A stretch of 64,000 nucleotides of DNA from a virus. The stretch is taken from the IMG/VR virus record IMGVR_UViG_3300029448_008324, positions 32,001 through 96,000 of that record. The stretch is one strand, 5' to 3'. The position numbers and the translations under genes were made by a program. Positions 1 through 64,000 of the stretch are shown here, piece after piece (the stretch's first letter is position 1; each line of letters starts with the position of its first letter). Under the pieces are notes generated by a model, which saw nothing but the letters and a program-made list of their open reading frames with translations, did no database searches and was not told where the DNA came from.

Positions 1-2
1 AT

Positions 3-1310
3 GATGTCATTGGCTGAAGCAATTGTGGTGCCCCAGGCTTCTGCATAGTTGGGCACAGTGTCTGCTGACGGATTGCCATCATCGTCTGATGCTCTGGTAT
101 CAGTTTCAGATGCAGTCTTGCCATCTGTGTTTTTCTTATTGCCAATATCTTCTGTGATGAGATATCTAGTGCCAACAGGCGCTCCATCTGGATTAAATGT
201 GAGTGGATTAATCACAGCATCAACAGAGTTCAAGGTGTTGGTTGGAATTGAATCTTGATCAACATCCAGCAGTAGACTGAATTGATCCTGCGGATCAATA
301 CTCACGGTGCCTGTGACATTTACAATTATGTCATCACCATTTACATCAGTGGTAGACTGTTGCAACTTGATGGTTGATAATCCATTTGTGATTGATTTGC
401 TGTACAATGCCTCAAATCTGTGCCAATTGATTTTGTTACCAAACTGACTTTGTGATTGGAACACACGGTTTTCTCTGTTGTTAGCGTGTGTGGAATTACC
501 CGCACGTTGTTCACCCAACAACGATATCCTATTGCCTAACACCAGTACCGCATAGTTGCCAGGCGTTACAGTTTGACGTGACAGCAAGTCAGTGCCTAGT
601 ATGCCGTCCACATCAACTTTGCCCGCATCTTCATCATATATGCTCATGACAATTTTTTCAATGACACCAAGTTTTTTAAGTTTAGCAGGCGGTGAAATAA
701 AGATTGGTGTTCTGAATGTGAGAGTGGCGACATCAATATCGTCAGCTACTCCTTGTGGAATTGCTCGTGATGTAAAGTTTACATTTGTGAGTTCAACAAA
801 TGACAGTGAAGTCCAATCAAGATAGTTGTCTGTGGTTTGTAGTTCCAGTGCTGGATTGAACAGCACAAGGATTTGCTCTAGCATCTGTAATTTTTGATCT
901 GTGTTGGTGCTGAAAATGTCTGCGTTAAACGTCAACTCAAAAGGTGTAGGCATGATTCTTTCAATGGTGTGTGATTGACCTGGTGCACCTGTATAAGCAT
1001 TTGCCGTTGGATCAAACTCTCTTTCACGTATGTGCTTTTTGTCTACGTGATAAGGATTGTACATCCTGTCTCTGTCATAACTCAAGTTGGTTATGTAGCA
1101 TGATATTTGAGGCGCAGTGATCAATGTGTTTTCTGATCCTTTCTTGAGAATTTGTGCCACCTGTCTTGACATGTCTCCATACTTGACTGGCACTTGCAGT
1201 GTTTCTGATTCGCCTTTGGAATTTTTACCTGTGATGTAAGAAAAGTTTGACATCATACGAATAAACTGTAGAATGTATCTTCTTATTTGGGCGTCATAAA
1301 AATGTTCCAT
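3..1310 (-). CDS. Tail terminator / sheath stabilizer (T4 gp15-like), 3' end outside the window
   Basis: Not in ORF track (partial). Translated by hand from ATG at 1310: MEHFYDAQIRRYILQFIRMMSNF...VPVKYGD...PTPFELTFNADIFSTNTDQKLQMLEQILVLFNP, which resembles gp15. Directly follows the gp14-like gene. Confidence 0.8.
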   Translation of the reverse strand, partial: MEHFYDAQIRRYILQFIRMMSNFSYITGKNSKGESETLQVPVKYGDMSRQVAQILKKGSENTLITAPQISCYITNLSYDRDRMYNPYHVDKKHIREREFDPTANAYTGAPGQSHTIERIMPTPFELTFNADIFSTNTDQKLQMLEQILVLFNPALELQTTDNYLDWTSLSFVELTNVNFTSRAIPQGVADDIDVATLTFRTPIFISPPAKLKKLGVIEKIVMSIYDEDAGKVDVDGILGTDLLSRQTVTPGNYAVLVLGNRISLLGEQRAGNSTHANNRENRVFQSQSQFGNKINWHRFEALYSKSITNGLSTIKLQQSTTDVNGDDIIVNVTGTVSIDPQDQFSLLLDVDQDSIPTNTLNSVDAVINPLTFNPDGAPVGTRYLITEDIGNKKNTDGKTASETDTRASDDDGNPSADTVPNYAEAWGTTIASANDI

Positions 1311-1311
1311 T

Positions 1312-2460
1312 CTAATTATCCGCCTTTGGTTTTAGTAGTTTGCTGAGGGAAACTCTTTCAGGTGTGGTGGACGAACCATCTGCTAATGTGGTCTGGGTTG
1401 TGTTGTTGATAAAGCCACTTTTTTGTGTTTCTTTTGTATCTGTGTTTGTCATTGTTTGTCTTACATCATCTTCTATTTTCACAAATCTTCTGCCATCAAA
1501 TCTGAATAACCTGTTTGGCGAATAGTCTGTTCTCAACACAAACATTCCTTCCACAGGATTACGTGGAAATTTGGTTGACGCTGTGAAAGTTTCACCATTG
1601 GCTGGTATGCCATCTCCTGTGAGATATCCTTCGATATAACCATTGGTTTGTGGATTAGCAAAAATTTTATCTACACTTAGGTGACCAGTGTCTGTGTTCA
1701 CATCTGAGTCAACAGTGACCAATGCCACACGTCCATCTTCTTCGGTTGGCATCACATATAATTGTTTGGTATTGTAACCAGACTTTGGTGCATCTTGTTC
1801 TGCTTGATCAACAATTGCTTCGTTGATTTCTAAATCTTTATCTCTAGTCTTTTGATGTGTGTTTTCATCTTTGTCGCCCAGTATGTCTCTAAACTCTTGT
1901 GCATCTGTGATGCCTTTCACTCTCACTCTGTATAAATGTGGCCACCAAGTTTTGGAAAATCCTTCAGCCGCTCTTACCACATCATCCACCACATAGTAGC
2001 GTTTAAGCGTTTCGGTGTCATTGGTATCCAAAGAATAATCATCTACAAGATGAGGTAATTCAATGACATCACCTGCCATAATTTTTCTACCCAGTGCTTC
2101 AACAATATCACGTATGTGAAAAGTCATAAACAGTTGATCATTTTGTAGAAACAATCCGAACTGCGATAAGTCAAAGTCTATGTCTGACACATTGTAGATC
2201 ACACGAGCGTGATAAACATCTGGATCATATTTGCGATCTCTGTTTTCTAGGAACAAAAGATCTTGTATGGCCAACTCATCTTGTGTGTCACCTGTGCGTT
2301 GTGGTTGTGTGATGTCATTTGTGTCGCCTTGTTGATTAGGTGAAACATATTTGTGTATGTAGGCGTCTGTACCGCCCACTTGAAACATCTCGCCCACGTT
2401 GCGATCGATGAAATTAAAATCATTTCCCTTTTCAGGTTTGAATAATGAGAGTCTTGGCAT
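1312..2460 (-). CDS. Neck protein (T4 gp14-like)
   Basis: IQDLLFLENRDR, LSQFGLFLQND and GDVIELPHL motifs; sits next to gp13- and gp15-like genes. Confidence 0.75.
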   Translation of the reverse strand: MPRLSLFKPEKGNDFNFIDRNVGEMFQVGGTDAYIHKYVSPNQQGDTNDITQPQRTGDTQDELAIQDLLFLENRDRKYDPDVYHARVIYNVSDIDFDLSQFGLFLQNDQLFMTFHIRDIVEALGRKIMAGDVIELPHLVDDYSLDTNDTETLKRYYVVDDVVRAAEGFSKTWWPHLYRVRVKGITDAQEFRDILGDKDENTHQKTRDKDLEINEAIVDQAEQDAPKSGYNTKQLYVMPTEEDGRVALVTVDSDVNTDTGHLSVDKIFANPQTNGYIEGYLTGDGIPANGETFTASTKFPRNPVEGMFVLRTDYSPNRLFRFDGRRFVKIEDDVRQTMTNTDTKETQKSGFINNTTQTTLADGSSTTPERVSLSKLLKPKADN

Positions 2461-2466
2461 TTTACA

Positions 2467-2484
2467 TATTTATGGTGTTAAATA
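2467..2484. promoter_or_regulatory. Back-to-back T4-type late promoters (TAAATA on each strand)
   Basis: TAAATA at 2467-2472 (-) is 6 nt from ATG 2460; TAAATA at 2479-2484 (+) is 5 nt from ATG 2490. Confidence 0.7.
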
Positions 2485-2489
2485 CACAC

Positions 2490-3275
2490 ATGCCAGACAC
2501 AGGACTATCTTCTACTACAAATGCTCAAATCAACACCGCCAAACAGGAAATCTTTGATTATGTAAGACTACGACTAGGTGACGGCATGATTGAAGTTGAA
2601 CTTGATCCTGCACACTACGAAATGGCATTCACCACTGCTGTGGACAAGTTCAGACAAAGATCATCCAATTCAGTAGAAGAATCATATGGATTTTTAGAAC
2701 TGCAAAAAGACCAAACTTCATACACTCTGCCAGCAGAAGTGATCAATGTAACCAGAATTTACAGAAGAACTGTGGGAGGTGCTTCATCATCAGAAGGTGG
2801 CACTGCATTTGATCCATTCGAATTGGCCTATACCAACGTGTATCTACTACAGACAGGCAGAATAGGCGGATTGGCCACATATGATATGTTTGCTGGATAT
2901 CAAGAGTTGGTTGCTCGTATGTTTGGAGGATTCATCAACTTCAAGTTTGATCAACCCACCAGACGTTTACAAATATTTAGAAGGCAGAGATCAAAAGAAG
3001 TTGTGCTAATTGAACAGTACAATTATCGTCCTGACTTTATATTACTGAGTGACATCTATGCAAAACCGTGGATTAGAGAATACACATTAGCAATTAGCAA
3101 ATTTACTTTGGGCGAAGCAAGATCAAAATTTCAAACCATTGCAGGTCCACAAGGTGGCACCGGCCTCAATGGTGATGCTCTTAAGAATGAAGGCCTCAAT
3201 GAAATGCAGAAGTTGGAACAAGAAATTGGCAACTATGCAGAAGGCGGCACACCTTTATCTTTTACTATCGGTTAG
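2490..3275 (+). CDS. Neck protein (T4 gp13-like)
   Basis: YVRLRLGDGMIEVEL...LGEARSKF...GPQGGTGLNG...E pattern typical of gp13; start moved from 2445 to ATG 2490. Confidence 0.8.
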   Translation: MPDTGLSSTTNAQINTAKQEIFDYVRLRLGDGMIEVELDPAHYEMAFTTAVDKFRQRSSNSVEESYGFLELQKDQTSYTLPAEVINVTRIYRRTVGGASSSEGGTAFDPFELAYTNVYLLQTGRIGGLATYDMFAGYQELVARMFGGFINFKFDQPTRRLQIFRRQRSKEVVLIEQYNYRPDFILLSDIYAKPWIREYTLAISKFTLGEARSKFQTIAGPQGGTGLNGDALKNEGLNEMQKLEQEIGNYAEGGTPLSFTIG

Positions 3276-3278
3276 ATT

Positions 3279-3902
3279 ATGAAAGACATTTTTTTTACCT
3301 GGCAAGGTGGGGAAGGTGGAGATTTTATATTGTCTTGCCTAAATTATTTTGTTACAAAGCAATTGCCAATATTTGATTCTAATACTAGGTGTGAACAACC
3401 ACCTGATATTTTGCACGATGATTGGAAATTTTATAAAAGTCACAAACTATGGCTGGACCACAATTTTGCAAATAGCAGATTGCCCAATGTAGTATTGATA
3501 ACAAACCCTAATCAGCAATACTTTTACAAAAAGAAGATAGTCAAAATGTTTCAGTTTTATGATAATTTTATGACCGGAATATCGGCTCTCGATAAAAAAG
3601 TTTCAAAGTTTTTAAAAGATAAAAATTTTAAACAAGTCTATTTTTATTCATACCAATCATTTCTTGCATCACATCAAACATATATTGAAAAAACCATGCA
3701 CACAATCAAAGATTTACATTATACTGAAATCGAAACAGAAATGAAAACCTTTGAAGACGTTAAAAACACAATTGAGCATATTTTATCATTCCTAAACTTA
3801 GATTATACAATTGACGAAAACTTAACACAAAACATAGAAACATTTTTATACAGGCAACAGAGTTTGATTCCAAGTGAGCATTGGCCACATCTGTCTTATT
3901 GA
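3279..3902 (+). CDS. Hypothetical protein, possibly sulfotransferase-like; AT-rich insertion
   Basis: 207-aa ORF with N-terminal GGEGGDFI motif; base composition differs from neighbours. Confidence 0.45.
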   Translation: MKDIFFTWQGGEGGDFILSCLNYFVTKQLPIFDSNTRCEQPPDILHDDWKFYKSHKLWLDHNFANSRLPNVVLITNPNQQYFYKKKIVKMFQFYDNFMTGISALDKKVSKFLKDKNFKQVYFYSYQSFLASHQTYIEKTMHTIKDLHYTEIETEMKTFEDVKNTIEHILSFLNLDYTIDENLTQNIETFLYRQQSLIPSEHWPHLSY

Positions 3903-3927
3903 CTTTAGATCAGATTATCTGTATAAT
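3899..3927 (+). promoter_or_regulatory. sigma70-type promoter for the dNMP kinase
   Basis: TTGACT-N17-TATAAT, 7 nt before ATG 3935. Confidence 0.75.
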
Positions 3928-3934
3928 TGTTTAA

Positions 3935-4531
3935 ATGATCATAGGCATATGTGGACTTATAGGCTCTGGCAAAGGCACAGTGGCTGACTATCTCATAGAT
4001 CAACACTCATTCCAAAAGATATCGTTTGCTGACAAACTTAAAGATGCTGTGGCAGAATTGTTTGATTGGCCTAGACCGATGCTGGAAGGCGTTACTCCAC
4101 AATCACGTGGTTGGCGTGAACGTCCAGATGTGTTTTGGAGCAATGAACTTGGACGTGAAATAACTCCTAGGTATGTGCTACAGGTTTTTGGTACAGAGTG
4201 TATGCGACAGGGATTTTATGATGGCATATGGGTGAGTCTTGTGAAGAAAAAAATACAAGATAATCCAACAATTAATTGGGTGATTCCCGACACAAGATTT
4301 CCAAATGAAGTTGATATGATTAAAACGATCGGAGGCTCGGTGTGGTGTGTCCAACGTGGTGATAATCCACAATGGTTCAACGAATACAAAAATAATAACG
4401 TAGAACCAAAAGATATACATCCATCAGAATGGGCATGGGCACATTCTAACTTTGATCATACCATAGTAAATGACAGCACAGTGGATGATCTACGCAGTGC
4501 GATTGCTGATAAAATTAATAGTCCGCGGTAA
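3935..4531 (+). CDS. Deoxynucleoside monophosphate kinase (T4 gp1-like)
   Basis: IIGICGLIGSGKGT P-loop, SFADKLK, TPRYVLQVFGTE, DTRFPNE, HPSE. Confidence 0.92.
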   Translation: MIIGICGLIGSGKGTVADYLIDQHSFQKISFADKLKDAVAELFDWPRPMLEGVTPQSRGWRERPDVFWSNELGREITPRYVLQVFGTECMRQGFYDGIWVSLVKKKIQDNPTINWVIPDTRFPNEVDMIKTIGGSVWCVQRGDNPQWFNEYKNNNVEPKDIHPSEWAWAHSNFDHTIVNDSTVDDLRSAIADKINSPR

Positions 4532-4880
4532 GATCGCCTTGGCGCCAGCCAGACTTTTTGGCATGCATTAACCTGTTACAGTTTGCACACACAGTTTTAA
4601 GATTTGATTGATTGTTGTTGTTCATGTTGGCATCAATGTAATACACATCCAATTGATAAGGATGCAATGCAGTGAAGCCACACATCTCACATGATTTCTT
4701 TTTGTTGTAACCTGCTCGTTGCCATGCTGGTGTTGTAATGGTCGAAGTGTTCGACTTTCTAATACACGAATCACATTTTTTTCTATAATAAACTTTATTG
4801 CCACGTCTGTAATTGTAGGCAGCTGGCTTGCTGTTGCATTCTTGACACAGGGGCCGCTTGTTTCCGTTTCCATTATACAC
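4515..4880 (-). CDS. Zinc-finger / HNH-like protein with atypical active site
   Basis: CxxC pairs and LDVYYIDANMNNN..NLKTVCANC; probable GTG start at 4880, 5 nt after TAAATA. Confidence 0.7.
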   Translation of the reverse strand: MYNGNGNKRPLCQECNSKPAAYNYRRGNKVYYRKKCDSCIRKSNTSTITTPAWQRAGYNKKKSCEMCGFTALHPYQLDVYYIDANMNNNNQSNLKTVCANCNRLMHAKKSGWRQGDLTADY

Positions 4881-4975
4881 GCATATATTTATGTATACCT
4901 TTTTGGTGCTCTTTAAAATGATTGTAATAATCAGCCCACAAGTGGTAAATATTTCTAACAAGGAGTAACGAACAA

Positions 4976-7900
4976 ATGGCACTAATATCACCAGGAGTAG
5001 AGGTAACCGTAGTAGACGAATCATTTTACGTCCCCGGTATACCTGGAGCAGTCCCACTAGTAGTGGTTGCAACCGAACAAGACAAAACATCAGGAACTGG
5101 CACAGGCACAGCCTCCGGCACCCTGAGCACAAATTCAAATTCAATATTTTTAATTTCGTCACAAAGAGAATTAACACAAACATTTGGTAATCCAAGTTTT
5201 GTGACTGACGCATCAGGCACACCAATTCAGGGATCTGAATTGAATGAATACGGTCTCCAAGCTGCTTACTCCTTCTTGGGCATCGCGAACAGAGCCTTTG
5301 TGATCAGAGCCAATGTAGACACAGCAGAATTATCCGGATCAGCAGGCGCACCTGGTGGTAGACCTAATGACGGATTTTACTGGTGGGATCTTGCTTCATC
5401 ATCTTTTGGAATTAAAGAGTGGAGTGAAGGCACACAATCATTCACAGTGAAAACACCAATCTTCATTACATCAACTGACGATGTGACAGGCAATGCGCCA
5501 AAGGCAACCAAAGGATCAATTGGTGATTATGCTGTGGTGGCAACAAACCCTTTCAATAGATTATACTACAAAACACGTTCAAACACATGGGTGCAGGTTG
5601 GATCAGCTTCATCTGCAACAAAAGATGCTTCATGGTCATCATCACACCCAACAATCAAAGGCACAGCAACTAATCCAACCCTACAAGATGGATCCATTAC
5701 AATTAACGGCAATGATGTTGCAAGCCTTGGCCAAACTGTGACAGATGCGGCGGCAGCTATCAATGCAGCTGGCATCGCAGGCGTGGCAGCCGCGGCAGTG
5801 GACGGAAAACTTGAAATTTATGGTATAGCACAAGCATCAGGTGATGACTCATCCACAGCTGCTGTTGTATCCTCAATCATTATTGCTTCATTAGATGACT
5901 CAACAGTAAACGAACTCACTGCTTTAGGAATCACAGCAGGAAGATACAATGTGCCAAAACTATTCATTGGACAGCACACACAAGACCATGGTTTTAGAAC
6001 AGCTGACACACTATCAAGACCATCAGGATCAGTGTTTATTCAAACAACTTCACCAAACGGTGGTGCAGATATTTCATTAAAAAAATATTCTGACACAGCA
6101 GGACAATTTGAAAGCGTTGATGCTCCAGTTTTTATCACACAAGAACAAGCATTACAACAACTTGACAAATCCGGCGGTGGAAAAAACTTAACCACTAACG
6201 ATGTGTTTGTACAAGTTAACATTGGCGAATCAGAATGGGACGATTCAACACAAGATTCAGGCGAAATCGTAGACTATGTTGCATTCCAAAGAGCAGTTGG
6301 TGTTGGTTCAACCACACAAATTGTTTCAAACAAAATTGCAACCAAGTCAGCTGCTGTAGACAACGGTGACACAATAAGAATGGCAGAAACCATTTTAGAT
6401 CCAGATACAACAGCTAACACAGCTGCAAATAAGTTAAACACCAAAACAGTAACAATTGGTGGCGACGATGCAGATGATTTTGTGGCTGCTATATCAGCTG
6501 CAGGCTTCCAACATATATCTGCAGAATATAATGCAACAACAAAAAGAATCACTGTATCACACGCACTTGGTGGCAACATCTACTTCACAGACACCAGCGG
6601 AACTGCGATGAGTGACTTAGGATTCAATGCAACATTTGCCAACGCATACGGTGGCAACTCTGATCTTACAGCAGAGAAAATTGCAAACCTATACGTTGCA
6701 CCAGCAGGCGACAAAGATGACTTTTCAACATCCGATGATCAAACAGAAGCTAATAGAACTTTTGCTTTCTTGGCATCAAACTGGACACCAGTTGAGAACA
6801 CTCCGGATTCAGGCACAACATACACAGCAATACAAAGTGTAAACGAGCCATCCAAAGATCCAGCAGACAACCAATTATGGTATCACACAACTGTTGACGA
6901 AGTTGATATACTAATACACAACGGAACAACATGGACTGGATATCAGAATGTTTCATCAGACGCTAGAGGATTTAATTTATCATCAACAGATCCAAAAGGT
7001 CCTATCATTTCAGCAAGTGAGCCAACAACACAATCAGATGGCACAGCACTTGTTGATGGAGACATTTGGGTAAGCACAGCAGATCTTGAAGAGTATCCAA
7101 ATTTATACAGATATGATTCATCACAACCAGATGGACAAAATTTTGTTCAAATTGACAACACTGACCAAACATCACAAGATGGTATATTGTTTGCTGATTT
7201 CCGTTTCCATTCAGATGGAACAAAAGATGTTATCAACGAGGAAACATTAATCACAGACTTGTTAACTTCAACATATCTTGACATAGACAAGCCAGATCCA
7301 GCACTGTATCCAAAAGGTATGCTTGGATTTAACTTAAGAAGATCAGGTTATGCTGTGAAGAAGTTTAGAAAAAATTACTTCACAAGAACAAACTTTGCAT
7401 CAACAACTGTGTATGCAACACTGCCAACTGAAAAGGATGCTTGGGTAAATGCATCTGGCTTAAAAACAGATGGTTCACCTTTCATGGGAAGAAAAGCACA
7501 GAGAAACGTTATTGTTGAAGCAATGAAATCAACTGTGGAATCAAGCACAGCACTAAGAGAAGAGCAGAGAGAGTTCAACTTACTTGCATGTCCTGGTTAT
7601 CCAGAACTGATCACAAACTTAGAAACATTGAACGCAGACAGAAAAGAAACTGCATTTGTTATTGGTGATACTCCATTTAGATTAGAACCAAACTCAACAG
7701 CAGTCACAAACTATGCTAACAACACAGCAGGAGCTGCCGACAATGGCGAAGATGGATTGCTTACAACCAACGGATTCACAGGTGTCTATTATCCATCAGG
7801 ATTTACAACAGACCTAGCAGGCGAATCAGTTGTTGTTCCAGCATCACACATGATGTTAAGAACAATTGCATTTAATGACCAAGTGGCATTTCCATGGTTT

Positions 7901-8431
7901 GCACCAGCAGGTGTAAGACGTGGTGCTATAGACAATGCTTCATCAGTTGGTTTTGTCAACTCAGAAGGTGAGTTCGAAACCACAGCAGTAGCAGAAGGTC
8001 TTAGAGATGCATTATACTCAGTAAACATCAACCCAATTTCATTTGTTACAGGTGCAGGATTAGTTGCATTTGGACAAAAGACAAGACAACTTACTGCTTC
8101 TGCACTAGACAGAATCAATGTTGCAAGACTTGTTGCGTTTACTAGATTACAATTAGATAAAATAGCAAGACCGTTTATCTTTGAGCCAAACGATGCACTT
8201 ACAAGAAATGAAATAAGACAAGCAATTGAATCATTCTTGTTAGAACTTACAGCTCAAAGAGCACTGTTTGACTTTGCTGTTGTTTGTGATGAAACCAACA
8301 ACACAGCGGCAAGAATAGACAGAAGCGAACTGTATGTTGATGTGGCAATTGAGCCAGTCAAAGCAGTTGAGTTTATCTTTATTCCAATCAGATTAAAGAA
8401 CACCGGAGAAATAGCAGCTTCAGGCCTTTAA
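4976..8431 (+). CDS. Tail sheath protein (T4 gp18-like), 1151 aa
   Basis: MALISPGVEVTVVDES N-terminus; PWFAPAG..RG, INPI, DRINVARL, FEPND, VCDETNN, PVKAVEFI; upstream TAAATA and AGGAG. Confidence 0.95.
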   Translation: MALISPGVEVTVVDESFYVPGIPGAVPLVVVATEQDKTSGTGTGTASGTLSTNSNSIFLISSQRELTQTFGNPSFVTDASGTPIQGSELNEYGLQAAYSFLGIANRAFVIRANVDTAELSGSAGAPGGRPNDGFYWWDLASSSFGIKEWSEGTQSFTVKTPIFITSTDDVTGNAPKATKGSIGDYAVVATNPFNRLYYKTRSNTWVQVGSASSATKDASWSSSHPTIKGTATNPTLQDGSITINGNDVASLGQTVTDAAAAINAAGIAGVAAAAVDGKLEIYGIAQASGDDSSTAAVVSSIIIASLDDSTVNELTALGITAGRYNVPKLFIGQHTQDHGFRTADTLSRPSGSVFIQTTSPNGGADISLKKYSDTAGQFESVDAPVFITQEQALQQLDKSGGGKNLTTNDVFVQVNIGESEWDDSTQDSGEIVDYVAFQRAVGVGSTTQIVSNKIATKSAAVDNGDTIRMAETILDPDTTANTAANKLNTKTVTIGGDDADDFVAAISAAGFQHISAEYNATTKRITVSHALGGNIYFTDTSGTAMSDLGFNATFANAYGGNSDLTAEKIANLYVAPAGDKDDFSTSDDQTEANRTFAFLASNWTPVENTPDSGTTYTAIQSVNEPSKDPADNQLWYHTTVDEVDILIHNGTTWTGYQNVSSDARGFNLSSTDPKGPIISASEPTTQSDGTALVDGDIWVSTADLEEYPNLYRYDSSQPDGQNFVQIDNTDQTSQDGILFADFRFHSDGTKDVINEETLITDLLTSTYLDIDKPDPALYPKGMLGFNLRRSGYAVKKFRKNYFTRTNFASTTVYATLPTEKDAWVNASGLKTDGSPFMGRKAQRNVIVEAMKSTVESSTALREEQREFNLLACPGYPELITNLETLNADRKETAFVIGDTPFRLEPNSTAVTNYANNTAGAADNGEDGLLTTNGFTGVYYPSGFTTDLAGESVVVPASHMMLRTIAFNDQVAFPWFAPAGVRRGAIDNASSVGFVNSEGEFETTAVAEGLRDALYSVNINPISFVTGAGLVAFGQKTRQLTASALDRINVARLVAFTRLQLDKIARPFIFEPNDALTRNEIRQAIESFLLELTAQRALFDFAVVCDETNNTAARIDRSELYVDVAIEPVKAVEFIFIPIRLKNTGEIAASGL

Positions 8432-8491
8432 AGGTACAAGTTGAAAAAAGGAGAAACAAGTAGTAAATAACATTACTAGGAGAAAAATAAA

Positions 8492-9118
8492 ATGGCAGTA
8501 TCAACACTATCAAAATTTACAGTACCACTAGCAAGTGATCAATCATCAGCCTCACAAGGCTTATTGATGCCTAAATTACAGTATAGATTTAGAATCATAC
8601 TTGAGAACTTTGGTATATCAACTCCTAGATCAGAACTCACCAAACAAGTTGTTGACGTGACTCGTCCAAACTTAACATTTGATCAAATCACATTAGATGC
8701 TTACAACTCAAGAGTGTATATGGCAGGAAAACACACATGGGATCCTATCACACTTAATGTAAGAGACGATGTTAACAACGAAGTTACAAAACTAACAGGT
8801 GAGCAACTACAAAAACAATTTGACTTTTTTGAACAATCATCTGCCGCATCAGGACAAGACTACAAATTTACAGGTAGAATTGAAATGCTTGATGGTGGTA
8901 ATGGTGCTAACACTCCTACTGTGTTGGAAACCTATGAACTATATGGTTGTTATCTTGACAACGTGCAGTATGGCACACTTGCTTATGCAACATCAGAGCC
9001 TGTTCAGATTACAATGTCTATTAGATATGACAATGCAATCCAAACACCTAGAGGCACAGGCATAGGCACAGCAGTTGCAAGAACAATTTCAACAGCAGCT
9101 ACAGGCGGCGGTATCTAA
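8492..9118 (+). CDS. Tail tube protein (gp19-like)
   Basis: Follows the sheath; PKLQYRFR, AGKHTW, YGCY, IRYDNA; upstream TAAATA and AGGAG. Confidence 0.85.
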   Translation: MAVSTLSKFTVPLASDQSSASQGLLMPKLQYRFRIILENFGISTPRSELTKQVVDVTRPNLTFDQITLDAYNSRVYMAGKHTWDPITLNVRDDVNNEVTKLTGEQLQKQFDFFEQSSAASGQDYKFTGRIEMLDGGNGANTPTVLETYELYGCYLDNVQYGTLAYATSEPVQITMSIRYDNAIQTPRGTGIGTAVARTISTAATGGGI

Positions 9119-9129
9119 TCAACTAACTG

Positions 9130-9594
9130 ATGCTTTTTAAGTTTGGCAACAACCAAACTCTTGTTTCACAAATTAATGAAATATTTTTGTCTCTTAAAAA
9201 ACAGAGAGGCGGTGTAAGTTCTGCCAAACCAAGACTTAAACTTGAATCAAGAGACTGTTTTGTATACACTGTGCATGACACACACATACACAATCAAATT
9301 AACGCTCTGCTAGGATGTGAACAATCATCCATACACGTGATGGAATATGGTGTAAATCAACACTTTCAATCATGGCACCAAGACAATTCTGGAAAAACAA
9401 ATGATCACAGAAAAGTATCAATGTCTTTGCTACTCAACAACAATTTTCAAGGTGGAGAACTTGAATTCGAAACACAATCTGCCAATCTAATAAATGTTGG
9501 CGACTATGTTATATTCGACAGTATGATGCGACACAGAGTGACCAAAGTTACCCAAGGCACTAGAAAGACTCTTGTGTGTTGGGGACACGCATAA
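9130..9594 (+). CDS. 2OG-Fe(II) oxygenase
   Basis: WHQD, RKVSMSLLL, FQGGELEF, HRVTKVTQGTRKTLVCW. Confidence 0.85.
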   Translation: MLFKFGNNQTLVSQINEIFLSLKKQRGGVSSAKPRLKLESRDCFVYTVHDTHIHNQINALLGCEQSSIHVMEYGVNQHFQSWHQDNSGKTNDHRKVSMSLLLNNNFQGGELEFETQSANLINVGDYVIFDSMMRHRVTKVTQGTRKTLVCWGHA

Positions 9595-9617
9595 TTTTAT
9601 CACCATAAATATTACAA

Positions 9618-11006
9618 ATGGTCTGGCGTAATAACTTTTTAAAACAATTGATTGGCGGAGACACCATGAAAGATTATCAGCATGCCGCCAGATTGTATAC
9701 AGACCAAACATTTAGACTAGCACCAAAAAATAGGTTTTTATATCATGTAGTATTTGATATCAATCCATTGGCAGTAGGCAAATCAATCAATCAAACAGAA
9801 CAACTTGAACTTGGCATGATTGTAAAACGCTGTGACTTGCCTTCATACAATTTCAATGTCGAACAAAAAAACAAATACAACTTCAAAACTTATGTGCAAA
9901 CAGGCATACAATATCAGCCAGTGTCTATTGTGTTGCATGATGACATGGGCGATGTTGCAACGGCATTTTGGAAGTCATATTATCAACATTATATTGTAGA
10001 CACTAATCAATCTGAAAGAGCATACAAAGCTGGTTACAATGATACTGGCGGAATGAAAAGATTTGGTCTTGACACAGGCAACAAAGAAAAGTTTTTTACT
10101 TCTATTTCTATTTTCCAATTAAGCAGAGGACTGTTTACAGAATATAAAATGATGAATCCAATTGTTAACGATTGGGCAAACGGATCAATGGACCAGGGAG
10201 ATGGTGCAGGAGTAAACGAACATGCATTTTCTATCTCCTATTCAGGCGTGTTGATGCGTAATGGTGAGATAGGTGTTGATCCGGCAGGCTTTGCACAGTT
10301 TCATTATGATAAAACTCCATCTCCAAATTCAACAGGAGGGGATAGTGTATTTGGTGTGCTTGGCGGTATAACAAAAACAGCAAGTCTGTTAGGATCAGGC
10401 AACATATTCGGAGCTGGCTTGTCAGCACTTAACACATATGAAAAAATAAAATCAGGTAGAGCAACAAGGGGACTTAACGAGGAAATCATAGGCATAGCCA
10501 AAGACGCCATAAAAGCAGGCACAAACAACATTGGCGCTACCTCTAAGCCTGGTGTATCTTTTCCAAAAAATTTAAAACAAAAAAGAGCAAACGACAAACA
10601 GACTGTCAAAGCAGTGGGCCAAACCATTGTGTCTGATGAAAACATATTGCTGAATTCAACACAAGCAAAAATTTATCTCGAAAATAATTTTGATGCAAAA
10701 CAAAAATTTGCAAAATTTACAAGTTTTAGAATTGATTCGAACTTAGACGTAAATGATGTAGACACTGAATGGAGTCAGTTGACTGAATCCGAACAAAATT
10801 CATATCTAAATAATGCTGGCAATATAATAGGAGTGCTTATCAACAGTGAGCAACTGAAGTATCAAGTGAATAGAAATGAATATCAAAAATTTGTAGAAGC
10901 TCCGCTTGCTGAACAAACAGTGGCCACAGTGAATCTTAACAATTCCGGTTCTGACAAAGGACTTTCAGCAAATACCTTGACAGGAGCAAAAGGTTACACA
11001 TACTAA
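9618..11006 (+). CDS. Tail-tube-fold baseplate / tube initiator protein (gp48/gp54-like)
   Basis: N-terminal tube-like domain (CDLPSYNF...YQPVSIVLHDD); late promoter; tail context. Confidence 0.55.
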   Translation: MVWRNNFLKQLIGGDTMKDYQHAARLYTDQTFRLAPKNRFLYHVVFDINPLAVGKSINQTEQLELGMIVKRCDLPSYNFNVEQKNKYNFKTYVQTGIQYQPVSIVLHDDMGDVATAFWKSYYQHYIVDTNQSERAYKAGYNDTGGMKRFGLDTGNKEKFFTSISIFQLSRGLFTEYKMMNPIVNDWANGSMDQGDGAGVNEHAFSISYSGVLMRNGEIGVDPAGFAQFHYDKTPSPNSTGGDSVFGVLGGITKTASLLGSGNIFGAGLSALNTYEKIKSGRATRGLNEEIIGIAKDAIKAGTNNIGATSKPGVSFPKNLKQKRANDKQTVKAVGQTIVSDENILLNSTQAKIYLENNFDAKQKFAKFTSFRIDSNLDVNDVDTEWSQLTESEQNSYLNNAGNIIGVLINSEQLKYQVNRNEYQKFVEAPLAEQTVATVNLNNSGSDKGLSANTLTGAKGYTY

Positions 11007-11434
11007 TGGCTGAATACAGTGCAAACAACAGCAATGGGCAACTTGGTAATAGTTCTTCAGCAACCAGGACCCCTGTCAGCAATTTAGGTGTTGGAAGTTC
11101 TAACACTGAATCATTGGTCCAGTTTTTAAGCGGAATAGAAAGAGATCGCACAGAACTTAATGGAGCACAATATGATGCTGTGCAGGCATTTTTTAGTAAT
11201 AGAGGTTACGCCGTTGAGTCCAGTAAGTCAATTGCTTATGTGTTAATGAAACAAGCCAAAGTTGATGGAGCCAATGTTTTTGATGTTATAGACACATTGC
11301 AAGGATCAACTGATCTTGAACTTTCGCAACTGGTAGCAGAAATATTGAATGCCTACAGATATAAAACTTCAGTGTTAGGGTTTAAAAATGATAGAACCAC
11401 ACAGAGTCATGTCACAAGAAACATAAAGGCATAA
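11006..11434 (+). CDS. Putative virion/baseplate protein
   Basis: 142-aa ORF coupled within the tail operon. Confidence 0.5.
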   Translation: MAEYSANNSNGQLGNSSSATRTPVSNLGVGSSNTESLVQFLSGIERDRTELNGAQYDAVQAFFSNRGYAVESSKSIAYVLMKQAKVDGANVFDVIDTLQGSTDLELSQLVAEILNAYRYKTSVLGFKNDRTTQSHVTRNIKA

Positions 11435-11857
11435 ATGAACCGTTGGTCCCAAGGATTGTTCCAACCAAAAAATACAAACAAATATGTTGGTAAAAAAACA
11501 CCAAAATATAGATCTTCTTGGGAGTTTGCATTTATGCGATTCTGCGACAACAATCCAGGAGTCATGCAATGGGCATCTGAATCAATACAAATTCCATACC
11601 GTAATCCTTTGAATGGTAAAAACACGATATATGTGCCTGATTTTTTTGTTGTGTATCAAGACAAGACAGGCAAAAGACAAGGTGAATTGATTGAAGTTAA
11701 ACCAAATAATCAAGCCAAACTAGAAAGTGTAGGCAAAAATAAACAAAATCAAGCCGCATACATTGTGAATCGAGCCAAATGGGAAGCTGCCAACAAATGG
11801 GCCAAAGGAAAAGGTATTCGGTTTAGGGTGATCACTGAGAGCGATATCTTTAAATAA
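11435..11857 (+). CDS. Head completion nuclease (T4 gp4-like, PD-(D/E)xK)
   Basis: KYVG..YRSSWE..FM.FCD...WASE..IPY...YVPDF...IEVKP...KW.AA. Confidence 0.9.
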   Translation: MNRWSQGLFQPKNTNKYVGKKTPKYRSSWEFAFMRFCDNNPGVMQWASESIQIPYRNPLNGKNTIYVPDFFVVYQDKTGKRQGELIEVKPNNQAKLESVGKNKQNQAAYIVNRAKWEAANKWAKGKGIRFRVITESDIFK

Positions 11858-11861
11858 GATT

Positions 11862-12023
11862 ATGCCAGTGGAATACATACAACTTACACGCTTGCAAAAA
11901 CTAGAAATATTAGAAGCACAAGAAGTCACAAATGATAGAAGACAGGCTCGCAAGAAGAAACATGTAGCCAAACGCAAAGGGAGATTCGATTGCAGGACTG
12001 GGAGACCAGGCAAATCAAAATGA
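11862..12023 (+). CDS. Small basic protein, 53 aa (missed by ORF track)
   Basis: MPVEYIQLTRLQ...RRQARKKKHVAKRKGRFDCRTGRPGKSK; TAAATA 5 nt upstream; ATGA overlap with the next gene. Confidence 0.6.
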   Translation: MPVEYIQLTRLQKLEILEAQEVTNDRRQARKKKHVAKRKGRFDCRTGRPGKSK

Positions 12024-12517
12024 CCAAAAAATTAGAAGATCTTTTCAACTTAGATGCAACTGAAGACACTGTAGAATCAATGAAAGATAAGATTGAACTT
12101 GAACAAGACTCAAAGGATGATAAACAAGCCAACGAAATGATACAACAAAAACTTGGACTAGACAAGATCGACGCAGCTTTACCACAAGTGGATGGACTGC
12201 AAGATGACAAAGAAATTGATTCATATGCAGAAGAATCCTTCAAAGCGTATCAAGATCTCATGGACTTAGGCATGAACATAGAGCCTAGATTAGCGGGTAG
12301 AATAATGGAGGTAGCATCTTCTATGATGGGCAATGCTATAAATGCCAAAAATTTAAAGGTTGATAAAAAACTTAAAATGATTGAATTACAACTTAAAAAA
12401 ATGAAACTGGATCAAAATTCAGGAGATGACGAAGCAGTCACCGGCACAGGCACTGTGGTTGCAGATCGCAATGAACTTATAAAACAGATACTTGCATCTA
12501 AGAACAAAACTAAATAA
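12020..12517 (+). CDS. Probable terminase small subunit (gp16-like)
   Basis: Helical protein (YQDLMDLGMN..PR...EVA) upstream of terL; start moved to ATG 12020. Confidence 0.55.
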   Translation: MTKKLEDLFNLDATEDTVESMKDKIELEQDSKDDKQANEMIQQKLGLDKIDAALPQVDGLQDDKEIDSYAEESFKAYQDLMDLGMNIEPRLAGRIMEVASSMMGNAINAKNLKVDKKLKMIELQLKKMKLDQNSGDDEAVTGTGTVVADRNELIKQILASKNKTK

Positions 12518-12523
12518 TACACT

Positions 12524-13141
12524 ATGAAAACATTCAAAGAATATCTTGCAGAAGCAGTTAAAACTTACATGGCCCGCATCAAAGTTGCTGGCGAATTACC
12601 AGAAAATTTTGAAACAAATCTTAAAAATTACATGACAAAATACGAAACAGTTGAATTTAAAAAGGTTGCTTCAACACCAGTGCAAGAACATCCACATGAA
12701 TTTACAAGACTCAAGAATGTTGAAGTCAGCATATTTGACGTTGAAACAGAATACCCTGTTGGCTATCAGCAGTTAGAATCAGTGTTGCAAGACGCATTTG
12801 GCATTGCTGGCGATCATATTAGAGTGAAACATCCAACAGATCCAACAGAAATTAAGCCTGAAGAAAAAGAGTATGAGCCTAAACTGACAGACGCTGAATA
12901 CAAAGATGACACTGCGGCTGACAAGCCATTGTATGGTGACGAATACAACATGTCCATGTTTAAGGAACTTATGGCTGATCGCAAAACTCCTGATACGGAG
13001 TTTGACAATGAGGCAAACAAAGGCACTGGCGACATAATACAACCAAAAGAAGAATCTCCAAAAGATACATTTCACAAAGGCTTTGAACTGAAACAGTCAG
13101 ATGGTTATTCAGGTTCTTCACTTACCAACCACTCCAAATAA
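12524..13141 (+). CDS. Probable internal head / prohead protein
   Basis: N-terminus MKTFKEYLAE resembles the T4 capsid-targeting sequence; late promoter. Confidence 0.55.
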   Translation: MKTFKEYLAEAVKTYMARIKVAGELPENFETNLKNYMTKYETVEFKKVASTPVQEHPHEFTRLKNVEVSIFDVETEYPVGYQQLESVLQDAFGIAGDHIRVKHPTDPTEIKPEEKEYEPKLTDAEYKDDTAADKPLYGDEYNMSMFKELMADRKTPDTEFDNEANKGTGDIIQPKEESPKDTFHKGFELKQSDGYSGSSLTNHSK

Positions 13142-13159
13142 TAATCCGTAAATACAAGT

Positions 13160-14740
13160 ATGGGACAGAGTCTTCAAGGTAATCTTACCAAAAAAGCACA
13201 CGCAAAAATAAAATTTACTGAACAGCAGATTCTTGAACTTAATAAATGCATGGATCCAAAAACAGGTCCTCTATACTTTTGCAAAAATTATTGTATGATT
13301 CAACATCCAACTAAAGGCTCGATGAAGTTTGAAATGTACAAATATCAAGAAGGATTAGTTGCAACATATCACGACAACAGGTTTGCAATTGCAATGTTAC
13401 CAAGACAAACAGGCAAAACAACTTGTGCCGCGGCATATCTTGTGTGGTATGCAATGTTTGTGCCTGATTCACAAATACTAATTGCCGCACATAAATTTAC
13501 AGGCGCACAAGATATTATGAATAGAGTGCGTTATACATATGAAGCACTGCCTGATTTTCTAAGAGCAGGTGCATATTCTTACAATAGAAACACACTTGAA
13601 TTCGACAACGGTTCAAGAATAAAAGCAACCACAACAACAGAAAACACAGGTAGAGGTATGTCTCTTTCTGTAATTTACTGTGATGAGTTTGCGTTTGTGC
13701 AACCGCCTAGCAAGGCATCTGAGTTTTGGACTTCATTGGCTCCAACACTGGCCACAGGTGGTAAGTGTATCATCACATCAACGCCCAACTCAGACGAAGA
13801 TCAGTTTGCACTGATATGGAAAGAAGCTAACAAACGCATGGACGATTATGGCAACGAATTGGCTGTGGGCAAAAACGGATTTGCTCCATTCAGAGCATCA
13901 TGGAGTGAACATCCTGAACGCACAGAAAAATGGGCACGTGAAGAAAGAGCAAGAATAGGAGAAGAAAGATTTAGACGTGAGCATGACTGCGAATTTTTGA
14001 TATATGACGAAACATTGATCAAAGCAACTAAATTGGCAGACTTACAAGGCGTCGAACCAATGGAAAGACACGGCCATGTGCGGTGGTATAAAAAGATTCA
14101 AAAAAGCAAAGCATACATTGTGTCACTAGATCCATCCATGGGCACAGGTGGCGACTATGGTGCCATTCAGGTGTATGAATTACCCACTATGACTCAGGTT
14201 GCTGAATGGCAACACAATTCAACACCTATACAAGGACAAGTCAGGATCTTGAAAACAATCATTGACAAAATTAGCGAAGACTTAAAAGCTGATGGCATTG
14301 TGCAACCTGAAATATATTATTCAATTGAAAACAACTCTATAGGAGAAGCAGGATTAGTTGCTATATCTGACATTGGTGAAGAAAACATTCCCGGACAGAT
14401 GTTGTCAGAAACCATTAAGAAAGGACATGTGCGTAGATTTAGAAAAGGTTACAACACCACACACAACTCCAAAATGAGTGCTTGTGCCAAACTTAAACAG
14501 ATGGTTGAAAACGATTCTATGGTAATACAATCCAAGAATCTTGTGTCAGAACTTAAAAATTTTGTGGCATCTGGCAATTCCTTCAAAGCAAAACCCGGTG
14601 AGCATGACGATCTTGTGATGTCCACCATACTTGCTGTGCGTATGGCGTCAACAATATCATCTTGGGACCAAAAATTGTTCGAAAGACTGCGTGATTCTGA
14701 GGAAGAACTGATCATGCCCATGCCTATTGTGATGTCATAA
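13160..14740 (+). CDS. terL: Terminase large subunit (gp17-like), no intein
   Basis: Walker A PRQTGKT, GRG, Walker B IYCDEFAF, TSTPN; nuclease motifs LDPSMG and HDDLVM. Confidence 0.95.
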   Translation: MGQSLQGNLTKKAHAKIKFTEQQILELNKCMDPKTGPLYFCKNYCMIQHPTKGSMKFEMYKYQEGLVATYHDNRFAIAMLPRQTGKTTCAAAYLVWYAMFVPDSQILIAAHKFTGAQDIMNRVRYTYEALPDFLRAGAYSYNRNTLEFDNGSRIKATTTTENTGRGMSLSVIYCDEFAFVQPPSKASEFWTSLAPTLATGGKCIITSTPNSDEDQFALIWKEANKRMDDYGNELAVGKNGFAPFRASWSEHPERTEKWAREERARIGEERFRREHDCEFLIYDETLIKATKLADLQGVEPMERHGHVRWYKKIQKSKAYIVSLDPSMGTGGDYGAIQVYELPTMTQVAEWQHNSTPIQGQVRILKTIIDKISEDLKADGIVQPEIYYSIENNSIGEAGLVAISDIGEENIPGQMLSETIKKGHVRRFRKGYNTTHNSKMSACAKLKQMVENDSMVIQSKNLVSELKNFVASGNSFKAKPGEHDDLVMSTILAVRMASTISSWDQKLFERLRDSEEELIMPMPIVMS

Positions 14741-14748
14741 ATACTGTA

Positions 14749-16350
14749 ATGGACCTCAATCTAGTTTCCCAAGATCTATTTGATGAATTAAAATCACGAT
14801 ACAGTCACCTTACAATTGGTGATGAAGAAGCAATGACCACAACAGATCCACAAGTGGCACGTTTTTTCAAGTTTGATTGGAACAATAACGCTGTCAGCAT
14901 ATCAATTGACGAAGAAAATTTGCGTTTGGTATACAACAAAGATCTTGCAAATGAACTAGATGAAGAAGGACAACAGTCATGGTATGATTTTGCACGCACT
15001 ATGCGTGAATTTGCTGTGACCCATAATTTAGGATTCAAGCCACAAGACATTGAAAAAGTTGATTTAGAACAAGGAGACTTTGAATTCTTATCTCAAGTAA
15101 ATACAGTGAAGGAAAGCACAATGCACGGCACATCAAAATCATCTTACAACAAACTAGACAAAACCAAAATGATCATTCGTCACAGCAAAGCAGTAGACGA
15201 AAGCATTCCTGGAGCAAGATCAAGAAACATTGATTGCATATTCATTGAAAATGCACAAGGTGAGCGTTTCCGTTTTCCTTTCAACTATCTACATGGTGCA
15301 AGAGCCATGCAGATGCACGTGGCCAAAGGCGGCAATCCATATGATGGCATTGGTGAATCCATTGTAGAACAAGTGGCCAACATTGCTTTATTGAGAAAAT
15401 TCACATCATATGCCAACAAGATGAACATGGTCGACGAAAACACAGAACCATATCTCACAGGCGCTAATCAAAAAATTAAAGACACCAAAAAACTTTTAAC
15501 AAGATTACAAAACAACAACACTTATGAATCAGCCACTGAGGAACTTGAAAGTGGCAACAAACTGCACGAAGATGATGTGCAACCATTGGTAAAGTTGTTC
15601 ACCAAAGAAGTGTTTGATGAGGATTTGATCGAAGCATTCAAATTGTTGCCTGTTGTTGAATTTGATGACGAAGACAGCAAAGACAGAAAAGATATTATGA
15701 CGCAGGCATCAACAGCATCAAGATATGCTGAGTATGTTGACAACTGGGTGTCAGATCCAAAATCAACATTGATTCTTAAAAAAGATGATTCCTATGATGC
15801 ACTGCAAAACAATTTAAGATCACAACAAAAAGAGACTGATCTAAAATTAATGACCATACTGAGAGACATTGCTACAAGATTTATATCAGCAGATCCACAG
15901 GATGATTCTATTGTAAACTTTGCTTCAGACATGGAGTCACAGATTTCACAAGCAGGCGAATTGTTTGCCAAGCCAGATCCTGAAACAAAGAGATTGAAAG
16001 GCACTGCTATTAAATTGGCCAACAAGTATCTACAAGATATGAAACGTATTAAACAAGACGATGCCTACAAAGATGAAGTGAGAAAATCACCAGAGGACAT
16101 CAAAGCATTTAAAAACATCAAAGGCCAGGATGTAGCAAAAGGCAAACTTGCCAAACAATACAAAAGAAAATACAAAGATGAGTCCGAACAGTTCGAAGCA
16201 TGGGCAATAGCACAAACTGAAATGTTGGAGAGCACCCTAGATGAAGAAGACATTAAGCAGTCTGAATATCAAGATGCTTTTGCAAAACCACAGAAAAGTG
16301 CTGACACCAATAACATAATCAACCTCCATAGAAAATTAGCAGACATATAA
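14749..16350 (+). CDS. Late (probably head) structural protein
   Basis: 533 aa, late promoter; IFIENAQGERFRFPF..GARAM..HV..GG.PYD. Confidence 0.6.
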   Translation: MDLNLVSQDLFDELKSRYSHLTIGDEEAMTTTDPQVARFFKFDWNNNAVSISIDEENLRLVYNKDLANELDEEGQQSWYDFARTMREFAVTHNLGFKPQDIEKVDLEQGDFEFLSQVNTVKESTMHGTSKSSYNKLDKTKMIIRHSKAVDESIPGARSRNIDCIFIENAQGERFRFPFNYLHGARAMQMHVAKGGNPYDGIGESIVEQVANIALLRKFTSYANKMNMVDENTEPYLTGANQKIKDTKKLLTRLQNNNTYESATEELESGNKLHEDDVQPLVKLFTKEVFDEDLIEAFKLLPVVEFDDEDSKDRKDIMTQASTASRYAEYVDNWVSDPKSTLILKKDDSYDALQNNLRSQQKETDLKLMTILRDIATRFISADPQDDSIVNFASDMESQISQAGELFAKPDPETKRLKGTAIKLANKYLQDMKRIKQDDAYKDEVRKSPEDIKAFKNIKGQDVAKGKLAKQYKRKYKDESEQFEAWAIAQTEMLESTLDEEDIKQSEYQDAFAKPQKSADTNNIINLHRKLADI

Positions 16351-16949
16351 TGAATTTAAATGAATTTTTCCACACACTTGATTTACAAGTTAACGAAGAG
16401 ATTCCATCAAGTGGAACATACATACACACACCGCAGAACTTGATTCTGAAACCAGATGGCGACAGCATATATGACGATGACAAAAATAATCCATCAGAGG
16501 TCAATGTATCAAAAATTGAAATTGGATTAGACAACGACGGCCCAGATAACATTTATCATTTTATGGGTGTGTATCATGATGCAGGCACTTGGGAACTTTA
16601 CACAGACAACGGTATTACAAGACAGTTAGCAGAATATTTTGGTGTTAGAGATGGCGACATTGACTGGTCAGAACAGGGCGAGCAACAAGAAGATATGATG
16701 CATTTTGACATAGCATCTGATCAAATTGCTGGACAACTAATCACATCAATGAACAAAAAGTTCACAGCTGAAAGTGGCATCATGTACAGGGCAGGAGTGA
16801 AAAAATACGGCAAAGAAGGCATGAGGAAAATACAAAGTGCCGCGGGCAAAGGTGCAAGTGCAGAAGAAATTGGTGCTATCAAAGATAAGCACAATAAGAA
16901 AAAAGTAAAAGAACTGGATGATCTATTAAGATTATCAGGCATAAAATAA
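16350..16949 (+). CDS. Hypothetical late protein with acidic N-domain and basic C-terminal module
   Basis: KKYGKEGMRKIQ... module, ends LLRLSGIK; coupled to the upstream gene. Confidence 0.55.
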   Translation: MNLNEFFHTLDLQVNEEIPSSGTYIHTPQNLILKPDGDSIYDDDKNNPSEVNVSKIEIGLDNDGPDNIYHFMGVYHDAGTWELYTDNGITRQLAEYFGVRDGDIDWSEQGEQQEDMMHFDIASDQIAGQLITSMNKKFTAESGIMYRAGVKKYGKEGMRKIQSAAGKGASAEEIGAIKDKHNKKKVKELDDLLRLSGIK

Positions 16950-16952
16950 TTC

Positions 16953-16981
16953 TTGACAGAATAAACAAGTTTGTGTATTAT
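16953..16981 (+). promoter_or_regulatory. sigma70-type promoter for gp32
   Basis: TTGACA-N17-TATTAT; AAGGAGG Shine-Dalgarno (SD) downstream. Confidence 0.75.
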
Positions 16982-17028
16982 ACAAACTACAGTGATACAC
17001 ACTAGGCAAACAAAAGGAGGCTTACATT

Positions 17029-18018
17029 ATGGCAACACTGGCTGATATAAGAGCCAAACTCCAGGCTCAAAGTTCTAAACCACAAGGTGAAGGACAAATT
17101 GGAGACAACGCAATATATCCACATTGGAATATTCCCGAAAACACAGAAGCAGTACTTAGGTTCTTACCAGACAAGGATCCAAACAATACTTTTTTCTGGA
17201 CTGAAAGAGCAATGATTAAACTGCCTTTCAATTCAATCAAAGGAGATGCAACATCAGGTCCTGTAATGGTGCAAATACCATGCATGGAAATGTATGGTGA
17301 TGCATGTCCGATACTTGCAGAAGTAAGACAATGGTTCAAAGACAAATCATTAGAAGACTTAGGCAGGAAATATTGGAAGAAGCGTTCTTACATCTTCCAA
17401 GGATTTGTATCTACATCTCCACTACAAGAAGATGCACCAGAAAATCCAATTAGAAGATTTATCATTGGTCCACAGATCTTTAACATTATAAAGTCTGCAT
17501 TAATGGATCCTGAGATGGAAGATCTTCCAACAGACTACACCAGAGGTGTTGACTTTAGAATCAACAAAACTACAAAAGGTGGTTATGCTGACTATTCAAC
17601 ATCAAAATGGTCAAGAAAAACTTCTCCATTGACTGAAGAACAAAACAAATCCATTGAAACACATGGTTTACACAATCTTGGTGACTTCCTTCCTAAGAAG
17701 CCAGGCGAAGTGGAAATTAAAGTGATGGAAGAAATGTTCCGAGCATCAGTGGATGGTGAGCCCTATGACGCAGAAAAGTATTCACAGTACTTTAGGCCTG
17801 CAGGACTTAAAGCGCCTGTCACAGGCAGTGGCACAGTGGCACAGCCACAGCCACAAGCAGTAAAAGTAGAAACTGCACAACCAACTGTGACTGCGACACC
17901 CGAGCCTGCTCCGGCTCCACAACCAGAACAACCTTTAGAACAACCTGCCGCAACAAACGGTAGTAATTCCAAAGCAGAAGATATTCTGGCAATGATCAGA
18001 GCAAGACAACAAAAATAA
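17029..18018 (+). CDS. Single-stranded DNA-binding protein (T4 gp32-like)
   Basis: LRFLPD, CP, YWKKRSY, IIGPQIF, GYADYSTSKW; P/Q-rich linker. Confidence 0.9.
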   Translation: MATLADIRAKLQAQSSKPQGEGQIGDNAIYPHWNIPENTEAVLRFLPDKDPNNTFFWTERAMIKLPFNSIKGDATSGPVMVQIPCMEMYGDACPILAEVRQWFKDKSLEDLGRKYWKKRSYIFQGFVSTSPLQEDAPENPIRRFIIGPQIFNIIKSALMDPEMEDLPTDYTRGVDFRINKTTKGGYADYSTSKWSRKTSPLTEEQNKSIETHGLHNLGDFLPKKPGEVEIKVMEEMFRASVDGEPYDAEKYSQYFRPAGLKAPVTGSGTVAQPQPQAVKVETAQPTVTATPEPAPAPQPEQPLEQPAATNGSNSKAEDILAMIRARQQK

Positions 18019-18023
18019 AGCAT

Positions 18024-18045
18024 ATGGGGGTAGCAATACCCCCAT
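18024..18045 (+). terminator. GC-rich hairpin with GCAA tetraloop, no U-tract
   Basis: ATGGGGGTA-GCAA-TACCCCCAT. Confidence 0.55.
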
Positions 18046-18073
18046 TGACACAAAGTTGTTTAGAACATATAAT
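18045..18073 (+). promoter_or_regulatory. Consensus sigma70 promoter for uvsX
   Basis: TTGACA-N17-TATAAT. Confidence 0.85.
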
Positions 18074-18090
18074 ACAGGAGAGGAACAAAC

Positions 18091-19203
18091 ATGGTCAAAC
18101 CATTTGATGTAACAAAATTTAGAAAGTCAATTACAAAGTCAATTGACGGATTAGGCATAGGATTCAATGATCCTACAGATTGGATTTCAACAGGAAATCA
18201 TGCACTTAACTATCTAATTTCTGGTGATTTTTATAAAGGAATTCCACTTGGCAAAGTGACTGTGTTTGCAGGCGAATCAGGATCTGGCAAATCATACATT
18301 TGCTCAGGCAATATTATTAGAGAAGCACAAAAACAAGACATATTTGTAATACTTGTTGATTCCGAAAATGCACTTGATGAAGCATGGCTCAAAGCAGTTG
18401 GCGTAGACACAGCAGAAGACAAACTGCTAAGATTGGGCATGAGCATGATAGATGATGTTGCAAAGACTATATCCAACTTTGTAAAAGAATATAAGACAGA
18501 TTATGGTGACAAAGAACCTGAAGACAGACCAAAAGTATTATTTGTGCTTGATTCATTAGGCATGATGATGACTCCTACTGATGTTGACCAGTTTAACAAA
18601 GGTGACATGAAAGGTGACTTAGGTAGAAAACCCAAAGCCTTAACAGCACTTGTAAGAAATTGTGTAAACATGTTTGGTTCTTTGAATGTAGGCATGGTAG
18701 CAACCAATCATACATATGCATCACAAGACATGTTTGATCCAGATGATAAGATATCCGGCGGACAAGGATTTGTTTATGCATCTTCAATTGTGGTTGCAAT
18801 GAAAAAACTTAAATTAAAAGAAGATGAAGCAGGCAATAAAATTACAGATGTAAGAGGAATCAGAGCCGCCTGTAAAGTAATGAAAACAAGATTTGCAAAA
18901 CCGTTCGAAGGAGTGCAACTTAAGATTCCATATGAAACAGGAATGGATCCTTATTCCGGATTATTAGACCTTTTTGAAAAGAAAGGCCTAATTCAACAGC
19001 AAGGTAACCGTTTGAAATACATAACAGCAACTGGAAAAGAGTTGCTTGACTATAGAAAAGCATGGGGCAAGGACAATCTTGAAATTGTCATGCAAGAGGT
19101 AAGTAATCAGGTTACATTAGATGAACATGCAACACCAGAAATAAACTTAAATGAAGAAGAAGCAACACAAAAAATAGACAATGGAGACACAGATGCTAAT
19201 TGA
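18091..19203 (+). CDS. uvsX: RecA-like recombinase UvsX
   Basis: GESGSGKS, DSENA, VLDSLG, TNHTY, ISGG, KTRF.KP. Confidence 0.92.
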   Translation: MVKPFDVTKFRKSITKSIDGLGIGFNDPTDWISTGNHALNYLISGDFYKGIPLGKVTVFAGESGSGKSYICSGNIIREAQKQDIFVILVDSENALDEAWLKAVGVDTAEDKLLRLGMSMIDDVAKTISNFVKEYKTDYGDKEPEDRPKVLFVLDSLGMMMTPTDVDQFNKGDMKGDLGRKPKALTALVRNCVNMFGSLNVGMVATNHTYASQDMFDPDDKISGGQGFVYASSIVVAMKKLKLKEDEAGNKITDVRGIRAACKVMKTRFAKPFEGVQLKIPYETGMDPYSGLLDLFEKKGLIQQQGNRLKYITATGKELLDYRKAWGKDNLEIVMQEVSNQVTLDEHATPEINLNEEEATQKIDNGDTDAN

Positions 19204-19402
19204 TGTTTGGGGTTTGATGAAATCATACGTGTCTGCAAAGGACAAATCGATTGTTGCAGAAAAATTTGTTGACATTGCCATGGACAATGGTGTGCAAGAC
19301 GAAGAACTTAAAGAACTAATTGGACATGACGACGAACTAGATGAAGCAATCCGTTACAATCTAGACATAGAAGAAGACGAAGAAGACTATGAGGACGCAT
19401 GA
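19181..19402 (+). CDS. Small acidic hypothetical protein
   Basis: Coupled between uvsX and uvsY. Confidence 0.7.
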   Translation: METQMLIDVWGLMKSYVSAKDKSIVAEKFVDIAMDNGVQDEELKELIGHDDELDEAIRYNLDIEEDEEDYEDA

Positions 19403-19854
19403 ATTGGTTCTCAATAGTTACACAAGATGTCACTAAAATTGCAGATGCAATTGCATACTACGAAAAAGAACTTAATTCAGCATCCATAGAAGTTAAACTA
19501 CACGGAAATCTTGAAAAACAATCAGCATCTATGCCTGGTGTTGTAGAAGCACGTTTTAGACAACTGCAAGAAATCGAAGGCATACTCAAACACCTTGAAA
19601 TACAAGCACGTAGACTCAAAACAAAACACTACAAAAAATATCTAGAAAACTATCAAAGAGCACTAACATCTCGCGATGCAGAAAAGTATGCAGAAGGTGA
19701 AGATGAAGTGTGTGACTATGAAGCCATTGTGAATGAATGGGCACTGCTCCGCAACAAGTGGCTGGGTGTGATCAAAGCACTGGATCAAAAACAATGGCAC
19801 ATCACCAACATAGTAAAACTTAGAGTTGCTGGCATGGAAGATGCCAATCTCTAG
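19399..19854 (+). CDS. uvsY: Recombination mediator UvsY-like
   Basis: Helical 151 aa (ALTSRDAEKY...K.W.I.NIVKLR.AG) next to uvsX. Confidence 0.75.
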   Translation: MNWFSIVTQDVTKIADAIAYYEKELNSASIEVKLHGNLEKQSASMPGVVEARFRQLQEIEGILKHLEIQARRLKTKHYKKYLENYQRALTSRDAEKYAEGEDEVCDYEAIVNEWALLRNKWLGVIKALDQKQWHITNIVKLRVAGMEDANL

Positions 19855-21857
19855 GCAATAAGTTTTTGTTTTAATTCTTGTTGTAGACTTTCATCTTTTA
19901 ATTCTTCCCATATCACACTTGGAATAAATTGAACCTTTTTAAGTCCTAGAGTCAAATTATACACATCTTCTTTGGGCCATTTGAACTGCCAAATGCTTTT
20001 GTAATACTTTTCATCTTGATTAAAAGCAACATCGTCAAAATTGTAACTGATAATTTTGTTCATTCTTTGTTTGTGGCCAGTATCAAAATTCATAATTTTG
20101 GCTCTTTGCCATCTAAACAAATCTTTGATGTTAGGATCTTTTTGGACATTAATAAGACTGTGGAAGATGTTGCTAAAGATTGTCATAAAATCGTCTGGAC
20201 TTGCATGAAATCTGTATTGACTTACTCTCCTTGGATTGATAGGATATGTGCCTGTGTTGTCATAGCGTTGATACAATTTGTTTTTACCTGTCAGCCAATG
20301 CACATACAACTCAAGATCTAATCTAAAACTGTCAGGTAAGTTTTTCCAATTGGATGGATGGAATTGACGTGTGTAAGCTTTGATGAATTCGTGACTGCTG
20401 ACGCCATGATGATTTTCAAGATAATTTATTGGAGTCCTCATCCAACCCAAAAAGCCATATGTGTGACACATCATAGTCCAGTGATACCAAGATGCAGCTA
20501 ATTCTTCAGTGGTCAATGTTTCTGTTTCTATCATATGGTTGAATGTGATTTGTGCTGAGTCACCTGGTTGATCCAATAATGATCTTGAATAATGCCTTTC
20601 TGATCTGATGTAATTTTTGTTGCTTTTGAATTGATATGTGTTGCCAGGACTGGTCAGCACTGTGTTTGGAAATATCAGATACCAAAAAGGTAAAAAATGA
20701 GACAGTAAATCGTTTTTTTGAAGTTCATGCAAACTGTCTGTGAGTGTGTTATATGATTGACCAGGCATACCAAGGATGATTTCAATTTGCCCTGTTTTGT
20801 GTTCATCATTTTTTGTGAATGCTTGGAATGCTTTGATTTTTTCATATTCTTTATTGAATGGACGACCGTTCATCTTTACAATTTCAGGATTAGGATCTTG
20901 CAGAGTAATTTTGCCATAATTTCCAGCTTCGTCGTCATCATATATGCCACTGTCTTCCATCTTTTGCATCAAGTATGTGGTGAATTCAACTTGATTTTTT
21001 GCCAATGGTGGTTTTCTAAATGACAACTTGCCTTGTGCATTTTCAATGACATAATCTAGTATGTCTTCATATTCTGGCACTATCCCAAAATTTGCATCAG
21101 CAAATTCATACACACAATTGTTGTATTCTGCTAGTAGATCAATTTCTTTGTAGAGTTTTGTGATGTCACGTTTGTGAATTTTAGTCCACAAACTTGTGCC
21201 CTGTTCACAAAAACTACAACTGTAAGGACAGCCTTGTATGTACATGGTCAGAAAGACAACTTTGTTGTAGTCTTTGGTGTATTGATCCAACAGCGTTCTA
21301 ACTTCATCATTGAAATTGGTGACATAGTCAAGCACCAAAGGATCTTCACTGCGTGGCACGGGACTGTTACGCACACAACTATGACCGTTCCAATGATTAA
21401 CACCTGCCACCTTTGTGATGTTGCCGCCCACTAAATGGGTGTCTACAATAAGCCTAAATGTTTCAGCAGCTGGGCCTGGGACAACAGCATCAATGTAATG
21501 GTGTTCACGCATCCAAGCTTCTCTTGTGTCAGCGTTAGGGCCTCCTGCCACAATGATGCATTTGGGAAAATTTTGTTTGATCCATTCAGCATTTTCTAAC
21601 AACACAGATTCGTTCCACAGATATAAACTGAACCCAACTATGTCAGGTGGTGTGTTGAATAATTGCTGTTGTAGTGCAGGATTGTCCTTGATAGGAGTTG
21701 GATCATCGCTGAAACTCCAATCTTTAATTTTTGCGAAATTGCCAGGACTACGTTGAAAGTAATAATCTTTCAACCAAAAATAAATCAATGGAAAGCGTTT
21801 TTCAGCACCTTTTGTAGTGATGTCAGTGTGATAAATGGTGTTGATAAAGATGTTCAT
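19851..21857 (-). CDS. Cobalamin-binding radical SAM enzyme (class B-like)
   Basis: PDIVGFSLYLWN..IVAGGP B12-binding domain; GCPYSCSFC; DANFG; IILGMPGQ; TATAAATA at 21870-21877 (-). Confidence 0.85.
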   Translation of the reverse strand: MNIFINTIYHTDITTKGAEKRFPLIYFWLKDYYFQRSPGNFAKIKDWSFSDDPTPIKDNPALQQQLFNTPPDIVGFSLYLWNESVLLENAEWIKQNFPKCIIVAGGPNADTREAWMREHHYIDAVVPGPAAETFRLIVDTHLVGGNITKVAGVNHWNGHSCVRNSPVPRSEDPLVLDYVTNFNDEVRTLLDQYTKDYNKVVFLTMYIQGCPYSCSFCEQGTSLWTKIHKRDITKLYKEIDLLAEYNNCVYEFADANFGIVPEYEDILDYVIENAQGKLSFRKPPLAKNQVEFTTYLMQKMEDSGIYDDDEAGNYGKITLQDPNPEIVKMNGRPFNKEYEKIKAFQAFTKNDEHKTGQIEIILGMPGQSYNTLTDSLHELQKNDLLSHFLPFWYLIFPNTVLTSPGNTYQFKSNKNYIRSERHYSRSLLDQPGDSAQITFNHMIETETLTTEELAASWYHWTMMCHTYGFLGWMRTPINYLENHHGVSSHEFIKAYTRQFHPSNWKNLPDSFRLDLELYVHWLTGKNKLYQRYDNTGTYPINPRRVSQYRFHASPDDFMTIFSNIFHSLINVQKDPNIKDLFRWQRAKIMNFDTGHKQRMNKIISYNFDDVAFNQDEKYYKSIWQFKWPKEDVYNLTLGLKKVQFIPSVIWEELKDESLQQELKQKLIA

Positions 21858-21994
21858 TTGCTTTTTAAATATTTATAGGACGTCTAATACGCATTTAAAG
21901 TTTCTGTAACTTTTCTGCACATCTCCTGTAGCCTATTAACACTGTATTTTATGATTTTAATTGTATAAATTAATATTGAAAACAAGGAAACAAA

Positions 21995-22108
21995 ATGAAA
22001 AAGATTTTTAAACTCATACTATCAATAACAACACTAACAATGTTAGGCCAAAAGAAAAACGTTAAAGAGGCATACACATATGTGTCAACTAACGGAGACA
22101 AATGGTAA
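21995..22108 (+). CDS. Small protein, 37 aa
   Basis: AAGGA SD; MKKIFKLILSITTLTMLGQKK...KW. Confidence 0.5.
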   Translation: MKKIFKLILSITTLTMLGQKKNVKEAYTYVSTNGDKW

Positions 22109-22112
22109 ACAC

Positions 22113-22304
22113 ATGCACAAATTATTTGAAAACACAACAAAGAATATTAATAAATTCACTAATTTTGTTAGCCGTATGTTTAGTGATGGCGACAAAAATC
22201 TCATTAAGTTTTGCAGAATTGAATACGGAAATGATTGGCAGTGGGCGTACCTTAGGTATAAAAAGCAAGGACAATTCCCTAATACCCTTAGAAAAGTGGC
22301 CTAG
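22113..22304 (+). CDS. Small hypothetical protein
   Basis: MHKLFE...LIKFCRIEYGNDWQWAY; stop overlaps the next start. Confidence 0.6.
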   Translation: MHKLFENTTKNINKFTNFVSRMFSDGDKNLIKFCRIEYGNDWQWAYLRYKKQGQFPNTLRKVA

Positions 22305-22474
22305 TGCCTGAACCACAAATTTGGTTCTTTATTATTACGGCACTGATGCTGGTGATCGGTGCAATCATAATGATGATAAAGATTACACCAACACCAGAAG
22401 AAGACGAACGACGCTGGAATTGGATGCTTGGAAAAGGTCCAGATCCATATAGAAAGGAAAAGAAATATGAGTAG
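22304..22474 (+). CDS. Small membrane protein, 56 aa
   Basis: GTG start; MPEPQIWFFIITALMLVIGAIIMMIK one-TM segment. Confidence 0.6.
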   Translation: MPEPQIWFFIITALMLVIGAIIMMIKITPTPEEDERRWNWMLGKGPDPYRKEKKYE

Positions 22475-22601
22475 AATTACAGTTAACATATTAAAAGACA
22501 GCACAAATACCGATAGTTACAAGTATTCAAATTTGAATCTTTTGAGAATTGTAATGGCCGGCAACAACAAAGCAAAAAACATCAGCAGGAGATACAAATA
22601 A
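22467..22601 (+). CDS. Small protein, 44 aa
   Basis: AAGGA SD; MSRITVNILKD...RRYK. Confidence 0.5.
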   Translation: MSRITVNILKDSTNTDSYKYSNLNLLRIVMAGNNKAKNISRRYK

Positions 22602-22605
22602 AAAA

Positions 22606-22746
22606 ATGCAATATCTTAAAAACTTACTGAACGCACTTAGACCACAATCCAAACAAGAATGGATTGAAGAATACCTATCAAAGTCTGTGGATAGATATGA
22701 TCTTGAAGCACGACAACTTGAACTGACCAGAAAAGGCATTTACTAG
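22606..22746 (+). CDS. DUF3563-like small protein, 46 aa
   Basis: AGGAG SD; EEYLSKSVDRYDLEARQLEL resembles the DUF3563 motif. Confidence 0.65.
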   Translation: MQYLKNLLNALRPQSKQEWIEEYLSKSVDRYDLEARQLELTRKGIY

Positions 22747-22747
22747 T

Positions 22748-22927
22748 ATGATCAATCATAGACTAGAAGAATGGGCAACGAAGTTTAGAGCGTCCAAACT
22801 CTATCTTCGTGCTCTAAGCCGCAAAAAACAAGAAAAAAAACCCCATTACACCACACATCAACATGCACATACTATAAACAAAAAAGTTTTAGAAGCATCG
22901 AGATTCACCCAATATACTTCATTTTAG
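22748..22927 (+). CDS. Small basic protein, 59 aa
   Basis: Fills the gap exactly between neighbours; MINHRLEEWATKF... Confidence 0.5.
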   Translation: MINHRLEEWATKFRASKLYLRALSRKKQEKKPHYTTHQHAHTINKKVLEASRFTQYTSF

Positions 22928-23125
22928 ATGCCTACCACAACAGGAGATTACATCATGTTGTTTTTCATGATCTTAGCTGCCCTGATGGTAATTGTAGGCG
23001 TGATATTAATGGCAGTCAACAATCAATACAATAAAAAATATTCAAACCAACTTATGCAAGCAAGAGTTATGTTTCAAGGAATAGCACTTGCAGTGTTATT
23101 TGTGGTGGTTTGGTTATCCACATAA
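22928..23125 (+). CDS. HIG1-domain twin-transmembrane small protein
   Basis: Two TM helices with NKKYSNQLMQARVMFQGIA. Confidence 0.85.
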   Translation: MPTTTGDYIMLFFMILAALMVIVGVILMAVNNQYNKKYSNQLMQARVMFQGIALAVLFVVVWLST

Positions 23126-23139
23126 TTCTAATCATTTCA

Positions 23140-23168
23140 TTGCAATAAGCGGACAGATTTGCTAAAAT
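23140..23168 (+). promoter_or_regulatory. sigma70-type promoter for the permease
   Basis: TTGCAA-N17-TAAAAT; GAGGAG SD. Confidence 0.7.
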
Positions 23169-23200
23169 ATTGTATCCAATAATTAGAGGAGATAACAAAT

Positions 23201-24496
23201 ATGTTAGAAAAACTGTTTGGCCTATCAAAGGCCGGCACTTCTGTGAAAACGGAAATCATGGCTGGTGTGGCCACATTCTTAACAATGGCATACATCACTG
23301 TGGTTAACCCGGCTATACTTTCAACAGAAGGTACCGGCATGGCATTTGGAGCTGTGTTTACAGCAACAATCATTGCCGCTGTGATAGGTACATTAATCAT
23401 GGGACTGTGGGCCAAGTGGCCTGTGGCTCTCGCACCCGGCATGGGACTCAATGCATTTTTTACATTTGGTGTAATTTTTGGCATGGGGTACACATACAGT
23501 CAGGCGTTGGCAGCTGTGTTTGTGGCAGGACTTGTGTTCTTGTTACTTTCAGTGACGCCAGCAAGACGTTATATTATTAATTCAATTCCGCGTTCAATGA
23601 AACTTGGCATTGGTGCAGGAATTGGTTTGTTCCTTGCAATCATCGGCTTTAAGAATGCCGGCATTGTAGTAGACAATCCAGCCACCCTTGTAGGTTTAGG
23701 TGATATTTCATCATGGCCTGTATTGTTGGCAGGTCTTGGATTTGCAATAATGGCAATCCTTGACAAACGCAAAATACCTGGTGCAATCATCATTGGTATC
23801 CTAGCAACAAGTATTATTGCTTGGGTGTTTGGTGTTGCAGATATATCTGGAGTGGTAGGAGCAATCCCGTCACCAACACATGCTTTCTCACTTGACTTTT
23901 CATTGTTAGCAACAGCAGGCTTCATAGGCACTGCATTTGCATTCTTGTTTGTTGACTTTTTTGACACAGCAGGGACATTAACTTCTGTGGCAAATCTCAC
24001 AGGCAAAGTTAATAAAAAAACAGGAGAAGTTGAAGGCATAGACAAGGCATTACTGGCTGATTCAACTGCGACAACTGTTGGTGCATTGATGGGAACATCA
24101 AACACAACATCATATATTGAATCAGGTGCAGGTATTAAAGAAGGCGGAAAAACAGGACTGACTGCGGTAACAGTGGCAGTGCTGTTCTTAGCATGTCTTA
24201 TTTTTGCTCCATTGGCACAAAGCATACCTGCTTTTGCTACTGGTCCTGCTTTGGTGTTTATTGCCACATACTTCCTTAGAAATCTCAAAGATATCGACTG
24301 GGAAGATGTATCAGAATATGCTCCGGCGGTGTTGGCGGCAATCATCATGCCATTAACATTTTCCATTGCATATGGTATTGCACTTGGTTTTATTGCTTAT
24401 GTGTTGATCAAAGCACTGAGTGGTAGAACATCAGATCTAAACGGTGGCTCATTGGCCATTGCGGCGGTAAGTGTTTTATACTTTGTAGCGGTATAA
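23201..24496 (+). CDS. NCS2 / AzgA-family purine permease
   Basis: TEIMAGVATFLTMAYI.VVNP.IL, APGMGLNAFF, DFFDTAGT, TTSYIESGAG..EGGKTG. Confidence 0.93.
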   Translation: MLEKLFGLSKAGTSVKTEIMAGVATFLTMAYITVVNPAILSTEGTGMAFGAVFTATIIAAVIGTLIMGLWAKWPVALAPGMGLNAFFTFGVIFGMGYTYSQALAAVFVAGLVFLLLSVTPARRYIINSIPRSMKLGIGAGIGLFLAIIGFKNAGIVVDNPATLVGLGDISSWPVLLAGLGFAIMAILDKRKIPGAIIIGILATSIIAWVFGVADISGVVGAIPSPTHAFSLDFSLLATAGFIGTAFAFLFVDFFDTAGTLTSVANLTGKVNKKTGEVEGIDKALLADSTATTVGALMGTSNTTSYIESGAGIKEGGKTGLTAVTVAVLFLACLIFAPLAQSIPAFATGPALVFIATYFLRNLKDIDWEDVSEYAPAVLAAIIMPLTFSIAYGIALGFIAYVLIKALSGRTSDLNGGSLAIAAVSVLYFVAV

Positions 24497-24508
24497 TTTT
24501 ACTTTGAT

Positions 24509-24528
24509 GGGGGTGTGTTTGCACCCCC
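24509..24528 (+). terminator. G5/C5 hairpin after the permease
   Basis: GGGGGTGT-GTTT-GCACCCCC. Confidence 0.55.
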
Positions 24529-24541
24529 TTAAATACCCTTT

Positions 24542-25444
24542 ATGCTCAATCCTACATCATGGCACATAGAACCAACATCAAGATGCACACTTGAATGTCC
24601 TGGTTGCGATCGAACATGGTATAGGAACACATTTGGCAAACAGATCATCCAAGATATTGATGTTGCGGCATTAACCAATTTTTTCTCTGTGAATAACTTT
24701 TTAGGTTCACAAATTAGATTGTGTGGCAACAACGGGGATCCCATCTATCATCCAAAATTTATCAGTTTGCTTGAGTCACTCAAATCACAAAATCACAGTG
24801 TGAGAATACACACAAACGCCTCAGCAAAAACTGATCGATTTTGGCAACAAGTTTGTGATTGTTTAGACCACAAAGATCAAATTGTTTTTGCAATTGATGG
24901 ACTTCAAGATACCAATCACTTGTATAGAAAAAATTCAAACTGGCAACAAATCATGATGGCAGTCAACACTGTGGTGGGATGTGGCATTAACACAGAATGG
25001 CAATTTATTGTGTTCAAACAAAATCAACATCAAATCCAACAAGCACAAACATTATCTAAACAGTTGGGTATCAACAATTTTAGAGTGCATAAATCTCATC
25101 GATGGATTGACGACAGTCTTGATCAATATATGCCTGACAAAGAATACGTTGAAGAAATATATTTTGATCATCAGGAGATAGTTGATGGTGTTGTGTCCAA
25201 AGGCACCATGGAACCCATGTGTGGTATGAATAGAGAAACATTCATTGATTCTAATGGTAATATTTTTCCATGCTGTTGGACAGCAACATATCGATTTCAA
25301 TACAAACATGCCTTTGGAAAACAGCCAATCAACATTGCAATGGGCAAATACCAACTGCCTGAGGCACACTCAGATTATATTGAAAGCACTAAAACGTGGC
25401 AAACAGCACAATTAGTATGTAGGTTGCATTGTGCAAAAAATTAA
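24542..25444 (+). CDS. Radical SAM protein with C-terminal SPASM/twitch-like domain
   Basis: CTLECPGC, GNNGDP, IDGL; C-terminal C..FIDSNGNIFPCC..C..C. Confidence 0.88.
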   Translation: MLNPTSWHIEPTSRCTLECPGCDRTWYRNTFGKQIIQDIDVAALTNFFSVNNFLGSQIRLCGNNGDPIYHPKFISLLESLKSQNHSVRIHTNASAKTDRFWQQVCDCLDHKDQIVFAIDGLQDTNHLYRKNSNWQQIMMAVNTVVGCGINTEWQFIVFKQNQHQIQQAQTLSKQLGINNFRVHKSHRWIDDSLDQYMPDKEYVEEIYFDHQEIVDGVVSKGTMEPMCGMNRETFIDSNGNIFPCCWTATYRFQYKHAFGKQPINIAMGKYQLPEAHSDYIESTKTWQTAQLVCRLHCAKN

Positions 25445-25459
25445 TATATATTATCAATA

Positions 25460-25531
25460 ATGAATACTAATACTAAAGATACAAAAGAAAAACCAATAAT
25501 TATTATTGAAGATGATGGTTATTGTGACTAA
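25460..25531 (+). CDS. Putative 23-aa peptide
   Basis: MNTNTKDTKEKPIIIIEDDGYCD, between the radical SAM and tRNA-Thr. Confidence 0.4.
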   Translation: MNTNTKDTKEKPIIIIEDDGYCD

Positions 25532-25533
25532 AT

Positions 25534-25609
<76 letters not shown>

Positions 25610-25611
25610 TT

Positions 25612-25687
25612 GGGGGATTAGCTCAGTTGGGAGAGCGCCTCGTTTGCAACGAGGAGGTCGCAGGTTCGACCCCTGTATCCTCCACCA
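25612..25687 (+). tRNA. tRNA-Ala(TGC)
   Basis: Cloverleaf with G3:U70, anticodon TGC, encoded CCA. Confidence 0.95.
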
Positions 25688-25699
25688 AAAGGAGATAAA

Positions 25700-25909
25700 A
25701 TGGAAAAAACTATAATTAATGCCTTAAAAAAACATGCTGAAGGTCAAATTGCCAAGCACAGAGTCAACGTAGAAATCTACATGCAAAATGCTGTTGGTGT
25801 AGGAGAACACACTGACATATTAGAAAGCATAGAGAAGGAACTTAATTCAATAGGTAAGTATGAAGAACAAATTGAGGTTTTGAAAAAACACTTTTCTAAT
25901 GAAGATTAA
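25700..25909 (+). CDS. Hypothetical phage protein
   Basis: AAGGAG SD; NVEIYMQNAVGVGEH. Confidence 0.75.
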   Translation: MEKTIINALKKHAEGQIAKHRVNVEIYMQNAVGVGEHTDILESIEKELNSIGKYEEQIEVLKKHFSNED

Positions 25910-26213
25910 AGTCATAGACAGAAGTGGCAACGGTTCTGAAATCCCCGCTGAAGTTGGAATGTCTATCGAATCTGCAATCACACAGGCAGGCGTAGAAGAC
26001 AGTTTCGGCATATGCGGGGGTGCTTGTGCTTGTGCATCTTGTCAAGTGTATGTTGCCAAAGAAGACTATGACAAATTGACAGCACCAGATGAAGGAGAAA
26101 CTGCTGTGTTGGAAGACATGGCATATGAACTGCAACCAACATCAAGACTCAGTTGTCAAATGGAAGTGACTCCAAATATGGAAGGCATGACTTTTACCAT
26201 TGCTCCATATTAA
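25899..26213 (+). CDS. fdx: 2Fe-2S ferredoxin (adrenodoxin/ISC type)
   Basis: CGGACACASC...SRLSCQ. Confidence 0.92.
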   Translation: MKIKVIDRSGNGSEIPAEVGMSIESAITQAGVEDSFGICGGACACASCQVYVAKEDYDKLTAPDEGETAVLEDMAYELQPTSRLSCQMEVTPNMEGMTFTIAPY

Positions 26214-26215
26214 GC

Positions 26216-27331
26216 ATGTTTTTTTCTTTATCACAAAAACAAGAGCATAATTTTCCTTTTCATTATGAATTGCCTAACGGTCTTGTGCTGAGCACAGATG
26301 ACGGCTGGCGTGTATTCAACATCAAAAATTTTAAAATAATATTCAAAGGCTATGCCAACAATTTACCTTGTCATAAACTAGTAGAGCAATTGCTGGATAA
26401 TACCCAACCGCATGCAAAAGGTAATTTTTGTGCATTTATTTCAGACTCCAACAGCACAAGATTGTTGCATGACACAGACAGAAGTTTTCCATTATGGGTC
26501 AATCAAAATACAATAACAAATCTACAACATTTAGATGAACAGATATGGGCCGACTGTGTGTTGACTGTAGACAACCATTTTAAAATTACAAAAGATCATT
26601 ATAATTGTTATGCCAAAAATACTAACAACTTTTCAGATGACAAAATAGTGGATCAAATACATCATACTATTCTTGAAACATACGAACAGTTTTTAACACA
26701 CAATACTAAACCATTAAAAATATTTTTAACTGGCGGGTTGGACACCATAACCAGTTGGGCATATCTTGATCACTTTACAAAAAACTATGAGATTGTTGAT
26801 TATGAATATATGAAGTATACAGATTTTTATAAAAAAAATTCAACATTAGTAAGAAAACATTGGGGCTATCTACAAATACATCTGTGGGATCAAGATTGTG
26901 TGTTAGTGTCTGGCGCTAATGGCGATGAAAATTTTTTAAGAGGCCCTTACACACTCGCAATGATGTTGAAAAAACATGGCATCGAATTTAAAGACATATT
27001 ACAAAAAGATGACTATCATTACACTTACTTGATCAAAAAAGATATCAGCAACAATGTAAACGATTGGTATGCACAGACTAATGATGTAGTAGATTGGATT
27101 TTAAATAGGAATATTAATGATCATCAACATTGGCATCTTGATAATACTATTACATTCACTCCATTCAAAGACATCAGTATACTTGCGTCCGTTTTAACCT
27201 TGGGCAAGGATATGTTAATCAAACAAGCTAGACGTGGTGAAGTTAATAGGCAACTGATTACAAAATTAGATGCCAACAAATTGGTGAAAATTAGTAAACA
27301 AAAGAACTATAATCCTATGGAGCATGTATGA
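26216..27331 (+). CDS. Divergent asparagine-synthetase-like (N-type ATP pyrophosphatase) protein
   Basis: FLTGGLDT and SGANGDE motifs; lacks the N-terminal Cys; start moved to 26216. Confidence 0.6.
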   Translation: MFFSLSQKQEHNFPFHYELPNGLVLSTDDGWRVFNIKNFKIIFKGYANNLPCHKLVEQLLDNTQPHAKGNFCAFISDSNSTRLLHDTDRSFPLWVNQNTITNLQHLDEQIWADCVLTVDNHFKITKDHYNCYAKNTNNFSDDKIVDQIHHTILETYEQFLTHNTKPLKIFLTGGLDTITSWAYLDHFTKNYEIVDYEYMKYTDFYKKNSTLVRKHWGYLQIHLWDQDCVLVSGANGDENFLRGPYTLAMMLKKHGIEFKDILQKDDYHYTYLIKKDISNNVNDWYAQTNDVVDWILNRNINDHQHWHLDNTITFTPFKDISILASVLTLGKDMLIKQARRGEVNRQLITKLDANKLVKISKQKNYNPMEHV

Positions 27332-28443
27332 AGTGTAAATTTTTAGAACATGGTGTTGTGCTCCAATATGAAAAATCAGTTAAGCCTTGTTGTGTATGGA
27401 AGACCGATGATTGGCATCATCCTATAGCAAACACTGACTTAACCAAATGGTTTGATTTGCCACAACTAGAGCAAGCAAGAAATAAACTAGCACAAGGCAT
27501 TTGGCCAAAAAATTGTTCTAAATGCGAACGACAAGAATCATCAGGCAGAGGCGACAGCATGAGGTTAAATGGTAAAAGTGCATATGGTGATTATAGCAAT
27601 GATGAAATTACACTAGAAATAAGACCAGGTAATACTTGTAATTTTTCCTGTCAAAGTTGTTGGCCTGAAGCAAGTAGTCGTGTGGCAAGTCATCATCGAC
27701 AAGCATTTGGGATTGGAAATGTTGTTAGTGAACGTTATACTGATTACAGCATTTTAGACTCTGTTGCTCATCGCATCCGAGACATTGTGGTGTTGGGCGG
27801 TGAACCGTTTTATGACAAAAGTTGTTTGAAGTTTTTTGAATGGCTACAAGAAAAAAATTTAGACGCAGGTTTACTAGTTTTTACAAATGCAAGTATGATC
27901 GACTTTGACTTTGTCGAATCATATCAAGGAAAACTGACCATGCATGTAAGTTTGGATGCATTTGGGCGAGTGGCTGAATACGTCAGACAAGGCACAGAAT
28001 GGGACACTGTAAAAAGAAATTATGACAGATTAATGGACACACCCAACGTGGATGTTAGGGTAAACATCACAGCAAGTGTTTACAACTATCCTTTTATATC
28101 AGAACTTGTTGAATGGCTGGCACAGGATTGGCCTGGCATTGTAACTTTTGGCACAGCGTTCCAGCCATATCTACAAGAATCTGTTGTGCCCAAACACCTT
28201 GTAGAAAAAATTGCCCAAGACCTTGAACGCACAACAAAAATCATATGGCAATCAAAGATTCCAGAGCATCAACAACACAATGCATCAAATGCCTTGCAAG
28301 ACATTGCCAACAAACTGCTGACCAAAGAGTTTGATGCCACACTGCATGACCAATTTGTCAATCATTGCACAAAGTTGGATGAGGTTAAGAATTTGTATGG
28401 TGAAGATTATGATGAATATTTTGCACGGGTAAAAATAAAATGA
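27328..28443 (+). CDS. Radical SAM protein with N-terminal twitch-like domain
   Basis: KPCC..C..C, then GNTCNFSCQSC, GGEP, TNAS, SLD, YVRQG. Confidence 0.88.
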   Translation: MKCKFLEHGVVLQYEKSVKPCCVWKTDDWHHPIANTDLTKWFDLPQLEQARNKLAQGIWPKNCSKCERQESSGRGDSMRLNGKSAYGDYSNDEITLEIRPGNTCNFSCQSCWPEASSRVASHHRQAFGIGNVVSERYTDYSILDSVAHRIRDIVVLGGEPFYDKSCLKFFEWLQEKNLDAGLLVFTNASMIDFDFVESYQGKLTMHVSLDAFGRVAEYVRQGTEWDTVKRNYDRLMDTPNVDVRVNITASVYNYPFISELVEWLAQDWPGIVTFGTAFQPYLQESVVPKHLVEKIAQDLERTTKIIWQSKIPEHQQHNASNALQDIANKLLTKEFDATLHDQFVNHCTKLDEVKNLYGEDYDEYFARVKIK

Positions 28444-28718
28444 ACGCAATAGCAAAATTTTGGAAGGAGTCTTACACTTCTAATCCATTGGCATTTTACA
28501 TCGAGGCAGTATCAGCTGTGTCTGTGATCATTGGATCAGCAATCCTAACATACACAGTGTTAGACCCAAGACCTGATATATTTGTGCCTTTTTACTTTGT
28601 GGGCAGTTCAACAGGACTATGGGGTGCTGTGCTTAGAAAAACAGCATGGATTGTTGTATTGACTGCTTGGTTTACAACTATGAACACAATTGCACTGTAT
28701 CAATTGTTTTTAACTTAG
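28440..28718 (+). CDS. Small membrane protein
   Basis: 92 aa with three hydrophobic segments. Confidence 0.7.
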   Translation: MNAIAKFWKESYTSNPLAFYIEAVSAVSVIIGSAILTYTVLDPRPDIFVPFYFVGSSTGLWGAVLRKTAWIVVLTAWFTTMNTIALYQLFLT

Positions 28719-28807
28719 GAGGGATGGCAGAGTGGTTGATTGCACTGGTCTTGAAAACCAGCATAGGCGCAAGTCTATCGAGAGTTCGAATCTCTCTCCC
28801 TCCGCCA
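28718..28807 (+). tRNA. tRNA-Ser(TGA)
   Basis: GGAGGGA/TCCCTCC acceptor stem, long variable arm, loop CTTGAAA, G73, CCA. Confidence 0.93.
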
Positions 28808-28808
28808 C

Positions 28809-29072
28809 ATGACCAGTCAGACTCCGCATACTGAAAAAGATTTTGATAGTCAATACAAATGGAAAATTTACATACCCACAACCAAAGGTTGGCCACAAGG
28901 CATGAGTAAAGCATTCAAGATTAAATCACAGTATGATGCATGGCTGTCAGAAAACAACATCAAAGGCATATCATTTTACAATATGCTATACTTGACACGT
29001 GACCAAGATGTTGTATACTTTAAGTTGAGTTGGCCTGGCGAACAAGAATACAATGTGGTGCAACTGAGATAG
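28809..29072 (+). CDS. Hypothetical protein
   Basis: 87-aa ORF starting 1 nt after the tRNA CCA. Confidence 0.6.
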   Translation: MTSQTPHTEKDFDSQYKWKIYIPTTKGWPQGMSKAFKIKSQYDAWLSENNIKGISFYNMLYLTRDQDVVYFKLSWPGEQEYNVVQLR

Positions 29073-29083
29073 TGTCTACTTTT

Positions 29084-29111
29084 ACGGGTTCGATTCCCGT
29101 AGGGGATGCCA
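29084..29111 (+). pseudogene. 3' remnant of a tRNA (Glu-like)
   Basis: ACGGG-TTCGATT-CCCGT-AGGGGAT-G-CCA; no 5' half upstream. Confidence 0.7.
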
Positions 29112-29132
29112 AATTTAATTTTAAATATCTTT

Positions 29133-29663
29133 GTGAAAATCCATACTGTTACTGATATATCGCAACTGGCAGATCACAACATTCATGTGTTTGATCCGTT
29201 GTTGTTCAAAGATTCAAGAGGACAAATAACTGTGAGAGCTGAAGACACCATTTCTAAAGATTTTCCTTACAGCAATTACTTTTCTTACAAATTATCCACT
29301 TCAGAAGCTGGTGTAGCAAGGGGCTTACATTGGCAACGCACAACCACTCCAATCATCAAATACATAGATCTACGCAAAGGCAGTCTTTACACAGTGCTTG
29401 TTGATACACGTACTGAAGAAGGAATAATTTTCAAATGGACCTCAGATATTGGCAAAATAATTAAAGTGTCTGAACATCATGCACATGGATTTTACTGCAC
29501 ACAAGATACAGAATTCAGTTATATCTGCAAGGGCAAATACGATCCTCAAGAAGAAACAACATTCAATGTATTTCCATCTATTTGCAGACAAATAAAATTG
29601 CCCGAACCATTGCTTTCACACAAAGATGCTGGTTATCCAGAAATTGAAGTTCAACTAAGATAG
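29133..29663 (+). CDS. rmlC: dTDP-4-dehydrorhamnose 3,5-epimerase family (RmlC-like)
   Basis: FKDSRG, GVARGLHWQ, K, VDTR, AHGF, Y, LSHKD; GTG start 5 nt after TAAATA. Confidence 0.8.
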   Translation: MKIHTVTDISQLADHNIHVFDPLLFKDSRGQITVRAEDTISKDFPYSNYFSYKLSTSEAGVARGLHWQRTTTPIIKYIDLRKGSLYTVLVDTRTEEGIIFKWTSDIGKIIKVSEHHAHGFYCTQDTEFSYICKGKYDPQEETTFNVFPSICRQIKLPEPLLSHKDAGYPEIEVQLR

Positions 29664-30656
29664 ATACTTGCCGCAATAATGCACGCACTTAGGCATTGGT
29701 TTGTGTTTGAGACTTTGAGGCAGTGTATCAACATAGAACTGGCTATTAAATATTTCCTCCACATTGTGATAGTTCAAATTGATTGATCTTGCACCTCCTT
29801 TTTTCAACAAATGAAAAAGATTTTTAGTGTTAAAAGTGTTGTTCCACCAATCTTGACTAAGCATACAGCAAGGAATAATGTTGCCATCATAGTCCATGTA
29901 TACTTCATTGTTTTCATGTTTTGGACACGTGATAGGAAGTTTTAATTTTTTTCCTTTGTCAGATATGTCCTGTGATAAATTTGTGTGATCGCTTTCAAGT
30001 TTTTCACCTGCTTGTTCCAACACCACAGTGGATGGTTTCAAATCAAACTTGTAGACACCTTTGTTATAAACCGGCCAAGAACTGCCATGATACCAACTGC
30101 GATCACTTTGCACAGGCCAAAACTTTTCAAACCCCATCTGTTGCGACAGTGTTCTAACTTGATCAAGTTGATGCTGATTATGTTCAAACACAATAAATTT
30201 CCATGTGGCCCGTCCACCTGCAGAAATGAATGCTTGGGCATTTGCCATTATCTTATCGAAATTCGTGTTTTGTCTATACATGTGATTTGTGTCTTTTAAT
30301 CCGTCTACACTGAAAACCATAGAGAAATTTTTAAGGCCTGCAAGTGATTCAAAAAATTTAGGATTCCTTACACTTGCATTGGTAAAAAAAGTTACATTTT
30401 CTACCCATTCAAATGATCGTGCAATTTCCAATGCATCTGGATGATTGAGCACGTCACCTGTGTCACCTTCAAATATCACTTCTTTGAGATTGGGCATTGT
30501 GTCTTGGTTAATTTTTTTCATCACATCCAATGACAAATGTTTGGGTCTGACAATCACATTATTTTTTTCATCAAAACGATTGCATTGAGGACAACGAGCA
30601 TTGCAAAAACTGGTCACTTCGATTGTAATAATTTCGATTGTTTTAGCATCATACAT
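29655..30656 (-). CDS. Radical SAM / SPASM-like protein (paralog of 24542)
   Basis: CNARCPQC, GDTGD, SVDGL.DTNH.YR, IVFEHNQHQ, DGNIIPCC. Confidence 0.88.
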   Translation of the reverse strand: MYDAKTIEIITIEVTSFCNARCPQCNRFDEKNNVIVRPKHLSLDVMKKINQDTMPNLKEVIFEGDTGDVLNHPDALEIARSFEWVENVTFFTNASVRNPKFFESLAGLKNFSMVFSVDGLKDTNHMYRQNTNFDKIMANAQAFISAGGRATWKFIVFEHNQHQLDQVRTLSQQMGFEKFWPVQSDRSWYHGSSWPVYNKGVYKFDLKPSTVVLEQAGEKLESDHTNLSQDISDKGKKLKLPITCPKHENNEVYMDYDGNIIPCCMLSQDWWNNTFNTKNLFHLLKKGGARSINLNYHNVEEIFNSQFYVDTLPQSLKHKPMPKCVHYCGKYLS

Positions 30657-30672
30657 GTATTATAATTATAAA

Positions 30673-30747
30673 GCGGCGGTGCTGGAATGGTTAGACAGGC
30701 ACAACTTAATTGTGATTTTGTGAGTTCGAGTCTCACCCACCGTACCA
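30673..30747 (+). tRNA. Degenerate tRNA-Leu-like gene (5-nt anticodon loop, no variable arm)
   Basis: Leu-type D-arm CTGGAATGGTTAGACAG, CACAA-CTTAA-TTGTG, intact T-arm, A73, CCA. Confidence 0.7.
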
Positions 30748-30760
30748 TTAATCCTAGTTG

Positions 30761-30781
30761 GGGGGTGTACTAGGCGCCCCC
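30761..30781 (+). terminator. G5/C5 hairpin
   Basis: GGGGGTGT-ACTAG-GCGCCCCC. Confidence 0.45.
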
Positions 30782-30795
30782 TGATAATTAGAAAG

Positions 30796-31359
30796 ATGAC
30801 AGAACAAAAATATATTCTCACAGACATCGACGGAGTTTGCTTAGATTGGCAAAAACAATTTGAAAAATTTTTAGAATTTTACTACCCTGACAAAGATCCA
30901 ACATCAGATCCAACAGCAAGACATGTCACATTAGAAAAAGAAATGGAAGAGTTTATAGTATCTGCTTGGCAAGGTTGGTGTGAACCATTGAGAGATGCTG
31001 TTGACATACTGACAAAATTTAAAAAACAAGGCTATCAGGTGCATGGATGCACAGCAATGGGATTCGATCCATATGCAATTTCACTGAGAAAAATAAATCT
31101 TGAAAGACATTTCCCCAACGTGTTTGACAAATTAGACACCACGTTGGGAGGCCCAGGCCCACAGAAAGAAGCCTGGCTAGAACAGTATCGAGGCAAAGAC
31201 TGTGTATGGGTTGAAGACAAATGGGAAAATGCACTGAGTGGTGCCAACATGGGCATTAAAACTTTTTTGATGAAACAACACTACAACGCACACAACAATG
31301 ATGACAGAATAACCAAGGTTGACAATTGGCAACAGATATATTATTATATTAACAAATGA
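30796..31359 (+). CDS. HAD-family phosphatase (5'(3')-deoxyribonucleotidase-like)
   Basis: LTDIDGV, T, K, WVED motifs. Confidence 0.8.
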   Translation: MTEQKYILTDIDGVCLDWQKQFEKFLEFYYPDKDPTSDPTARHVTLEKEMEEFIVSAWQGWCEPLRDAVDILTKFKKQGYQVHGCTAMGFDPYAISLRKINLERHFPNVFDKLDTTLGGPGPQKEAWLEQYRGKDCVWVEDKWENALSGANMGIKTFLMKQHYNAHNNDDRITKVDNWQQIYYYINK

Positions 31360-32087
31360 CGCAAATGAAAGTATTCGTTGGCTGGGATTCAAGAGAGGAC
31401 ATTGCCTTTCAAGTGGCCAAACATTCAATACAAAAACACAATCCCGATGTTGAAGTATATCCACTAAAATTACCAACACTGCAAGAACTTGGAATATACA
31501 CAAGAGGTGTTGATGCCAAAGCATCTACTGAATTTACATTCTCTAGATTTTTTGTGCCCATGCTGACTGGATACAAAGGTTGGGCATTGTTCATTGACTG
31601 TGACTTTCTTTGCAGAGCAGACATAAAAGAATTATTCAATCAAGCCAATGACAACTATGCAGTAATGGTTGCAAAGCATGATTATACTCCTAAAGAAGGA
31701 ACCAAAATGGATGGCAAACAACAATTACAATATCCAAGAAAAAATTGGTCATCTTGCATGTTGTGGAACTGTGAACATCCTGCAAACAAACTGCTTGATG
31801 CAAATTCCATGAACACTAATGATGGACTATGGCATCATAGATTTGTTTGGTTGGCTGATCATGAGATAGGCGAAATATCACATGAATGGAACTGGCTTAC
31901 TGATTGGTACACTGCCCCTGAAGACGGTGAACCAAAAATGCTTCACTACACAGAAGGTGGTCCATGGTTTGAACATCTACAGGATGTGCCATATGCACAG
32001 CAATGGCGTGATGCTGAAAAAGAATACAAAGCATCTCTAGAAGACACTGTGGATGACAAGATTGCCAAAAACGACGGCGGCTGGTAA
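31356..32087 (+). CDS. Glycosyltransferase (GT-A, GT8-like phage family)
   Basis: FVGWDSRE, STEFTFSRF, FIDCDF, YPRKNWSS, LHYTEGGPW. Confidence 0.85.
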   Translation: MTQMKVFVGWDSREDIAFQVAKHSIQKHNPDVEVYPLKLPTLQELGIYTRGVDAKASTEFTFSRFFVPMLTGYKGWALFIDCDFLCRADIKELFNQANDNYAVMVAKHDYTPKEGTKMDGKQQLQYPRKNWSSCMLWNCEHPANKLLDANSMNTNDGLWHHRFVWLADHEIGEISHEWNWLTDWYTAPEDGEPKMLHYTEGGPWFEHLQDVPYAQQWRDAEKEYKASLEDTVDDKIAKNDGGW

Positions 32088-32102
32088 AACTTAAATAAAA
32101 TT

Positions 32103-32714
32103 ATGTTCACAGGATTGTCCAAAGGATCAGACCAACAAGTGCCATGGCCTTGGACACAAACAGACAACGTAATCGATGATTATGCTACTCTGTTGCCATA
32201 CTTCACACAGTTATCACAAATTGATGAAACTTCTGACCTTAAAGACAATAAAATTTTTACCAGTGCAAATAAAAGATTAAAAATAAAATTTTTACAAGAT
32301 TGGTTAGAACAAGCAGACGAATGGTTAAACAAAAATCTTGAAGAACTTTTAAGTTATTGGCCTCATCATAGAAAATTCCAAAACTACAAAGGCCAAGTGC
32401 AAATCACAAGACAAGCACCTGCTCCCTATAGATTTCCTGTGCATGACGAAAGTTATAACAAATGTTGGAGTGGTGTGATTTATTGTGCCCCTCAAGAAGG
32501 CACAGGCACAGGCATGTACACTAATATCAATGGTAACTCTGTGCAAGATGGACATACAATATCCATTGCAAACAGATGGGGATGTGCAACCTGGAAACCA
32601 AACAGAGCTTTTATATTTGCTGGCATAACTTCTAAAACATGGCATGACTATGAAGCTGTGATTAATGCACACAGAATAACCGTGAATCTTTTCATTCAAA
32701 AAAGAAAACAATAA
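32103..32714 (+). CDS. 2OG-Fe(II) oxygenase-like protein
   Basis: PVHDE, WKPNRA.IF, TWH, R. Confidence 0.7.
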   Translation: MFTGLSKGSDQQVPWPWTQTDNVIDDYATLLPYFTQLSQIDETSDLKDNKIFTSANKRLKIKFLQDWLEQADEWLNKNLEELLSYWPHHRKFQNYKGQVQITRQAPAPYRFPVHDESYNKCWSGVIYCAPQEGTGTGMYTNINGNSVQDGHTISIANRWGCATWKPNRAFIFAGITSKTWHDYEAVINAHRITVNLFIQKRKQ

Positions 32715-32722
32715 ATTAACTT

Positions 32723-34441
32723 ATGTGTGGTATCTATGGTATAACCAAAAAAGACATAAGATTGATTGACTCGTATATTGCCACATGCTGGTACAGAGGT
32801 CCAGATGGTCATGACATATGGAGTGATGATGATGTCACACTAGGACACAATTTACTTTCCATCACATCACAACCATTACAAGGCAAACAACCATGGATCA
32901 CAGACAAAGGCAATGTGTTGGTGTACAACGGAGAAATATTCAACTATCAAGAATTAGTTGACCAATTTCACTTTACACCCAAGACCACTTGCGACACAGA
33001 ACTACTTGCATTTTTACTGGACAAGTTTGGTGTTGATGCAGTCAATCACATTGATTCCATGCATGCCTTTGCTTATTATGACACAAGCAACAAAACAATT
33101 ATTCTCAGTAGAGATCATGTGGGCATCAAACCTTTGTTCTATGCAGAGATATCTGATGGCATAATATTTGGATCTGAAATCAAAGGCCTGTTGGATCATG
33201 TGCCCAACAGCAGATGTATAGATGAGTTGGCAGCTGCATGTATGTCTTACTCTGGCAACAACGTCACAAGAAACACTATGTTTAGCAACATCAAAAAAGT
33301 GATGCCAGGCGAAACTGTGGTGTACAGCGTAGCACACAAAAAATTTATATCGCACAACAGAACTGTGATCACTCCAACATCAAATTCATCATTAGACTAT
33401 GCACAGTTTAGACACGAAGCACATGAAACTGTAAAAATGTCCACACTTGGCATCAGAAAGTTTGGTATGTTTTTGTCAGGAGGATTAGACAGCACACTAG
33501 TTGCATATGAATTAAAAAAGATACTAGGCGAATTGGATTCTTTTACCAATCAAATGAATCCTAATGTGAGAATAGGCGAAGACTTCAATGATGATGCAAA
33601 CTGTGCCAAAAGATTTGCTGAAGACTTTGACTTCAATCATCATCCTGTAGAAATGACCCCTAAACTTGTAGAACAATTTTGGGAAGACTCAATGTTCTTG
33701 ATGGAACAGCCTGTGTATAACATGAATCTGCCAATGTATTATTACACCAATAAATTTTTAAGCAACAAGGGAGTTGTTGTAACCATGGCAGGCGACATGG
33801 GGGATGAACTGTTAGGGGGATATCCTAAGTATTGGAAACTTAGAAAAGATCTTCCTAAATCATTCAACGACATGATATGGAAATGGATGCACCGTATCAA
33901 AAGGCCAATTAAACTTGTTAGTAAAATTGATCCTCAAGACATACACAGTGAATTGTGTAAAATAATACCACAAGAGTTATGGAACGACAAAGATCCAATC
34001 AATTCTTACATGGCAGTTGATTGTGTTACACAGGTGCCAGAAGAATTTTTTTCACGCAACGATCAGTTTGGTATGCGTTTTTCTATGGAGGGTAGGTTTC
34101 CATTGGCAACAAAAAGATTCATGAAATACTGCATGGACATACACAGTGATCACAAAATAGGACGTGAAAAATCAGAAACAAAACTGCCAACTAAATTAGC
34201 ATACAAAGGTTACATGCCAGACTACATCATTAACAAAATGAAAACTGGTTGGAGTGTGCCACTGATATATTGGATCAGCGACCACAAACATCTCAATGAT
34301 CTAGCCATGCAATACATGACCGGCAACGATTGTTTGAAAGATGTTGTGGGCATGGACAATTGGGACCAAAAGAAAACTAAAGTGGTAAGTTGGATGATGC
34401 GGACATGGGCAAAATCTTACTGCATGCAATTGAAGGCATAA
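32723..34441 (+). CDS. asnB: Glutamine-dependent amidotransferase, asparagine synthetase B family
   Basis: MCGI, RGPD, YNGEIFN, RDHVGIKPL, LSGGLDS, GDMGDELLGGY. Confidence 0.9.
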   Translation: MCGIYGITKKDIRLIDSYIATCWYRGPDGHDIWSDDDVTLGHNLLSITSQPLQGKQPWITDKGNVLVYNGEIFNYQELVDQFHFTPKTTCDTELLAFLLDKFGVDAVNHIDSMHAFAYYDTSNKTIILSRDHVGIKPLFYAEISDGIIFGSEIKGLLDHVPNSRCIDELAAACMSYSGNNVTRNTMFSNIKKVMPGETVVYSVAHKKFISHNRTVITPTSNSSLDYAQFRHEAHETVKMSTLGIRKFGMFLSGGLDSTLVAYELKKILGELDSFTNQMNPNVRIGEDFNDDANCAKRFAEDFDFNHHPVEMTPKLVEQFWEDSMFLMEQPVYNMNLPMYYYTNKFLSNKGVVVTMAGDMGDELLGGYPKYWKLRKDLPKSFNDMIWKWMHRIKRPIKLVSKIDPQDIHSELCKIIPQELWNDKDPINSYMAVDCVTQVPEEFFSRNDQFGMRFSMEGRFPLATKRFMKYCMDIHSDHKIGREKSETKLPTKLAYKGYMPDYIINKMKTGWSVPLIYWISDHKHLNDLAMQYMTGNDCLKDVVGMDNWDQKKTKVVSWMMRTWAKSYCMQLKA

Positions 34442-35217
34442 CCAGAAGCCATTTCATCAAGAGTAAACTGCTGATGTGCTAGATGCCATAACCAAGGTTC
34501 TCTGTCTGGCCGATTTGGATTTTCAATATTTTCAAACTTTGTTGCCATCGGATAAGCTGAACATTCGGGTCCACATATTACAGGAATACCCATGCACACA
34601 GCTTTTATAGCAACCATTGAATTGAATGTAACCACGCACCATGCATCTTTGAGATCTTGTTCTAAAGGGGGTTGATCTCCTGTTTTGTCAAATCCTTTCA
34701 ACTGTGTAATTCCGTTTGATGTTTGCACTTGAGGATTCAAAGGCTTGTCTCTCACCCTTATTTCACGGTTTGTTTGCTGTTTTAAGGTCTCTACAGTAGT
34801 GTCTAACCATTGCTGTGCATCAAAGAACCATTCAATTGCTCCAGTTGGAGGACATACAACAACTTGTGTTCCAGTTGTTTGCCATGGCACTACATCTTGT
34901 TGAAAGTGTTGTTCGTATCTGTCAGGTGTTTGCTCTGTAAGTTCAGCATTAGTGTGTGCATTTTTGGTTACTCTATACCAATTTGTTTTGTTGTCATGTC
35001 CTGCTTTGAAATAAGCATGATCACAAAAATAAAAGTCATGCTCACCACGTTTCATCATGTCGCCTGCGCCTCTGAGTATGCCCCAATAAAAGTATTCATC
35101 ATCGGGCATAGGTTGTCCATTTGGAATAGGATCGATAATCACACCGTTGGTACCTTTGGCCCACTGTTGCACAATGCCCTCTGTGGCTTTACGCATGGTT
35201 CTAACGCAACGCATCAT
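34417..35217 (-). CDS. Capsule_synth (KpsC/KpsS)-like glycosyltransferase
   Basis: VRDKP...AWCVVTFNS.VAIKAV..GIPV; LA..QFT..EM..G. Confidence 0.6.
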   Translation of the reverse strand: MMRCVRTMRKATEGIVQQWAKGTNGVIIDPIPNGQPMPDDEYFYWGILRGAGDMMKRGEHDFYFCDHAYFKAGHDNKTNWYRVTKNAHTNAELTEQTPDRYEQHFQQDVVPWQTTGTQVVVCPPTGAIEWFFDAQQWLDTTVETLKQQTNREIRVRDKPLNPQVQTSNGITQLKGFDKTGDQPPLEQDLKDAWCVVTFNSMVAIKAVCMGIPVICGPECSAYPMATKFENIENPNRPDREPWLWHLAHQQFTLDEMASGYAFNCMQ

Positions 35218-35992
35218 ACATCCTTCCAAACATGTCTTTGAACAAACCAGATTCTATTTCTTCCTGTGTGTATTGATGCCAACTGAGTGTTGCCAACCAA
35301 TCTTCACGATTGTTGGTATAAATTGGCGTGCCAAAATTTTCAATAGTTTGCGACACAGGACGTGCAGGACATCTTGCATGACAATACACCGGCACTCCTT
35401 GAATAATAGCATCAATTGAAACCATCGAACATGATGTTACCACGCAGTGTGCATGTTTCAAGTCTTCTGACAGAGGTACATCGGCATATGCAGGACCACT
35501 CTTGCCATTTTTCCTTGGCTTGTGTCTGACCTTGATAGGCATGTTGGTCTGTGTGCGTAGCCATTCAACAGTTTGTTGTTCCCAATTACGTTGTCCAATG
35601 TATGAATTAACTGTGATAGAAGATGGTGCAACCAAAATGTAATCGCCTTTGTGTTCACGCCATGGTTTGATGTCGATGTGTTGTATTCTATTGCGTGGAA
35701 GGTCTTGCATAATTTGTGTGACATGAATATCTCCAAAACAAATTCTCCAAAAATATTCTCCTTGTGGATTCACCGCTTCTTTCAAAGGATTCCATCTACC
35801 CCAGTAAGGCATGTCACAAAACAACCAAGGTTGTTGATTGTTTTTTAGTGCAACTGCTCTATTGTAGTTGCCAACAGCTAGTCCCCACATGGTTGGAATC
35901 CCTTGTGGATTGTGATATTTTTGCATGGGGCCAAGTGTATACCATGCTTTAGAATCTTTGCCGTGGCCATTGTTGATTACATTTAGTTTCAT
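35201..35992 (-). CDS. Capsule_synth (KpsC/KpsS)-like glycosyltransferase
   Basis: VRHKP...AHCVVTSCS.VSIDAI..GVPV. Confidence 0.6.
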   Translation of the reverse strand: MKLNVINNGHGKDSKAWYTLGPMQKYHNPQGIPTMWGLAVGNYNRAVALKNNQQPWLFCDMPYWGRWNPLKEAVNPQGEYFWRICFGDIHVTQIMQDLPRNRIQHIDIKPWREHKGDYILVAPSSITVNSYIGQRNWEQQTVEWLRTQTNMPIKVRHKPRKNGKSGPAYADVPLSEDLKHAHCVVTSCSMVSIDAIIQGVPVYCHARCPARPVSQTIENFGTPIYTNNREDWLATLSWHQYTQEEIESGLFKDMFGRMYDALR

Positions 35993-36801
35993 TTAATTTT
36001 ATCCCAATAATTGTTTTTGTGTGGACGATAAATGTCTGTGCGTTTGGAACGACCTACTACCTTGCGTGCTCCTTTGAGATGATCCATGTATGCACCCAAA
36101 GGCGAATTAATAAACACATGCCCTCCTGGAATGTGTGGATGTCCTTCTGAAATGTTGAAAGACTGCATGCCACGTTCTGTATACTTTTTTTGCAATACCC
36201 AAAACAAATAAGAATCATGATATTCAATTTCGTTGAACAATGAATCTGTGCGATACATGTCTTGCCAGTCTTGCATGAATGATTGATTGTGTAAGGATCT
36301 AGTGTCGTAGATTACAAAGCCGCACTCAGGATAAATTTTTTGTCTACCAAGATATGCACAATAATGATTTTCTGGAAGGAGGCTCTCAATGAAACCATCT
36401 GGAACATCAGAATGGGTAACAACATCTGCGTCCAGCCAGACAACTAAGTCTGAGTCTGCATTGAGAGCCGCATGTGATACACAATATGATTTATGTGCAA
36501 ACTTGACAGCGTCCCACAAATATGAATATTTTGCGTTTGTTTCTGTGCCTGGCTTAATGCCATTTGCATGGGGATTGGATTTGTGTCTTTGCTTAAATTC
36601 TTTCAACTTAGGACAAGCGTAGTTGATGTCAATCCATTCAACCCTGTCTGAAAATGCTTTGTTGGTAGGCATCCATTCATAGTAGACTTGCAATTTAATT
36701 GATTGAGGCCAGTGTTTGTCAAAGGTCTCAATCATGCGTTTGCCATACTGTCCGTATCCAGACTGAGACATTGTGGTTATAACCGTTTTGGATGTTGGCA
36801 T
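35989..36801 (-). CDS. GT-A glycosyltransferase (DAVKFAHK family)
   Basis: WLDAD DxD, YLGR, ECGF, HDS, DHLKG. Confidence 0.75.
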   Translation of the reverse strand: MPTSKTVITTMSQSGYGQYGKRMIETFDKHWPQSIKLQVYYEWMPTNKAFSDRVEWIDINYACPKLKEFKQRHKSNPHANGIKPGTETNAKYSYLWDAVKFAHKSYCVSHAALNADSDLVVWLDADVVTHSDVPDGFIESLLPENHYCAYLGRQKIYPECGFVIYDTRSLHNQSFMQDWQDMYRTDSLFNEIEYHDSYLFWVLQKKYTERGMQSFNISEGHPHIPGGHVFINSPLGAYMDHLKGARKVVGRSKRTDIYRPHKNNYWDKIK

Positions 36802-36844
36802 GGTGGCAAGTATTTAAATAGCACATATTGAAAGTTGATGTATC

Positions 36845-37708
36845 GTGAAAAATATTTTAGTCACCGGAAGCAATGGTTTTATAGGCTCGAATCTTGTGCC
36901 AGCACTGGAAAAACATTACAAAGTTTTTTGTCATGACAGAGCAGATGGCGACTTGTGTACACAACAAAATTTTCCACAAGTAGATGCAGTATTTCATTTG
37001 GCGGCAAATGTATCCACGCATGAATTTTATACTAAAAGTTTTGAAGTGATCAAAAACAATGTTACTGCCACAATCAATTTGTGTGAATTTTATCGAAAAC
37101 AAGAACAAAAACCTTTATTCATCTACGCAGGCACGTCAGAGGCACAAGCAGGGGCTACAGAACATTTTGATTACAAGATACCAACTGACGAATCCTGTCC
37201 GTTTGTAATTACAGATCCTAAAAATTTAAGATGGTCATATGCTTCTAGCAAAGCTATTGGTGAACAAATTGTTATTGCATCCGGTTTGCCTTACATAATT
37301 TTTAGGCCTTTCAATGTGTATGGACCAAAACAAACTGGACATTTTATTCCAGAATTCATAGAAAGAGCACTCAAGAATAAATTTGAATTGTATGGTCACA
37401 CAAACACAAGGAGTTGGTTACACATAGACGATTGTGTAGATGCACTCATGTCACTTCTTCAAAACTCTAATATGACCACTGGAGAAATTTTCAACATTGG
37501 ACATTCAGATGAAATCGCTGTCATTGACGTGGCAAAGTGTATTCTCAAGCACATGGAAAAAGATGTAGATATAGCACTACACGACGCACCCTTAGGCAGT
37601 GTGTCAAGAAGAGCACCAGACATCAACAAAATAAAAAACATTGTTGGATGGATTCCAAAAATTAATTTAGATGAAGGAATCAAGAACACTGTGGAGGCCA
37701 TGACATGA
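36845..37708 (+). CDS. NAD-dependent epimerase/dehydratase (UDP-GlcA decarboxylase-like)
   Basis: TGSNGFIG, HLAA, RWSYASSK, FNVYGP. Confidence 0.88.
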   Translation: MKNILVTGSNGFIGSNLVPALEKHYKVFCHDRADGDLCTQQNFPQVDAVFHLAANVSTHEFYTKSFEVIKNNVTATINLCEFYRKQEQKPLFIYAGTSEAQAGATEHFDYKIPTDESCPFVITDPKNLRWSYASSKAIGEQIVIASGLPYIIFRPFNVYGPKQTGHFIPEFIERALKNKFELYGHTNTRSWLHIDDCVDALMSLLQNSNMTTGEIFNIGHSDEIAVIDVAKCILKHMEKDVDIALHDAPLGSVSRRAPDINKIKNIVGWIPKINLDEGIKNTVEAMT

Positions 37709-38502
37709 AAGTTGGCGTAATTGGTATCGGTGTGGTAGGCAATGCAAACAAAGTAGGATTTGAACAACTAGGTCATGAAGTAATGGTGCATGATATTAAA
37801 CTTGGAACAAACATCAACAATGTCTTAGACACAGAAGCAGTGTTTGTTTGTGTGCCAACTCCAAGTGCAAAAGATGGCAGTTGTGATACAACCATTGTAA
37901 AAAGTGTGATTATGGATTTAAATCATCTTGGATATCAAGGAATAGTTGCAATAAGATCAAGCACAGTACCAGGATTTTGTCAGTCAATGATTGATGAATA
38001 CACAAAATTAAAAATTTGTTTTGTACCTGAGTTTATTAGAGAAAGACATTCAGTTGATGACTTTACAAAAGATCACTCTATTCTTGTCATAGGCACAGAA
38101 GACAACACAACCTTTAATGTAATTAAAAAATGTCACGGTCATTATCCCAAACATGTACAACAACTAAAACCAACTGAAGCAGAAATTTGCAAATACTACA
38201 TGAACATCTACGCCGCTTTGAGAATTACCTATGCAAACATAGTATATGAAGTTGCAAAAAAATTCGATTGTGATTACACTGCTATCAAAGATGCGTATGT
38301 CAAAACAGGAAGACATGCTGACATGTATCTTGATGTTGATCCTGCCTTGCGTGGATATGGAGGTGCGTGCTTGCCTAAGGATACTAAAGCATGGATACGC
38401 TTGTTAAAAGATCTAAATCTCGATTATGAATTATTTGAAACTGTTCAAGAAGATAATAAAAAATTTAAAACAACAATTTTTCCAGGAATGAGACCAGAAT
38501 GA
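37705..38502 (+). CDS. UDP-glucose/GDP-mannose dehydrogenase family, lacking the C-terminal domain
   Basis: GIGVVG, VCVPTP, STVPG, PEF.RE, EAE..K, GYGGACLPKD; only 265 aa. Confidence 0.85.
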   Translation: MKVGVIGIGVVGNANKVGFEQLGHEVMVHDIKLGTNINNVLDTEAVFVCVPTPSAKDGSCDTTIVKSVIMDLNHLGYQGIVAIRSSTVPGFCQSMIDEYTKLKICFVPEFIRERHSVDDFTKDHSILVIGTEDNTTFNVIKKCHGHYPKHVQQLKPTEAEICKYYMNIYAALRITYANIVYEVAKKFDCDYTAIKDAYVKTGRHADMYLDVDPALRGYGGACLPKDTKAWIRLLKDLNLDYELFETVQEDNKKFKTTIFPGMRPE

Positions 38503-39326
38503 GATCATTAGAAGTTGCAACCACATACAACAAAAAATATTATGACATCTGCGGGAAAAAGATGATAGAAACATTCATCGAGTTTTGGCCTAAGGATATT
38601 AATTTATACTGCTATTGGCAAGAACAGGTACCTGAGATATTTGCAGACAATGTGCATTATATAGAATTATACAAAGCACAGCCTCAGCTGAAACAATTTG
38701 TAGATGCAAATAAAAATGACCCAGTTAAATGTGGTATGAAAAATGGACAATACTCCTTTCAGCGTGACGGAGTAAAATTTAGTCACAAAGTTTTTGCACA
38801 GTCACATCGAATTGTTAATTCATCATCTGACATGTTGTTATATTTGGACGCAGACACATACACACATGCAACACCAAATTTAAATTATCTTAATGAGATA
38901 TTACCAGAAAATGCACTTGCAACTTTTTTTGGAAGACCTAAATTGTATGACGAAACTGGTTTTTACATGCACAATTTAAAACATGCCAAAGCAACAGACT
39001 GGGCAAATACCATGGAGAGAATTTATCTTAATGGTGAGTTATGGAACTATGAAATGCAAGTAGATTGTTATACCATGTATAAAGCAAGGCAGGAACACCA
39101 TAATTCTTTTTGTTTAGATCTAGTAGAACATCATCTTTCACAGCACGGTACAGCTCTAGGCAAAAGTCATCCATTTGTTAATTCACCACTTGGCTTATTT
39201 TTAGATCATTTGAAAGGTGATAGAAAAGAGATTGGACACTCTAAAATTTCAGATCTCAAAGAAACCAATCTACGCCAAAATATACAAGCCGATCATTGGA
39301 AACGTATAGATAACAAAAATGAATAG
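38499..39326 (+). CDS. GT-A glycosyltransferase (DGVKFSHK family)
   Basis: YLDAD, ETGF, DHLKG. Confidence 0.75.
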   Translation: MRSLEVATTYNKKYYDICGKKMIETFIEFWPKDINLYCYWQEQVPEIFADNVHYIELYKAQPQLKQFVDANKNDPVKCGMKNGQYSFQRDGVKFSHKVFAQSHRIVNSSSDMLLYLDADTYTHATPNLNYLNEILPENALATFFGRPKLYDETGFYMHNLKHAKATDWANTMERIYLNGELWNYEMQVDCYTMYKARQEHHNSFCLDLVEHHLSQHGTALGKSHPFVNSPLGLFLDHLKGDRKEIGHSKISDLKETNLRQNIQADHWKRIDNKNE

Positions 39327-40053
39327 AACCATAGAACTAGCAACCACATACAACAAAAAATATTATGATCTTTGTGGTAAAAGGATGATTGAATCATTTG
39401 TGCAACACTGGCCCAAACATTGCACGCTCCATGTGTACTGGCAAGAACAACAGCCAGAAATCATAGGAGACAACATAGTGTATCATGAACTGTACAAAGT
39501 ACAACCACAACTCAAAGAGTTTGTAGACAAATGGAAAGACGATCCAGAAAAAAATGGCTGGCGTGAAGATAGACAAAAGTGGGTTTGGAAAAATGACGGA
39601 GTAAAATTTAGTCACAAAGTTTTTGCACAGACACACAGAATTAAAAATTCAACCGCTGATGTAATACTGTATTCAGATGCTGACACTTTGTACACAGCAA
39701 AACCAAATTTGAATTACTTGTCTGAAATTTGTCCAAATGATGCACTATGCACATTTTTTGATAGACCAAAATTAAGAGATGAAACAGGTTTTTACATGCA
39801 CAATCCAAGACATCCTAGAGCAAAAGATTGGGCAAACAGGATGGAAGAGATATATCTCACAGGCGAACTTTGGGGATATGATAACATGCAGGCGGATCAA
39901 TATACAATGGCCATTGGTAGAGATTCATTCAAAGATTGCAAACAGACAGATTTGATGAAATGGTATCCAGGAATCAAAAGCAGCGATCCAGTGCCACATT
40001 CGCCACTTGCAGAATTTTTAGATCACATGAAAGGGGACAAAAAAAATGGTTAA
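39319..40053 (+). CDS. GT-A glycosyltransferase, tandem paralog of 38499
   Basis: YSDAD, ETGF, DHMKG; nucleotide blocks shared with the upstream gene. Confidence 0.75.
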   Translation: MNRTIELATTYNKKYYDLCGKRMIESFVQHWPKHCTLHVYWQEQQPEIIGDNIVYHELYKVQPQLKEFVDKWKDDPEKNGWREDRQKWVWKNDGVKFSHKVFAQTHRIKNSTADVILYSDADTLYTAKPNLNYLSEICPNDALCTFFDRPKLRDETGFYMHNPRHPRAKDWANRMEEIYLTGELWGYDNMQADQYTMAIGRDSFKDCKQTDLMKWYPGIKSSDPVPHSPLAEFLDHMKGDKKNG

Positions 40054-41206
40054 TGTAATCTATCCTTTGGCATCAAGCACATGGGGACCAGAAGAAGTTC
40101 AAGCAATTCAAAATGTAATAGCATCAGACATGTATACCATGGGAGGTGCAGTAAAACAGTTTGAAAAAGAATACGCCAAACATTTTGGACATGATCATGC
40201 TGTGATGACGAACTCAGGTTCATCAGCTAATCTGTTGATGTTGTCACTGTTAAAATTAAAATACAAACTAACAGGTGACATTATTGTGCCTGCTGTGGGT
40301 TGGTCAACCAGTTACTTTCCTGTCAATCAAAATGGATTCAAATTAAACTTCGTTGATGTTGATCCACAAACATACAACATAGACACCACAAAAATTGAAC
40401 AAGCCATCACTCCAAACACTTGTGCTATTATGGCTATTAATCTGTTAGGTAATCCTTGTGACTTTGATACTATCTATGAGATTGCAGACAAACACAATCT
40501 TTTTGTGATTGAAGACAACTGCGAATCCATGGGTGCAAAATACAATGACAGGTATACTGGCGGTCATGGCATCATTGGCACGCAATCATTTTTCTTTTCA
40601 CATCACATGCAAACCATGGAAGGCGGCATGGTCACTGTGGACAATCAGGAAGACGCTGATTGGTTGCGTTCACTGAGAGCACATGGTTGGTGCAGAGACT
40701 TGTCACCAGACAATCCATTGTTTCAAAAGACAGGTTCTTGGAAAGACAATTTTACATTTGTTACTCCTGGCTACGCTTTGCGTCCATTAGAGATGAGCGG
40801 AGCAGTGGGTTCCGAACAATTGAAAAAATGGGACAACATCATGTCAGCAAGAATGAAAAACAAAGAACATTTTTTTTCCAAGTTTGGCGATGAAAAATAT
40901 TTAAAATTACAAAAGACACAGGGCGAAAGCAGTTGGTTTTCTTTTGGTTGTATCTGCACAGGAGCATTAGCAGGCAGAAGAGATGAACTGGTCACTGCAC
41001 TCACAGAAGCAGGCATCCAATCAAGACCACTGGCATCAGGCAATTGGTTAACACAACCTGTGATGAGCATGTTGGATTACACCGCAACTGGAGACTACTC
41101 TGGTGCAGACCTTATTGAAGATGAAGGATTTTTTGTAGGCAACGGTATGCAAGATGTCACTCAAGGCATTGATGCCATGTATGAGGTAATACAAAAGTTA
41201 GTATGA
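40046..41206 (+). CDS. colD: PLP-dependent NDP-4-keto-6-deoxyhexose 3-dehydratase (ColD-like, DegT family)
   Basis: NSGSSANL, EDNCESMGA, SFFFSHHMQTMEGG (His at the usual Lys position), SLRAHGW.R, RPLEMSGA. Confidence 0.8.
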   Translation: MVNVIYPLASSTWGPEEVQAIQNVIASDMYTMGGAVKQFEKEYAKHFGHDHAVMTNSGSSANLLMLSLLKLKYKLTGDIIVPAVGWSTSYFPVNQNGFKLNFVDVDPQTYNIDTTKIEQAITPNTCAIMAINLLGNPCDFDTIYEIADKHNLFVIEDNCESMGAKYNDRYTGGHGIIGTQSFFFSHHMQTMEGGMVTVDNQEDADWLRSLRAHGWCRDLSPDNPLFQKTGSWKDNFTFVTPGYALRPLEMSGAVGSEQLKKWDNIMSARMKNKEHFFSKFGDEKYLKLQKTQGESSWFSFGCICTGALAGRRDELVTALTEAGIQSRPLASGNWLTQPVMSMLDYTATGDYSGADLIEDEGFFVGNGMQDVTQGIDAMYEVIQKLV

Positions 41207-42039
41207 AAAGTCTAACCATAGTAACCACATACAGTCCAAGGTATTGGCCTTTGCCAATCCAAAAGTCAATTGAAAGCACTCTTGAGAATTGGCCTGGTCA
41301 TGCAAGAATACTGGTGTATCCAGATGATCAAACTCAATGCATGGAGCATGATAGATTAGAACACTATGATCTTTGCCAAGAACAACCTGTGTTGCAAGAA
41401 TTTATCAACAGAAACAAAAACAATTCACAACTACAAACACTTGGACAAAAAGATTATGAATTTGAATATGATGCCATAAGGTTTAGTTACAAAGTTTTTG
41501 CTTGTATTGATGCATATCAAAAAACAAAGCCTGACATGATGTGGTATCTTGATGCTGACATCATCACATTTGAAAAAATCCCAATGTCATGGCTTGAACA
41601 CATCATACCTGATCATGCATTTACATCATACTTAGGCAGACCAAAAAAAGGATTTTCTGAGACAGGTTACTATGCATTCAACACAGCACATCAGCATGCT
41701 GAAGATTTTTTCACAAGATGGTCAGAATACTATGGGAAAGATTTGTATTTCAACATACAAAAAGGATTTCTTGATCATTTTCCACGTGCTGGCTACACAG
41801 ATTCATTCACCTTTGATGCTGTGAGATTAGAGTTTGAACAGGCAGACAAAATGGTCAACGAAGATTTGAACGATGGCAGATTTGGCGGAATGAGAAAAGC
41901 AAGACATCCATTCATCAATTCTGAACTTGGACAATACATGGATCACTTGAAAGGCTTTGACAGAAAAACAAACATGAAGAGCAATGCAAAGGATTTGACT
42001 ACCAAACAAACACATTCATACTGGAGAAACTTAAAATGA
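41203..42039 (+). CDS. GT-A glycosyltransferase (DAIRFSYK family)
   Basis: YLDAD, YLGR, ETGY, DS, HPFINS, DHLKG. Confidence 0.75.
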   Translation: MKSLTIVTTYSPRYWPLPIQKSIESTLENWPGHARILVYPDDQTQCMEHDRLEHYDLCQEQPVLQEFINRNKNNSQLQTLGQKDYEFEYDAIRFSYKVFACIDAYQKTKPDMMWYLDADIITFEKIPMSWLEHIIPDHAFTSYLGRPKKGFSETGYYAFNTAHQHAEDFFTRWSEYYGKDLYFNIQKGFLDHFPRAGYTDSFTFDAVRLEFEQADKMVNEDLNDGRFGGMRKARHPFINSELGQYMDHLKGFDRKTNMKSNAKDLTTKQTHSYWRNLK

Positions 42040-42911
42040 AAATACTAGTTACAGGAGCATTAGGTTACATAGGAACACAACTTCTATATAACATGCGAAA
42101 CAGCAATCACACCATTGTAGGATTTGATAATTCACAAGATGCCATAGACAACAGACTTGCTGTAGCACTCCAGTATAATAATAATTTTAGTTTCAAGAAA
42201 AAAGATCTTTTGGATGATTTGTCAGAATACAAAGATGTTGACATGATTGTACATTTGGCCGCTGAAGTCGGCTATGTGGCATGTGACGACAATCCAGGAC
42301 AGTGCATGCGAACCAATGTAGAAGGCACAAAAAATATTGCTTCCCTAGACAAACCAACTGTGTTCTTGTCCACTGGCAGTGTGTATGGCAAACTTGATCA
42401 ACCTTGTATGGAAACACTTGAATGTAATCCTGCAACACTGTATGCCAAATCAAAACTTGAAGGTGAACAAATTATAAAACAAATCAAAGATTGGACCATA
42501 CTGAGGCCTGCCACAGCATATGGACTTTCATTTAAAATGCGTCACGATCTACTAATCCACACTTTGTGCAGAGATGCAGTTAAGTCAGGCTTCATACAGT
42601 TGTATCAGCCTAAAGCAGAAAGAACTTTTTATCATGTGAATGATCTTGCCAACACACTTGGCCACATAGTTGATAACTTTGACCAATTCAAACACAATAT
42701 TTTCAACATAGGTGCTGAACACTTAAACATCACAAAAGAAGACATAGTTAAAGAAATACAAAAACACATTGATTTAAAACTAGAAATAGTAGAAGATGAA
42801 GACAGAGACAAGCGTGACTACTATGTTGATTATTCTAAACAAAATAAGTTTTTCAAAGTGGACAGCACTTTAGATATTTCTGGCATAATAAAATATTATC
42901 AAGGTTACTAA
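42036..42911 (+). CDS. NAD-dependent epimerase/dehydratase
   Basis: TGALGYIG, HLAA, YAKSK. Confidence 0.88.
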   Translation: MKILVTGALGYIGTQLLYNMRNSNHTIVGFDNSQDAIDNRLAVALQYNNNFSFKKKDLLDDLSEYKDVDMIVHLAAEVGYVACDDNPGQCMRTNVEGTKNIASLDKPTVFLSTGSVYGKLDQPCMETLECNPATLYAKSKLEGEQIIKQIKDWTILRPATAYGLSFKMRHDLLIHTLCRDAVKSGFIQLYQPKAERTFYHVNDLANTLGHIVDNFDQFKHNIFNIGAEHLNITKEDIVKEIQKHIDLKLEIVEDEDRDKRDYYVDYSKQNKFFKVDSTLDISGIIKYYQGY

Positions 42912-43894
42912 TGAAAGTAGAAGTTTTCCGCAACACAGTAAAACGCAGAGGCAAAGGTGCATCATTTGAAATGGTCAAGGCCTGGTATGATGGCATCAAG
43001 GCAGTGGGAGATGACCCTATATGGATTGAAGGTCGCAGTGATCCTGAACGTTGGATGGGCGATCCCAAAGAGCAAGTGGCTGTGCATTTTGGTTATGGAC
43101 CAAACAATGCAGGAGACTTTCTCAAAGGCAATCGCAGAAAAATTAGACAACATCATGAAAAGAACGGCGGTGTGTGCATTGTGTTTGACGGGGGACTTTG
43201 GACATCATTTGGCAACAGAGCCACTGATTGGAACAAACATTATTTCAGATGTGCCCTGTGGTCACCCATGCGTAATGGCAACTTTCTGAATCAAGATTCG
43301 CCTGCAGACAGATGGGAACACATTAAAAAAACTTTCAACATAGACAATCGTGCATGGAAAGGTGATGGCAAATACATCATGCTATGCACACAACCCAAAG
43401 ACAACTGGTCCATGGCACAGAAAGATCCCTATGAATGGGTGGATGAAGTGGTTAGTGCTTTGAAAGGCGTCACAGACAAAACACTGTTGTTGCGTCCACA
43501 TCCTAACCATGCAGACAAGTGTGCAGAAGATATTCGCAAACGTCATCCGCAAATTAAAATTGCAGACATGAACAGAGGTGGTGGCATGTTCAAAGATTAT
43601 CGTTGGACATTCATTGAGGAACTAGATGCTTCTGATATCCATTGTGCAATTACACACAACTCCACAGCAGTGGTAGATGCAGCCACATATGGAGTGCCTG
43701 TGTTTATGACATCAGACTTGTGTCTTGCATGGGACGTTGGATCTAATAATCTCAAACAAGTAGAAACACCCGTTAAACCAGATCGTGATCAATGGTTGCA
43801 CAATCTTGCCTATGCTAACTGGACCATAGAAGAAGTTCGCAATGGCACTGTGTGGCGTAGATTTAGGCCACACATAGAAAGTATGATTAAATGA
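42911..43894 (+). CDS. Capsule_synth (KpsC/KpsS)-like glycosyltransferase
   Basis: CTQ..D, LRPHP, AITHNSTAVVDAATYGVPVF. Confidence 0.65.
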   Translation: MKVEVFRNTVKRRGKGASFEMVKAWYDGIKAVGDDPIWIEGRSDPERWMGDPKEQVAVHFGYGPNNAGDFLKGNRRKIRQHHEKNGGVCIVFDGGLWTSFGNRATDWNKHYFRCALWSPMRNGNFLNQDSPADRWEHIKKTFNIDNRAWKGDGKYIMLCTQPKDNWSMAQKDPYEWVDEVVSALKGVTDKTLLLRPHPNHADKCAEDIRKRHPQIKIADMNRGGGMFKDYRWTFIEELDASDIHCAITHNSTAVVDAATYGVPVFMTSDLCLAWDVGSNNLKQVETPVKPDRDQWLHNLAYANWTIEEVRNGTVWRRFRPHIESMIK

Positions 43895-44520
43895 AAGCAT
43901 TCATAATATATCTCAAAGAACTACAATCAACAATTGATTCTGCCTTGGAATGTAAACGCACAGCAAGACAACATGGATTAGATGCATGGATGCTGGAGGG
44001 ATTTACTCCTTCACGTGCTGATCAATTTATAAAAGAAAACAATTTACAACCATATCTACCAGGACCTAAACTGTTCAAGATTAAATGGCAAAAAGGTGGA
44101 GTGCGTGGTTGTATGATATCTCATTACCATGCATGGAAAAAATGCATTGAACTTGATCAAAACATTGTGGTGCTAGAACATGACTCTCGTGTGTGCAGTG
44201 ATACCTATCTGCAAGAATTTCAAGATGTGTTGCACCTAGATGCACATAGATTTGAACCAGACCCGGATGAGGGCAGGCAAGCAACAGTAGAGGATTTTGT
44301 GCATGTGAGAAAAGGTGAAAATCAACTCAAAGGCACATACGGTTATGTGATCAAACCACATGCCGCAAAACGACTGATCCAAGGTGCTCATGAAGACGGC
44401 CTTACAGCCAGTGACATGTTTGTAAAAGACAAGTATGTTCGCATACAAGTTGCAAAACCAAGAGCAGTGTATGTTGCCAGCCAAGACAGTTTGACCGTCG
44501 ATAGATCATTCAATATATAA
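43891..44520 (+). CDS. Glycosyltransferase family 25
   Basis: GCMISHYHAW, VVLEHD, GY.IKP.AAK.L. Confidence 0.8.
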   Translation: MKAFIIYLKELQSTIDSALECKRTARQHGLDAWMLEGFTPSRADQFIKENNLQPYLPGPKLFKIKWQKGGVRGCMISHYHAWKKCIELDQNIVVLEHDSRVCSDTYLQEFQDVLHLDAHRFEPDPDEGRQATVEDFVHVRKGENQLKGTYGYVIKPHAAKRLIQGAHEDGLTASDMFVKDKYVRIQVAKPRAVYVASQDSLTVDRSFNI

Positions 44521-44524
44521 TCAT

Positions 44525-45262
44525 ATGCACATCACAATTACAGGGTCACATGGATTCATTGGCCATCATCTAGTAAATCATTGCCACAAACACAATCATA
44601 ATCTATCATGTTGGGACTTACAGATTGGAAAAAATATCTGTAACTTCACACTCAAAGGATTATTGGAAGACACCACAGATGTTGTCATACATCTTGCCGC
44701 ACTGGCAGGCATCAGAGAGTCAATTGAAAATCCAGATCAATATTGGGAAACAAATGTGGAATACACAAAAAAAGTTTTTGATGTTGCTGAAGAAAAAAAT
44801 GTTCGTGTAATATATGCATCATCATCTGCTTGCAAAAGATGGCATGGAAATCCTTATGCCATATCAAAATATGTCAACGAATTCATTGCGCCAGATAATT
44901 CAGTTGGACTGAGATTTTCAACTGTGTGGGGAGATGGAGCCAGAGGTGACATGTTGGTGCCACAAATACAAAATAAAAATTTGAAGTATGCAACTACACA
45001 CCACAGAGATCTCATACATGTATCAGACATTGTGTCTGCAATACAATGCATCATTGATCATCCTGAAGAGCGTGGAGTGTTTGATGTAGGCACAGGAAGA
45101 ACTGTTGCTGTGGATCAGTTGGTAGCACACAACGGCCTTGATGTGCCAATCACTGATGGCTTTGATTATGAATCCAAAGAAAACTTATTGCCTTCACACA
45201 GACTGAGAGCACTTGGTTGGGAACCGAAACGTTTCATAATGGATGAAAAGTTGTGCAACTAG
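44525..45262 (+). CDS. NAD-dependent epimerase/dehydratase
   Basis: TGSHGFIG, HLAA.AG.R.S, ASSS, YAISK. Confidence 0.88.
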   Translation: MHITITGSHGFIGHHLVNHCHKHNHNLSCWDLQIGKNICNFTLKGLLEDTTDVVIHLAALAGIRESIENPDQYWETNVEYTKKVFDVAEEKNVRVIYASSSACKRWHGNPYAISKYVNEFIAPDNSVGLRFSTVWGDGARGDMLVPQIQNKNLKYATTHHRDLIHVSDIVSAIQCIIDHPEERGVFDVGTGRTVAVDQLVAHNGLDVPITDGFDYESKENLLPSHRLRALGWEPKRFIMDEKLCN

Positions 45263-45885
45263 TCGATGGATTTTTTATTCCAGATGGTGATTTGCCCAAA
45301 CATCACATTGCAGAACCTGTTGTGCAACACGATGCTATCCTCAATCAAAAAGTTTTAGAATACACTACAACAAGACGTCACATGATTGATGTTGGCGGAA
45401 ATGTTGGAAGATGGAGTGTGGACTTTGCCAAACACTTTGATACAGTGTCTGCTTTTGAACCAGCGCCTTATCACATTGAATGTTTTGAAAAAAATTGTGC
45501 ACCATATCCTAATGTAAAATTGTATCCATATGGACTCAGCAACACAAACAAAAAAGGAAACTTAGAAGTAGCAGTTGAACATCATCTAGGATCAACTAGA
45601 GTAATTCCAAGTGATGATGGTACCATAGAACTAAAAACACTAGACCAACATGGATTCACAGATGTGGATGTGTTGAAAGTTGACGTTGAAGGATTAGAAA
45701 TAGATGTGTTACAAGGCGCCGAACAAACCATTGCGAAATGCAAACCAATAATTGTAATTGAAAGATGTGTGTTCAACAGTGAACGTTTTGGTTTAGACAA
45801 AATGGCAAGCCACAATGAATTGGATCGTCAAGGCTACAAAAGACTATTTAAGATTACCAGAGATTGCATATACGGCCCTAAATGA
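45253..45885 (+). CDS. FkbM-family methyltransferase
   Basis: IDVGGNVG, AFEP, KVDVEGLE..VL.GA. Confidence 0.9.
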   Translation: MQLVDGFFIPDGDLPKHHIAEPVVQHDAILNQKVLEYTTTRRHMIDVGGNVGRWSVDFAKHFDTVSAFEPAPYHIECFEKNCAPYPNVKLYPYGLSNTNKKGNLEVAVEHHLGSTRVIPSDDGTIELKTLDQHGFTDVDVLKVDVEGLEIDVLQGAEQTIAKCKPIIVIERCVFNSERFGLDKMASHNELDRQGYKRLFKITRDCIYGPK

Positions 45886-46226
45886 AATCATATGAAAAAC
45901 TAGACAAAGAGATCTTTGTGATAGAAAATCAACAAGGCAACACATCAAAAACATATGACTTAGATGAATATTCAAAAATTGTTCCAACACAATTTGTAAC
46001 AGATTACTATGATTACAACAAACCACACAGACAAACCAAATCTAATCACGAATCTACATGGCGATTGATCACATGTATGTTTGGTGTTATAATATGTAAA
46101 TGCGGTGATCACACCATTGAATTATCGCGAGAAAACAAAATACAGCTAATGATAGGTCCAAACATTAAATTTCAATACCACAACAAAAGTGGCAAATCTG
46201 TGTGTCATGTGAGATCAAGTGCATGA
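45882..46226 (+). CDS. Divergent cupin (FdtA/WxcM-like)
   Basis: Weak similarity only; sugar-operon context. Confidence 0.4.
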   Translation: MKSYEKLDKEIFVIENQQGNTSKTYDLDEYSKIVPTQFVTDYYDYNKPHRQTKSNHESTWRLITCMFGVIICKCGDHTIELSRENKIQLMIGPNIKFQYHNKSGKSVCHVRSSA

Positions 46227-46855
46227 GCAGATTGGTTGTATTCGGAGACAGTTGGCCCTATGGTGCAGAACTAAAAGCAGGAGAAAAAACTTTTGGCGAA
46301 CTGTTGCATGAAAAATTAGGCACAGACAGTTTTGTAAATTGCTCACAAGAAGGCACATCAATTGATCATCTGGTTGTGCAACTCGAACAATACATGTCTC
46401 AAGCAGATGTTGGCACAGACATTGCTGTGTTTTTCATTAGCAATCCTATAAGATATATGATTCACAAAAAAGGCAATTGGGACACCATTAGACCAACTGG
46501 TGATAAAAGCATGAACACAAGATTTTATTACGAATATCTACAATCAGATGAATTGGATAACCATCGAGCCAACACTTGTATTCTTGCTTTACAAAATATG
46601 TGTAGATATAGCACAACAATAGTGAAAGACATTTATCTCGAAGGATGGTCTGCCATAGATTGGTCATATCCTAGCATCAACAAACAAAAGTTTTTGCCTA
46701 AATCTGCCTTGCAAATGTTTGAAGCAAATATGAATAAACAAACAAACGAACTGGTTAAAAATCAAAGGAATCCTTTCATATATCCCAACAAGTATCATCC
46801 CAATCAAAAAGGACATACACTGATTGCAGAGGAATTATATAAATTTGTCAAATGA
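46223..46855 (+). CDS. SGNH/GDSL-like esterase or acyltransferase
   Basis: FGDSW..G, G.S, HPN..GH. Confidence 0.7.
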   Translation: MSRLVVFGDSWPYGAELKAGEKTFGELLHEKLGTDSFVNCSQEGTSIDHLVVQLEQYMSQADVGTDIAVFFISNPIRYMIHKKGNWDTIRPTGDKSMNTRFYYEYLQSDELDNHRANTCILALQNMCRYSTTIVKDIYLEGWSAIDWSYPSINKQKFLPKSALQMFEANMNKQTNELVKNQRNPFIYPNKYHPNQKGHTLIAEELYKFVK

Positions 46856-47715
46856 AAATAGCAGTGTTTCCAAAAACAAGCGCCATGGCGGGCAAGCCAG
46901 TGATGGCAGCTTTTATACAGTCGCTCCAAGGCGAAGACTACGCCATTTGCGAAAATCACGAAAGACCAGAAGCAGATGTAGTGGTCATGTGGTCATGGCT
47001 TCTTGGAATGTATGGACGTGATGCCATATACAATCATTACAAAAAAACAAATACAAAATTTTTAATATTAGAAGTTGGTGCATTGCAACGCAACACATCT
47101 TGGAAGGTTGCTATCAACGGCATCAACAGAGATGCTGATTTTGGCAATCAATCTGTTGATGATAGTAGACTAAAATTGTTTGACCTTACCTTATCAGATT
47201 GGCATGCATCAGGTGACCATATTATAGTGTGTGGCCAAAATGAAAGATCAATTGCATGGGATCAAGGCAACACCGCACAATGGGTCAACAAAATGATTGA
47301 TTGGATACGCAGTCAAACAGATAGACCCATTTGGTTTAGACCACATCCTAGGTTTCCTGTGCATTACAAGAATGCACAAATAAAAAATGTATTTGTATCA
47401 AAACCAAAAAAGTTAAATCACAAAGGCAATATTGATGAAGTTGACTTTGCACAAGCAATGTCACATGCACATGCTGTGGTAAACTATAATTCTAATCCTG
47501 CAATCGAAGCAGTGCTATCTGGCGTTCCTGTGTATGTAGACCAGTCATCATTATGTTGGGATGTAGCAAAACCAATTGGCGATGACATAGAAAATCCAGT
47601 CAAACCTGATCGCTCTGCATGGCGCAAACAGATAAGTTATACTGAATGGTTCGTAGAAGAAATAAAACAAGGCCTTCCATGGAAGAGGTTGAGACCACGT
47701 TTGATCGATGGGTGA
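46852..47715 (+). CDS. Capsule_synth (KpsC/KpsS)-like glycosyltransferase
   Basis: CGQ, FRPHP, AHAVVNYNSNPAIEAVLSGVPV. Confidence 0.65.
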   Translation: MKIAVFPKTSAMAGKPVMAAFIQSLQGEDYAICENHERPEADVVVMWSWLLGMYGRDAIYNHYKKTNTKFLILEVGALQRNTSWKVAINGINRDADFGNQSVDDSRLKLFDLTLSDWHASGDHIIVCGQNERSIAWDQGNTAQWVNKMIDWIRSQTDRPIWFRPHPRFPVHYKNAQIKNVFVSKPKKLNHKGNIDEVDFAQAMSHAHAVVNYNSNPAIEAVLSGVPVYVDQSSLCWDVAKPIGDDIENPVKPDRSAWRKQISYTEWFVEEIKQGLPWKRLRPRLIDG

Positions 47716-47789
47716 CCAAAATATACTTTGGTATCATGCTGTCTTTTCCAATCATAATGGTGGTTCTTATCTACTTTGAAACAAGATGA
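47679..47789 (+). CDS. Small single-TM peptide (25-36 aa)
   Basis: (MEEVETTFDRW)VTKIYFGIMLSFPIIMVVLIYFETR; GTGA and ATGA overlaps link it to both neighbours. Confidence 0.5.
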   Translation: MEEVETTFDRWVTKIYFGIMLSFPIIMVVLIYFETR

Positions 47790-48487
47790 AAAGTTTCGTT
47801 TGTGTATGCACAGGCACCAAGTATGGCACAACTTATGTGGACAAACTCTACAACATGGTGTCAAGACATGCCAACGACTTTAAATTTTTTGTAATCACAG
47901 ACAGCAAAAAAGCATGGCGTCCTGAGATCAACCAAATTGTAGTATCTCCATTGTTTCCAACATGGTGGAATAAGATCCACATGTTTAGAGATGATATAGG
48001 ACTTGAAGGCAGAGTGCTATTCATGGATTTGGATGTTGTCATATTCAAAAACATTGATGAGTTTTGGGACTTTGAAGGCGATGCATTTGTTATCATACAA
48101 GACTTCAATAGATGTAGAATTAAAAATTATCATGTGCGTAATTCATCTGTGATGAAATTTGTTGCAGGACAAGAAGTAAATGTATGGAATGAGTTTGTTG
48201 CTGATTCAAAAAAGGTCATGCAGAGGTTTCGTGGAGATCAAGATTACATGACAGCAAAATATCCTGGTGGTCCCATATGGCCCAAAGAATGGGTGATGTC
48301 TTACAAATGGGAGATAGGATTAGAACCAGGAGAAAAAAGACGCTCGCCACACGATCTATTTGTCAAACAATCGTACACTGATCGCAAACATGGACTGCCA
48401 GAAGATTGTGCTGTGGCTGTGTTTCATGGCAAACCAAATCCTGCAGAAGTAGAAAAAGATCCGCTTGTGATTGAAAATTGGCGATGA
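47786..48487 (+). CDS. GT-A glycosyltransferase
   Basis: GTKY...YV..LY.MV.R, WWNKI, FMDLDVV, NSSV, GDQ, FHGKPNP. Confidence 0.82.
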   Translation: MKSFVCVCTGTKYGTTYVDKLYNMVSRHANDFKFFVITDSKKAWRPEINQIVVSPLFPTWWNKIHMFRDDIGLEGRVLFMDLDVVIFKNIDEFWDFEGDAFVIIQDFNRCRIKNYHVRNSSVMKFVAGQEVNVWNEFVADSKKVMQRFRGDQDYMTAKYPGGPIWPKEWVMSYKWEIGLEPGEKRRSPHDLFVKQSYTDRKHGLPEDCAVAVFHGKPNPAEVEKDPLVIENWR

Positions 48488-49212
48488 AAACACTTGTGGT
48501 TGGTGACAGTTTCGTTACTAATAAAATTGAAACATACGCAGATCATTTGTGTAAAATACAATCTGATATAGTTGTAAAAGGATTGCCTGGTAGTGGCAAC
48601 GATTTAATAAGTCATGTGTTGTTGAATGAATATAAAAATTATGATAGATTTATAATAAACTGGACTTCAACTTGCAGGTATGATTTGTTGATCAGCGATG
48701 ACATCAAAAAATATTTGTATTTAGACAATTGCAATCACCATTATTACAACAATCAGTTGTTTGTAAATTCAGGTGGATGGCGCGGGAACTGGCAAAAAGA
48801 ATCAACTAACACAATGTTTTCTTCAATGTATAAACATCATTTTGACGTTGAAAATTCCTGGCGGACAACATTGCAAAACATGGTAATGGTGCATCAATTG
48901 TTGCAGAACAAACCACACATCAACTTTTTTTCATATGACACATTTGAGTGCATAGATTTTGGCAGTTATGAAAAGCAAAACACTAAAAATTATGATGGTA
49001 AGAAATGGAAAAAGTTCAAGCAAAAAAACAAATGGATATCTGGTATCGAATGGAATAACGTTTGGTTTCACAAAAACAGTTACACCAATACAGGCGGCGT
49101 AATGGATTGGTGTCATGACAACACAGATGACACAGGACATCATCCTTCTGGTGAAGGAGCCAAAATGTTTTTGTTGCAAGTTTTGACACCCTGGTTGGGA
49201 CAAACAGGATAA
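48484..49212 (+). CDS. SGNH-like protein
   Basis: VGDSF, G.GN, WT..R.D, HHPS. Confidence 0.6.
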   Translation: MKTLVVGDSFVTNKIETYADHLCKIQSDIVVKGLPGSGNDLISHVLLNEYKNYDRFIINWTSTCRYDLLISDDIKKYLYLDNCNHHYYNNQLFVNSGGWRGNWQKESTNTMFSSMYKHHFDVENSWRTTLQNMVMVHQLLQNKPHINFFSYDTFECIDFGSYEKQNTKNYDGKKWKKFKQKNKWISGIEWNNVWFHKNSYTNTGGVMDWCHDNTDDTGHHPSGEGAKMFLLQVLTPWLGQTG

Positions 49213-49220
49213 TTACACAC

Positions 49221-49724
49221 ATGTCGCTATTCAAATTTGAACAATATGGAAATGAAAAGCCTGTGCCTTCTGGAGAAGTGCATGTGGTAAACCAAGATGC
49301 GGATGAGCCAATCACTGAATACAACTTGGATCAATATGTTGAAAATAGAAATGTGTTACTGATAGGCATCCCCGGCGCATTTACTCCCACTTGCACAGAA
49401 AAACACTTGCCAGGATTTGTTGCTAATGAGCAAAATTTATACAACAAAGGCATTGATGAAATAATATGTATCAGCGTTAACGATCCACATGTAATGTTTG
49501 CATTTTCAGATTTCATTAACTACGAAGGATCAAACATCACAATGGCAGCTGATCCTTTCGGCGAAGTTTCCGAACAATTAGGATTACTGACTAACATGGG
49601 AGTGCTCGGCAATAGATGCAAAAGATTTGCCGCCATCATCCAAGAAGGAAAAATAGTAGACATTATGGTTGATGAACGTGGACTAGATGTGTCATCAGCA
49701 GAAAACTGTCTGCAAAAATTATAA
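49221..49724 (+). CDS. Peroxiredoxin (Prx5 / type II)
   Basis: PGAFTPTC...HLPG, SVND..VM, R..RFA. Confidence 0.93.
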   Translation: MSLFKFEQYGNEKPVPSGEVHVVNQDADEPITEYNLDQYVENRNVLLIGIPGAFTPTCTEKHLPGFVANEQNLYNKGIDEIICISVNDPHVMFAFSDFINYEGSNITMAADPFGEVSEQLGLLTNMGVLGNRCKRFAAIIQEGKIVDIMVDERGLDVSSAENCLQKL

Positions 49725-50419
49725 TGACTATCTCTAATTACCAAGGAGAAGAAATCATTGACAAAATTATTATCAAACAAGGCAAAAAACATTATGAAAA
49801 AGTGTGGATGCCTCGCACAGTGTTCAATGATTCAGATGGCAAAGATGCTTACATCATAGGCAACGGAGAATCAAGAAAAGATTTTGATTTGTATTCTTTG
49901 CCGCAAGACACATATGGCTGTAATGCCTTGCACAGAGATTACGAACCAGATTTTTTGATTGTAATTGATCAGCACATGTATCAAGAAGTTATTCACAGCA
50001 AATATGGTGAAAAAAATATTGTCTACACCAATCGTAACAATATGAAAAAACATGCTGGCACTTGTCATCTCATACCACAAAATCCTCACGTGGGTGCAGG
50101 AACCACAGCTATGCACGTGGCTATTCATGATGGTCATACCAATTTGATATGCCTTGGTTTTGACTGCAACGAAGATGCTCCCAACAACAATGTGTACAAA
50201 AATACCAAATGTTATCACGATAGCAACACAGTAGTGCATCAAACTGTGTGGGGCAAGCAAATTTACCAATTGATAGCAAAACATCCAGATGTGCAATTTT
50301 CTTTTGTGGGCGGTGATCCTTACCAACCATTTTTTGAACTTCACAACTGCAACCAGTGGACATACAACAAATTAAATACGCATATAAATAATACAAATGA
50401 AACTACCAGATCAAATTAA
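49724..50419 (+). CDS. Maf/DUF115 / CstII-like putative nonulosonate or Kdo transferase
   Basis: IIGNGESR, YGCNA, LIVID, G..A...A...G...LGFD. Confidence 0.55.
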   Translation: MTISNYQGEEIIDKIIIKQGKKHYEKVWMPRTVFNDSDGKDAYIIGNGESRKDFDLYSLPQDTYGCNALHRDYEPDFLIVIDQHMYQEVIHSKYGEKNIVYTNRNNMKKHAGTCHLIPQNPHVGAGTTAMHVAIHDGHTNLICLGFDCNEDAPNNNVYKNTKCYHDSNTVVHQTVWGKQIYQLIAKHPDVQFSFVGGDPYQPFFELHNCNQWTYNKLNTHINNTNETTRSN

Positions 50420-50759
50420 AATAGGATGGAAAGACGTTGATCTACAACGAGTAAAAGTTTCATTTGTCAAAAACAATTCAGATTATTGGGGACAGTATAT
50501 TGCTCGCCAAAACAAAATTGAAATACAAGAAGAAGCAGAAGGACAAGATCTAGCCAACACACTGGTGCATGAAATTATTCACGCTATTGTGTATCATTCA
50601 TCTCTCAACGCAGAAGGCGGTCCATTGTATGAAAGCAATGACGAAGAACAAGCAGTCAATTCAATGACCAACTGGCTGATGGGTGTGTTCAAAGACAACC
50701 CATGGCTGTTAGACTTACTCAAAAGCAGTATCCACGGTAAAGCCAACAAGAAAAAGTAA
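50397..50759 (+). CDS. Small HExxH metallopeptidase-like protein
   Basis: TLVHEIIHA...EEQAV; TATAAATA upstream. Confidence 0.7.
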   Translation: MKLPDQIKIGWKDVDLQRVKVSFVKNNSDYWGQYIARQNKIEIQEEAEGQDLANTLVHEIIHAIVYHSSLNAEGGPLYESNDEEQAVNSMTNWLMGVFKDNPWLLDLLKSSIHGKANKKK

Positions 50760-51715
50760 TGGCTCACAAGTCATTGCACTGTTCAGAACCTTACAACACC
50801 CTCTACATAGAACACACTAATCAAGGCAGAATGGCACCTTGTTGTGCTTTTTTTCCAACCATAGATCCAAACGATTATGATACAGAACTGCAAAAAGTAA
50901 AAGAAGATTTGCACAAAGGCGTATGGCCTACAAATTGTGTTTCGTGCAAACAACATGAAGAAAAGAAACTCGACAGTAGAAGATTAACCAGCGGACAGCA
51001 AAAAATACATCCACACATAAAAAATGTTGAAATAAATTTAGGCAACTTGTGTAATTTGAAATGTGCAATATGTAATCCTAAGTTTTCATCTAGATGGCTG
51101 TCTGATGCAAAACATTTTGCAGAATTCGATAGCAATGGATTTTACAATATACCAAATAGCAGTGTGAAAGATGTTGGCAAACATATTGATTGGCACAGCA
51201 TTAGATATCTCCATTTTAACGGTGGCGAACCTTTGCTTAACAATCAACATTTAAGATATCTAATGCGAGTAATAAATCAAGATCAAACTGAAGTATATTA
51301 CAACACTAACGGGACAACCAAAGTTTCAGACGCTGTGTTTAACATTTGGACTAACTTTATTAGAGTAAAATTAATATTTTCAATTGACGATGTAGGACAA
51401 AGATTTGAATATCAAAGATATCCAGCAAAATGGAAAGAAATTGAAAATAATTTATTATGGTTCAAAACACATGCTCCAGACAATGTTATGTTTGGTATAA
51501 ACAGAACAATAAGTCATTTCAACAAGCCATACCTTAAAGACTTAGACGAATGGTTCCAAACAAATTTCTCACATTCACAAAACGGAATAAAAAATGAATT
51601 TACAAATCAACTTGCTTGGGGGCCTGCTTCTCTTCAAAATACCAGGGAGCAATTTGTTAAATTTGTGCAAAAACTGAATGCTGTTAGAAAAATTTCCTAT
51701 TACGAGCCAATATAA
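50759..51715 (+). CDS. Radical SAM protein with N-terminal twitch-like domain (paralog of 27328)
   Basis: APCC..C..C, GNLCNLKCAIC, GGEP, NTNG, SID, YQRYP..W. Confidence 0.88.
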   Translation: MAHKSLHCSEPYNTLYIEHTNQGRMAPCCAFFPTIDPNDYDTELQKVKEDLHKGVWPTNCVSCKQHEEKKLDSRRLTSGQQKIHPHIKNVEINLGNLCNLKCAICNPKFSSRWLSDAKHFAEFDSNGFYNIPNSSVKDVGKHIDWHSIRYLHFNGGEPLLNNQHLRYLMRVINQDQTEVYYNTNGTTKVSDAVFNIWTNFIRVKLIFSIDDVGQRFEYQRYPAKWKEIENNLLWFKTHAPDNVMFGINRTISHFNKPYLKDLDEWFQTNFSHSQNGIKNEFTNQLAWGPASLQNTREQFVKFVQKLNAVRKISYYEPI

Positions 51716-51732
51716 CAGCGACTTTTTTGTGG

Positions 51733-51761
51733 TTGACGTATTTGGCAAAATACCATATAAT
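51733..51761 (+). promoter_or_regulatory. sigma70-type early promoter
   Basis: TTGACG-N17-TATAAT; GAGG SD. Confidence 0.8.
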
Positions 51762-51793
51762 AGTGGTATTAACATTACAAGAGGTAACAACAG

Positions 51794-52129
51794 ATGACAA
51801 ACGCACAATTAGTATTAAGCAAAATTAAAGGAACTTTATGCCATGAAGGCACAACCTACAAAGGTAACTCAGGAACTTACATGTTCATTGAAGGCAAAAC
51901 AACTTCTGAAGGAACAATTAACGGTGTTGTTAAAAAATTAGACGATCAAGGTGTTGCAAAAACAGCTGGTTCATTTAAAATTGTAGAAGATGGCACTGTG
52001 ATGAGATTCACTGGTATTGCTACAAAAACTTCCAAGGGAATCACAGCAGAAGTGCAATCACAACAGCCAGATGCGAATCCAGGAGCACAGCCAGAAGTTG
52101 AAGAACAGCCAGAAGCTATTGCAATCTAA
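51794..52129 (+). CDS. Early hypothetical protein
   Basis: 111 aa; own promoter and SD. Confidence 0.75.
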   Translation: MTNAQLVLSKIKGTLCHEGTTYKGNSGTYMFIEGKTTSEGTINGVVKKLDDQGVAKTAGSFKIVEDGTVMRFTGIATKTSKGITAEVQSQQPDANPGAQPEVEEQPEAIAI

Positions 52130-52172
52130 ATTGAAAGAACTTAGAATAGCAAACGTAAACAAAATAATTCTT

Positions 52173-52203
52173 ACTGCTGAGTCTAATTGGGCTCAGCGGT
52201 TTT
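52173..52203 (+). terminator. Intrinsic terminator-like hairpin before uvsW
   Basis: ACTGCTGAGTCT-AATT-GGGCTCAGCGGT followed by TTT. Confidence 0.55.
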
Positions 52204-52215
52204 GGAGATCAGTTC

Positions 52216-53670
52216 TTGCCGCATTGCAATATAATAATAAAAGATGAAGTAAACGTAAAATTAGAAGGACTTGATCTAGTCACACGAAGAAAACTTACCA
52301 ACAAATTCAAATACGAGATTCCAGGGGCTCGCTTTATGCCCGCAGTAAAACTAGGCAGATGGGATGGCACAGTTTCATTCTTTACACAAGGAGGACTGAC
52401 ATTTGTAAATTTACTTGAAGACATAGTTCCTATACTAGAAGACAACAACTACACGTTCGACTTAGATGACAGAAGACAAACATGGGACTTAAAGTTTGAA
52501 CCAGTTAAAGAAGACTCCTTTGCTGATGTCACATGGCCAGAAGGACACACACATGAAGGGCAACCTATAATGTTGCGTGATCATCAAGTTGAAGTAATTA
52601 ACAATTTTATAACCAACCCGCAGTGCTTACAAGAAGTAGCCACTGCGGCAGGGAAAACTATCATAACAGCGGCACTGTCTAAAATGATTGAACCATATGG
52701 TCGATCAATAATCATTGTGCCTAACAAGTCTTTAGTGACACAAACAGAAGAGGACTACATCAACATGGGGCTTGATGTTGGTGTGTATTTTGGAGATAGA
52801 AAAGAGCCTGGCAGAACACACACAATTTGCACATGGCAGTCGCTTAACATACTTGAAAAAAAGAGACAAAATGCAGAAGATGATTTAATAGAAGAATTCA
52901 AACGTGATGTAGTATGTGTGATTGTGGATGAAGTTCATCAAGCCAAAGCAGATGTATTGAGAAGACTGCTGACTAATGTGTATGGCTATGTGCCAATCCG
53001 TTGGGGACTAACTGGCACAGTACCAAAAGCAGATTATGAATTTAAATCTTTGCATGTATCACTAGGCGATGTTATTAACAAAGTCAGTGCTATCGAACTC
53101 CAAGAAAAAGGCTTATTGGCAAAATGTAACATTGAAATATTACAAATGTGGGACTATGTAGACTACAAAAATTACCGTGAAGAACAAACATATCTTGTTA
53201 CTAAACAAGAACGCATCAACTATATTGGTAGAATGGTTGAACAGATGAGACAATCTGGTAACACATTGGTATTGGTGGATAGAGTAAAGTCAGGAGAACT
53301 GCTGACCGAAGCCATACCTAATTCTGTGTTTGTGCGTGGTGCAACCAAGGCAGATGAAAGAAAAGAACACTATGATGATGTCAAAACAGCTGATGACAAA
53401 GTAATTGTAGCCACATATGGTGTGGCCGCTGTGGGCATTAACTTGCCACGCATCTTTAATCTCATGTTGATTGAACCAGGCAAATCTTTTGTGCGAGTGA
53501 TACAGTCAATTGGTAGAGGCATTCGTAAAGCACAAGACAAAGACTTTGTGCAAGTGTGGGATGTGTGTTCTACAGCCAAGTTTTCCAAACGACATCTCAC
53601 AGAACGCAAGAAGTTCTATCGAGAAGCACAATATCCTTTCTCAGTCACAAAGGTTGACTATCAGAAGTAG
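52216..53670 (+). CDS. uvsW: UvsW-like SF2 helicase
   Basis: WDG, LRDHQ, ATAAGKT, DEVH, GLTGT, QSIGRGIR, H..ER..Y; TTG start with GGAG SD. Confidence 0.92.
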   Translation: MPHCNIIIKDEVNVKLEGLDLVTRRKLTNKFKYEIPGARFMPAVKLGRWDGTVSFFTQGGLTFVNLLEDIVPILEDNNYTFDLDDRRQTWDLKFEPVKEDSFADVTWPEGHTHEGQPIMLRDHQVEVINNFITNPQCLQEVATAAGKTIITAALSKMIEPYGRSIIIVPNKSLVTQTEEDYINMGLDVGVYFGDRKEPGRTHTICTWQSLNILEKKRQNAEDDLIEEFKRDVVCVIVDEVHQAKADVLRRLLTNVYGYVPIRWGLTGTVPKADYEFKSLHVSLGDVINKVSAIELQEKGLLAKCNIEILQMWDYVDYKNYREEQTYLVTKQERINYIGRMVEQMRQSGNTLVLVDRVKSGELLTEAIPNSVFVRGATKADERKEHYDDVKTADDKVIVATYGVAAVGINLPRIFNLMLIEPGKSFVRVIQSIGRGIRKAQDKDFVQVWDVCSTAKFSKRHLTERKKFYREAQYPFSVTKVDYQK

Positions 53671-53690
53671 ATCCACATATAATAAAACAT

Positions 53691-54200
53691 ATGCAATTGT
53701 TAACACTCGAGAACGAAGCCTATCTGCTCGATAGGGTGCCAGATCACGTTGAAGAAGACATGCGTTTCGCTGTGTTGGATAATTCAGACACAAGCAATCC
53801 TGATTTCTTTTTTATTCCATTAATTTACTTAGAATCATTTTCAGCACCATCAGCTGTATTGCAGATTGGCAACAGCAAAATACAGATGCCTTTGGATTGG
53901 CACATACTGCTAGGTGATCCAGAGTGTGGCGACTTGGAGATTGTGCCGCTGACTTCTTTGAATGATAGATTGTTTCATGCTTTTTGTTTTAATCCTGTGT
54001 CAGACTCTATGCCCGCATACAATGAAGTAAGAATCACTAATATCTACAACGAAGTTGAATGGTTCTTTCCAAGGACAAAATCTAATCAGTTGATCAGTGT
54101 TCCTATACTGTCAGACAACAATCCGCCATGTGCTTATTTTATCAAAGAAATAAATCGCAACACAGATACAATACTGCTAGACAATTTATTTCATGCGTAA
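53691..54200 (+). CDS. Hypothetical phage protein
   Basis: 169 aa; TTGACT-N18-TATAAT ends 7 nt upstream. Confidence 0.7.
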   Translation: MQLLTLENEAYLLDRVPDHVEEDMRFAVLDNSDTSNPDFFFIPLIYLESFSAPSAVLQIGNSKIQMPLDWHILLGDPECGDLEIVPLTSLNDRLFHAFCFNPVSDSMPAYNEVRITNIYNEVEWFFPRTKSNQLISVPILSDNNPPCAYFIKEINRNTDTILLDNLFHA

Positions 54201-55008
54201 ACAAACATTACCAACTTTGCAGTTTCACAATGATGCTCCAATTAAAATCATTGCTGGCCCTTGCCAAATTGAATCAGAAGATCATGCAATGCAGATGGCA
54301 GAAAAAATTGTTAAGATTTGTTATGAACAAGGCATGCGTGTGGTTTATAAATCTTCGTTTGACAAAGCCAATCGTTCTTCAATTGGATCAGCAAGAGGTG
54401 TTGGCATAGACAAAGGTTTAAAAATTTTACAAAAAGTTAAAAAGGAATTTGACGTGCCTGTAATCACAGACATACATCAACCTGAACAAGCCGGTTTTGT
54501 GGAAGAGGTTGTTGACATCATACAAATACCTGCATTCCTGTGTAGACAAACTGATTTGATTATTGCAGCTGCCAAAACAAATTGTTGGGTGAATGTTAAA
54601 AAAGGACAGTTTTTGTCCTATCAAGAAGTTGCCAACATTAAAGACAAATATCCAGATAACAAAAAATTTATGATCACAGAACGCGGCACTACATTTGGTT
54701 ACAACAATCTAGTTGTGGACATGCGTGGTATCCATCACATGCGAGATCACTATCCTGTCATTATGGATGGCACACACTCTGTGCAACAACCAGGAGGTAT
54801 GGGCAAATCATCAGGTGGTGACAGAACATTTGTTGAACCATTGTGTCGTTCAGCAGTTGCTCTTGGTATTGCTGGTGTATTTCTTGAGGTTCACAATGAT
54901 CCTAACAATGCACCATCCGATGGACCTAACATGCTTACTCCAGATGAATTTAGGAAGTTAATTACCAAATTAAAAATACTTGATTCTACAGTCAAACAAA
55001 AGTTATAA
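54193..55008 (+). CDS. kdsA: Kdo-8-phosphate synthase
   Basis: IAGPCQIES, KSSFDKANRSS, QIPAFLCRQTDL, KKGQFL, ERG..FGYNNLVVD, THSVQQPGG, SDGPN. Confidence 0.96.
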   Translation: MRKQTLPTLQFHNDAPIKIIAGPCQIESEDHAMQMAEKIVKICYEQGMRVVYKSSFDKANRSSIGSARGVGIDKGLKILQKVKKEFDVPVITDIHQPEQAGFVEEVVDIIQIPAFLCRQTDLIIAAAKTNCWVNVKKGQFLSYQEVANIKDKYPDNKKFMITERGTTFGYNNLVVDMRGIHHMRDHYPVIMDGTHSVQQPGGMGKSSGGDRTFVEPLCRSAVALGIAGVFLEVHNDPNNAPSDGPNMLTPDEFRKLITKLKILDSTVKQKL

Positions 55009-55014
55009 TATAAT

Positions 55015-55473
55015 ATGCCAGGAAACTTTTTAGACATCAAATTAATGATGCGAGCAGTGGATTCACGAGATAAAACTTGGTATGATCGATTGTCAGATGC
55101 AGACAAAAAATTGTATTCGCCATACATGTCAATGAAGTGGACAGCGGCAGTTGAACACAAAGAACAAGCCATACAAGAATTCTACATTGAAGAAGTCAAC
55201 GAAAATGTAAACAAACATCTGTGGACACTGTCAAAGAATCACAAATCACTGCTGTGGAGACTCACAGCAATGTGTGGGTCAACATTCCAAATGTTTCACA
55301 AATGGTTCTATCCAAAGAAGAAAAAAACTAATGTAAAATCCAAAATGAAAGAACTGCAAGAGTATTATCCTGCAATGAAACAAGCAGATTTAAATGTGTT
55401 AGATGCACAACTAACTACACGTGAGTGGACAGAAATTAAAAGGCAATACGGTAATGACATATCTAGTAAATGA
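55015..55473 (+). CDS. Clamp-loader small subunit (gp62-like)
   Basis: YSPYM, N.H, FHKW..PKK, LQEYYP pattern. Confidence 0.55.
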
Positions 55474-55777
55474 CAAATGTATCATGTGCAAACACACCTC
55501 TTGTGTAGACGTGTGTCCTGTGGATTGTTTTTATGAAGGCGAGAATACACTTGTAATAAGTCCAGAAGAATGCATAGACTGTGGTGTGTGTGAGCCAGAG
55601 TGTCCTGAAGAAGCAATCATTCCTGATCATCTAGATGAAGACAACAAATGGTTAGACTTCAACACAAAATGGTCGGATCAATGGCCTAACATAGACAAGT
55701 CCAAAGATCCATTAGCAGACTATGAAAAACATTCAGGTGAAGAGGGGAAGTTGGAAAAATACTTTAAAGATCAATGA
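55454..55777 (+). CDS. fdxA: 7Fe ferredoxin
   Basis: MTYLV...[21 protein letters not shown]...[12 protein letters not shown]. Confidence 0.93.
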
Positions 55778-55932
55778 TTAAAAGTCCGTGTGTTAGAGTA
55801 TGTAAAATCGATCAAAAGAATGGTTTTTGTATGGCATGTAATAGAACTCTACAAGAGATAAGAATCTGGGGGTTGCCCGAAACTACGGATGAATGGAAAA
55901 AAGTTAACTTAAAGGAAATAAAAACAAGATGA
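55774..55932 (+). CDS. DUF1289-family small Cys protein, 52 aa (missed by ORF track)
   Basis: [10 protein letters not shown]...[13 protein letters not shown]; ATGA overlaps on both sides. Confidence 0.85.
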
Positions 55933-56123
55933 ATAATTGGATAGAATACAGTGTGCCAAAAAAACATACACGATTATATGTGTCACACATATTGAAAAAT
56001 GTATTCATACTGGTATTCATTTTATTACTTGGCTTTGGCGTAATGCCTAGTTCTTTAAGTTTTTGGATAATAGTATTGATGTCAGATGCGACATTCTATC
56101 ATGCCATCAAGTCTACACGTTAA
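55929..56123 (+). CDS. Small membrane protein
   Basis: Two hydrophobic segments. Confidence 0.6.
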   Translation: MNNWIEYSVPKKHTRLYVSHILKNVFILVFILLLGFGVMPSSLSFWIIVLMSDATFYHAIKSTR

Positions 56124-57181
56124 AAATAATCTTGTCTTTGACCTTTTCTTTTGGTATCTAAAGTGACACAATGGAATCCACCACTTATGGATCTTGCGTG
56201 TCTCATTTCAAGGCCAATTGTTTCAATGCCATGTTTGTCTAGTTCTCTACGTAGAGGTTCTTGATTAATATCACAAATTACCAGTTGTTCGTTCACACTC
56301 AAAAAATTTAGTCCTATGTAAGGCGAAGTGGTGGTGATGCCTCCTTGAAAAGCACTGCCTATGTCAACAATATTTTCTTCTGGAAAAAATATTTTGTCCC
56401 AGTTTTTGAATATAGGAGGATAATGGTCTTCATTGAGCCTAGCACCATTGAGCAACACTAATCCAGGACGTAGAGGCAACACTGTGCTATCAAAATGTGC
56501 AAATGAATAATATTTTTCTGCTACATGCAATCTATAACCTCTTGGTTCTAGCACTGTTTTTAACCATTGTGCACCAAGTTTGGTTCCTGTGTTGCTGACT
56601 TGATACAATAAATCATTGCCCATTCGTACAATGTTTGGAGCATCAAAAATAATTTCATGGTTTTGTAAAGATGGATCTTCTAAATTTTCTAATTGAAAAA
56701 CATCGTCCAGCAATCGAGGCTTTGGTGCAGAAATCCATTCAGTACCATTTTGCATCACTTCATACAAAAAATCGCGGTATGCTCTGCTTTCATAATGTCT
56801 GCTTCGTTGAGCAGGTGCACCTTCAATGATTAGATTATCTAAAGGCAACAACAAGTCCCTACAAGAATATGTTTGCCATCCACTGGTGGTCCAATCTGGT
56901 GTGCTAAAACTTTGTGCATTGTCTTGTTCGATGGGCCTTCTGACTTTGACTCCTAAACTTTTGAGTGTGTCAGCAAGGTTGTCTAAGTCTTCATTGGCTT
57001 CATCGATTATGCGTGGATCCAATGGACCTTCAAGATGCTGAATGTCTTCTAGTTTGTCTGTTGTAAAAACAATTGCATGCAAACTTTTGTCTATTTTAGG
57101 AGTTCTTGCTCCGTTGGCAATTCCTACATAACATTCCTCTAGAGGATCCCAGTCATTGTGACTGGAAACAATACTATTCAT
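56120..57181 (-). CDS. Amidinotransferase (glycine / inosamine-phosphate type)
   Basis: NDWDPLEE..VG, CRD, FDA, HFDST, GGFHCVTLD (Asp-His-Cys triad). Confidence 0.9.
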   Translation of the reverse strand: MNSIVSSHNDWDPLEECYVGIANGARTPKIDKSLHAIVFTTDKLEDIQHLEGPLDPRIIDEANEDLDNLADTLKSLGVKVRRPIEQDNAQSFSTPDWTTSGWQTYSCRDLLLPLDNLIIEGAPAQRSRHYESRAYRDFLYEVMQNGTEWISAPKPRLLDDVFQLENLEDPSLQNHEIIFDAPNIVRMGNDLLYQVSNTGTKLGAQWLKTVLEPRGYRLHVAEKYYSFAHFDSTVLPLRPGLVLLNGARLNEDHYPPIFKNWDKIFFPEENIVDIGSAFQGGITTTSPYIGLNFLSVNEQLVICDINQEPLRRELDKHGIETIGLEMRHARSISGGFHCVTLDTKRKGQRQDYF

Positions 57182-57183
57182 TA

Positions 57184-57708
57184 TTATTCTCCTATATAAA
57201 ACCCGCTGACTTGCAGAGTGTATTTGTTTTCCATGCCGTTGTTAGCACCAATGTGCAAAATTTCGCTGTTCCACATGTGTCCGTCACCTTGTTTCCAATT
57301 AGAGTCTACAACATTATCATACTGTAAAAAATGACCAATTTTCCAATCTTCAAGATAGATGTTTGCTCTCACCAGCATTCTGGTGTCTTCTGGATATTGT
57401 TTTTTGATCTTATAAAAAGTATCTCTGTGCCAAGGTATTGTTTGACCTGGTGGTTGCATGATACTGCTCACAGTGACCACTTGCATGTCAAGTTTTTTTC
57501 CTAGTTCATCAAAATCAAGTTCTTCTTCTGTGTAAAATCTTTGATGTATCATGGTGTTCTCAAACACATAAGTTTTTGGCATGCCACCAAACTGATCGTA
57601 AATGTCAGTCAATTCATGCACTTGATGTTTGGTACAACTGCTGGGAGCTGGATGCTCTTCTTGAACGAACCTGTTGCAATCTAGGTCAATGTGTATCTTC
57701 TTGTACAT
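57184..57708 (-). CDS. Cupin / 2OG-Fe(II) hydroxylase-like protein
   Basis: PPGQTIPWHRD...WKQGD...LHIGANNG..KYTLQ. Confidence 0.7.
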   Translation of the reverse strand: MYKKIHIDLDCNRFVQEEHPAPSSCTKHQVHELTDIYDQFGGMPKTYVFENTMIHQRFYTEEELDFDELGKKLDMQVVTVSSIMQPPGQTIPWHRDTFYKIKKQYPEDTRMLVRANIYLEDWKIGHFLQYDNVVDSNWKQGDGHMWNSEILHIGANNGMENKYTLQVSGFYIGE

Positions 57709-57720
57709 ATGATTATGTAG

Positions 57721-57749
57721 TTGATTTTGAGACAGTAAGGTTGTAAAAT
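57721..57749 (+). promoter_or_regulatory. sigma70-type promoter
   Basis: TTGATT-N17-TAAAAT, 6 nt before ATG 57756. Confidence 0.65.
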
Positions 57750-57755
57750 TGACTT

Positions 57756-58694
57756 ATGGAAAAAATATTAATCACAGGTGGCGCAGGTTTCATCGGCAAA
57801 GAATTGATACAAATATTACTGGAAAAAAATTATCGTATTCATGTGCTTGATAACTTGGTATTCAATCAAAGTTTCATTCGCGATAGTAAAATTACAAATC
57901 ACAAAATAGATATTACAGACAAAACGGAACTGATTGAATTAGTAAAAAATATTAAACCTAAAATCGTTGTGCATTTGGCCGCCATACATAGCATTCCTGT
58001 GTGTGAAAAACAAAGGCAATCAGCACAATCTACTAATATTCTTGGCACAGAAAATTTGCTTCAAGCGTTAGAAAATATCAAACTCGAAAAATTTATTCTT
58101 GCTTCAACAGGCGGAGTGTATGATTGGAAAACAAAAATTGCATCTGAAAAATTATCCTCTTTGAATCCACAAGACAATTATACAACCACAAAATATGTAA
58201 ATGAAAAGCAACTATATTTTTGGAGTGAAATGACATCAAATCCATACGTCATACTAAGAATTTACAACACGATTGGTCCCAATGATCCCAATGGACATTT
58301 GATTCCAGATATATTGAGTCAGTTAGATGACAAAAAGAAAGTTAATAAAATTAATTTAGGTAATATAAAGTCAAAAAGGGATTACATTGATGTGGTAGAT
58401 GTTGCTAGATCTATACATGACATAATAGAATTAAAGACGGATACAAAACCAAATATTATCAATATATGCAATCAGACCAGTTACAGTATTAAAGACATAG
58501 TTAAAATAATTTCAAAAGAGCTCGATATCAAAATTATCATCAATGTAGATAAGAAAAGAATTAGAAAATTTGATAGGCCACACCAAACTGGTTCGAATAA
58601 CAAACTAAAAAAATTAACAGGATACAAATCAACATATAAATTAAAAGACTCTATAAAAAGAATTATTGAGCACAGCATGAAAGGAACAAAATGA
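57756..58694 (+). CDS. NAD-dependent epimerase/dehydratase, AT-rich
   Basis: TGGAGFIG, HLAAIH.IP.C, YTTTK, RDYI. Confidence 0.88.
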   Translation: MEKILITGGAGFIGKELIQILLEKNYRIHVLDNLVFNQSFIRDSKITNHKIDITDKTELIELVKNIKPKIVVHLAAIHSIPVCEKQRQSAQSTNILGTENLLQALENIKLEKFILASTGGVYDWKTKIASEKLSSLNPQDNYTTTKYVNEKQLYFWSEMTSNPYVILRIYNTIGPNDPNGHLIPDILSQLDDKKKVNKINLGNIKSKRDYIDVVDVARSIHDIIELKTDTKPNIINICNQTSYSIKDIVKIISKELDIKIIINVDKKRIRKFDRPHQTGSNNKLKKLTGYKSTYKLKDSIKRIIEHSMKGTK

Positions 58695-58767
58695 TTGCTG
58701 GATTATTACCATTAACAGACGAACTGTATTGATTTTAAAATATCAATCTGTTAAAATAAAAACTAAT

Positions 58768-59442
58768 ATGCCAACTTGCGACTACTGTTCCAAAACATTC
58801 TCACGTCAAAGCACGTTGGACATTCACATGTGTGAGCCAAAGAGGCGATGGGAACAAAAAAGCAACAAAGTGCATGTGTTGGCATTTGAAATATTCAAAC
58901 GCTTCTATGAAATCAATTACAGCAATCAAAAGCCAAAACAATTTGTGGACTTTGTGAATTCACAGTACTACCGTGCGTTTGTAAAGACAGCAGAATTCAT
59001 CACTGCCAACACACCCGTTGAGATTGGTGCATTCATTGATTGGCTGTGTACATCCAAAATAAGAATTGATTCCTGGGCCAAACAAGGCACCATAGACACA
59101 TACATCAAACATTTGATCCGCACAGAAGGAGTCACACAAGCACTCAACAGAACAATACTAACAATGGGCGAATGGGCAGAACAAGAAAATGCTAGGCTAG
59201 AAGACTTCTTCAAGTATGTTAATCTCAACAGGGTGTGCCAAATGATTGTGAATGGCAGAATATCTCCTTGGGTGTTGCTAAACTGCGAAACAGGCAAGGA
59301 CATGATCACAATCATGCATGATGATCATATCAAGATCATATATGAAATAATTAATCCAGAATTCTGGAAAAGAACATTTCGAAAACGTGACGAAGATCAA
59401 GACTTTGTCAAAGCCACACTGCGTGAAGCAGGCATCGAATGA
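58768..59442 (+). CDS. Phage protein with N-terminal zinc finger
   Basis: CDYC...F.....L..H.C; G.ISPW; TTGATT-N17-TAAAAT upstream; start moved to 58768. Confidence 0.7.
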   Translation: MPTCDYCSKTFSRQSTLDIHMCEPKRRWEQKSNKVHVLAFEIFKRFYEINYSNQKPKQFVDFVNSQYYRAFVKTAEFITANTPVEIGAFIDWLCTSKIRIDSWAKQGTIDTYIKHLIRTEGVTQALNRTILTMGEWAEQENARLEDFFKYVNLNRVCQMIVNGRISPWVLLNCETGKDMITIMHDDHIKIIYEIINPEFWKRTFRKRDEDQDFVKATLREAGIE

Positions 59443-59660
59443 GCAAACGCCCGCCTATCACAGGTTTCATTGGAGTGTTTGAAGAAAACCTTGATAAGTT
59501 GAAAAAAGAATTACAAAAAGAATTGGCACTGCCCAGAGCAGAACGCAAGAAACAACATATTCTCAAACAACTAAAGCATGCTAAAGCATTACGTAACACC
59601 CTCAAAGAAGTCAAAAATGAAGTAACCAGGAAGTGTCCACACTGTGGCGGAGTGTTGTGA
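59439..59660 (+). CDS. Small coiled-coil protein ending CPHCGG
   Basis: Coupled ORF. Confidence 0.65.
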   Translation: MSKRPPITGFIGVFEENLDKLKKELQKELALPRAERKKQHILKQLKHAKALRNTLKEVKNEVTRKCPHCGGVL

Positions 59661-59950
59661 AAAAACTGGTTGATACATTTACGCCTGAATTGGCCGGCTA
59701 TGGTGCAGACCTACTGCCAGCTGGTTATGGTTACAACAAAAGATATAGATATCAAATAAATCTGCAGACATATGGTGTGGGTTGGGAAAAAATTAATTGG
59801 TGTTTAACAAATTGCAAAAGCAAATGGGGTTGGTATTTTAGATTAAAACCAAATGTTGAATGGACAGAGGATTACCAAAATCAAGATGCAATTTTGACTT
59901 TTAAAATGAAAAAAGATGCTGTATACTATAGACTAGCACATGGCGGATAA
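59657..59950 (+). CDS. Hypothetical protein
   Basis: GTGA overlap with the upstream stop. Confidence 0.6.
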   Translation: MKKLVDTFTPELAGYGADLLPAGYGYNKRYRYQINLQTYGVGWEKINWCLTNCKSKWGWYFRLKPNVEWTEDYQNQDAILTFKMKKDAVYYRLAHGG

Positions 59951-59973
59951 AACAAAATTGAGAGAAGTTGTGA

Positions 59974-60537
59974 ATGCCTGACATAGACATTGACTTTGCT
60001 GATAGACAAAAAATACTTGATGTATTGCCTCACACTCGTTCAACCATTTGGGACGACAAAGGCATCAAGCCTCACAACACAGGTGTATACTTTGTGGATG
60101 TGCCAACTATTCCTGGCACTGATCAATCTGCGTTTGATCACAAGGTTGCTGACCAACTTGGCTACTTTAAACTTGACTTTTTGAATGTGAACATTTATTC
60201 ACAGGTCGAATCAAGACAACATCTCGAACAACTGTTTAACCAAGAGCCGCCATGGCACAAACTACAAGACAAAACATTTGTTGATCAACTGTTTCATTTG
60301 AATGGACACTATGACGTGGTGTCAAAGTTACAACCAGTTACACTTGAACAGTTGGCCGCATGTTTGGCCATCATACGTCCTGCCAAAAGATATCTACTGA
60401 ACAAGACATGGAATGAAATATTAGATGAAGTGTGGACGAAACCCACCAATGATCAATATTTTTTTAAAAAAGCACATGCCTTTTCATATGCTGGCGCTGT
60501 GATTGTGCATATGAATCTAATTGACTCTACGAACTAG
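59974..60537 (+). CDS. Miniature DnaE-like (C-family) polymerase catalytic core
   Basis: PDIDIDF, HNTGV, KLDFL, LAIIRP and YFFKKAHAFSY in DnaE order within 187 aa. Confidence 0.85.
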   Translation: MPDIDIDFADRQKILDVLPHTRSTIWDDKGIKPHNTGVYFVDVPTIPGTDQSAFDHKVADQLGYFKLDFLNVNIYSQVESRQHLEQLFNQEPPWHKLQDKTFVDQLFHLNGHYDVVSKLQPVTLEQLAACLAIIRPAKRYLLNKTWNEILDEVWTKPTNDQYFFKKAHAFSYAGAVIVHMNLIDSTN

Positions 60538-60891
60538 TTGCACAGTTTTTCTTCTCACTCTCTTTGACTGTGTGAGATCACTTAGTTGCACTGTAGGCCC
60601 GAACAATATTTCTGTTTCTTTGATGGAAAATGACAACAAAAAGTTTCTAAACATTTCAAAATCGGATCCAATGAAAATATTGATTGGCAATTTGCGATTA
60701 GATTCCCACCACCATGCACGTCCATATTCTAAGAATATTGCTTTGGCTTCCTGTGGCATCACAGCATAATTGTATAATGATATCAGTCTCTGATCGCAAT
60801 TTTGCACAATACCTAGATATTCTTCTTTAACAACTTTGATTAGGGCGAGAAATGGATAATTTGATTGAATATCCTCTAGATCGAACGGCAT
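60517..60891 (-). CDS. Hypothetical late protein
   Basis: YPFL...EYLGIVQN...WWWESNR.LPINIF. Confidence 0.7.
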   Translation of the reverse strand: MPFDLEDIQSNYPFLALIKVVKEEYLGIVQNCDQRLISLYNYAVMPQEAKAIFLEYGRAWWWESNRKLPINIFIGSDFEMFRNFLLSFSIKETEILFGPTVQLSDLTQSKRVRRKTVQLVRRVN

Positions 60892-60958
60892 TTGTTTTAA
60901 TTACCATATGTTCGATCAACCGGCCACAGTTTGTGGTTACATAAATATATCAAATGCC

Positions 60959-61780
60959 ATGCAATATTACAGCGGATACAAACTACCAAACAACTTGGAT
61001 GTGTTCAATCACACATCTGGACTAGAAAGAAGATACGAAAAAGTGTATGAACGTCCTATAAAATTATTCAAAGAGTTTGATAACACCTTCACGATTGTGG
61101 TAAAAAATCAAGATCAAAAGAAACAGTTTGTGAATGGCACCTCTTGCACATTACAAATTAGCGATCAGACAGGTGCATTAGTGGTTGAAAAAATTGGCAC
61201 AATAGCAGACGATGGATCCACTGCAACAACCAAAGGTCATATTACATTTACAATTACTGAATCTGACATGTTGAAGTTAGATCAAATATTTTATCATGGC
61301 GTGCTGAGATTCACAGACACAGATTCCACAGTAAAAGTTTTATATGCAGACACAAGATACAATGCAGCTATACAATTTGAAGTGGTTGGAGATACTTCAC
61401 CTGAGTTTACAGCATCACAGCAGATCACTGAATTCAGTTTCATTGACGGCGAATTTGTTTCAACATCAGTCGACGCCCAACCAAATCGTAATTCAAATTC
61501 TGCACTGCATACAGCAGTGTATTATCTTACTAACTTTTCTGGCACAATTAAAATATTTGGTACAATGACTGACGGAGCGTCATATGCCACTGATTCACAG
61601 CAGTCAGATTTTTACTTAATCAATTCAACAACATTTTCTGAAACCACAGATCGTAAGTTTGTGAACTTTACTGGGATTCACAAACGTGTGGCTTTTGTGG
61701 CACATTATTCAGATGATGCCAGTGCAGCTGACTCGTCGACTGTTTTAGTTGGACTAGATAAAATTTTCTACAGAAGTTAA
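60959..61780 (+). CDS. Virion structural protein (beta-rich)
   Basis: TAAATA upstream; start moved to ATG 60959. Confidence 0.55.
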   Translation: MQYYSGYKLPNNLDVFNHTSGLERRYEKVYERPIKLFKEFDNTFTIVVKNQDQKKQFVNGTSCTLQISDQTGALVVEKIGTIADDGSTATTKGHITFTITESDMLKLDQIFYHGVLRFTDTDSTVKVLYADTRYNAAIQFEVVGDTSPEFTASQQITEFSFIDGEFVSTSVDAQPNRNSNSALHTAVYYLTNFSGTIKIFGTMTDGASYATDSQQSDFYLINSTTFSETTDRKFVNFTGIHKRVAFVAHYSDDASAADSSTVLVGLDKIFYRS

Positions 61781-62938
61781 TTAACCACCAACGTGTGATT
61801 CGTCTGTGCCGAAATCTGTGGCGGCTGTGCTACCAATTGGTTCCATACAGTCGAATATTGTTGTAAGAGCAACGCCAAATGCATCTAACACTGTGGCAGT
61901 TCCTACACCATCAGATCCTTCTTGAAAATCGGTAGCTGATGAATCTGTAGTCAGTGGAAAAGAAGACGCTGTTGAATTGGGGAATCCTGATTTTGCAAAA
62001 TTGTTATTAACATAACTTATTGTTGTAAGGTGATCATCATCGGTGGGTGTAGCTGCGGATGACACCACGCCAGCAACCTGTAGAGTTGATGACAGTTGTA
62101 GTGGTGATGTGACTGATACACTTGAAGAATCTTTAGCTGCAATCTGATCAACTGTGATGTCATCATTTAATGCAAAAGTTACTCCTGTGCCTGCAACTGT
62201 TGGGGTGATCGAATTGCCTGCTCTGAATTCTAAATCGTTAGTGCCTAGTGTGAGTGTTGATGCATTAGAAGATGAATCCGATATTGTAATTAAGGTTGAT
62301 ATATCAACATATGCTTTAATTGATTGTTGTGTGGCCAGTGCGGTTGCTGAATTGGATGACATGTCATCCTCATCAAGTATTGTGCTGACTGCAACTCCGC
62401 CTTGAAAACTAAAATTGCCTGCCACAATTAGTCCATCATTGACAGTGACTGCTGTTGAATCAGATGCTGATATTGTGCTGACATCAAGATTAGATATCCG
62501 CACTGCACTGGAATCTTCAGGTATAATTTCGTTCACCGACACTCTATCTTTGAACACAACAGCGGTAGATCCTTCTGCTGTGATGCTACCTGAAACATGG
62601 AGGTCATCATTGATGAATACTCCACTGGAGTCATTAGAACTAATTGTGTTTGTATCAATTGTGTCAACGCTTAGAGTGCCTGATACGTTTAGATTGTCAG
62701 TCACCTGGACTCCAGTTGAATCAGCTGAGAATAATGTATCAATATCTCCTTGATCAGCAAACTCTATTGCTGTGCCAGATGCATTAACACGCATCACCTG
62801 TCCGGCTGATCCAATAGTGAGTGCAGCTCCTGTGCCACCATGTGTTAATGGAACAGTTTCGCCTGTTTGGAATTCACCAAGACCGGTAGCAACATTGCTA
62901 CTATCAAATACGACTCTTACAGGTGTTTTATCAGTCAT
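61781..62938 (-). CDS. Tail-fibre-like virion protein with DS(S/T) repeats
   Basis: GGTG motif; repeated xDS(S/T)xVxxxDxLxVxG units; TATAAATA upstream. Confidence 0.65.
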   Translation of the reverse strand: MTDKTPVRVVFDSSNVATGLGEFQTGETVPLTHGGTGAALTIGSAGQVMRVNASGTAIEFADQGDIDTLFSADSTGVQVTDNLNVSGTLSVDTIDTNTISSNDSSGVFINDDLHVSGSITAEGSTAVVFKDRVSVNEIIPEDSSAVRISNLDVSTISASDSTAVTVNDGLIVAGNFSFQGGVAVSTILDEDDMSSNSATALATQQSIKAYVDISTLITISDSSSNASTLTLGTNDLEFRAGNSITPTVAGTGVTFALNDDITVDQIAAKDSSSVSVTSPLQLSSTLQVAGVVSSAATPTDDDHLTTISYVNNNFAKSGFPNSTASSFPLTTDSSATDFQEGSDGVGTATVLDAFGVALTTIFDCMEPIGSTAATDFGTDESHVGG

Positions 62939-62957
62939 GTGTGATATTTATAGTGAA

Positions 62958-63830
62958 TTAAAATTGAAACAGAGTCACTGTATCTTGTTGTGTTAGGTTA
63001 GTGCCATCGGTCAGTGTAAAGGTTTGCTGTGCTTGTGTATATACAGGTTCAGTGTCAATAGTAGCATTGAACTCTAGTTCGATATCTGCCGTTTTAGATA
63101 ACAACTGAGCATCTGTAAATGTTGTGGATCCATCACTTACAAATACCTTGACTTTTTGAATTGGCCTTGCTCCAGTGCCTGCTGTGGCACCAACAATTTG
63201 GAGTTTGTTGTTTTCCACTTTGCTGTTTGCTGGCAGTGTTGCTCCTGTGGCAGAAATAGATATTGCTCCAGAACCATCTGATGAAATTGTTGCTCCGCCT
63301 ATGTCTATTGTTTCACTTGCCAAGAATGCAGTTTTCCATCTTCTAGTTGGTGAGCCTAAATCATACGTGTTGTTGGAAGCAGGTATAAGATGTCCGTCAA
63401 ATTCAAATCCAACTGCACTGTCGTCAATGGTAAACGTGTTGCCTGCAATTCTAATGTTTTCAATTCCCACGCCAACTGTGCTACTATCTTGCACAGACAA
63501 TTTGGTTCCTTCTATTTGTAGGTCACCTAGATCAGCCGAGCCTCCGCCGCCGCTTATTGTAATTGTTTTTGTTGCGCCATCACCAGTGACTTCGACTGCT
63601 GATCCAACAAAGTTTAGTGTGGTGGCAGCGGTGGATAAAGATGATCCTTCATCTTGGACTGTGAGAGAACTGCCTCCTCCGCTAGTGGTGACTATCGTGC
63701 CACCTGGAGTTACACCGTCGCCTATTCTAAGTTGCCCAGTGACTGTGTCATGAGCTAGATATGTGTCTTCAATGACATGTGTGGTAATGTCTCTGTTTTT
63801 GAAGGATCCTTTTATTTTTCTAAAGGCCAT
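62958..63830 (-). CDS. Tail-fibre-like virion protein
   Basis: LRIGDGVTPGG, TVQDEG..L..A.TLNFVG, YDLGSPTRRW. Confidence 0.7.
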   Translation of the reverse strand: MAFRKIKGSFKNRDITTHVIEDTYLAHDTVTGQLRIGDGVTPGGTIVTTSGGGSSLTVQDEGSSLSTAATTLNFVGSAVEVTGDGATKTITISGGGGSADLGDLQIEGTKLSVQDSSTVGVGIENIRIAGNTFTIDDSAVGFEFDGHLIPASNNTYDLGSPTRRWKTAFLASETIDIGGATISSDGSGAISISATGATLPANSKVENNKLQIVGATAGTGARPIQKVKVFVSDGSTTFTDAQLLSKTADIELEFNATIDTEPVYTQAQQTFTLTDGTNLTQQDTVTLFQF

Positions 63831-63839
63831 TTTGGATTT

Positions 63840-63998
63840 CTATTTCAGTTCATCAAGCAGTGCTTTAAACTGTGCGAGTTCATCTGTTTCTTCGTTGACA
63901 TCATCTTCTGCACCCACTTCTTCGTCATCATCAGTAAGTTCATCAATTACTGGTGATTCTTTGCCTTGTGCAGCTTTGGCTAATTCAACTTCTTGTTG
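63840..63998 (-). CDS. 3' end of an acidic protein (partial)
   Basis: QQEVELAKAAQGKESPVIDELTDDDEE...LK-stop. Confidence 0.6.
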   Translation of the reverse strand, partial: QQEVELAKAAQGKESPVIDELTDDDEEVGAEDDVNEETDELAQFKALLDELK

Positions 63999-64000
63999 CA

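Follow-up and report, generated by a model that had tools for sequence, protein, structure and literature searches.

Why would a virus carry some 20 genes for the tailoring and transfer of sugars, and what do their products build, and on which acceptor? The question is raised by a locus in an uncultured large (jumbo) marine T4-like myovirus, of which a stretch of 64,000 nucleotides (the window) was analysed together with the remainder of its 108-kb record. Since the record covers about 29% of the genome, all absences given below are provisional.

Extent and content of the glycan island

A preliminary description of this DNA had proposed a single pathway of about 25 genes between 31356 and 55008. 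The glycan genes are confirmed, while the single contiguous span is not, as the island is separated from KdsA by genes for a peroxiredoxin, an SprT-like protein, a radical SAM enzyme and the UvsW helicase. The glycan-assembly island is confirmed at about 29.1-49.2 kb of the window, plus the gene at 49724. It encodes 11 soluble glycosyltransferases with a CstII/Maf-like twelfth (49724), along with about ten nucleotide-sugar tailoring enzymes. Its conserved core consists of a quartet of paralogs (family A), at least one GT-A glycosyltransferase of a second family (family B) and the CstII/Maf-like GT42 enzyme. The variable periphery is made up of SDRs, a ColD-type 3-dehydratase, RmlC, a mini-UGDH, AsnB, FkbM, GT8 and GT25, and the gene content differs among close relatives. 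The genes outside the core are named here by their first coordinate:

29106..29663, plus strand: RmlC-like dTDP-4-dehydrorhamnose 3,5-epimerase (Pfam PF00908, 68.8 bits), the probable upstream edge of the island
29655..30656, minus strand: radical SAM/SPASM enzyme (Pfam PF04055 and SPASM)
30796..31359, plus strand: HAD-type phosphatase-like protein, weak (Pfam NT5C/Hydrolase, below threshold)
31356..32087, plus strand: GT8 glycosyltransferase (Pfam PF01501, 27.3 bits, cut-off 24.3)
32103..32714, plus strand: 203-aa protein behind a late-type TAAATA (weak PHROG 'minor coat protein' match, E 2e-4)
32723..34441, plus strand: AsnB-type glutamine amidotransferase (Pfam Asn_synthase 140 bits; TIGR01536 276 bits)
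36845..37708, plus strand: SDR nucleotide-sugar dehydratase/epimerase (Pfam Epimerase 141 bits)
37705..38502, plus strand: mini UDP-sugar 6-dehydrogenase of 265 aa (GxGxxG and the catalytic Cys of GGxCxxKD kept)
40046..41206, plus strand: ColD/RfbH-type PLP/PMP sugar 3-dehydratase (DegT 246 bits)
42036..42911, plus strand: SDR epimerase/reductase
43891..44520, plus strand: GT25 glycosyltransferase (Pfam PF01755, 45.9 bits)
44525..45262, plus strand: short SDR
45253..45885, plus strand: FkbM-family methyltransferase
46202..46855, plus strand: possible SGNH esterase/acyltransferase, weak (Pfam Lipase_GDSL, E 0.003, below threshold)
47786..48487, plus strand: GT-A-like glycosyltransferase, weak (GT8/Nucleotid_trans, below threshold), with a homologue in phage Mosig
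57756..58694, plus strand: detached SDR epimerase/dehydratase (domain search)

Domain matches uphold the earlier naming of AsnB (32723), FkbM (45253) and the epimerases 36845, 42036 and 44525, and the RmlC gene and a fourth epimerase (57756) do lie just outside the span first noted. The ColD assignment of 40046 also stands: residues 181-194 of this DegT-family protein (SFFFSHHMQTMEGG) carry a His-His, with His where aminotransferases have the PLP-binding Lys, which is the signature of ColD/RfbH 3-dehydratases; among NCBIfam models RfbH fits it best (244 bits, cut-off 423). The UDP-sugar dehydrogenase was rightly identified, in a mini form that lacks the C-terminal domain. Among the three other glycosyltransferases of the preliminary description, GT8 (31356) and GT25 (43891) are secure and 47786 is weaker; of its two SGNH proteins, 46202 is retained as a weak candidate and 48478 finds no support. 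AsnB probably serves the amidation of a sugar carboxylate. The FkbM gene adjoins family A again in Mosig, CcrSC and 50 of the 80 related viral loci or contigs that form the comparison set. A tRNA-Ser (28718-28807) directly precedes the RmlC-like gene. The phosphatase-like protein 30796 was considered as KdsC and ruled out by TIGR01670.

Glycan islands of marine T4-like phages have already been published. The pelagimyophage hypervariable cluster is an LPS-like island (PMC7029224), and that of cyanophage S-SCSM2R holds 13 glycosyltransferases plus KdsA and KdsB (PMC12801897). The present island resembles these LPS-like or 'cell wall synthesis and modification' islands in being a big variable block of glycosyltransferases, SDRs, UGDH and RmlC. 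Homologues of its GT8 sit in the same module in Mosig, CcrSC and S-SCSM2R at 35-47% identity (tblastn), with 44-47% for Mosig and S-SCSM2R, and the KdsA of S-SCSM2R is 43% identical to the one here. S-SCSM2R differs, however, in lacking family A (profile search) and in having a KdsB next to its KdsA, whereas the present record has none. Neither a KpsC-fold family nor a CstII-like partner is described in PMC7029224 or PMC12801897, and the new detail would appear to be the CMP-ulosonate-type core with its nucleophile-less KpsC-fold family.

The conserved core: a KpsC-fold quartet and its partners

The nine core genes of the window are:

34417..35229, minus strand: family A, R-D-K-P type, Pro at the Gln site, without nucleophile
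35201..35992, minus strand: family A, R-H-K-P type, with Ser in place of the Gln and Val in place of the nucleophile
42911..43894, plus strand: family A, RPHP type, Q161-P-K-D-N165, with Asn in place of the nucleophile
46852..47715, plus strand: family A, RPHP type, Q129-N-E-R-S133, the modelled member (AF2 pLDDT 92)
35989..36801, minus strand: family B GT-A glycosyltransferase, which opens the minus-strand operon behind a late-type motif
38499..39326, plus strand: family B GT-A glycosyltransferase, the modelled member (AF2 pLDDT 94)
39319..40053, plus strand: family B GT-A glycosyltransferase, 58% identical to 38499
41203..42039, plus strand: family B GT-A glycosyltransferase (BLASTP)
49724..50419, plus strand: GT42 CstII/Maf-like predicted CMP-sugar glycosyltransferase (family profile)

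The four family A proteins are mutually linked by BLASTP (E 9e-26 to 1e-7) and their alignment contains the R..P, (V/I)(T/N)xxS and G(V/I)PV motifs, in agreement with the paralogy and the R-x-(H/K)-P...G(V/I)PV pattern first noticed. They are homologous to KpsC/KpsS and share their fold, as a check of the kind originally suggested bears out. With the 46852 model, KpsC, KrkA and WbbB fill the best 24 Foldseek rows (E 2.5e-8 to 1e-5), and an independent VIA search gives Z 13.3 (rmsd 4.2, 245 aligned) and 13.0 for KpsC and 12.2 for WbbB, the next unrelated GT-B scoring 10.3. Aligned with hhalign against E. coli KpsC-N, KpsC-C and KpsS, the family profile reaches a probability of 94.4% (E 8.9e-8, 181 columns) and pairs E74, Q129, S133 and RPHP of 46852 with E66, Q156, D160 and KVHP (K192-V-H194-P195) of KpsC. 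The Pfam model Capsule_synth (PF05159) scores the window protein at 13 bits against a threshold of 20 and matches nine of 44 family members (best E 5e-4). KpsC/KpsS belong to GT107, WbbB to GT99 and KrkA to GT140.

What family A has kept is a modified GT-B fold, the general-base Glu, the Gln of QXXXD, (K/R)xHP and a C-terminal S...G-x-P-V nucleotide-binding stretch. Among 236 members, E74, in its L-E-x-G context, is acidic in all; R163, P166 and H165 of the CMP-binding motif occur in 233, 234 and 180 (54 have Lys in place of His), and the carboxylate-binding Q129 in 179. What it lacks is the Asp nucleophile of QXXXD, which defines the retaining beta-Kdo transferases and is described as absolutely conserved in GT99, GT107 and GT140 (PMC10148158, PMC12887879). 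In place of this residue, D160 in KpsC, D232 in WbbB and D193 in KrkA, the four paralogs have Ser, Asn, Ile or Val; of the 236 members, 150 have Ser at position 133, 55 have a gap there and only 19 have Asp, with no conserved acid nearby, so that the consensus is QxxxS instead of QXXXD. The Gln and the full (K/R)xHP persist in two of the four (42911 and 46852); in 34417 (RDKP) and 35201 (RHKP) Lys stands in place of the His, and the Gln is exchanged for Pro or Ser. About a quarter of the family, these two included, has Lys for His and Pro for Gln. The proteins are also shorter than their relatives (263-327 aa), single-module and without a membrane-anchoring tail, and the closest clusters are exclusively viral; family A is large and apparently phage-restricted, and its four paralogs here diverged anciently. 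Among its closest viral folds are four proteins of Tetraselmis virus 1, which infects algae.

The second family of four GT-A paralogs proposed earlier is upheld by BLASTP (mutual E 3e-100 to 3e-29) and by the 38499 model, whose nearest folds are GT6 and GT8 enzymes (Z 12.9-13.4): VIA places GlyE at 13.4, glycogenin at 13.2 and A64R and LgtC at 12.9, and Foldseek finds ABO GTA/GTB and BoGT6a at E 5e-8. Its DxD motif, D117-A-D119, is invariant among 40 sequences. The Maf/CstII likeness of 49724 holds at the profile level. Its family profile matches CstII (1ro8 and 1ro7, E 1.4e-7 and 2.6e-7) and CstI (2p2v, 1e-4), and the CstII match aligns the N-terminal GNGxS and the central SG..A..G..L.G.D motifs. 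Five of 33 family members match PF06002 and six PF01973, some carrying both domains. The protein itself, of 231 aa, differs in being the core domain alone and falls below both Pfam thresholds (PF01973 15.9 bits against 34.6). Both 49724 and its paralog elsewhere in the record adjoin a radical SAM gene.

Most of the 80 related loci have the quartet, family B and the CstII-like gene together: family B is found in 74, the CstII-like gene adjoins family A in 74, and all four family A ortholog types are present in 53. The phage contigs, marine and freshwater, that carry the quartet with the CstII-like enzyme number in the hundreds. The module also occurs in phages of unrelated hosts, namely Caulobacter phage CcrSC, between tail-fibre genes and lysozyme, Pelagibacter phage Mosig, and a freshwater podovirus of 42.7 kb, where it adjoins terminase.

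Donor supply, export and late-type promoters

The preliminary description had made KdsA the supplier of the donor:

54193..55008, plus strand: KdsA (Kdo-8-phosphate synthase), a lineage-specific insertion flanked by the conserved genes 53691 and 55015

Its identity is secure at equivalog level (NF003543, 388.3 bits against 242; TIGR01362, 365.2 against 314). Its role as supplier is not upheld: KdsA occurs in 14 of the 80 loci, all nearest relatives, which share its synteny, and of the 59 loci keeping both flanking genes it lies between them in 11 and is absent from 48. In a related contig (L097) it stands directly 3' of SDR and UGDH homologues. Among isolated phages KdsA and family A are mutually exclusive, the former being found in S-SCSM2R and LR756500 and the latter in Mosig, MW202713 and CcrSC, and the expected co-occurrence largely fails. 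A search of the 108-kb record (about 29% of the genome) gives no PF02348, TIGR01670 or SIS match for KdsB, KdsC or KdsD, and likewise no CMP-sugar synthetase or other sugar-activating nucleotidyltransferase. KdsA is a lineage-specific accessory, not an obligate donor source.

The reported lack of a flippase, Wzy polymerase or ABC exporter extends to the whole 108-kb record, where neither an ABC signature (LSGGQ) nor a lipid-carrier primer (Bac_transf) is found, and the sole polytopic membrane proteins are TctA and a xanthine/uracil permease. These absences are consistent with a cytoplasmic acceptor.

The late-type promoters noted earlier are also present as motifs. TAAATA lies 11-18 nt upstream of the start codon in 11 of 71 genes, those for tail tube and terminase among them, against about 0.2 genes expected by chance from rough arithmetic. 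It precedes two island operons, at 32091-32096 before the 32103 gene and in a palindrome; no late motif is well placed for the main plus-strand operon.

36811..36820, no strand: palindromic TATTTAAATA between divergent operons, late-promoter-like on both strands

The acceptor and competing readings

Two rival readings concern what these enzymes are and whether they act on DNA. As the preliminary description had it, the paralogs would be true retaining beta-Kdo transferases of KpsC/KpsS type, fed by the phage KdsA and building a beta-Kdo-rich glycan. Their fold and homology, the synteny of KdsA in the nearest relatives and its position in L097 speak for this, but since the Asp nucleophile is missing from all four, they fall outside the retaining beta-Kdo transferases as these are known; with KdsA absent from most loci and from every isolated phage that has family A, this reading is highly improbable. 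It is just as hard to credit that the glycosyltransferases put a complex glycan on a hydroxylated or hydroxymethylated base of the phage DNA. This is a T4-like phage with soluble glycosyltransferases, and there is precedent in phage GT94, which installs a putative Kdo on 5hmC, with other clusters adding di- and trisaccharides (bioRxiv 10.1101/2023.12.21.572611), and in RB69 and DLP3, which arabinosylate 5-hydroxycytosine (PMC13326640). Nevertheless, the 108-kb record, with about 70% of the genome unseen, has no match to thymidylate synthase (PF00303) or TET/JBP dioxygenase (PF12851), the known DNA glycosyltransferases are T4 beta-GT/GT4-like GT-B or JGT-like GT-A rather than KpsC- or CstII-like, and no known DNA glycan calls for as many as twelve glycosyltransferases along with methyl, amido and deoxy tailoring.

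A further reading, somewhat unlikely in our judgement, is that the enzymes remodel the host envelope, acting at the cytoplasmic face on lipid-linked LPS, capsule or O-chain intermediates that host machinery then exports, with surface changes such as a block to superinfection. All the homologues belong to pathways for LPS, LOS or capsule (KpsC, WbbB, CstII, GT8, GT25, KdsA, ColD), KpsC/KpsS act on phosphatidylglycerol and need no exporter of their own, and the island varies among close relatives much like O-antigen loci. Host O-chain modification is also the published interpretation of the pelagimyophage and cyanophage islands (PMC7029224, PMC12801897). Against this, the same core is found in phages of SAR11, of Caulobacter and of unassigned marine hosts and in a freshwater podovirus, where it lies, as in CcrSC, inside the structural or late region; KpsC-fold proteins are also present in a giant virus of an alga, a host without LPS; neither a membrane-anchoring segment nor a partner in the membrane came to light; and late-type motifs at two operons would be late timing for a surface change.

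The explanation that we prefer, with a probability of about 0.5 for the whole, is that the island serves a cytoplasmic, phage-intrinsic acceptor, most likely virion proteins. Such an acceptor is hinted at by the same module in phages of unrelated hosts, by the Tetraselmis virus 1 proteins and by the late-type TAAATA before two island operons. Family A would use CMP-activated ulosonic acids, of Kdo type or nonulosonates, of which (K/R)xHP and the Gln may be taken as indirect signs at the sequence level. Because the Asp is lost, and on that basis alone, transfer would proceed by direct, probably inverting, displacement with no covalent Asp-sugar intermediate; the active-site geometry of KpsC, in which the adduct shifts by about 5 Å to the base, may disallow direct attack. 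The periphery would remodel NDP-sugars of the host to give deoxy, uronic, amidated and methylated residues, and KdsA, in this lineage, would be an optional means of raising the Kdo-8-P supply, dependent on host KdsC and KdsB. The narrower proposal that the nucleophile-less quartet and the CstII-like enzyme build an ulosonic-acid glycan on virion proteins is distinctly doubtful; if true, tailed phages would have their first case of an acidic (Kdo or nonulosonate) glycan on virions, and the GT107-like fold would gain a branch with a new, single-displacement mechanism. Virus-encoded virion glycosylation is known from the O-glycans of mycobacteriophage capsid and tail tube and from the capsid glycans of chlorovirus PBCV-1 (A64R). 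These systems likewise employ soluble virus-encoded glycosyltransferases without export machinery, and A64R is structurally near family B; they differ in that other enzyme families are used, whereas the sugars predicted here are acidic ulosonates.

Gene content of the island and its setting

Marine phage glycan islands are already known, and what appears to be new here is a conserved core of CMP-ulosonate type around a phage-wide family of KpsC-fold proteins without the Asp nucleophile. Of the gene blocks of abundant ocean phages that still await an explanation, such islands are some of the largest. The window covers bases 32001-96000 of a 108,411-bp IMG/VR record, rated 29% complete by CheckV. 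The window encodes a tail sheath, a tail tube, a large terminase, a gp32-like SSB, UvsX and UvsW, the last about 50% identical to its counterparts in jumbo phages (Phosso, Atu_ph07, PA5oct). DNA-level comparison of the region with sequenced phages gave no match, the GC content of the island is even throughout, and a pattern-limited scan of genome contigs for KdsA gave no clue to the host.

What the preliminary description observed stands, and its interpretation holds in part. Its two four-member paralog families, A and B, were confirmed by all-against-all BLASTP. Its reading of the whole span as one contiguous pathway does not hold, since peroxiredoxin, SprT-like, radical SAM and UvsW genes split the island from KdsA.

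Genes of the island and its surroundings (window coordinates, or window start only; Pfam/NCBIfam except for families A and B and the four genes before KdsA)
29106: RmlC
31356: GT8
32723: AsnB
34417-35229 (-), 35201-35992 (-), 42911-43894 (+), 46852-47715 (+): family A (all-against-all BLASTP)
35989-36801 (-), 38499-39326, 39319-40053, 41203-42039: family B (all-against-all BLASTP)
36845, 42036, 44525, 57756: SDRs
37705: UDP-sugar dehydrogenase, 265 aa, without C-terminal domain
40046: DegT-family enzyme
43891: GT25
45253: FkbM
46202: SGNH (weak)
47786: GT-A (weak)
49221, 50397, 50759, 52216: peroxiredoxin, SprT-like, radical SAM, UvsW, between island and KdsA
54193: KdsA (388 bits with the cut-off at 242, equivalog level)

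The DegT-family enzyme carries SFFFSHHMQTMEGG, with His in place of Lys as is characteristic of ColD/RfbH 3-dehydratases. The dehydrogenase (37705-38502) is a mini UDP-sugar 6-dehydrogenase that retains GxGxxG and GGxCxxKD, with the NAD motif and catalytic Cys kept and the entire C-terminal UDP-binding domain missing; a second one lies outside the window at 106086-106790 of the full record (26% identity to the first), and a homologue 55% identical to the first adjoins KdsA in the related viral contig L097. Four radical SAM enzymes surround the island (24542-25444, 27328-28443, 29655-30656 and 50759-51715), two of them with SPASM domains. Genes for tRNA-Thr, tRNA-Ala and tRNA-Ser lie just upstream (25534-25687 and 28718-28807), and the ORFs at 28809-29072 and 29106 start directly after tRNA-like 3' ends.

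The KpsC-fold family and the other transferases

The relationship of family A to KpsC was reached by fold searches and profile-profile alignment only. No member reaches the Pfam threshold, with weak Capsule_synth matches in 9 of 44; PDB sequence searches with 4-member and 44-member profiles gave nothing meaningful, and long fused relatives gave only sub-threshold DUF6716 in Pfam. With the AlphaFold model of the 46852 protein (pLDDT 92), the first 24 rows returned by Foldseek comprised KpsC, KrkA and WbbB only, all bacterial retaining beta-Kdo transferases, and an independent all-against-representatives fold search ranked KpsC (Z 13.3 and 13.0) and WbbB (12.2) above a generic GT-B (10.3). By hhalign, family A matched a three-sequence E. 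coli KpsC/KpsS profile, for which the kpsC and kpsS references came from strain UTI89, at 94% probability (E 8.9e-8, 181 columns); this supersedes a weak alignment to KpsC-N alone (4% probability, two-residue gap).

Retaining beta-Kdo transferases are defined by the CMP-binding motif (K/R)xHP, by QXXXD, whose Gln binds the carboxylate of Kdo and whose Asp acts as the covalent nucleophile, and by a general-base Glu (PMC10148158, PMC12887879). In the alignment of family A (46852 numbering), the counterparts of KpsC E66 and Q156 are E74 and Q129, KVHP corresponds to RPHP, and S133 takes the place of the nucleophile D160.

Residue conservation over 236 family A members (numbering of the 46852 protein)
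Position 74: acidic in 236/236
Q129: 179/236; Pro in 55
Position 133: Ser 150/236; Asp 19/236
R163: 233/236
H165: 180/236; Lys in 54
P166: 234/236

No conserved acid occurs near position 133 among the 236 members, and the nucleophile position is occupied by Ser, Asn, Ile and Val in the four window paralogs. Together, the aligned pairs, these counts and the four paralogs identify family A, at the level of sequence, as a KpsC/KpsS homologue in which the donor-binding and acid/base apparatus is kept and the nucleophile is lost. We infer that such enzymes would transfer a CMP-activated ulosonic acid by direct displacement; the missing Asp is the defining residue of the only glycosyltransferases known to work by double displacement.

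With 5,591 cluster representatives at E <= 0.001, the family is large and, judged by its nearest Atlas clusters, which are viral without exception, viral only. The closest viral folds include four Tetraselmis virus 1 proteins and one of Caulobacter phage CcrColossus, and some relatives sit on 300-380-kb contigs.

The model built for family B has a GT-A fold (pLDDT 94), nearest to retaining GT6/GT8 enzymes and PBCV-1 A64R, with D117-A-D119 invariant; a PDB sequence search gave nothing meaningful. The earlier Maf/CstII-like call for 49724 proved correct at profile level: the family profile matches CstII structures (E 1.4e-7, GNGxS aligned), and PF06002 and PF01973 are present in distant members. 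This gene (49724-50419) neighbours a radical SAM gene (50759-51715), and a second such pair occurs at 19769-20374 and 18299-19213 of the full record, the paralogs being 24% and 26% identical. That the pair recurs points to a functional link, one for which the glycan reading does not account.

KdsA as an accessory gene

Five close relatives are syntenic, KdsA included, with differing island contents. In a wider scan, at least 595 viral contigs proved to contain relatives; 80 of them were examined, up to 10 kb from the 46852 ortholog. Family B and the CstII-like gene were each present in 74/80 loci, all four family A ortholog types together in 53 and FkbM in 50; KdsA was found in only 14. Further, it is absent from 48 of the 59 loci that retain both flanking genes, 53691 and 55015, whose homologues lie 36-280 bp apart in most of these 48. 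Among isolated phages, family A occurs without KdsA in Mosig, podovirus MW202713 and the CcrSC group, and KdsA without family A in S-SCSM2R and LR756500; KdsA is therefore a lineage-specific accessory, and the proposed co-occurrence with family A is largely refuted. In S-SCSM2R, KdsA is accompanied by KdsB (PMC12801897).

The flanking genes 53691-54200 (phrog_11279) and 55015-55473 (phrog_11758), which form the slot of KdsA insertion in this lineage, encode small proteins conserved beside UvsW in 60-65 of the 80 loci, with no Pfam or PDB matches. About 1 kb downstream of KdsA, a 353-aa protein (56120-57181, -) is homologous to the 'glycine amidinotransferase' of cyanophage S-SCSM2R (25% identity, E 8e-11), whose gene adjoins KdsA there; it has a paralog at 10754-11677 of the full record. 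KdsA may be linked to this gene instead of the glycan island.

None of KdsB, KdsC, KdsD, an NTP_transferase and a Bac_transf primer was found in the 108-kb record, and a phage nonulosonate pathway was rejected, there being no NeuB-family synthase in it. With about 70% of the genome lying outside this record, every absence from it is provisional.

The acceptor

The published reading of such islands is modification of the host O-chain (PMC7029224, PMC12801897), and lipid acceptors are natural for KpsC-type enzymes. DNA glycosylation also has precedent, for instance in putative Kdo on 5hmC and in arabinosyl-5hoC; however, these precedents use different GT families, and their base-hydroxylating enzymes were not found in the 108-kb record, nor were a ThyA homologue and TET. 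Several hints favour a phage-intrinsic, cytoplasmic acceptor. Phages whose hosts are unrelated share a module made up of family A, GT8, family B, FkbM and a 47786-like GT, which lies between tail-fibre genes and lysozyme in CcrSC and adjoins the terminase in a 42.7-kb podovirus; KpsC-fold proteins are found in an algal giant virus; and TAAATA, found before structural genes, stands in front of 32103 and of the 35989 operon as well.

CMP-activated acidic sugars are the predicted donors for the conserved core. This prediction, the large Asp-less KpsC-like family and the cultured carriers (Caulobacter phage CcrSC and relatives, Pelagibacter phage Mosig) make the acceptor question testable; the module corresponds to gp169-gp174 in CcrSC and to 185-191 in Mosig. 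A virion acceptor would matter for the surface chemistry of the phage, for recognition of the host and for how particles behave in seawater, and a host-envelope acceptor for superinfection exclusion.

As for export, no ORF of the 108-kb record carries an ABC signature, and its only polytopic membrane proteins, considered as flippases, were identified instead as TctA and a nucleobase permease. The former is a full-length tricarboxylate transporter subunit outside the window (7558-8994 of the full record, -; Pfam E 1.4e-92). The latter, at 23201-24496, has 431 aa and about 10 hydrophobic segments; Pfam assigns it to the xanthine/uracil permeases (E 2.5e-51), and it falls in phrog_27398 (E 7e-135), whose label in PHROGs, 'tail protein', is probably a mislabel.
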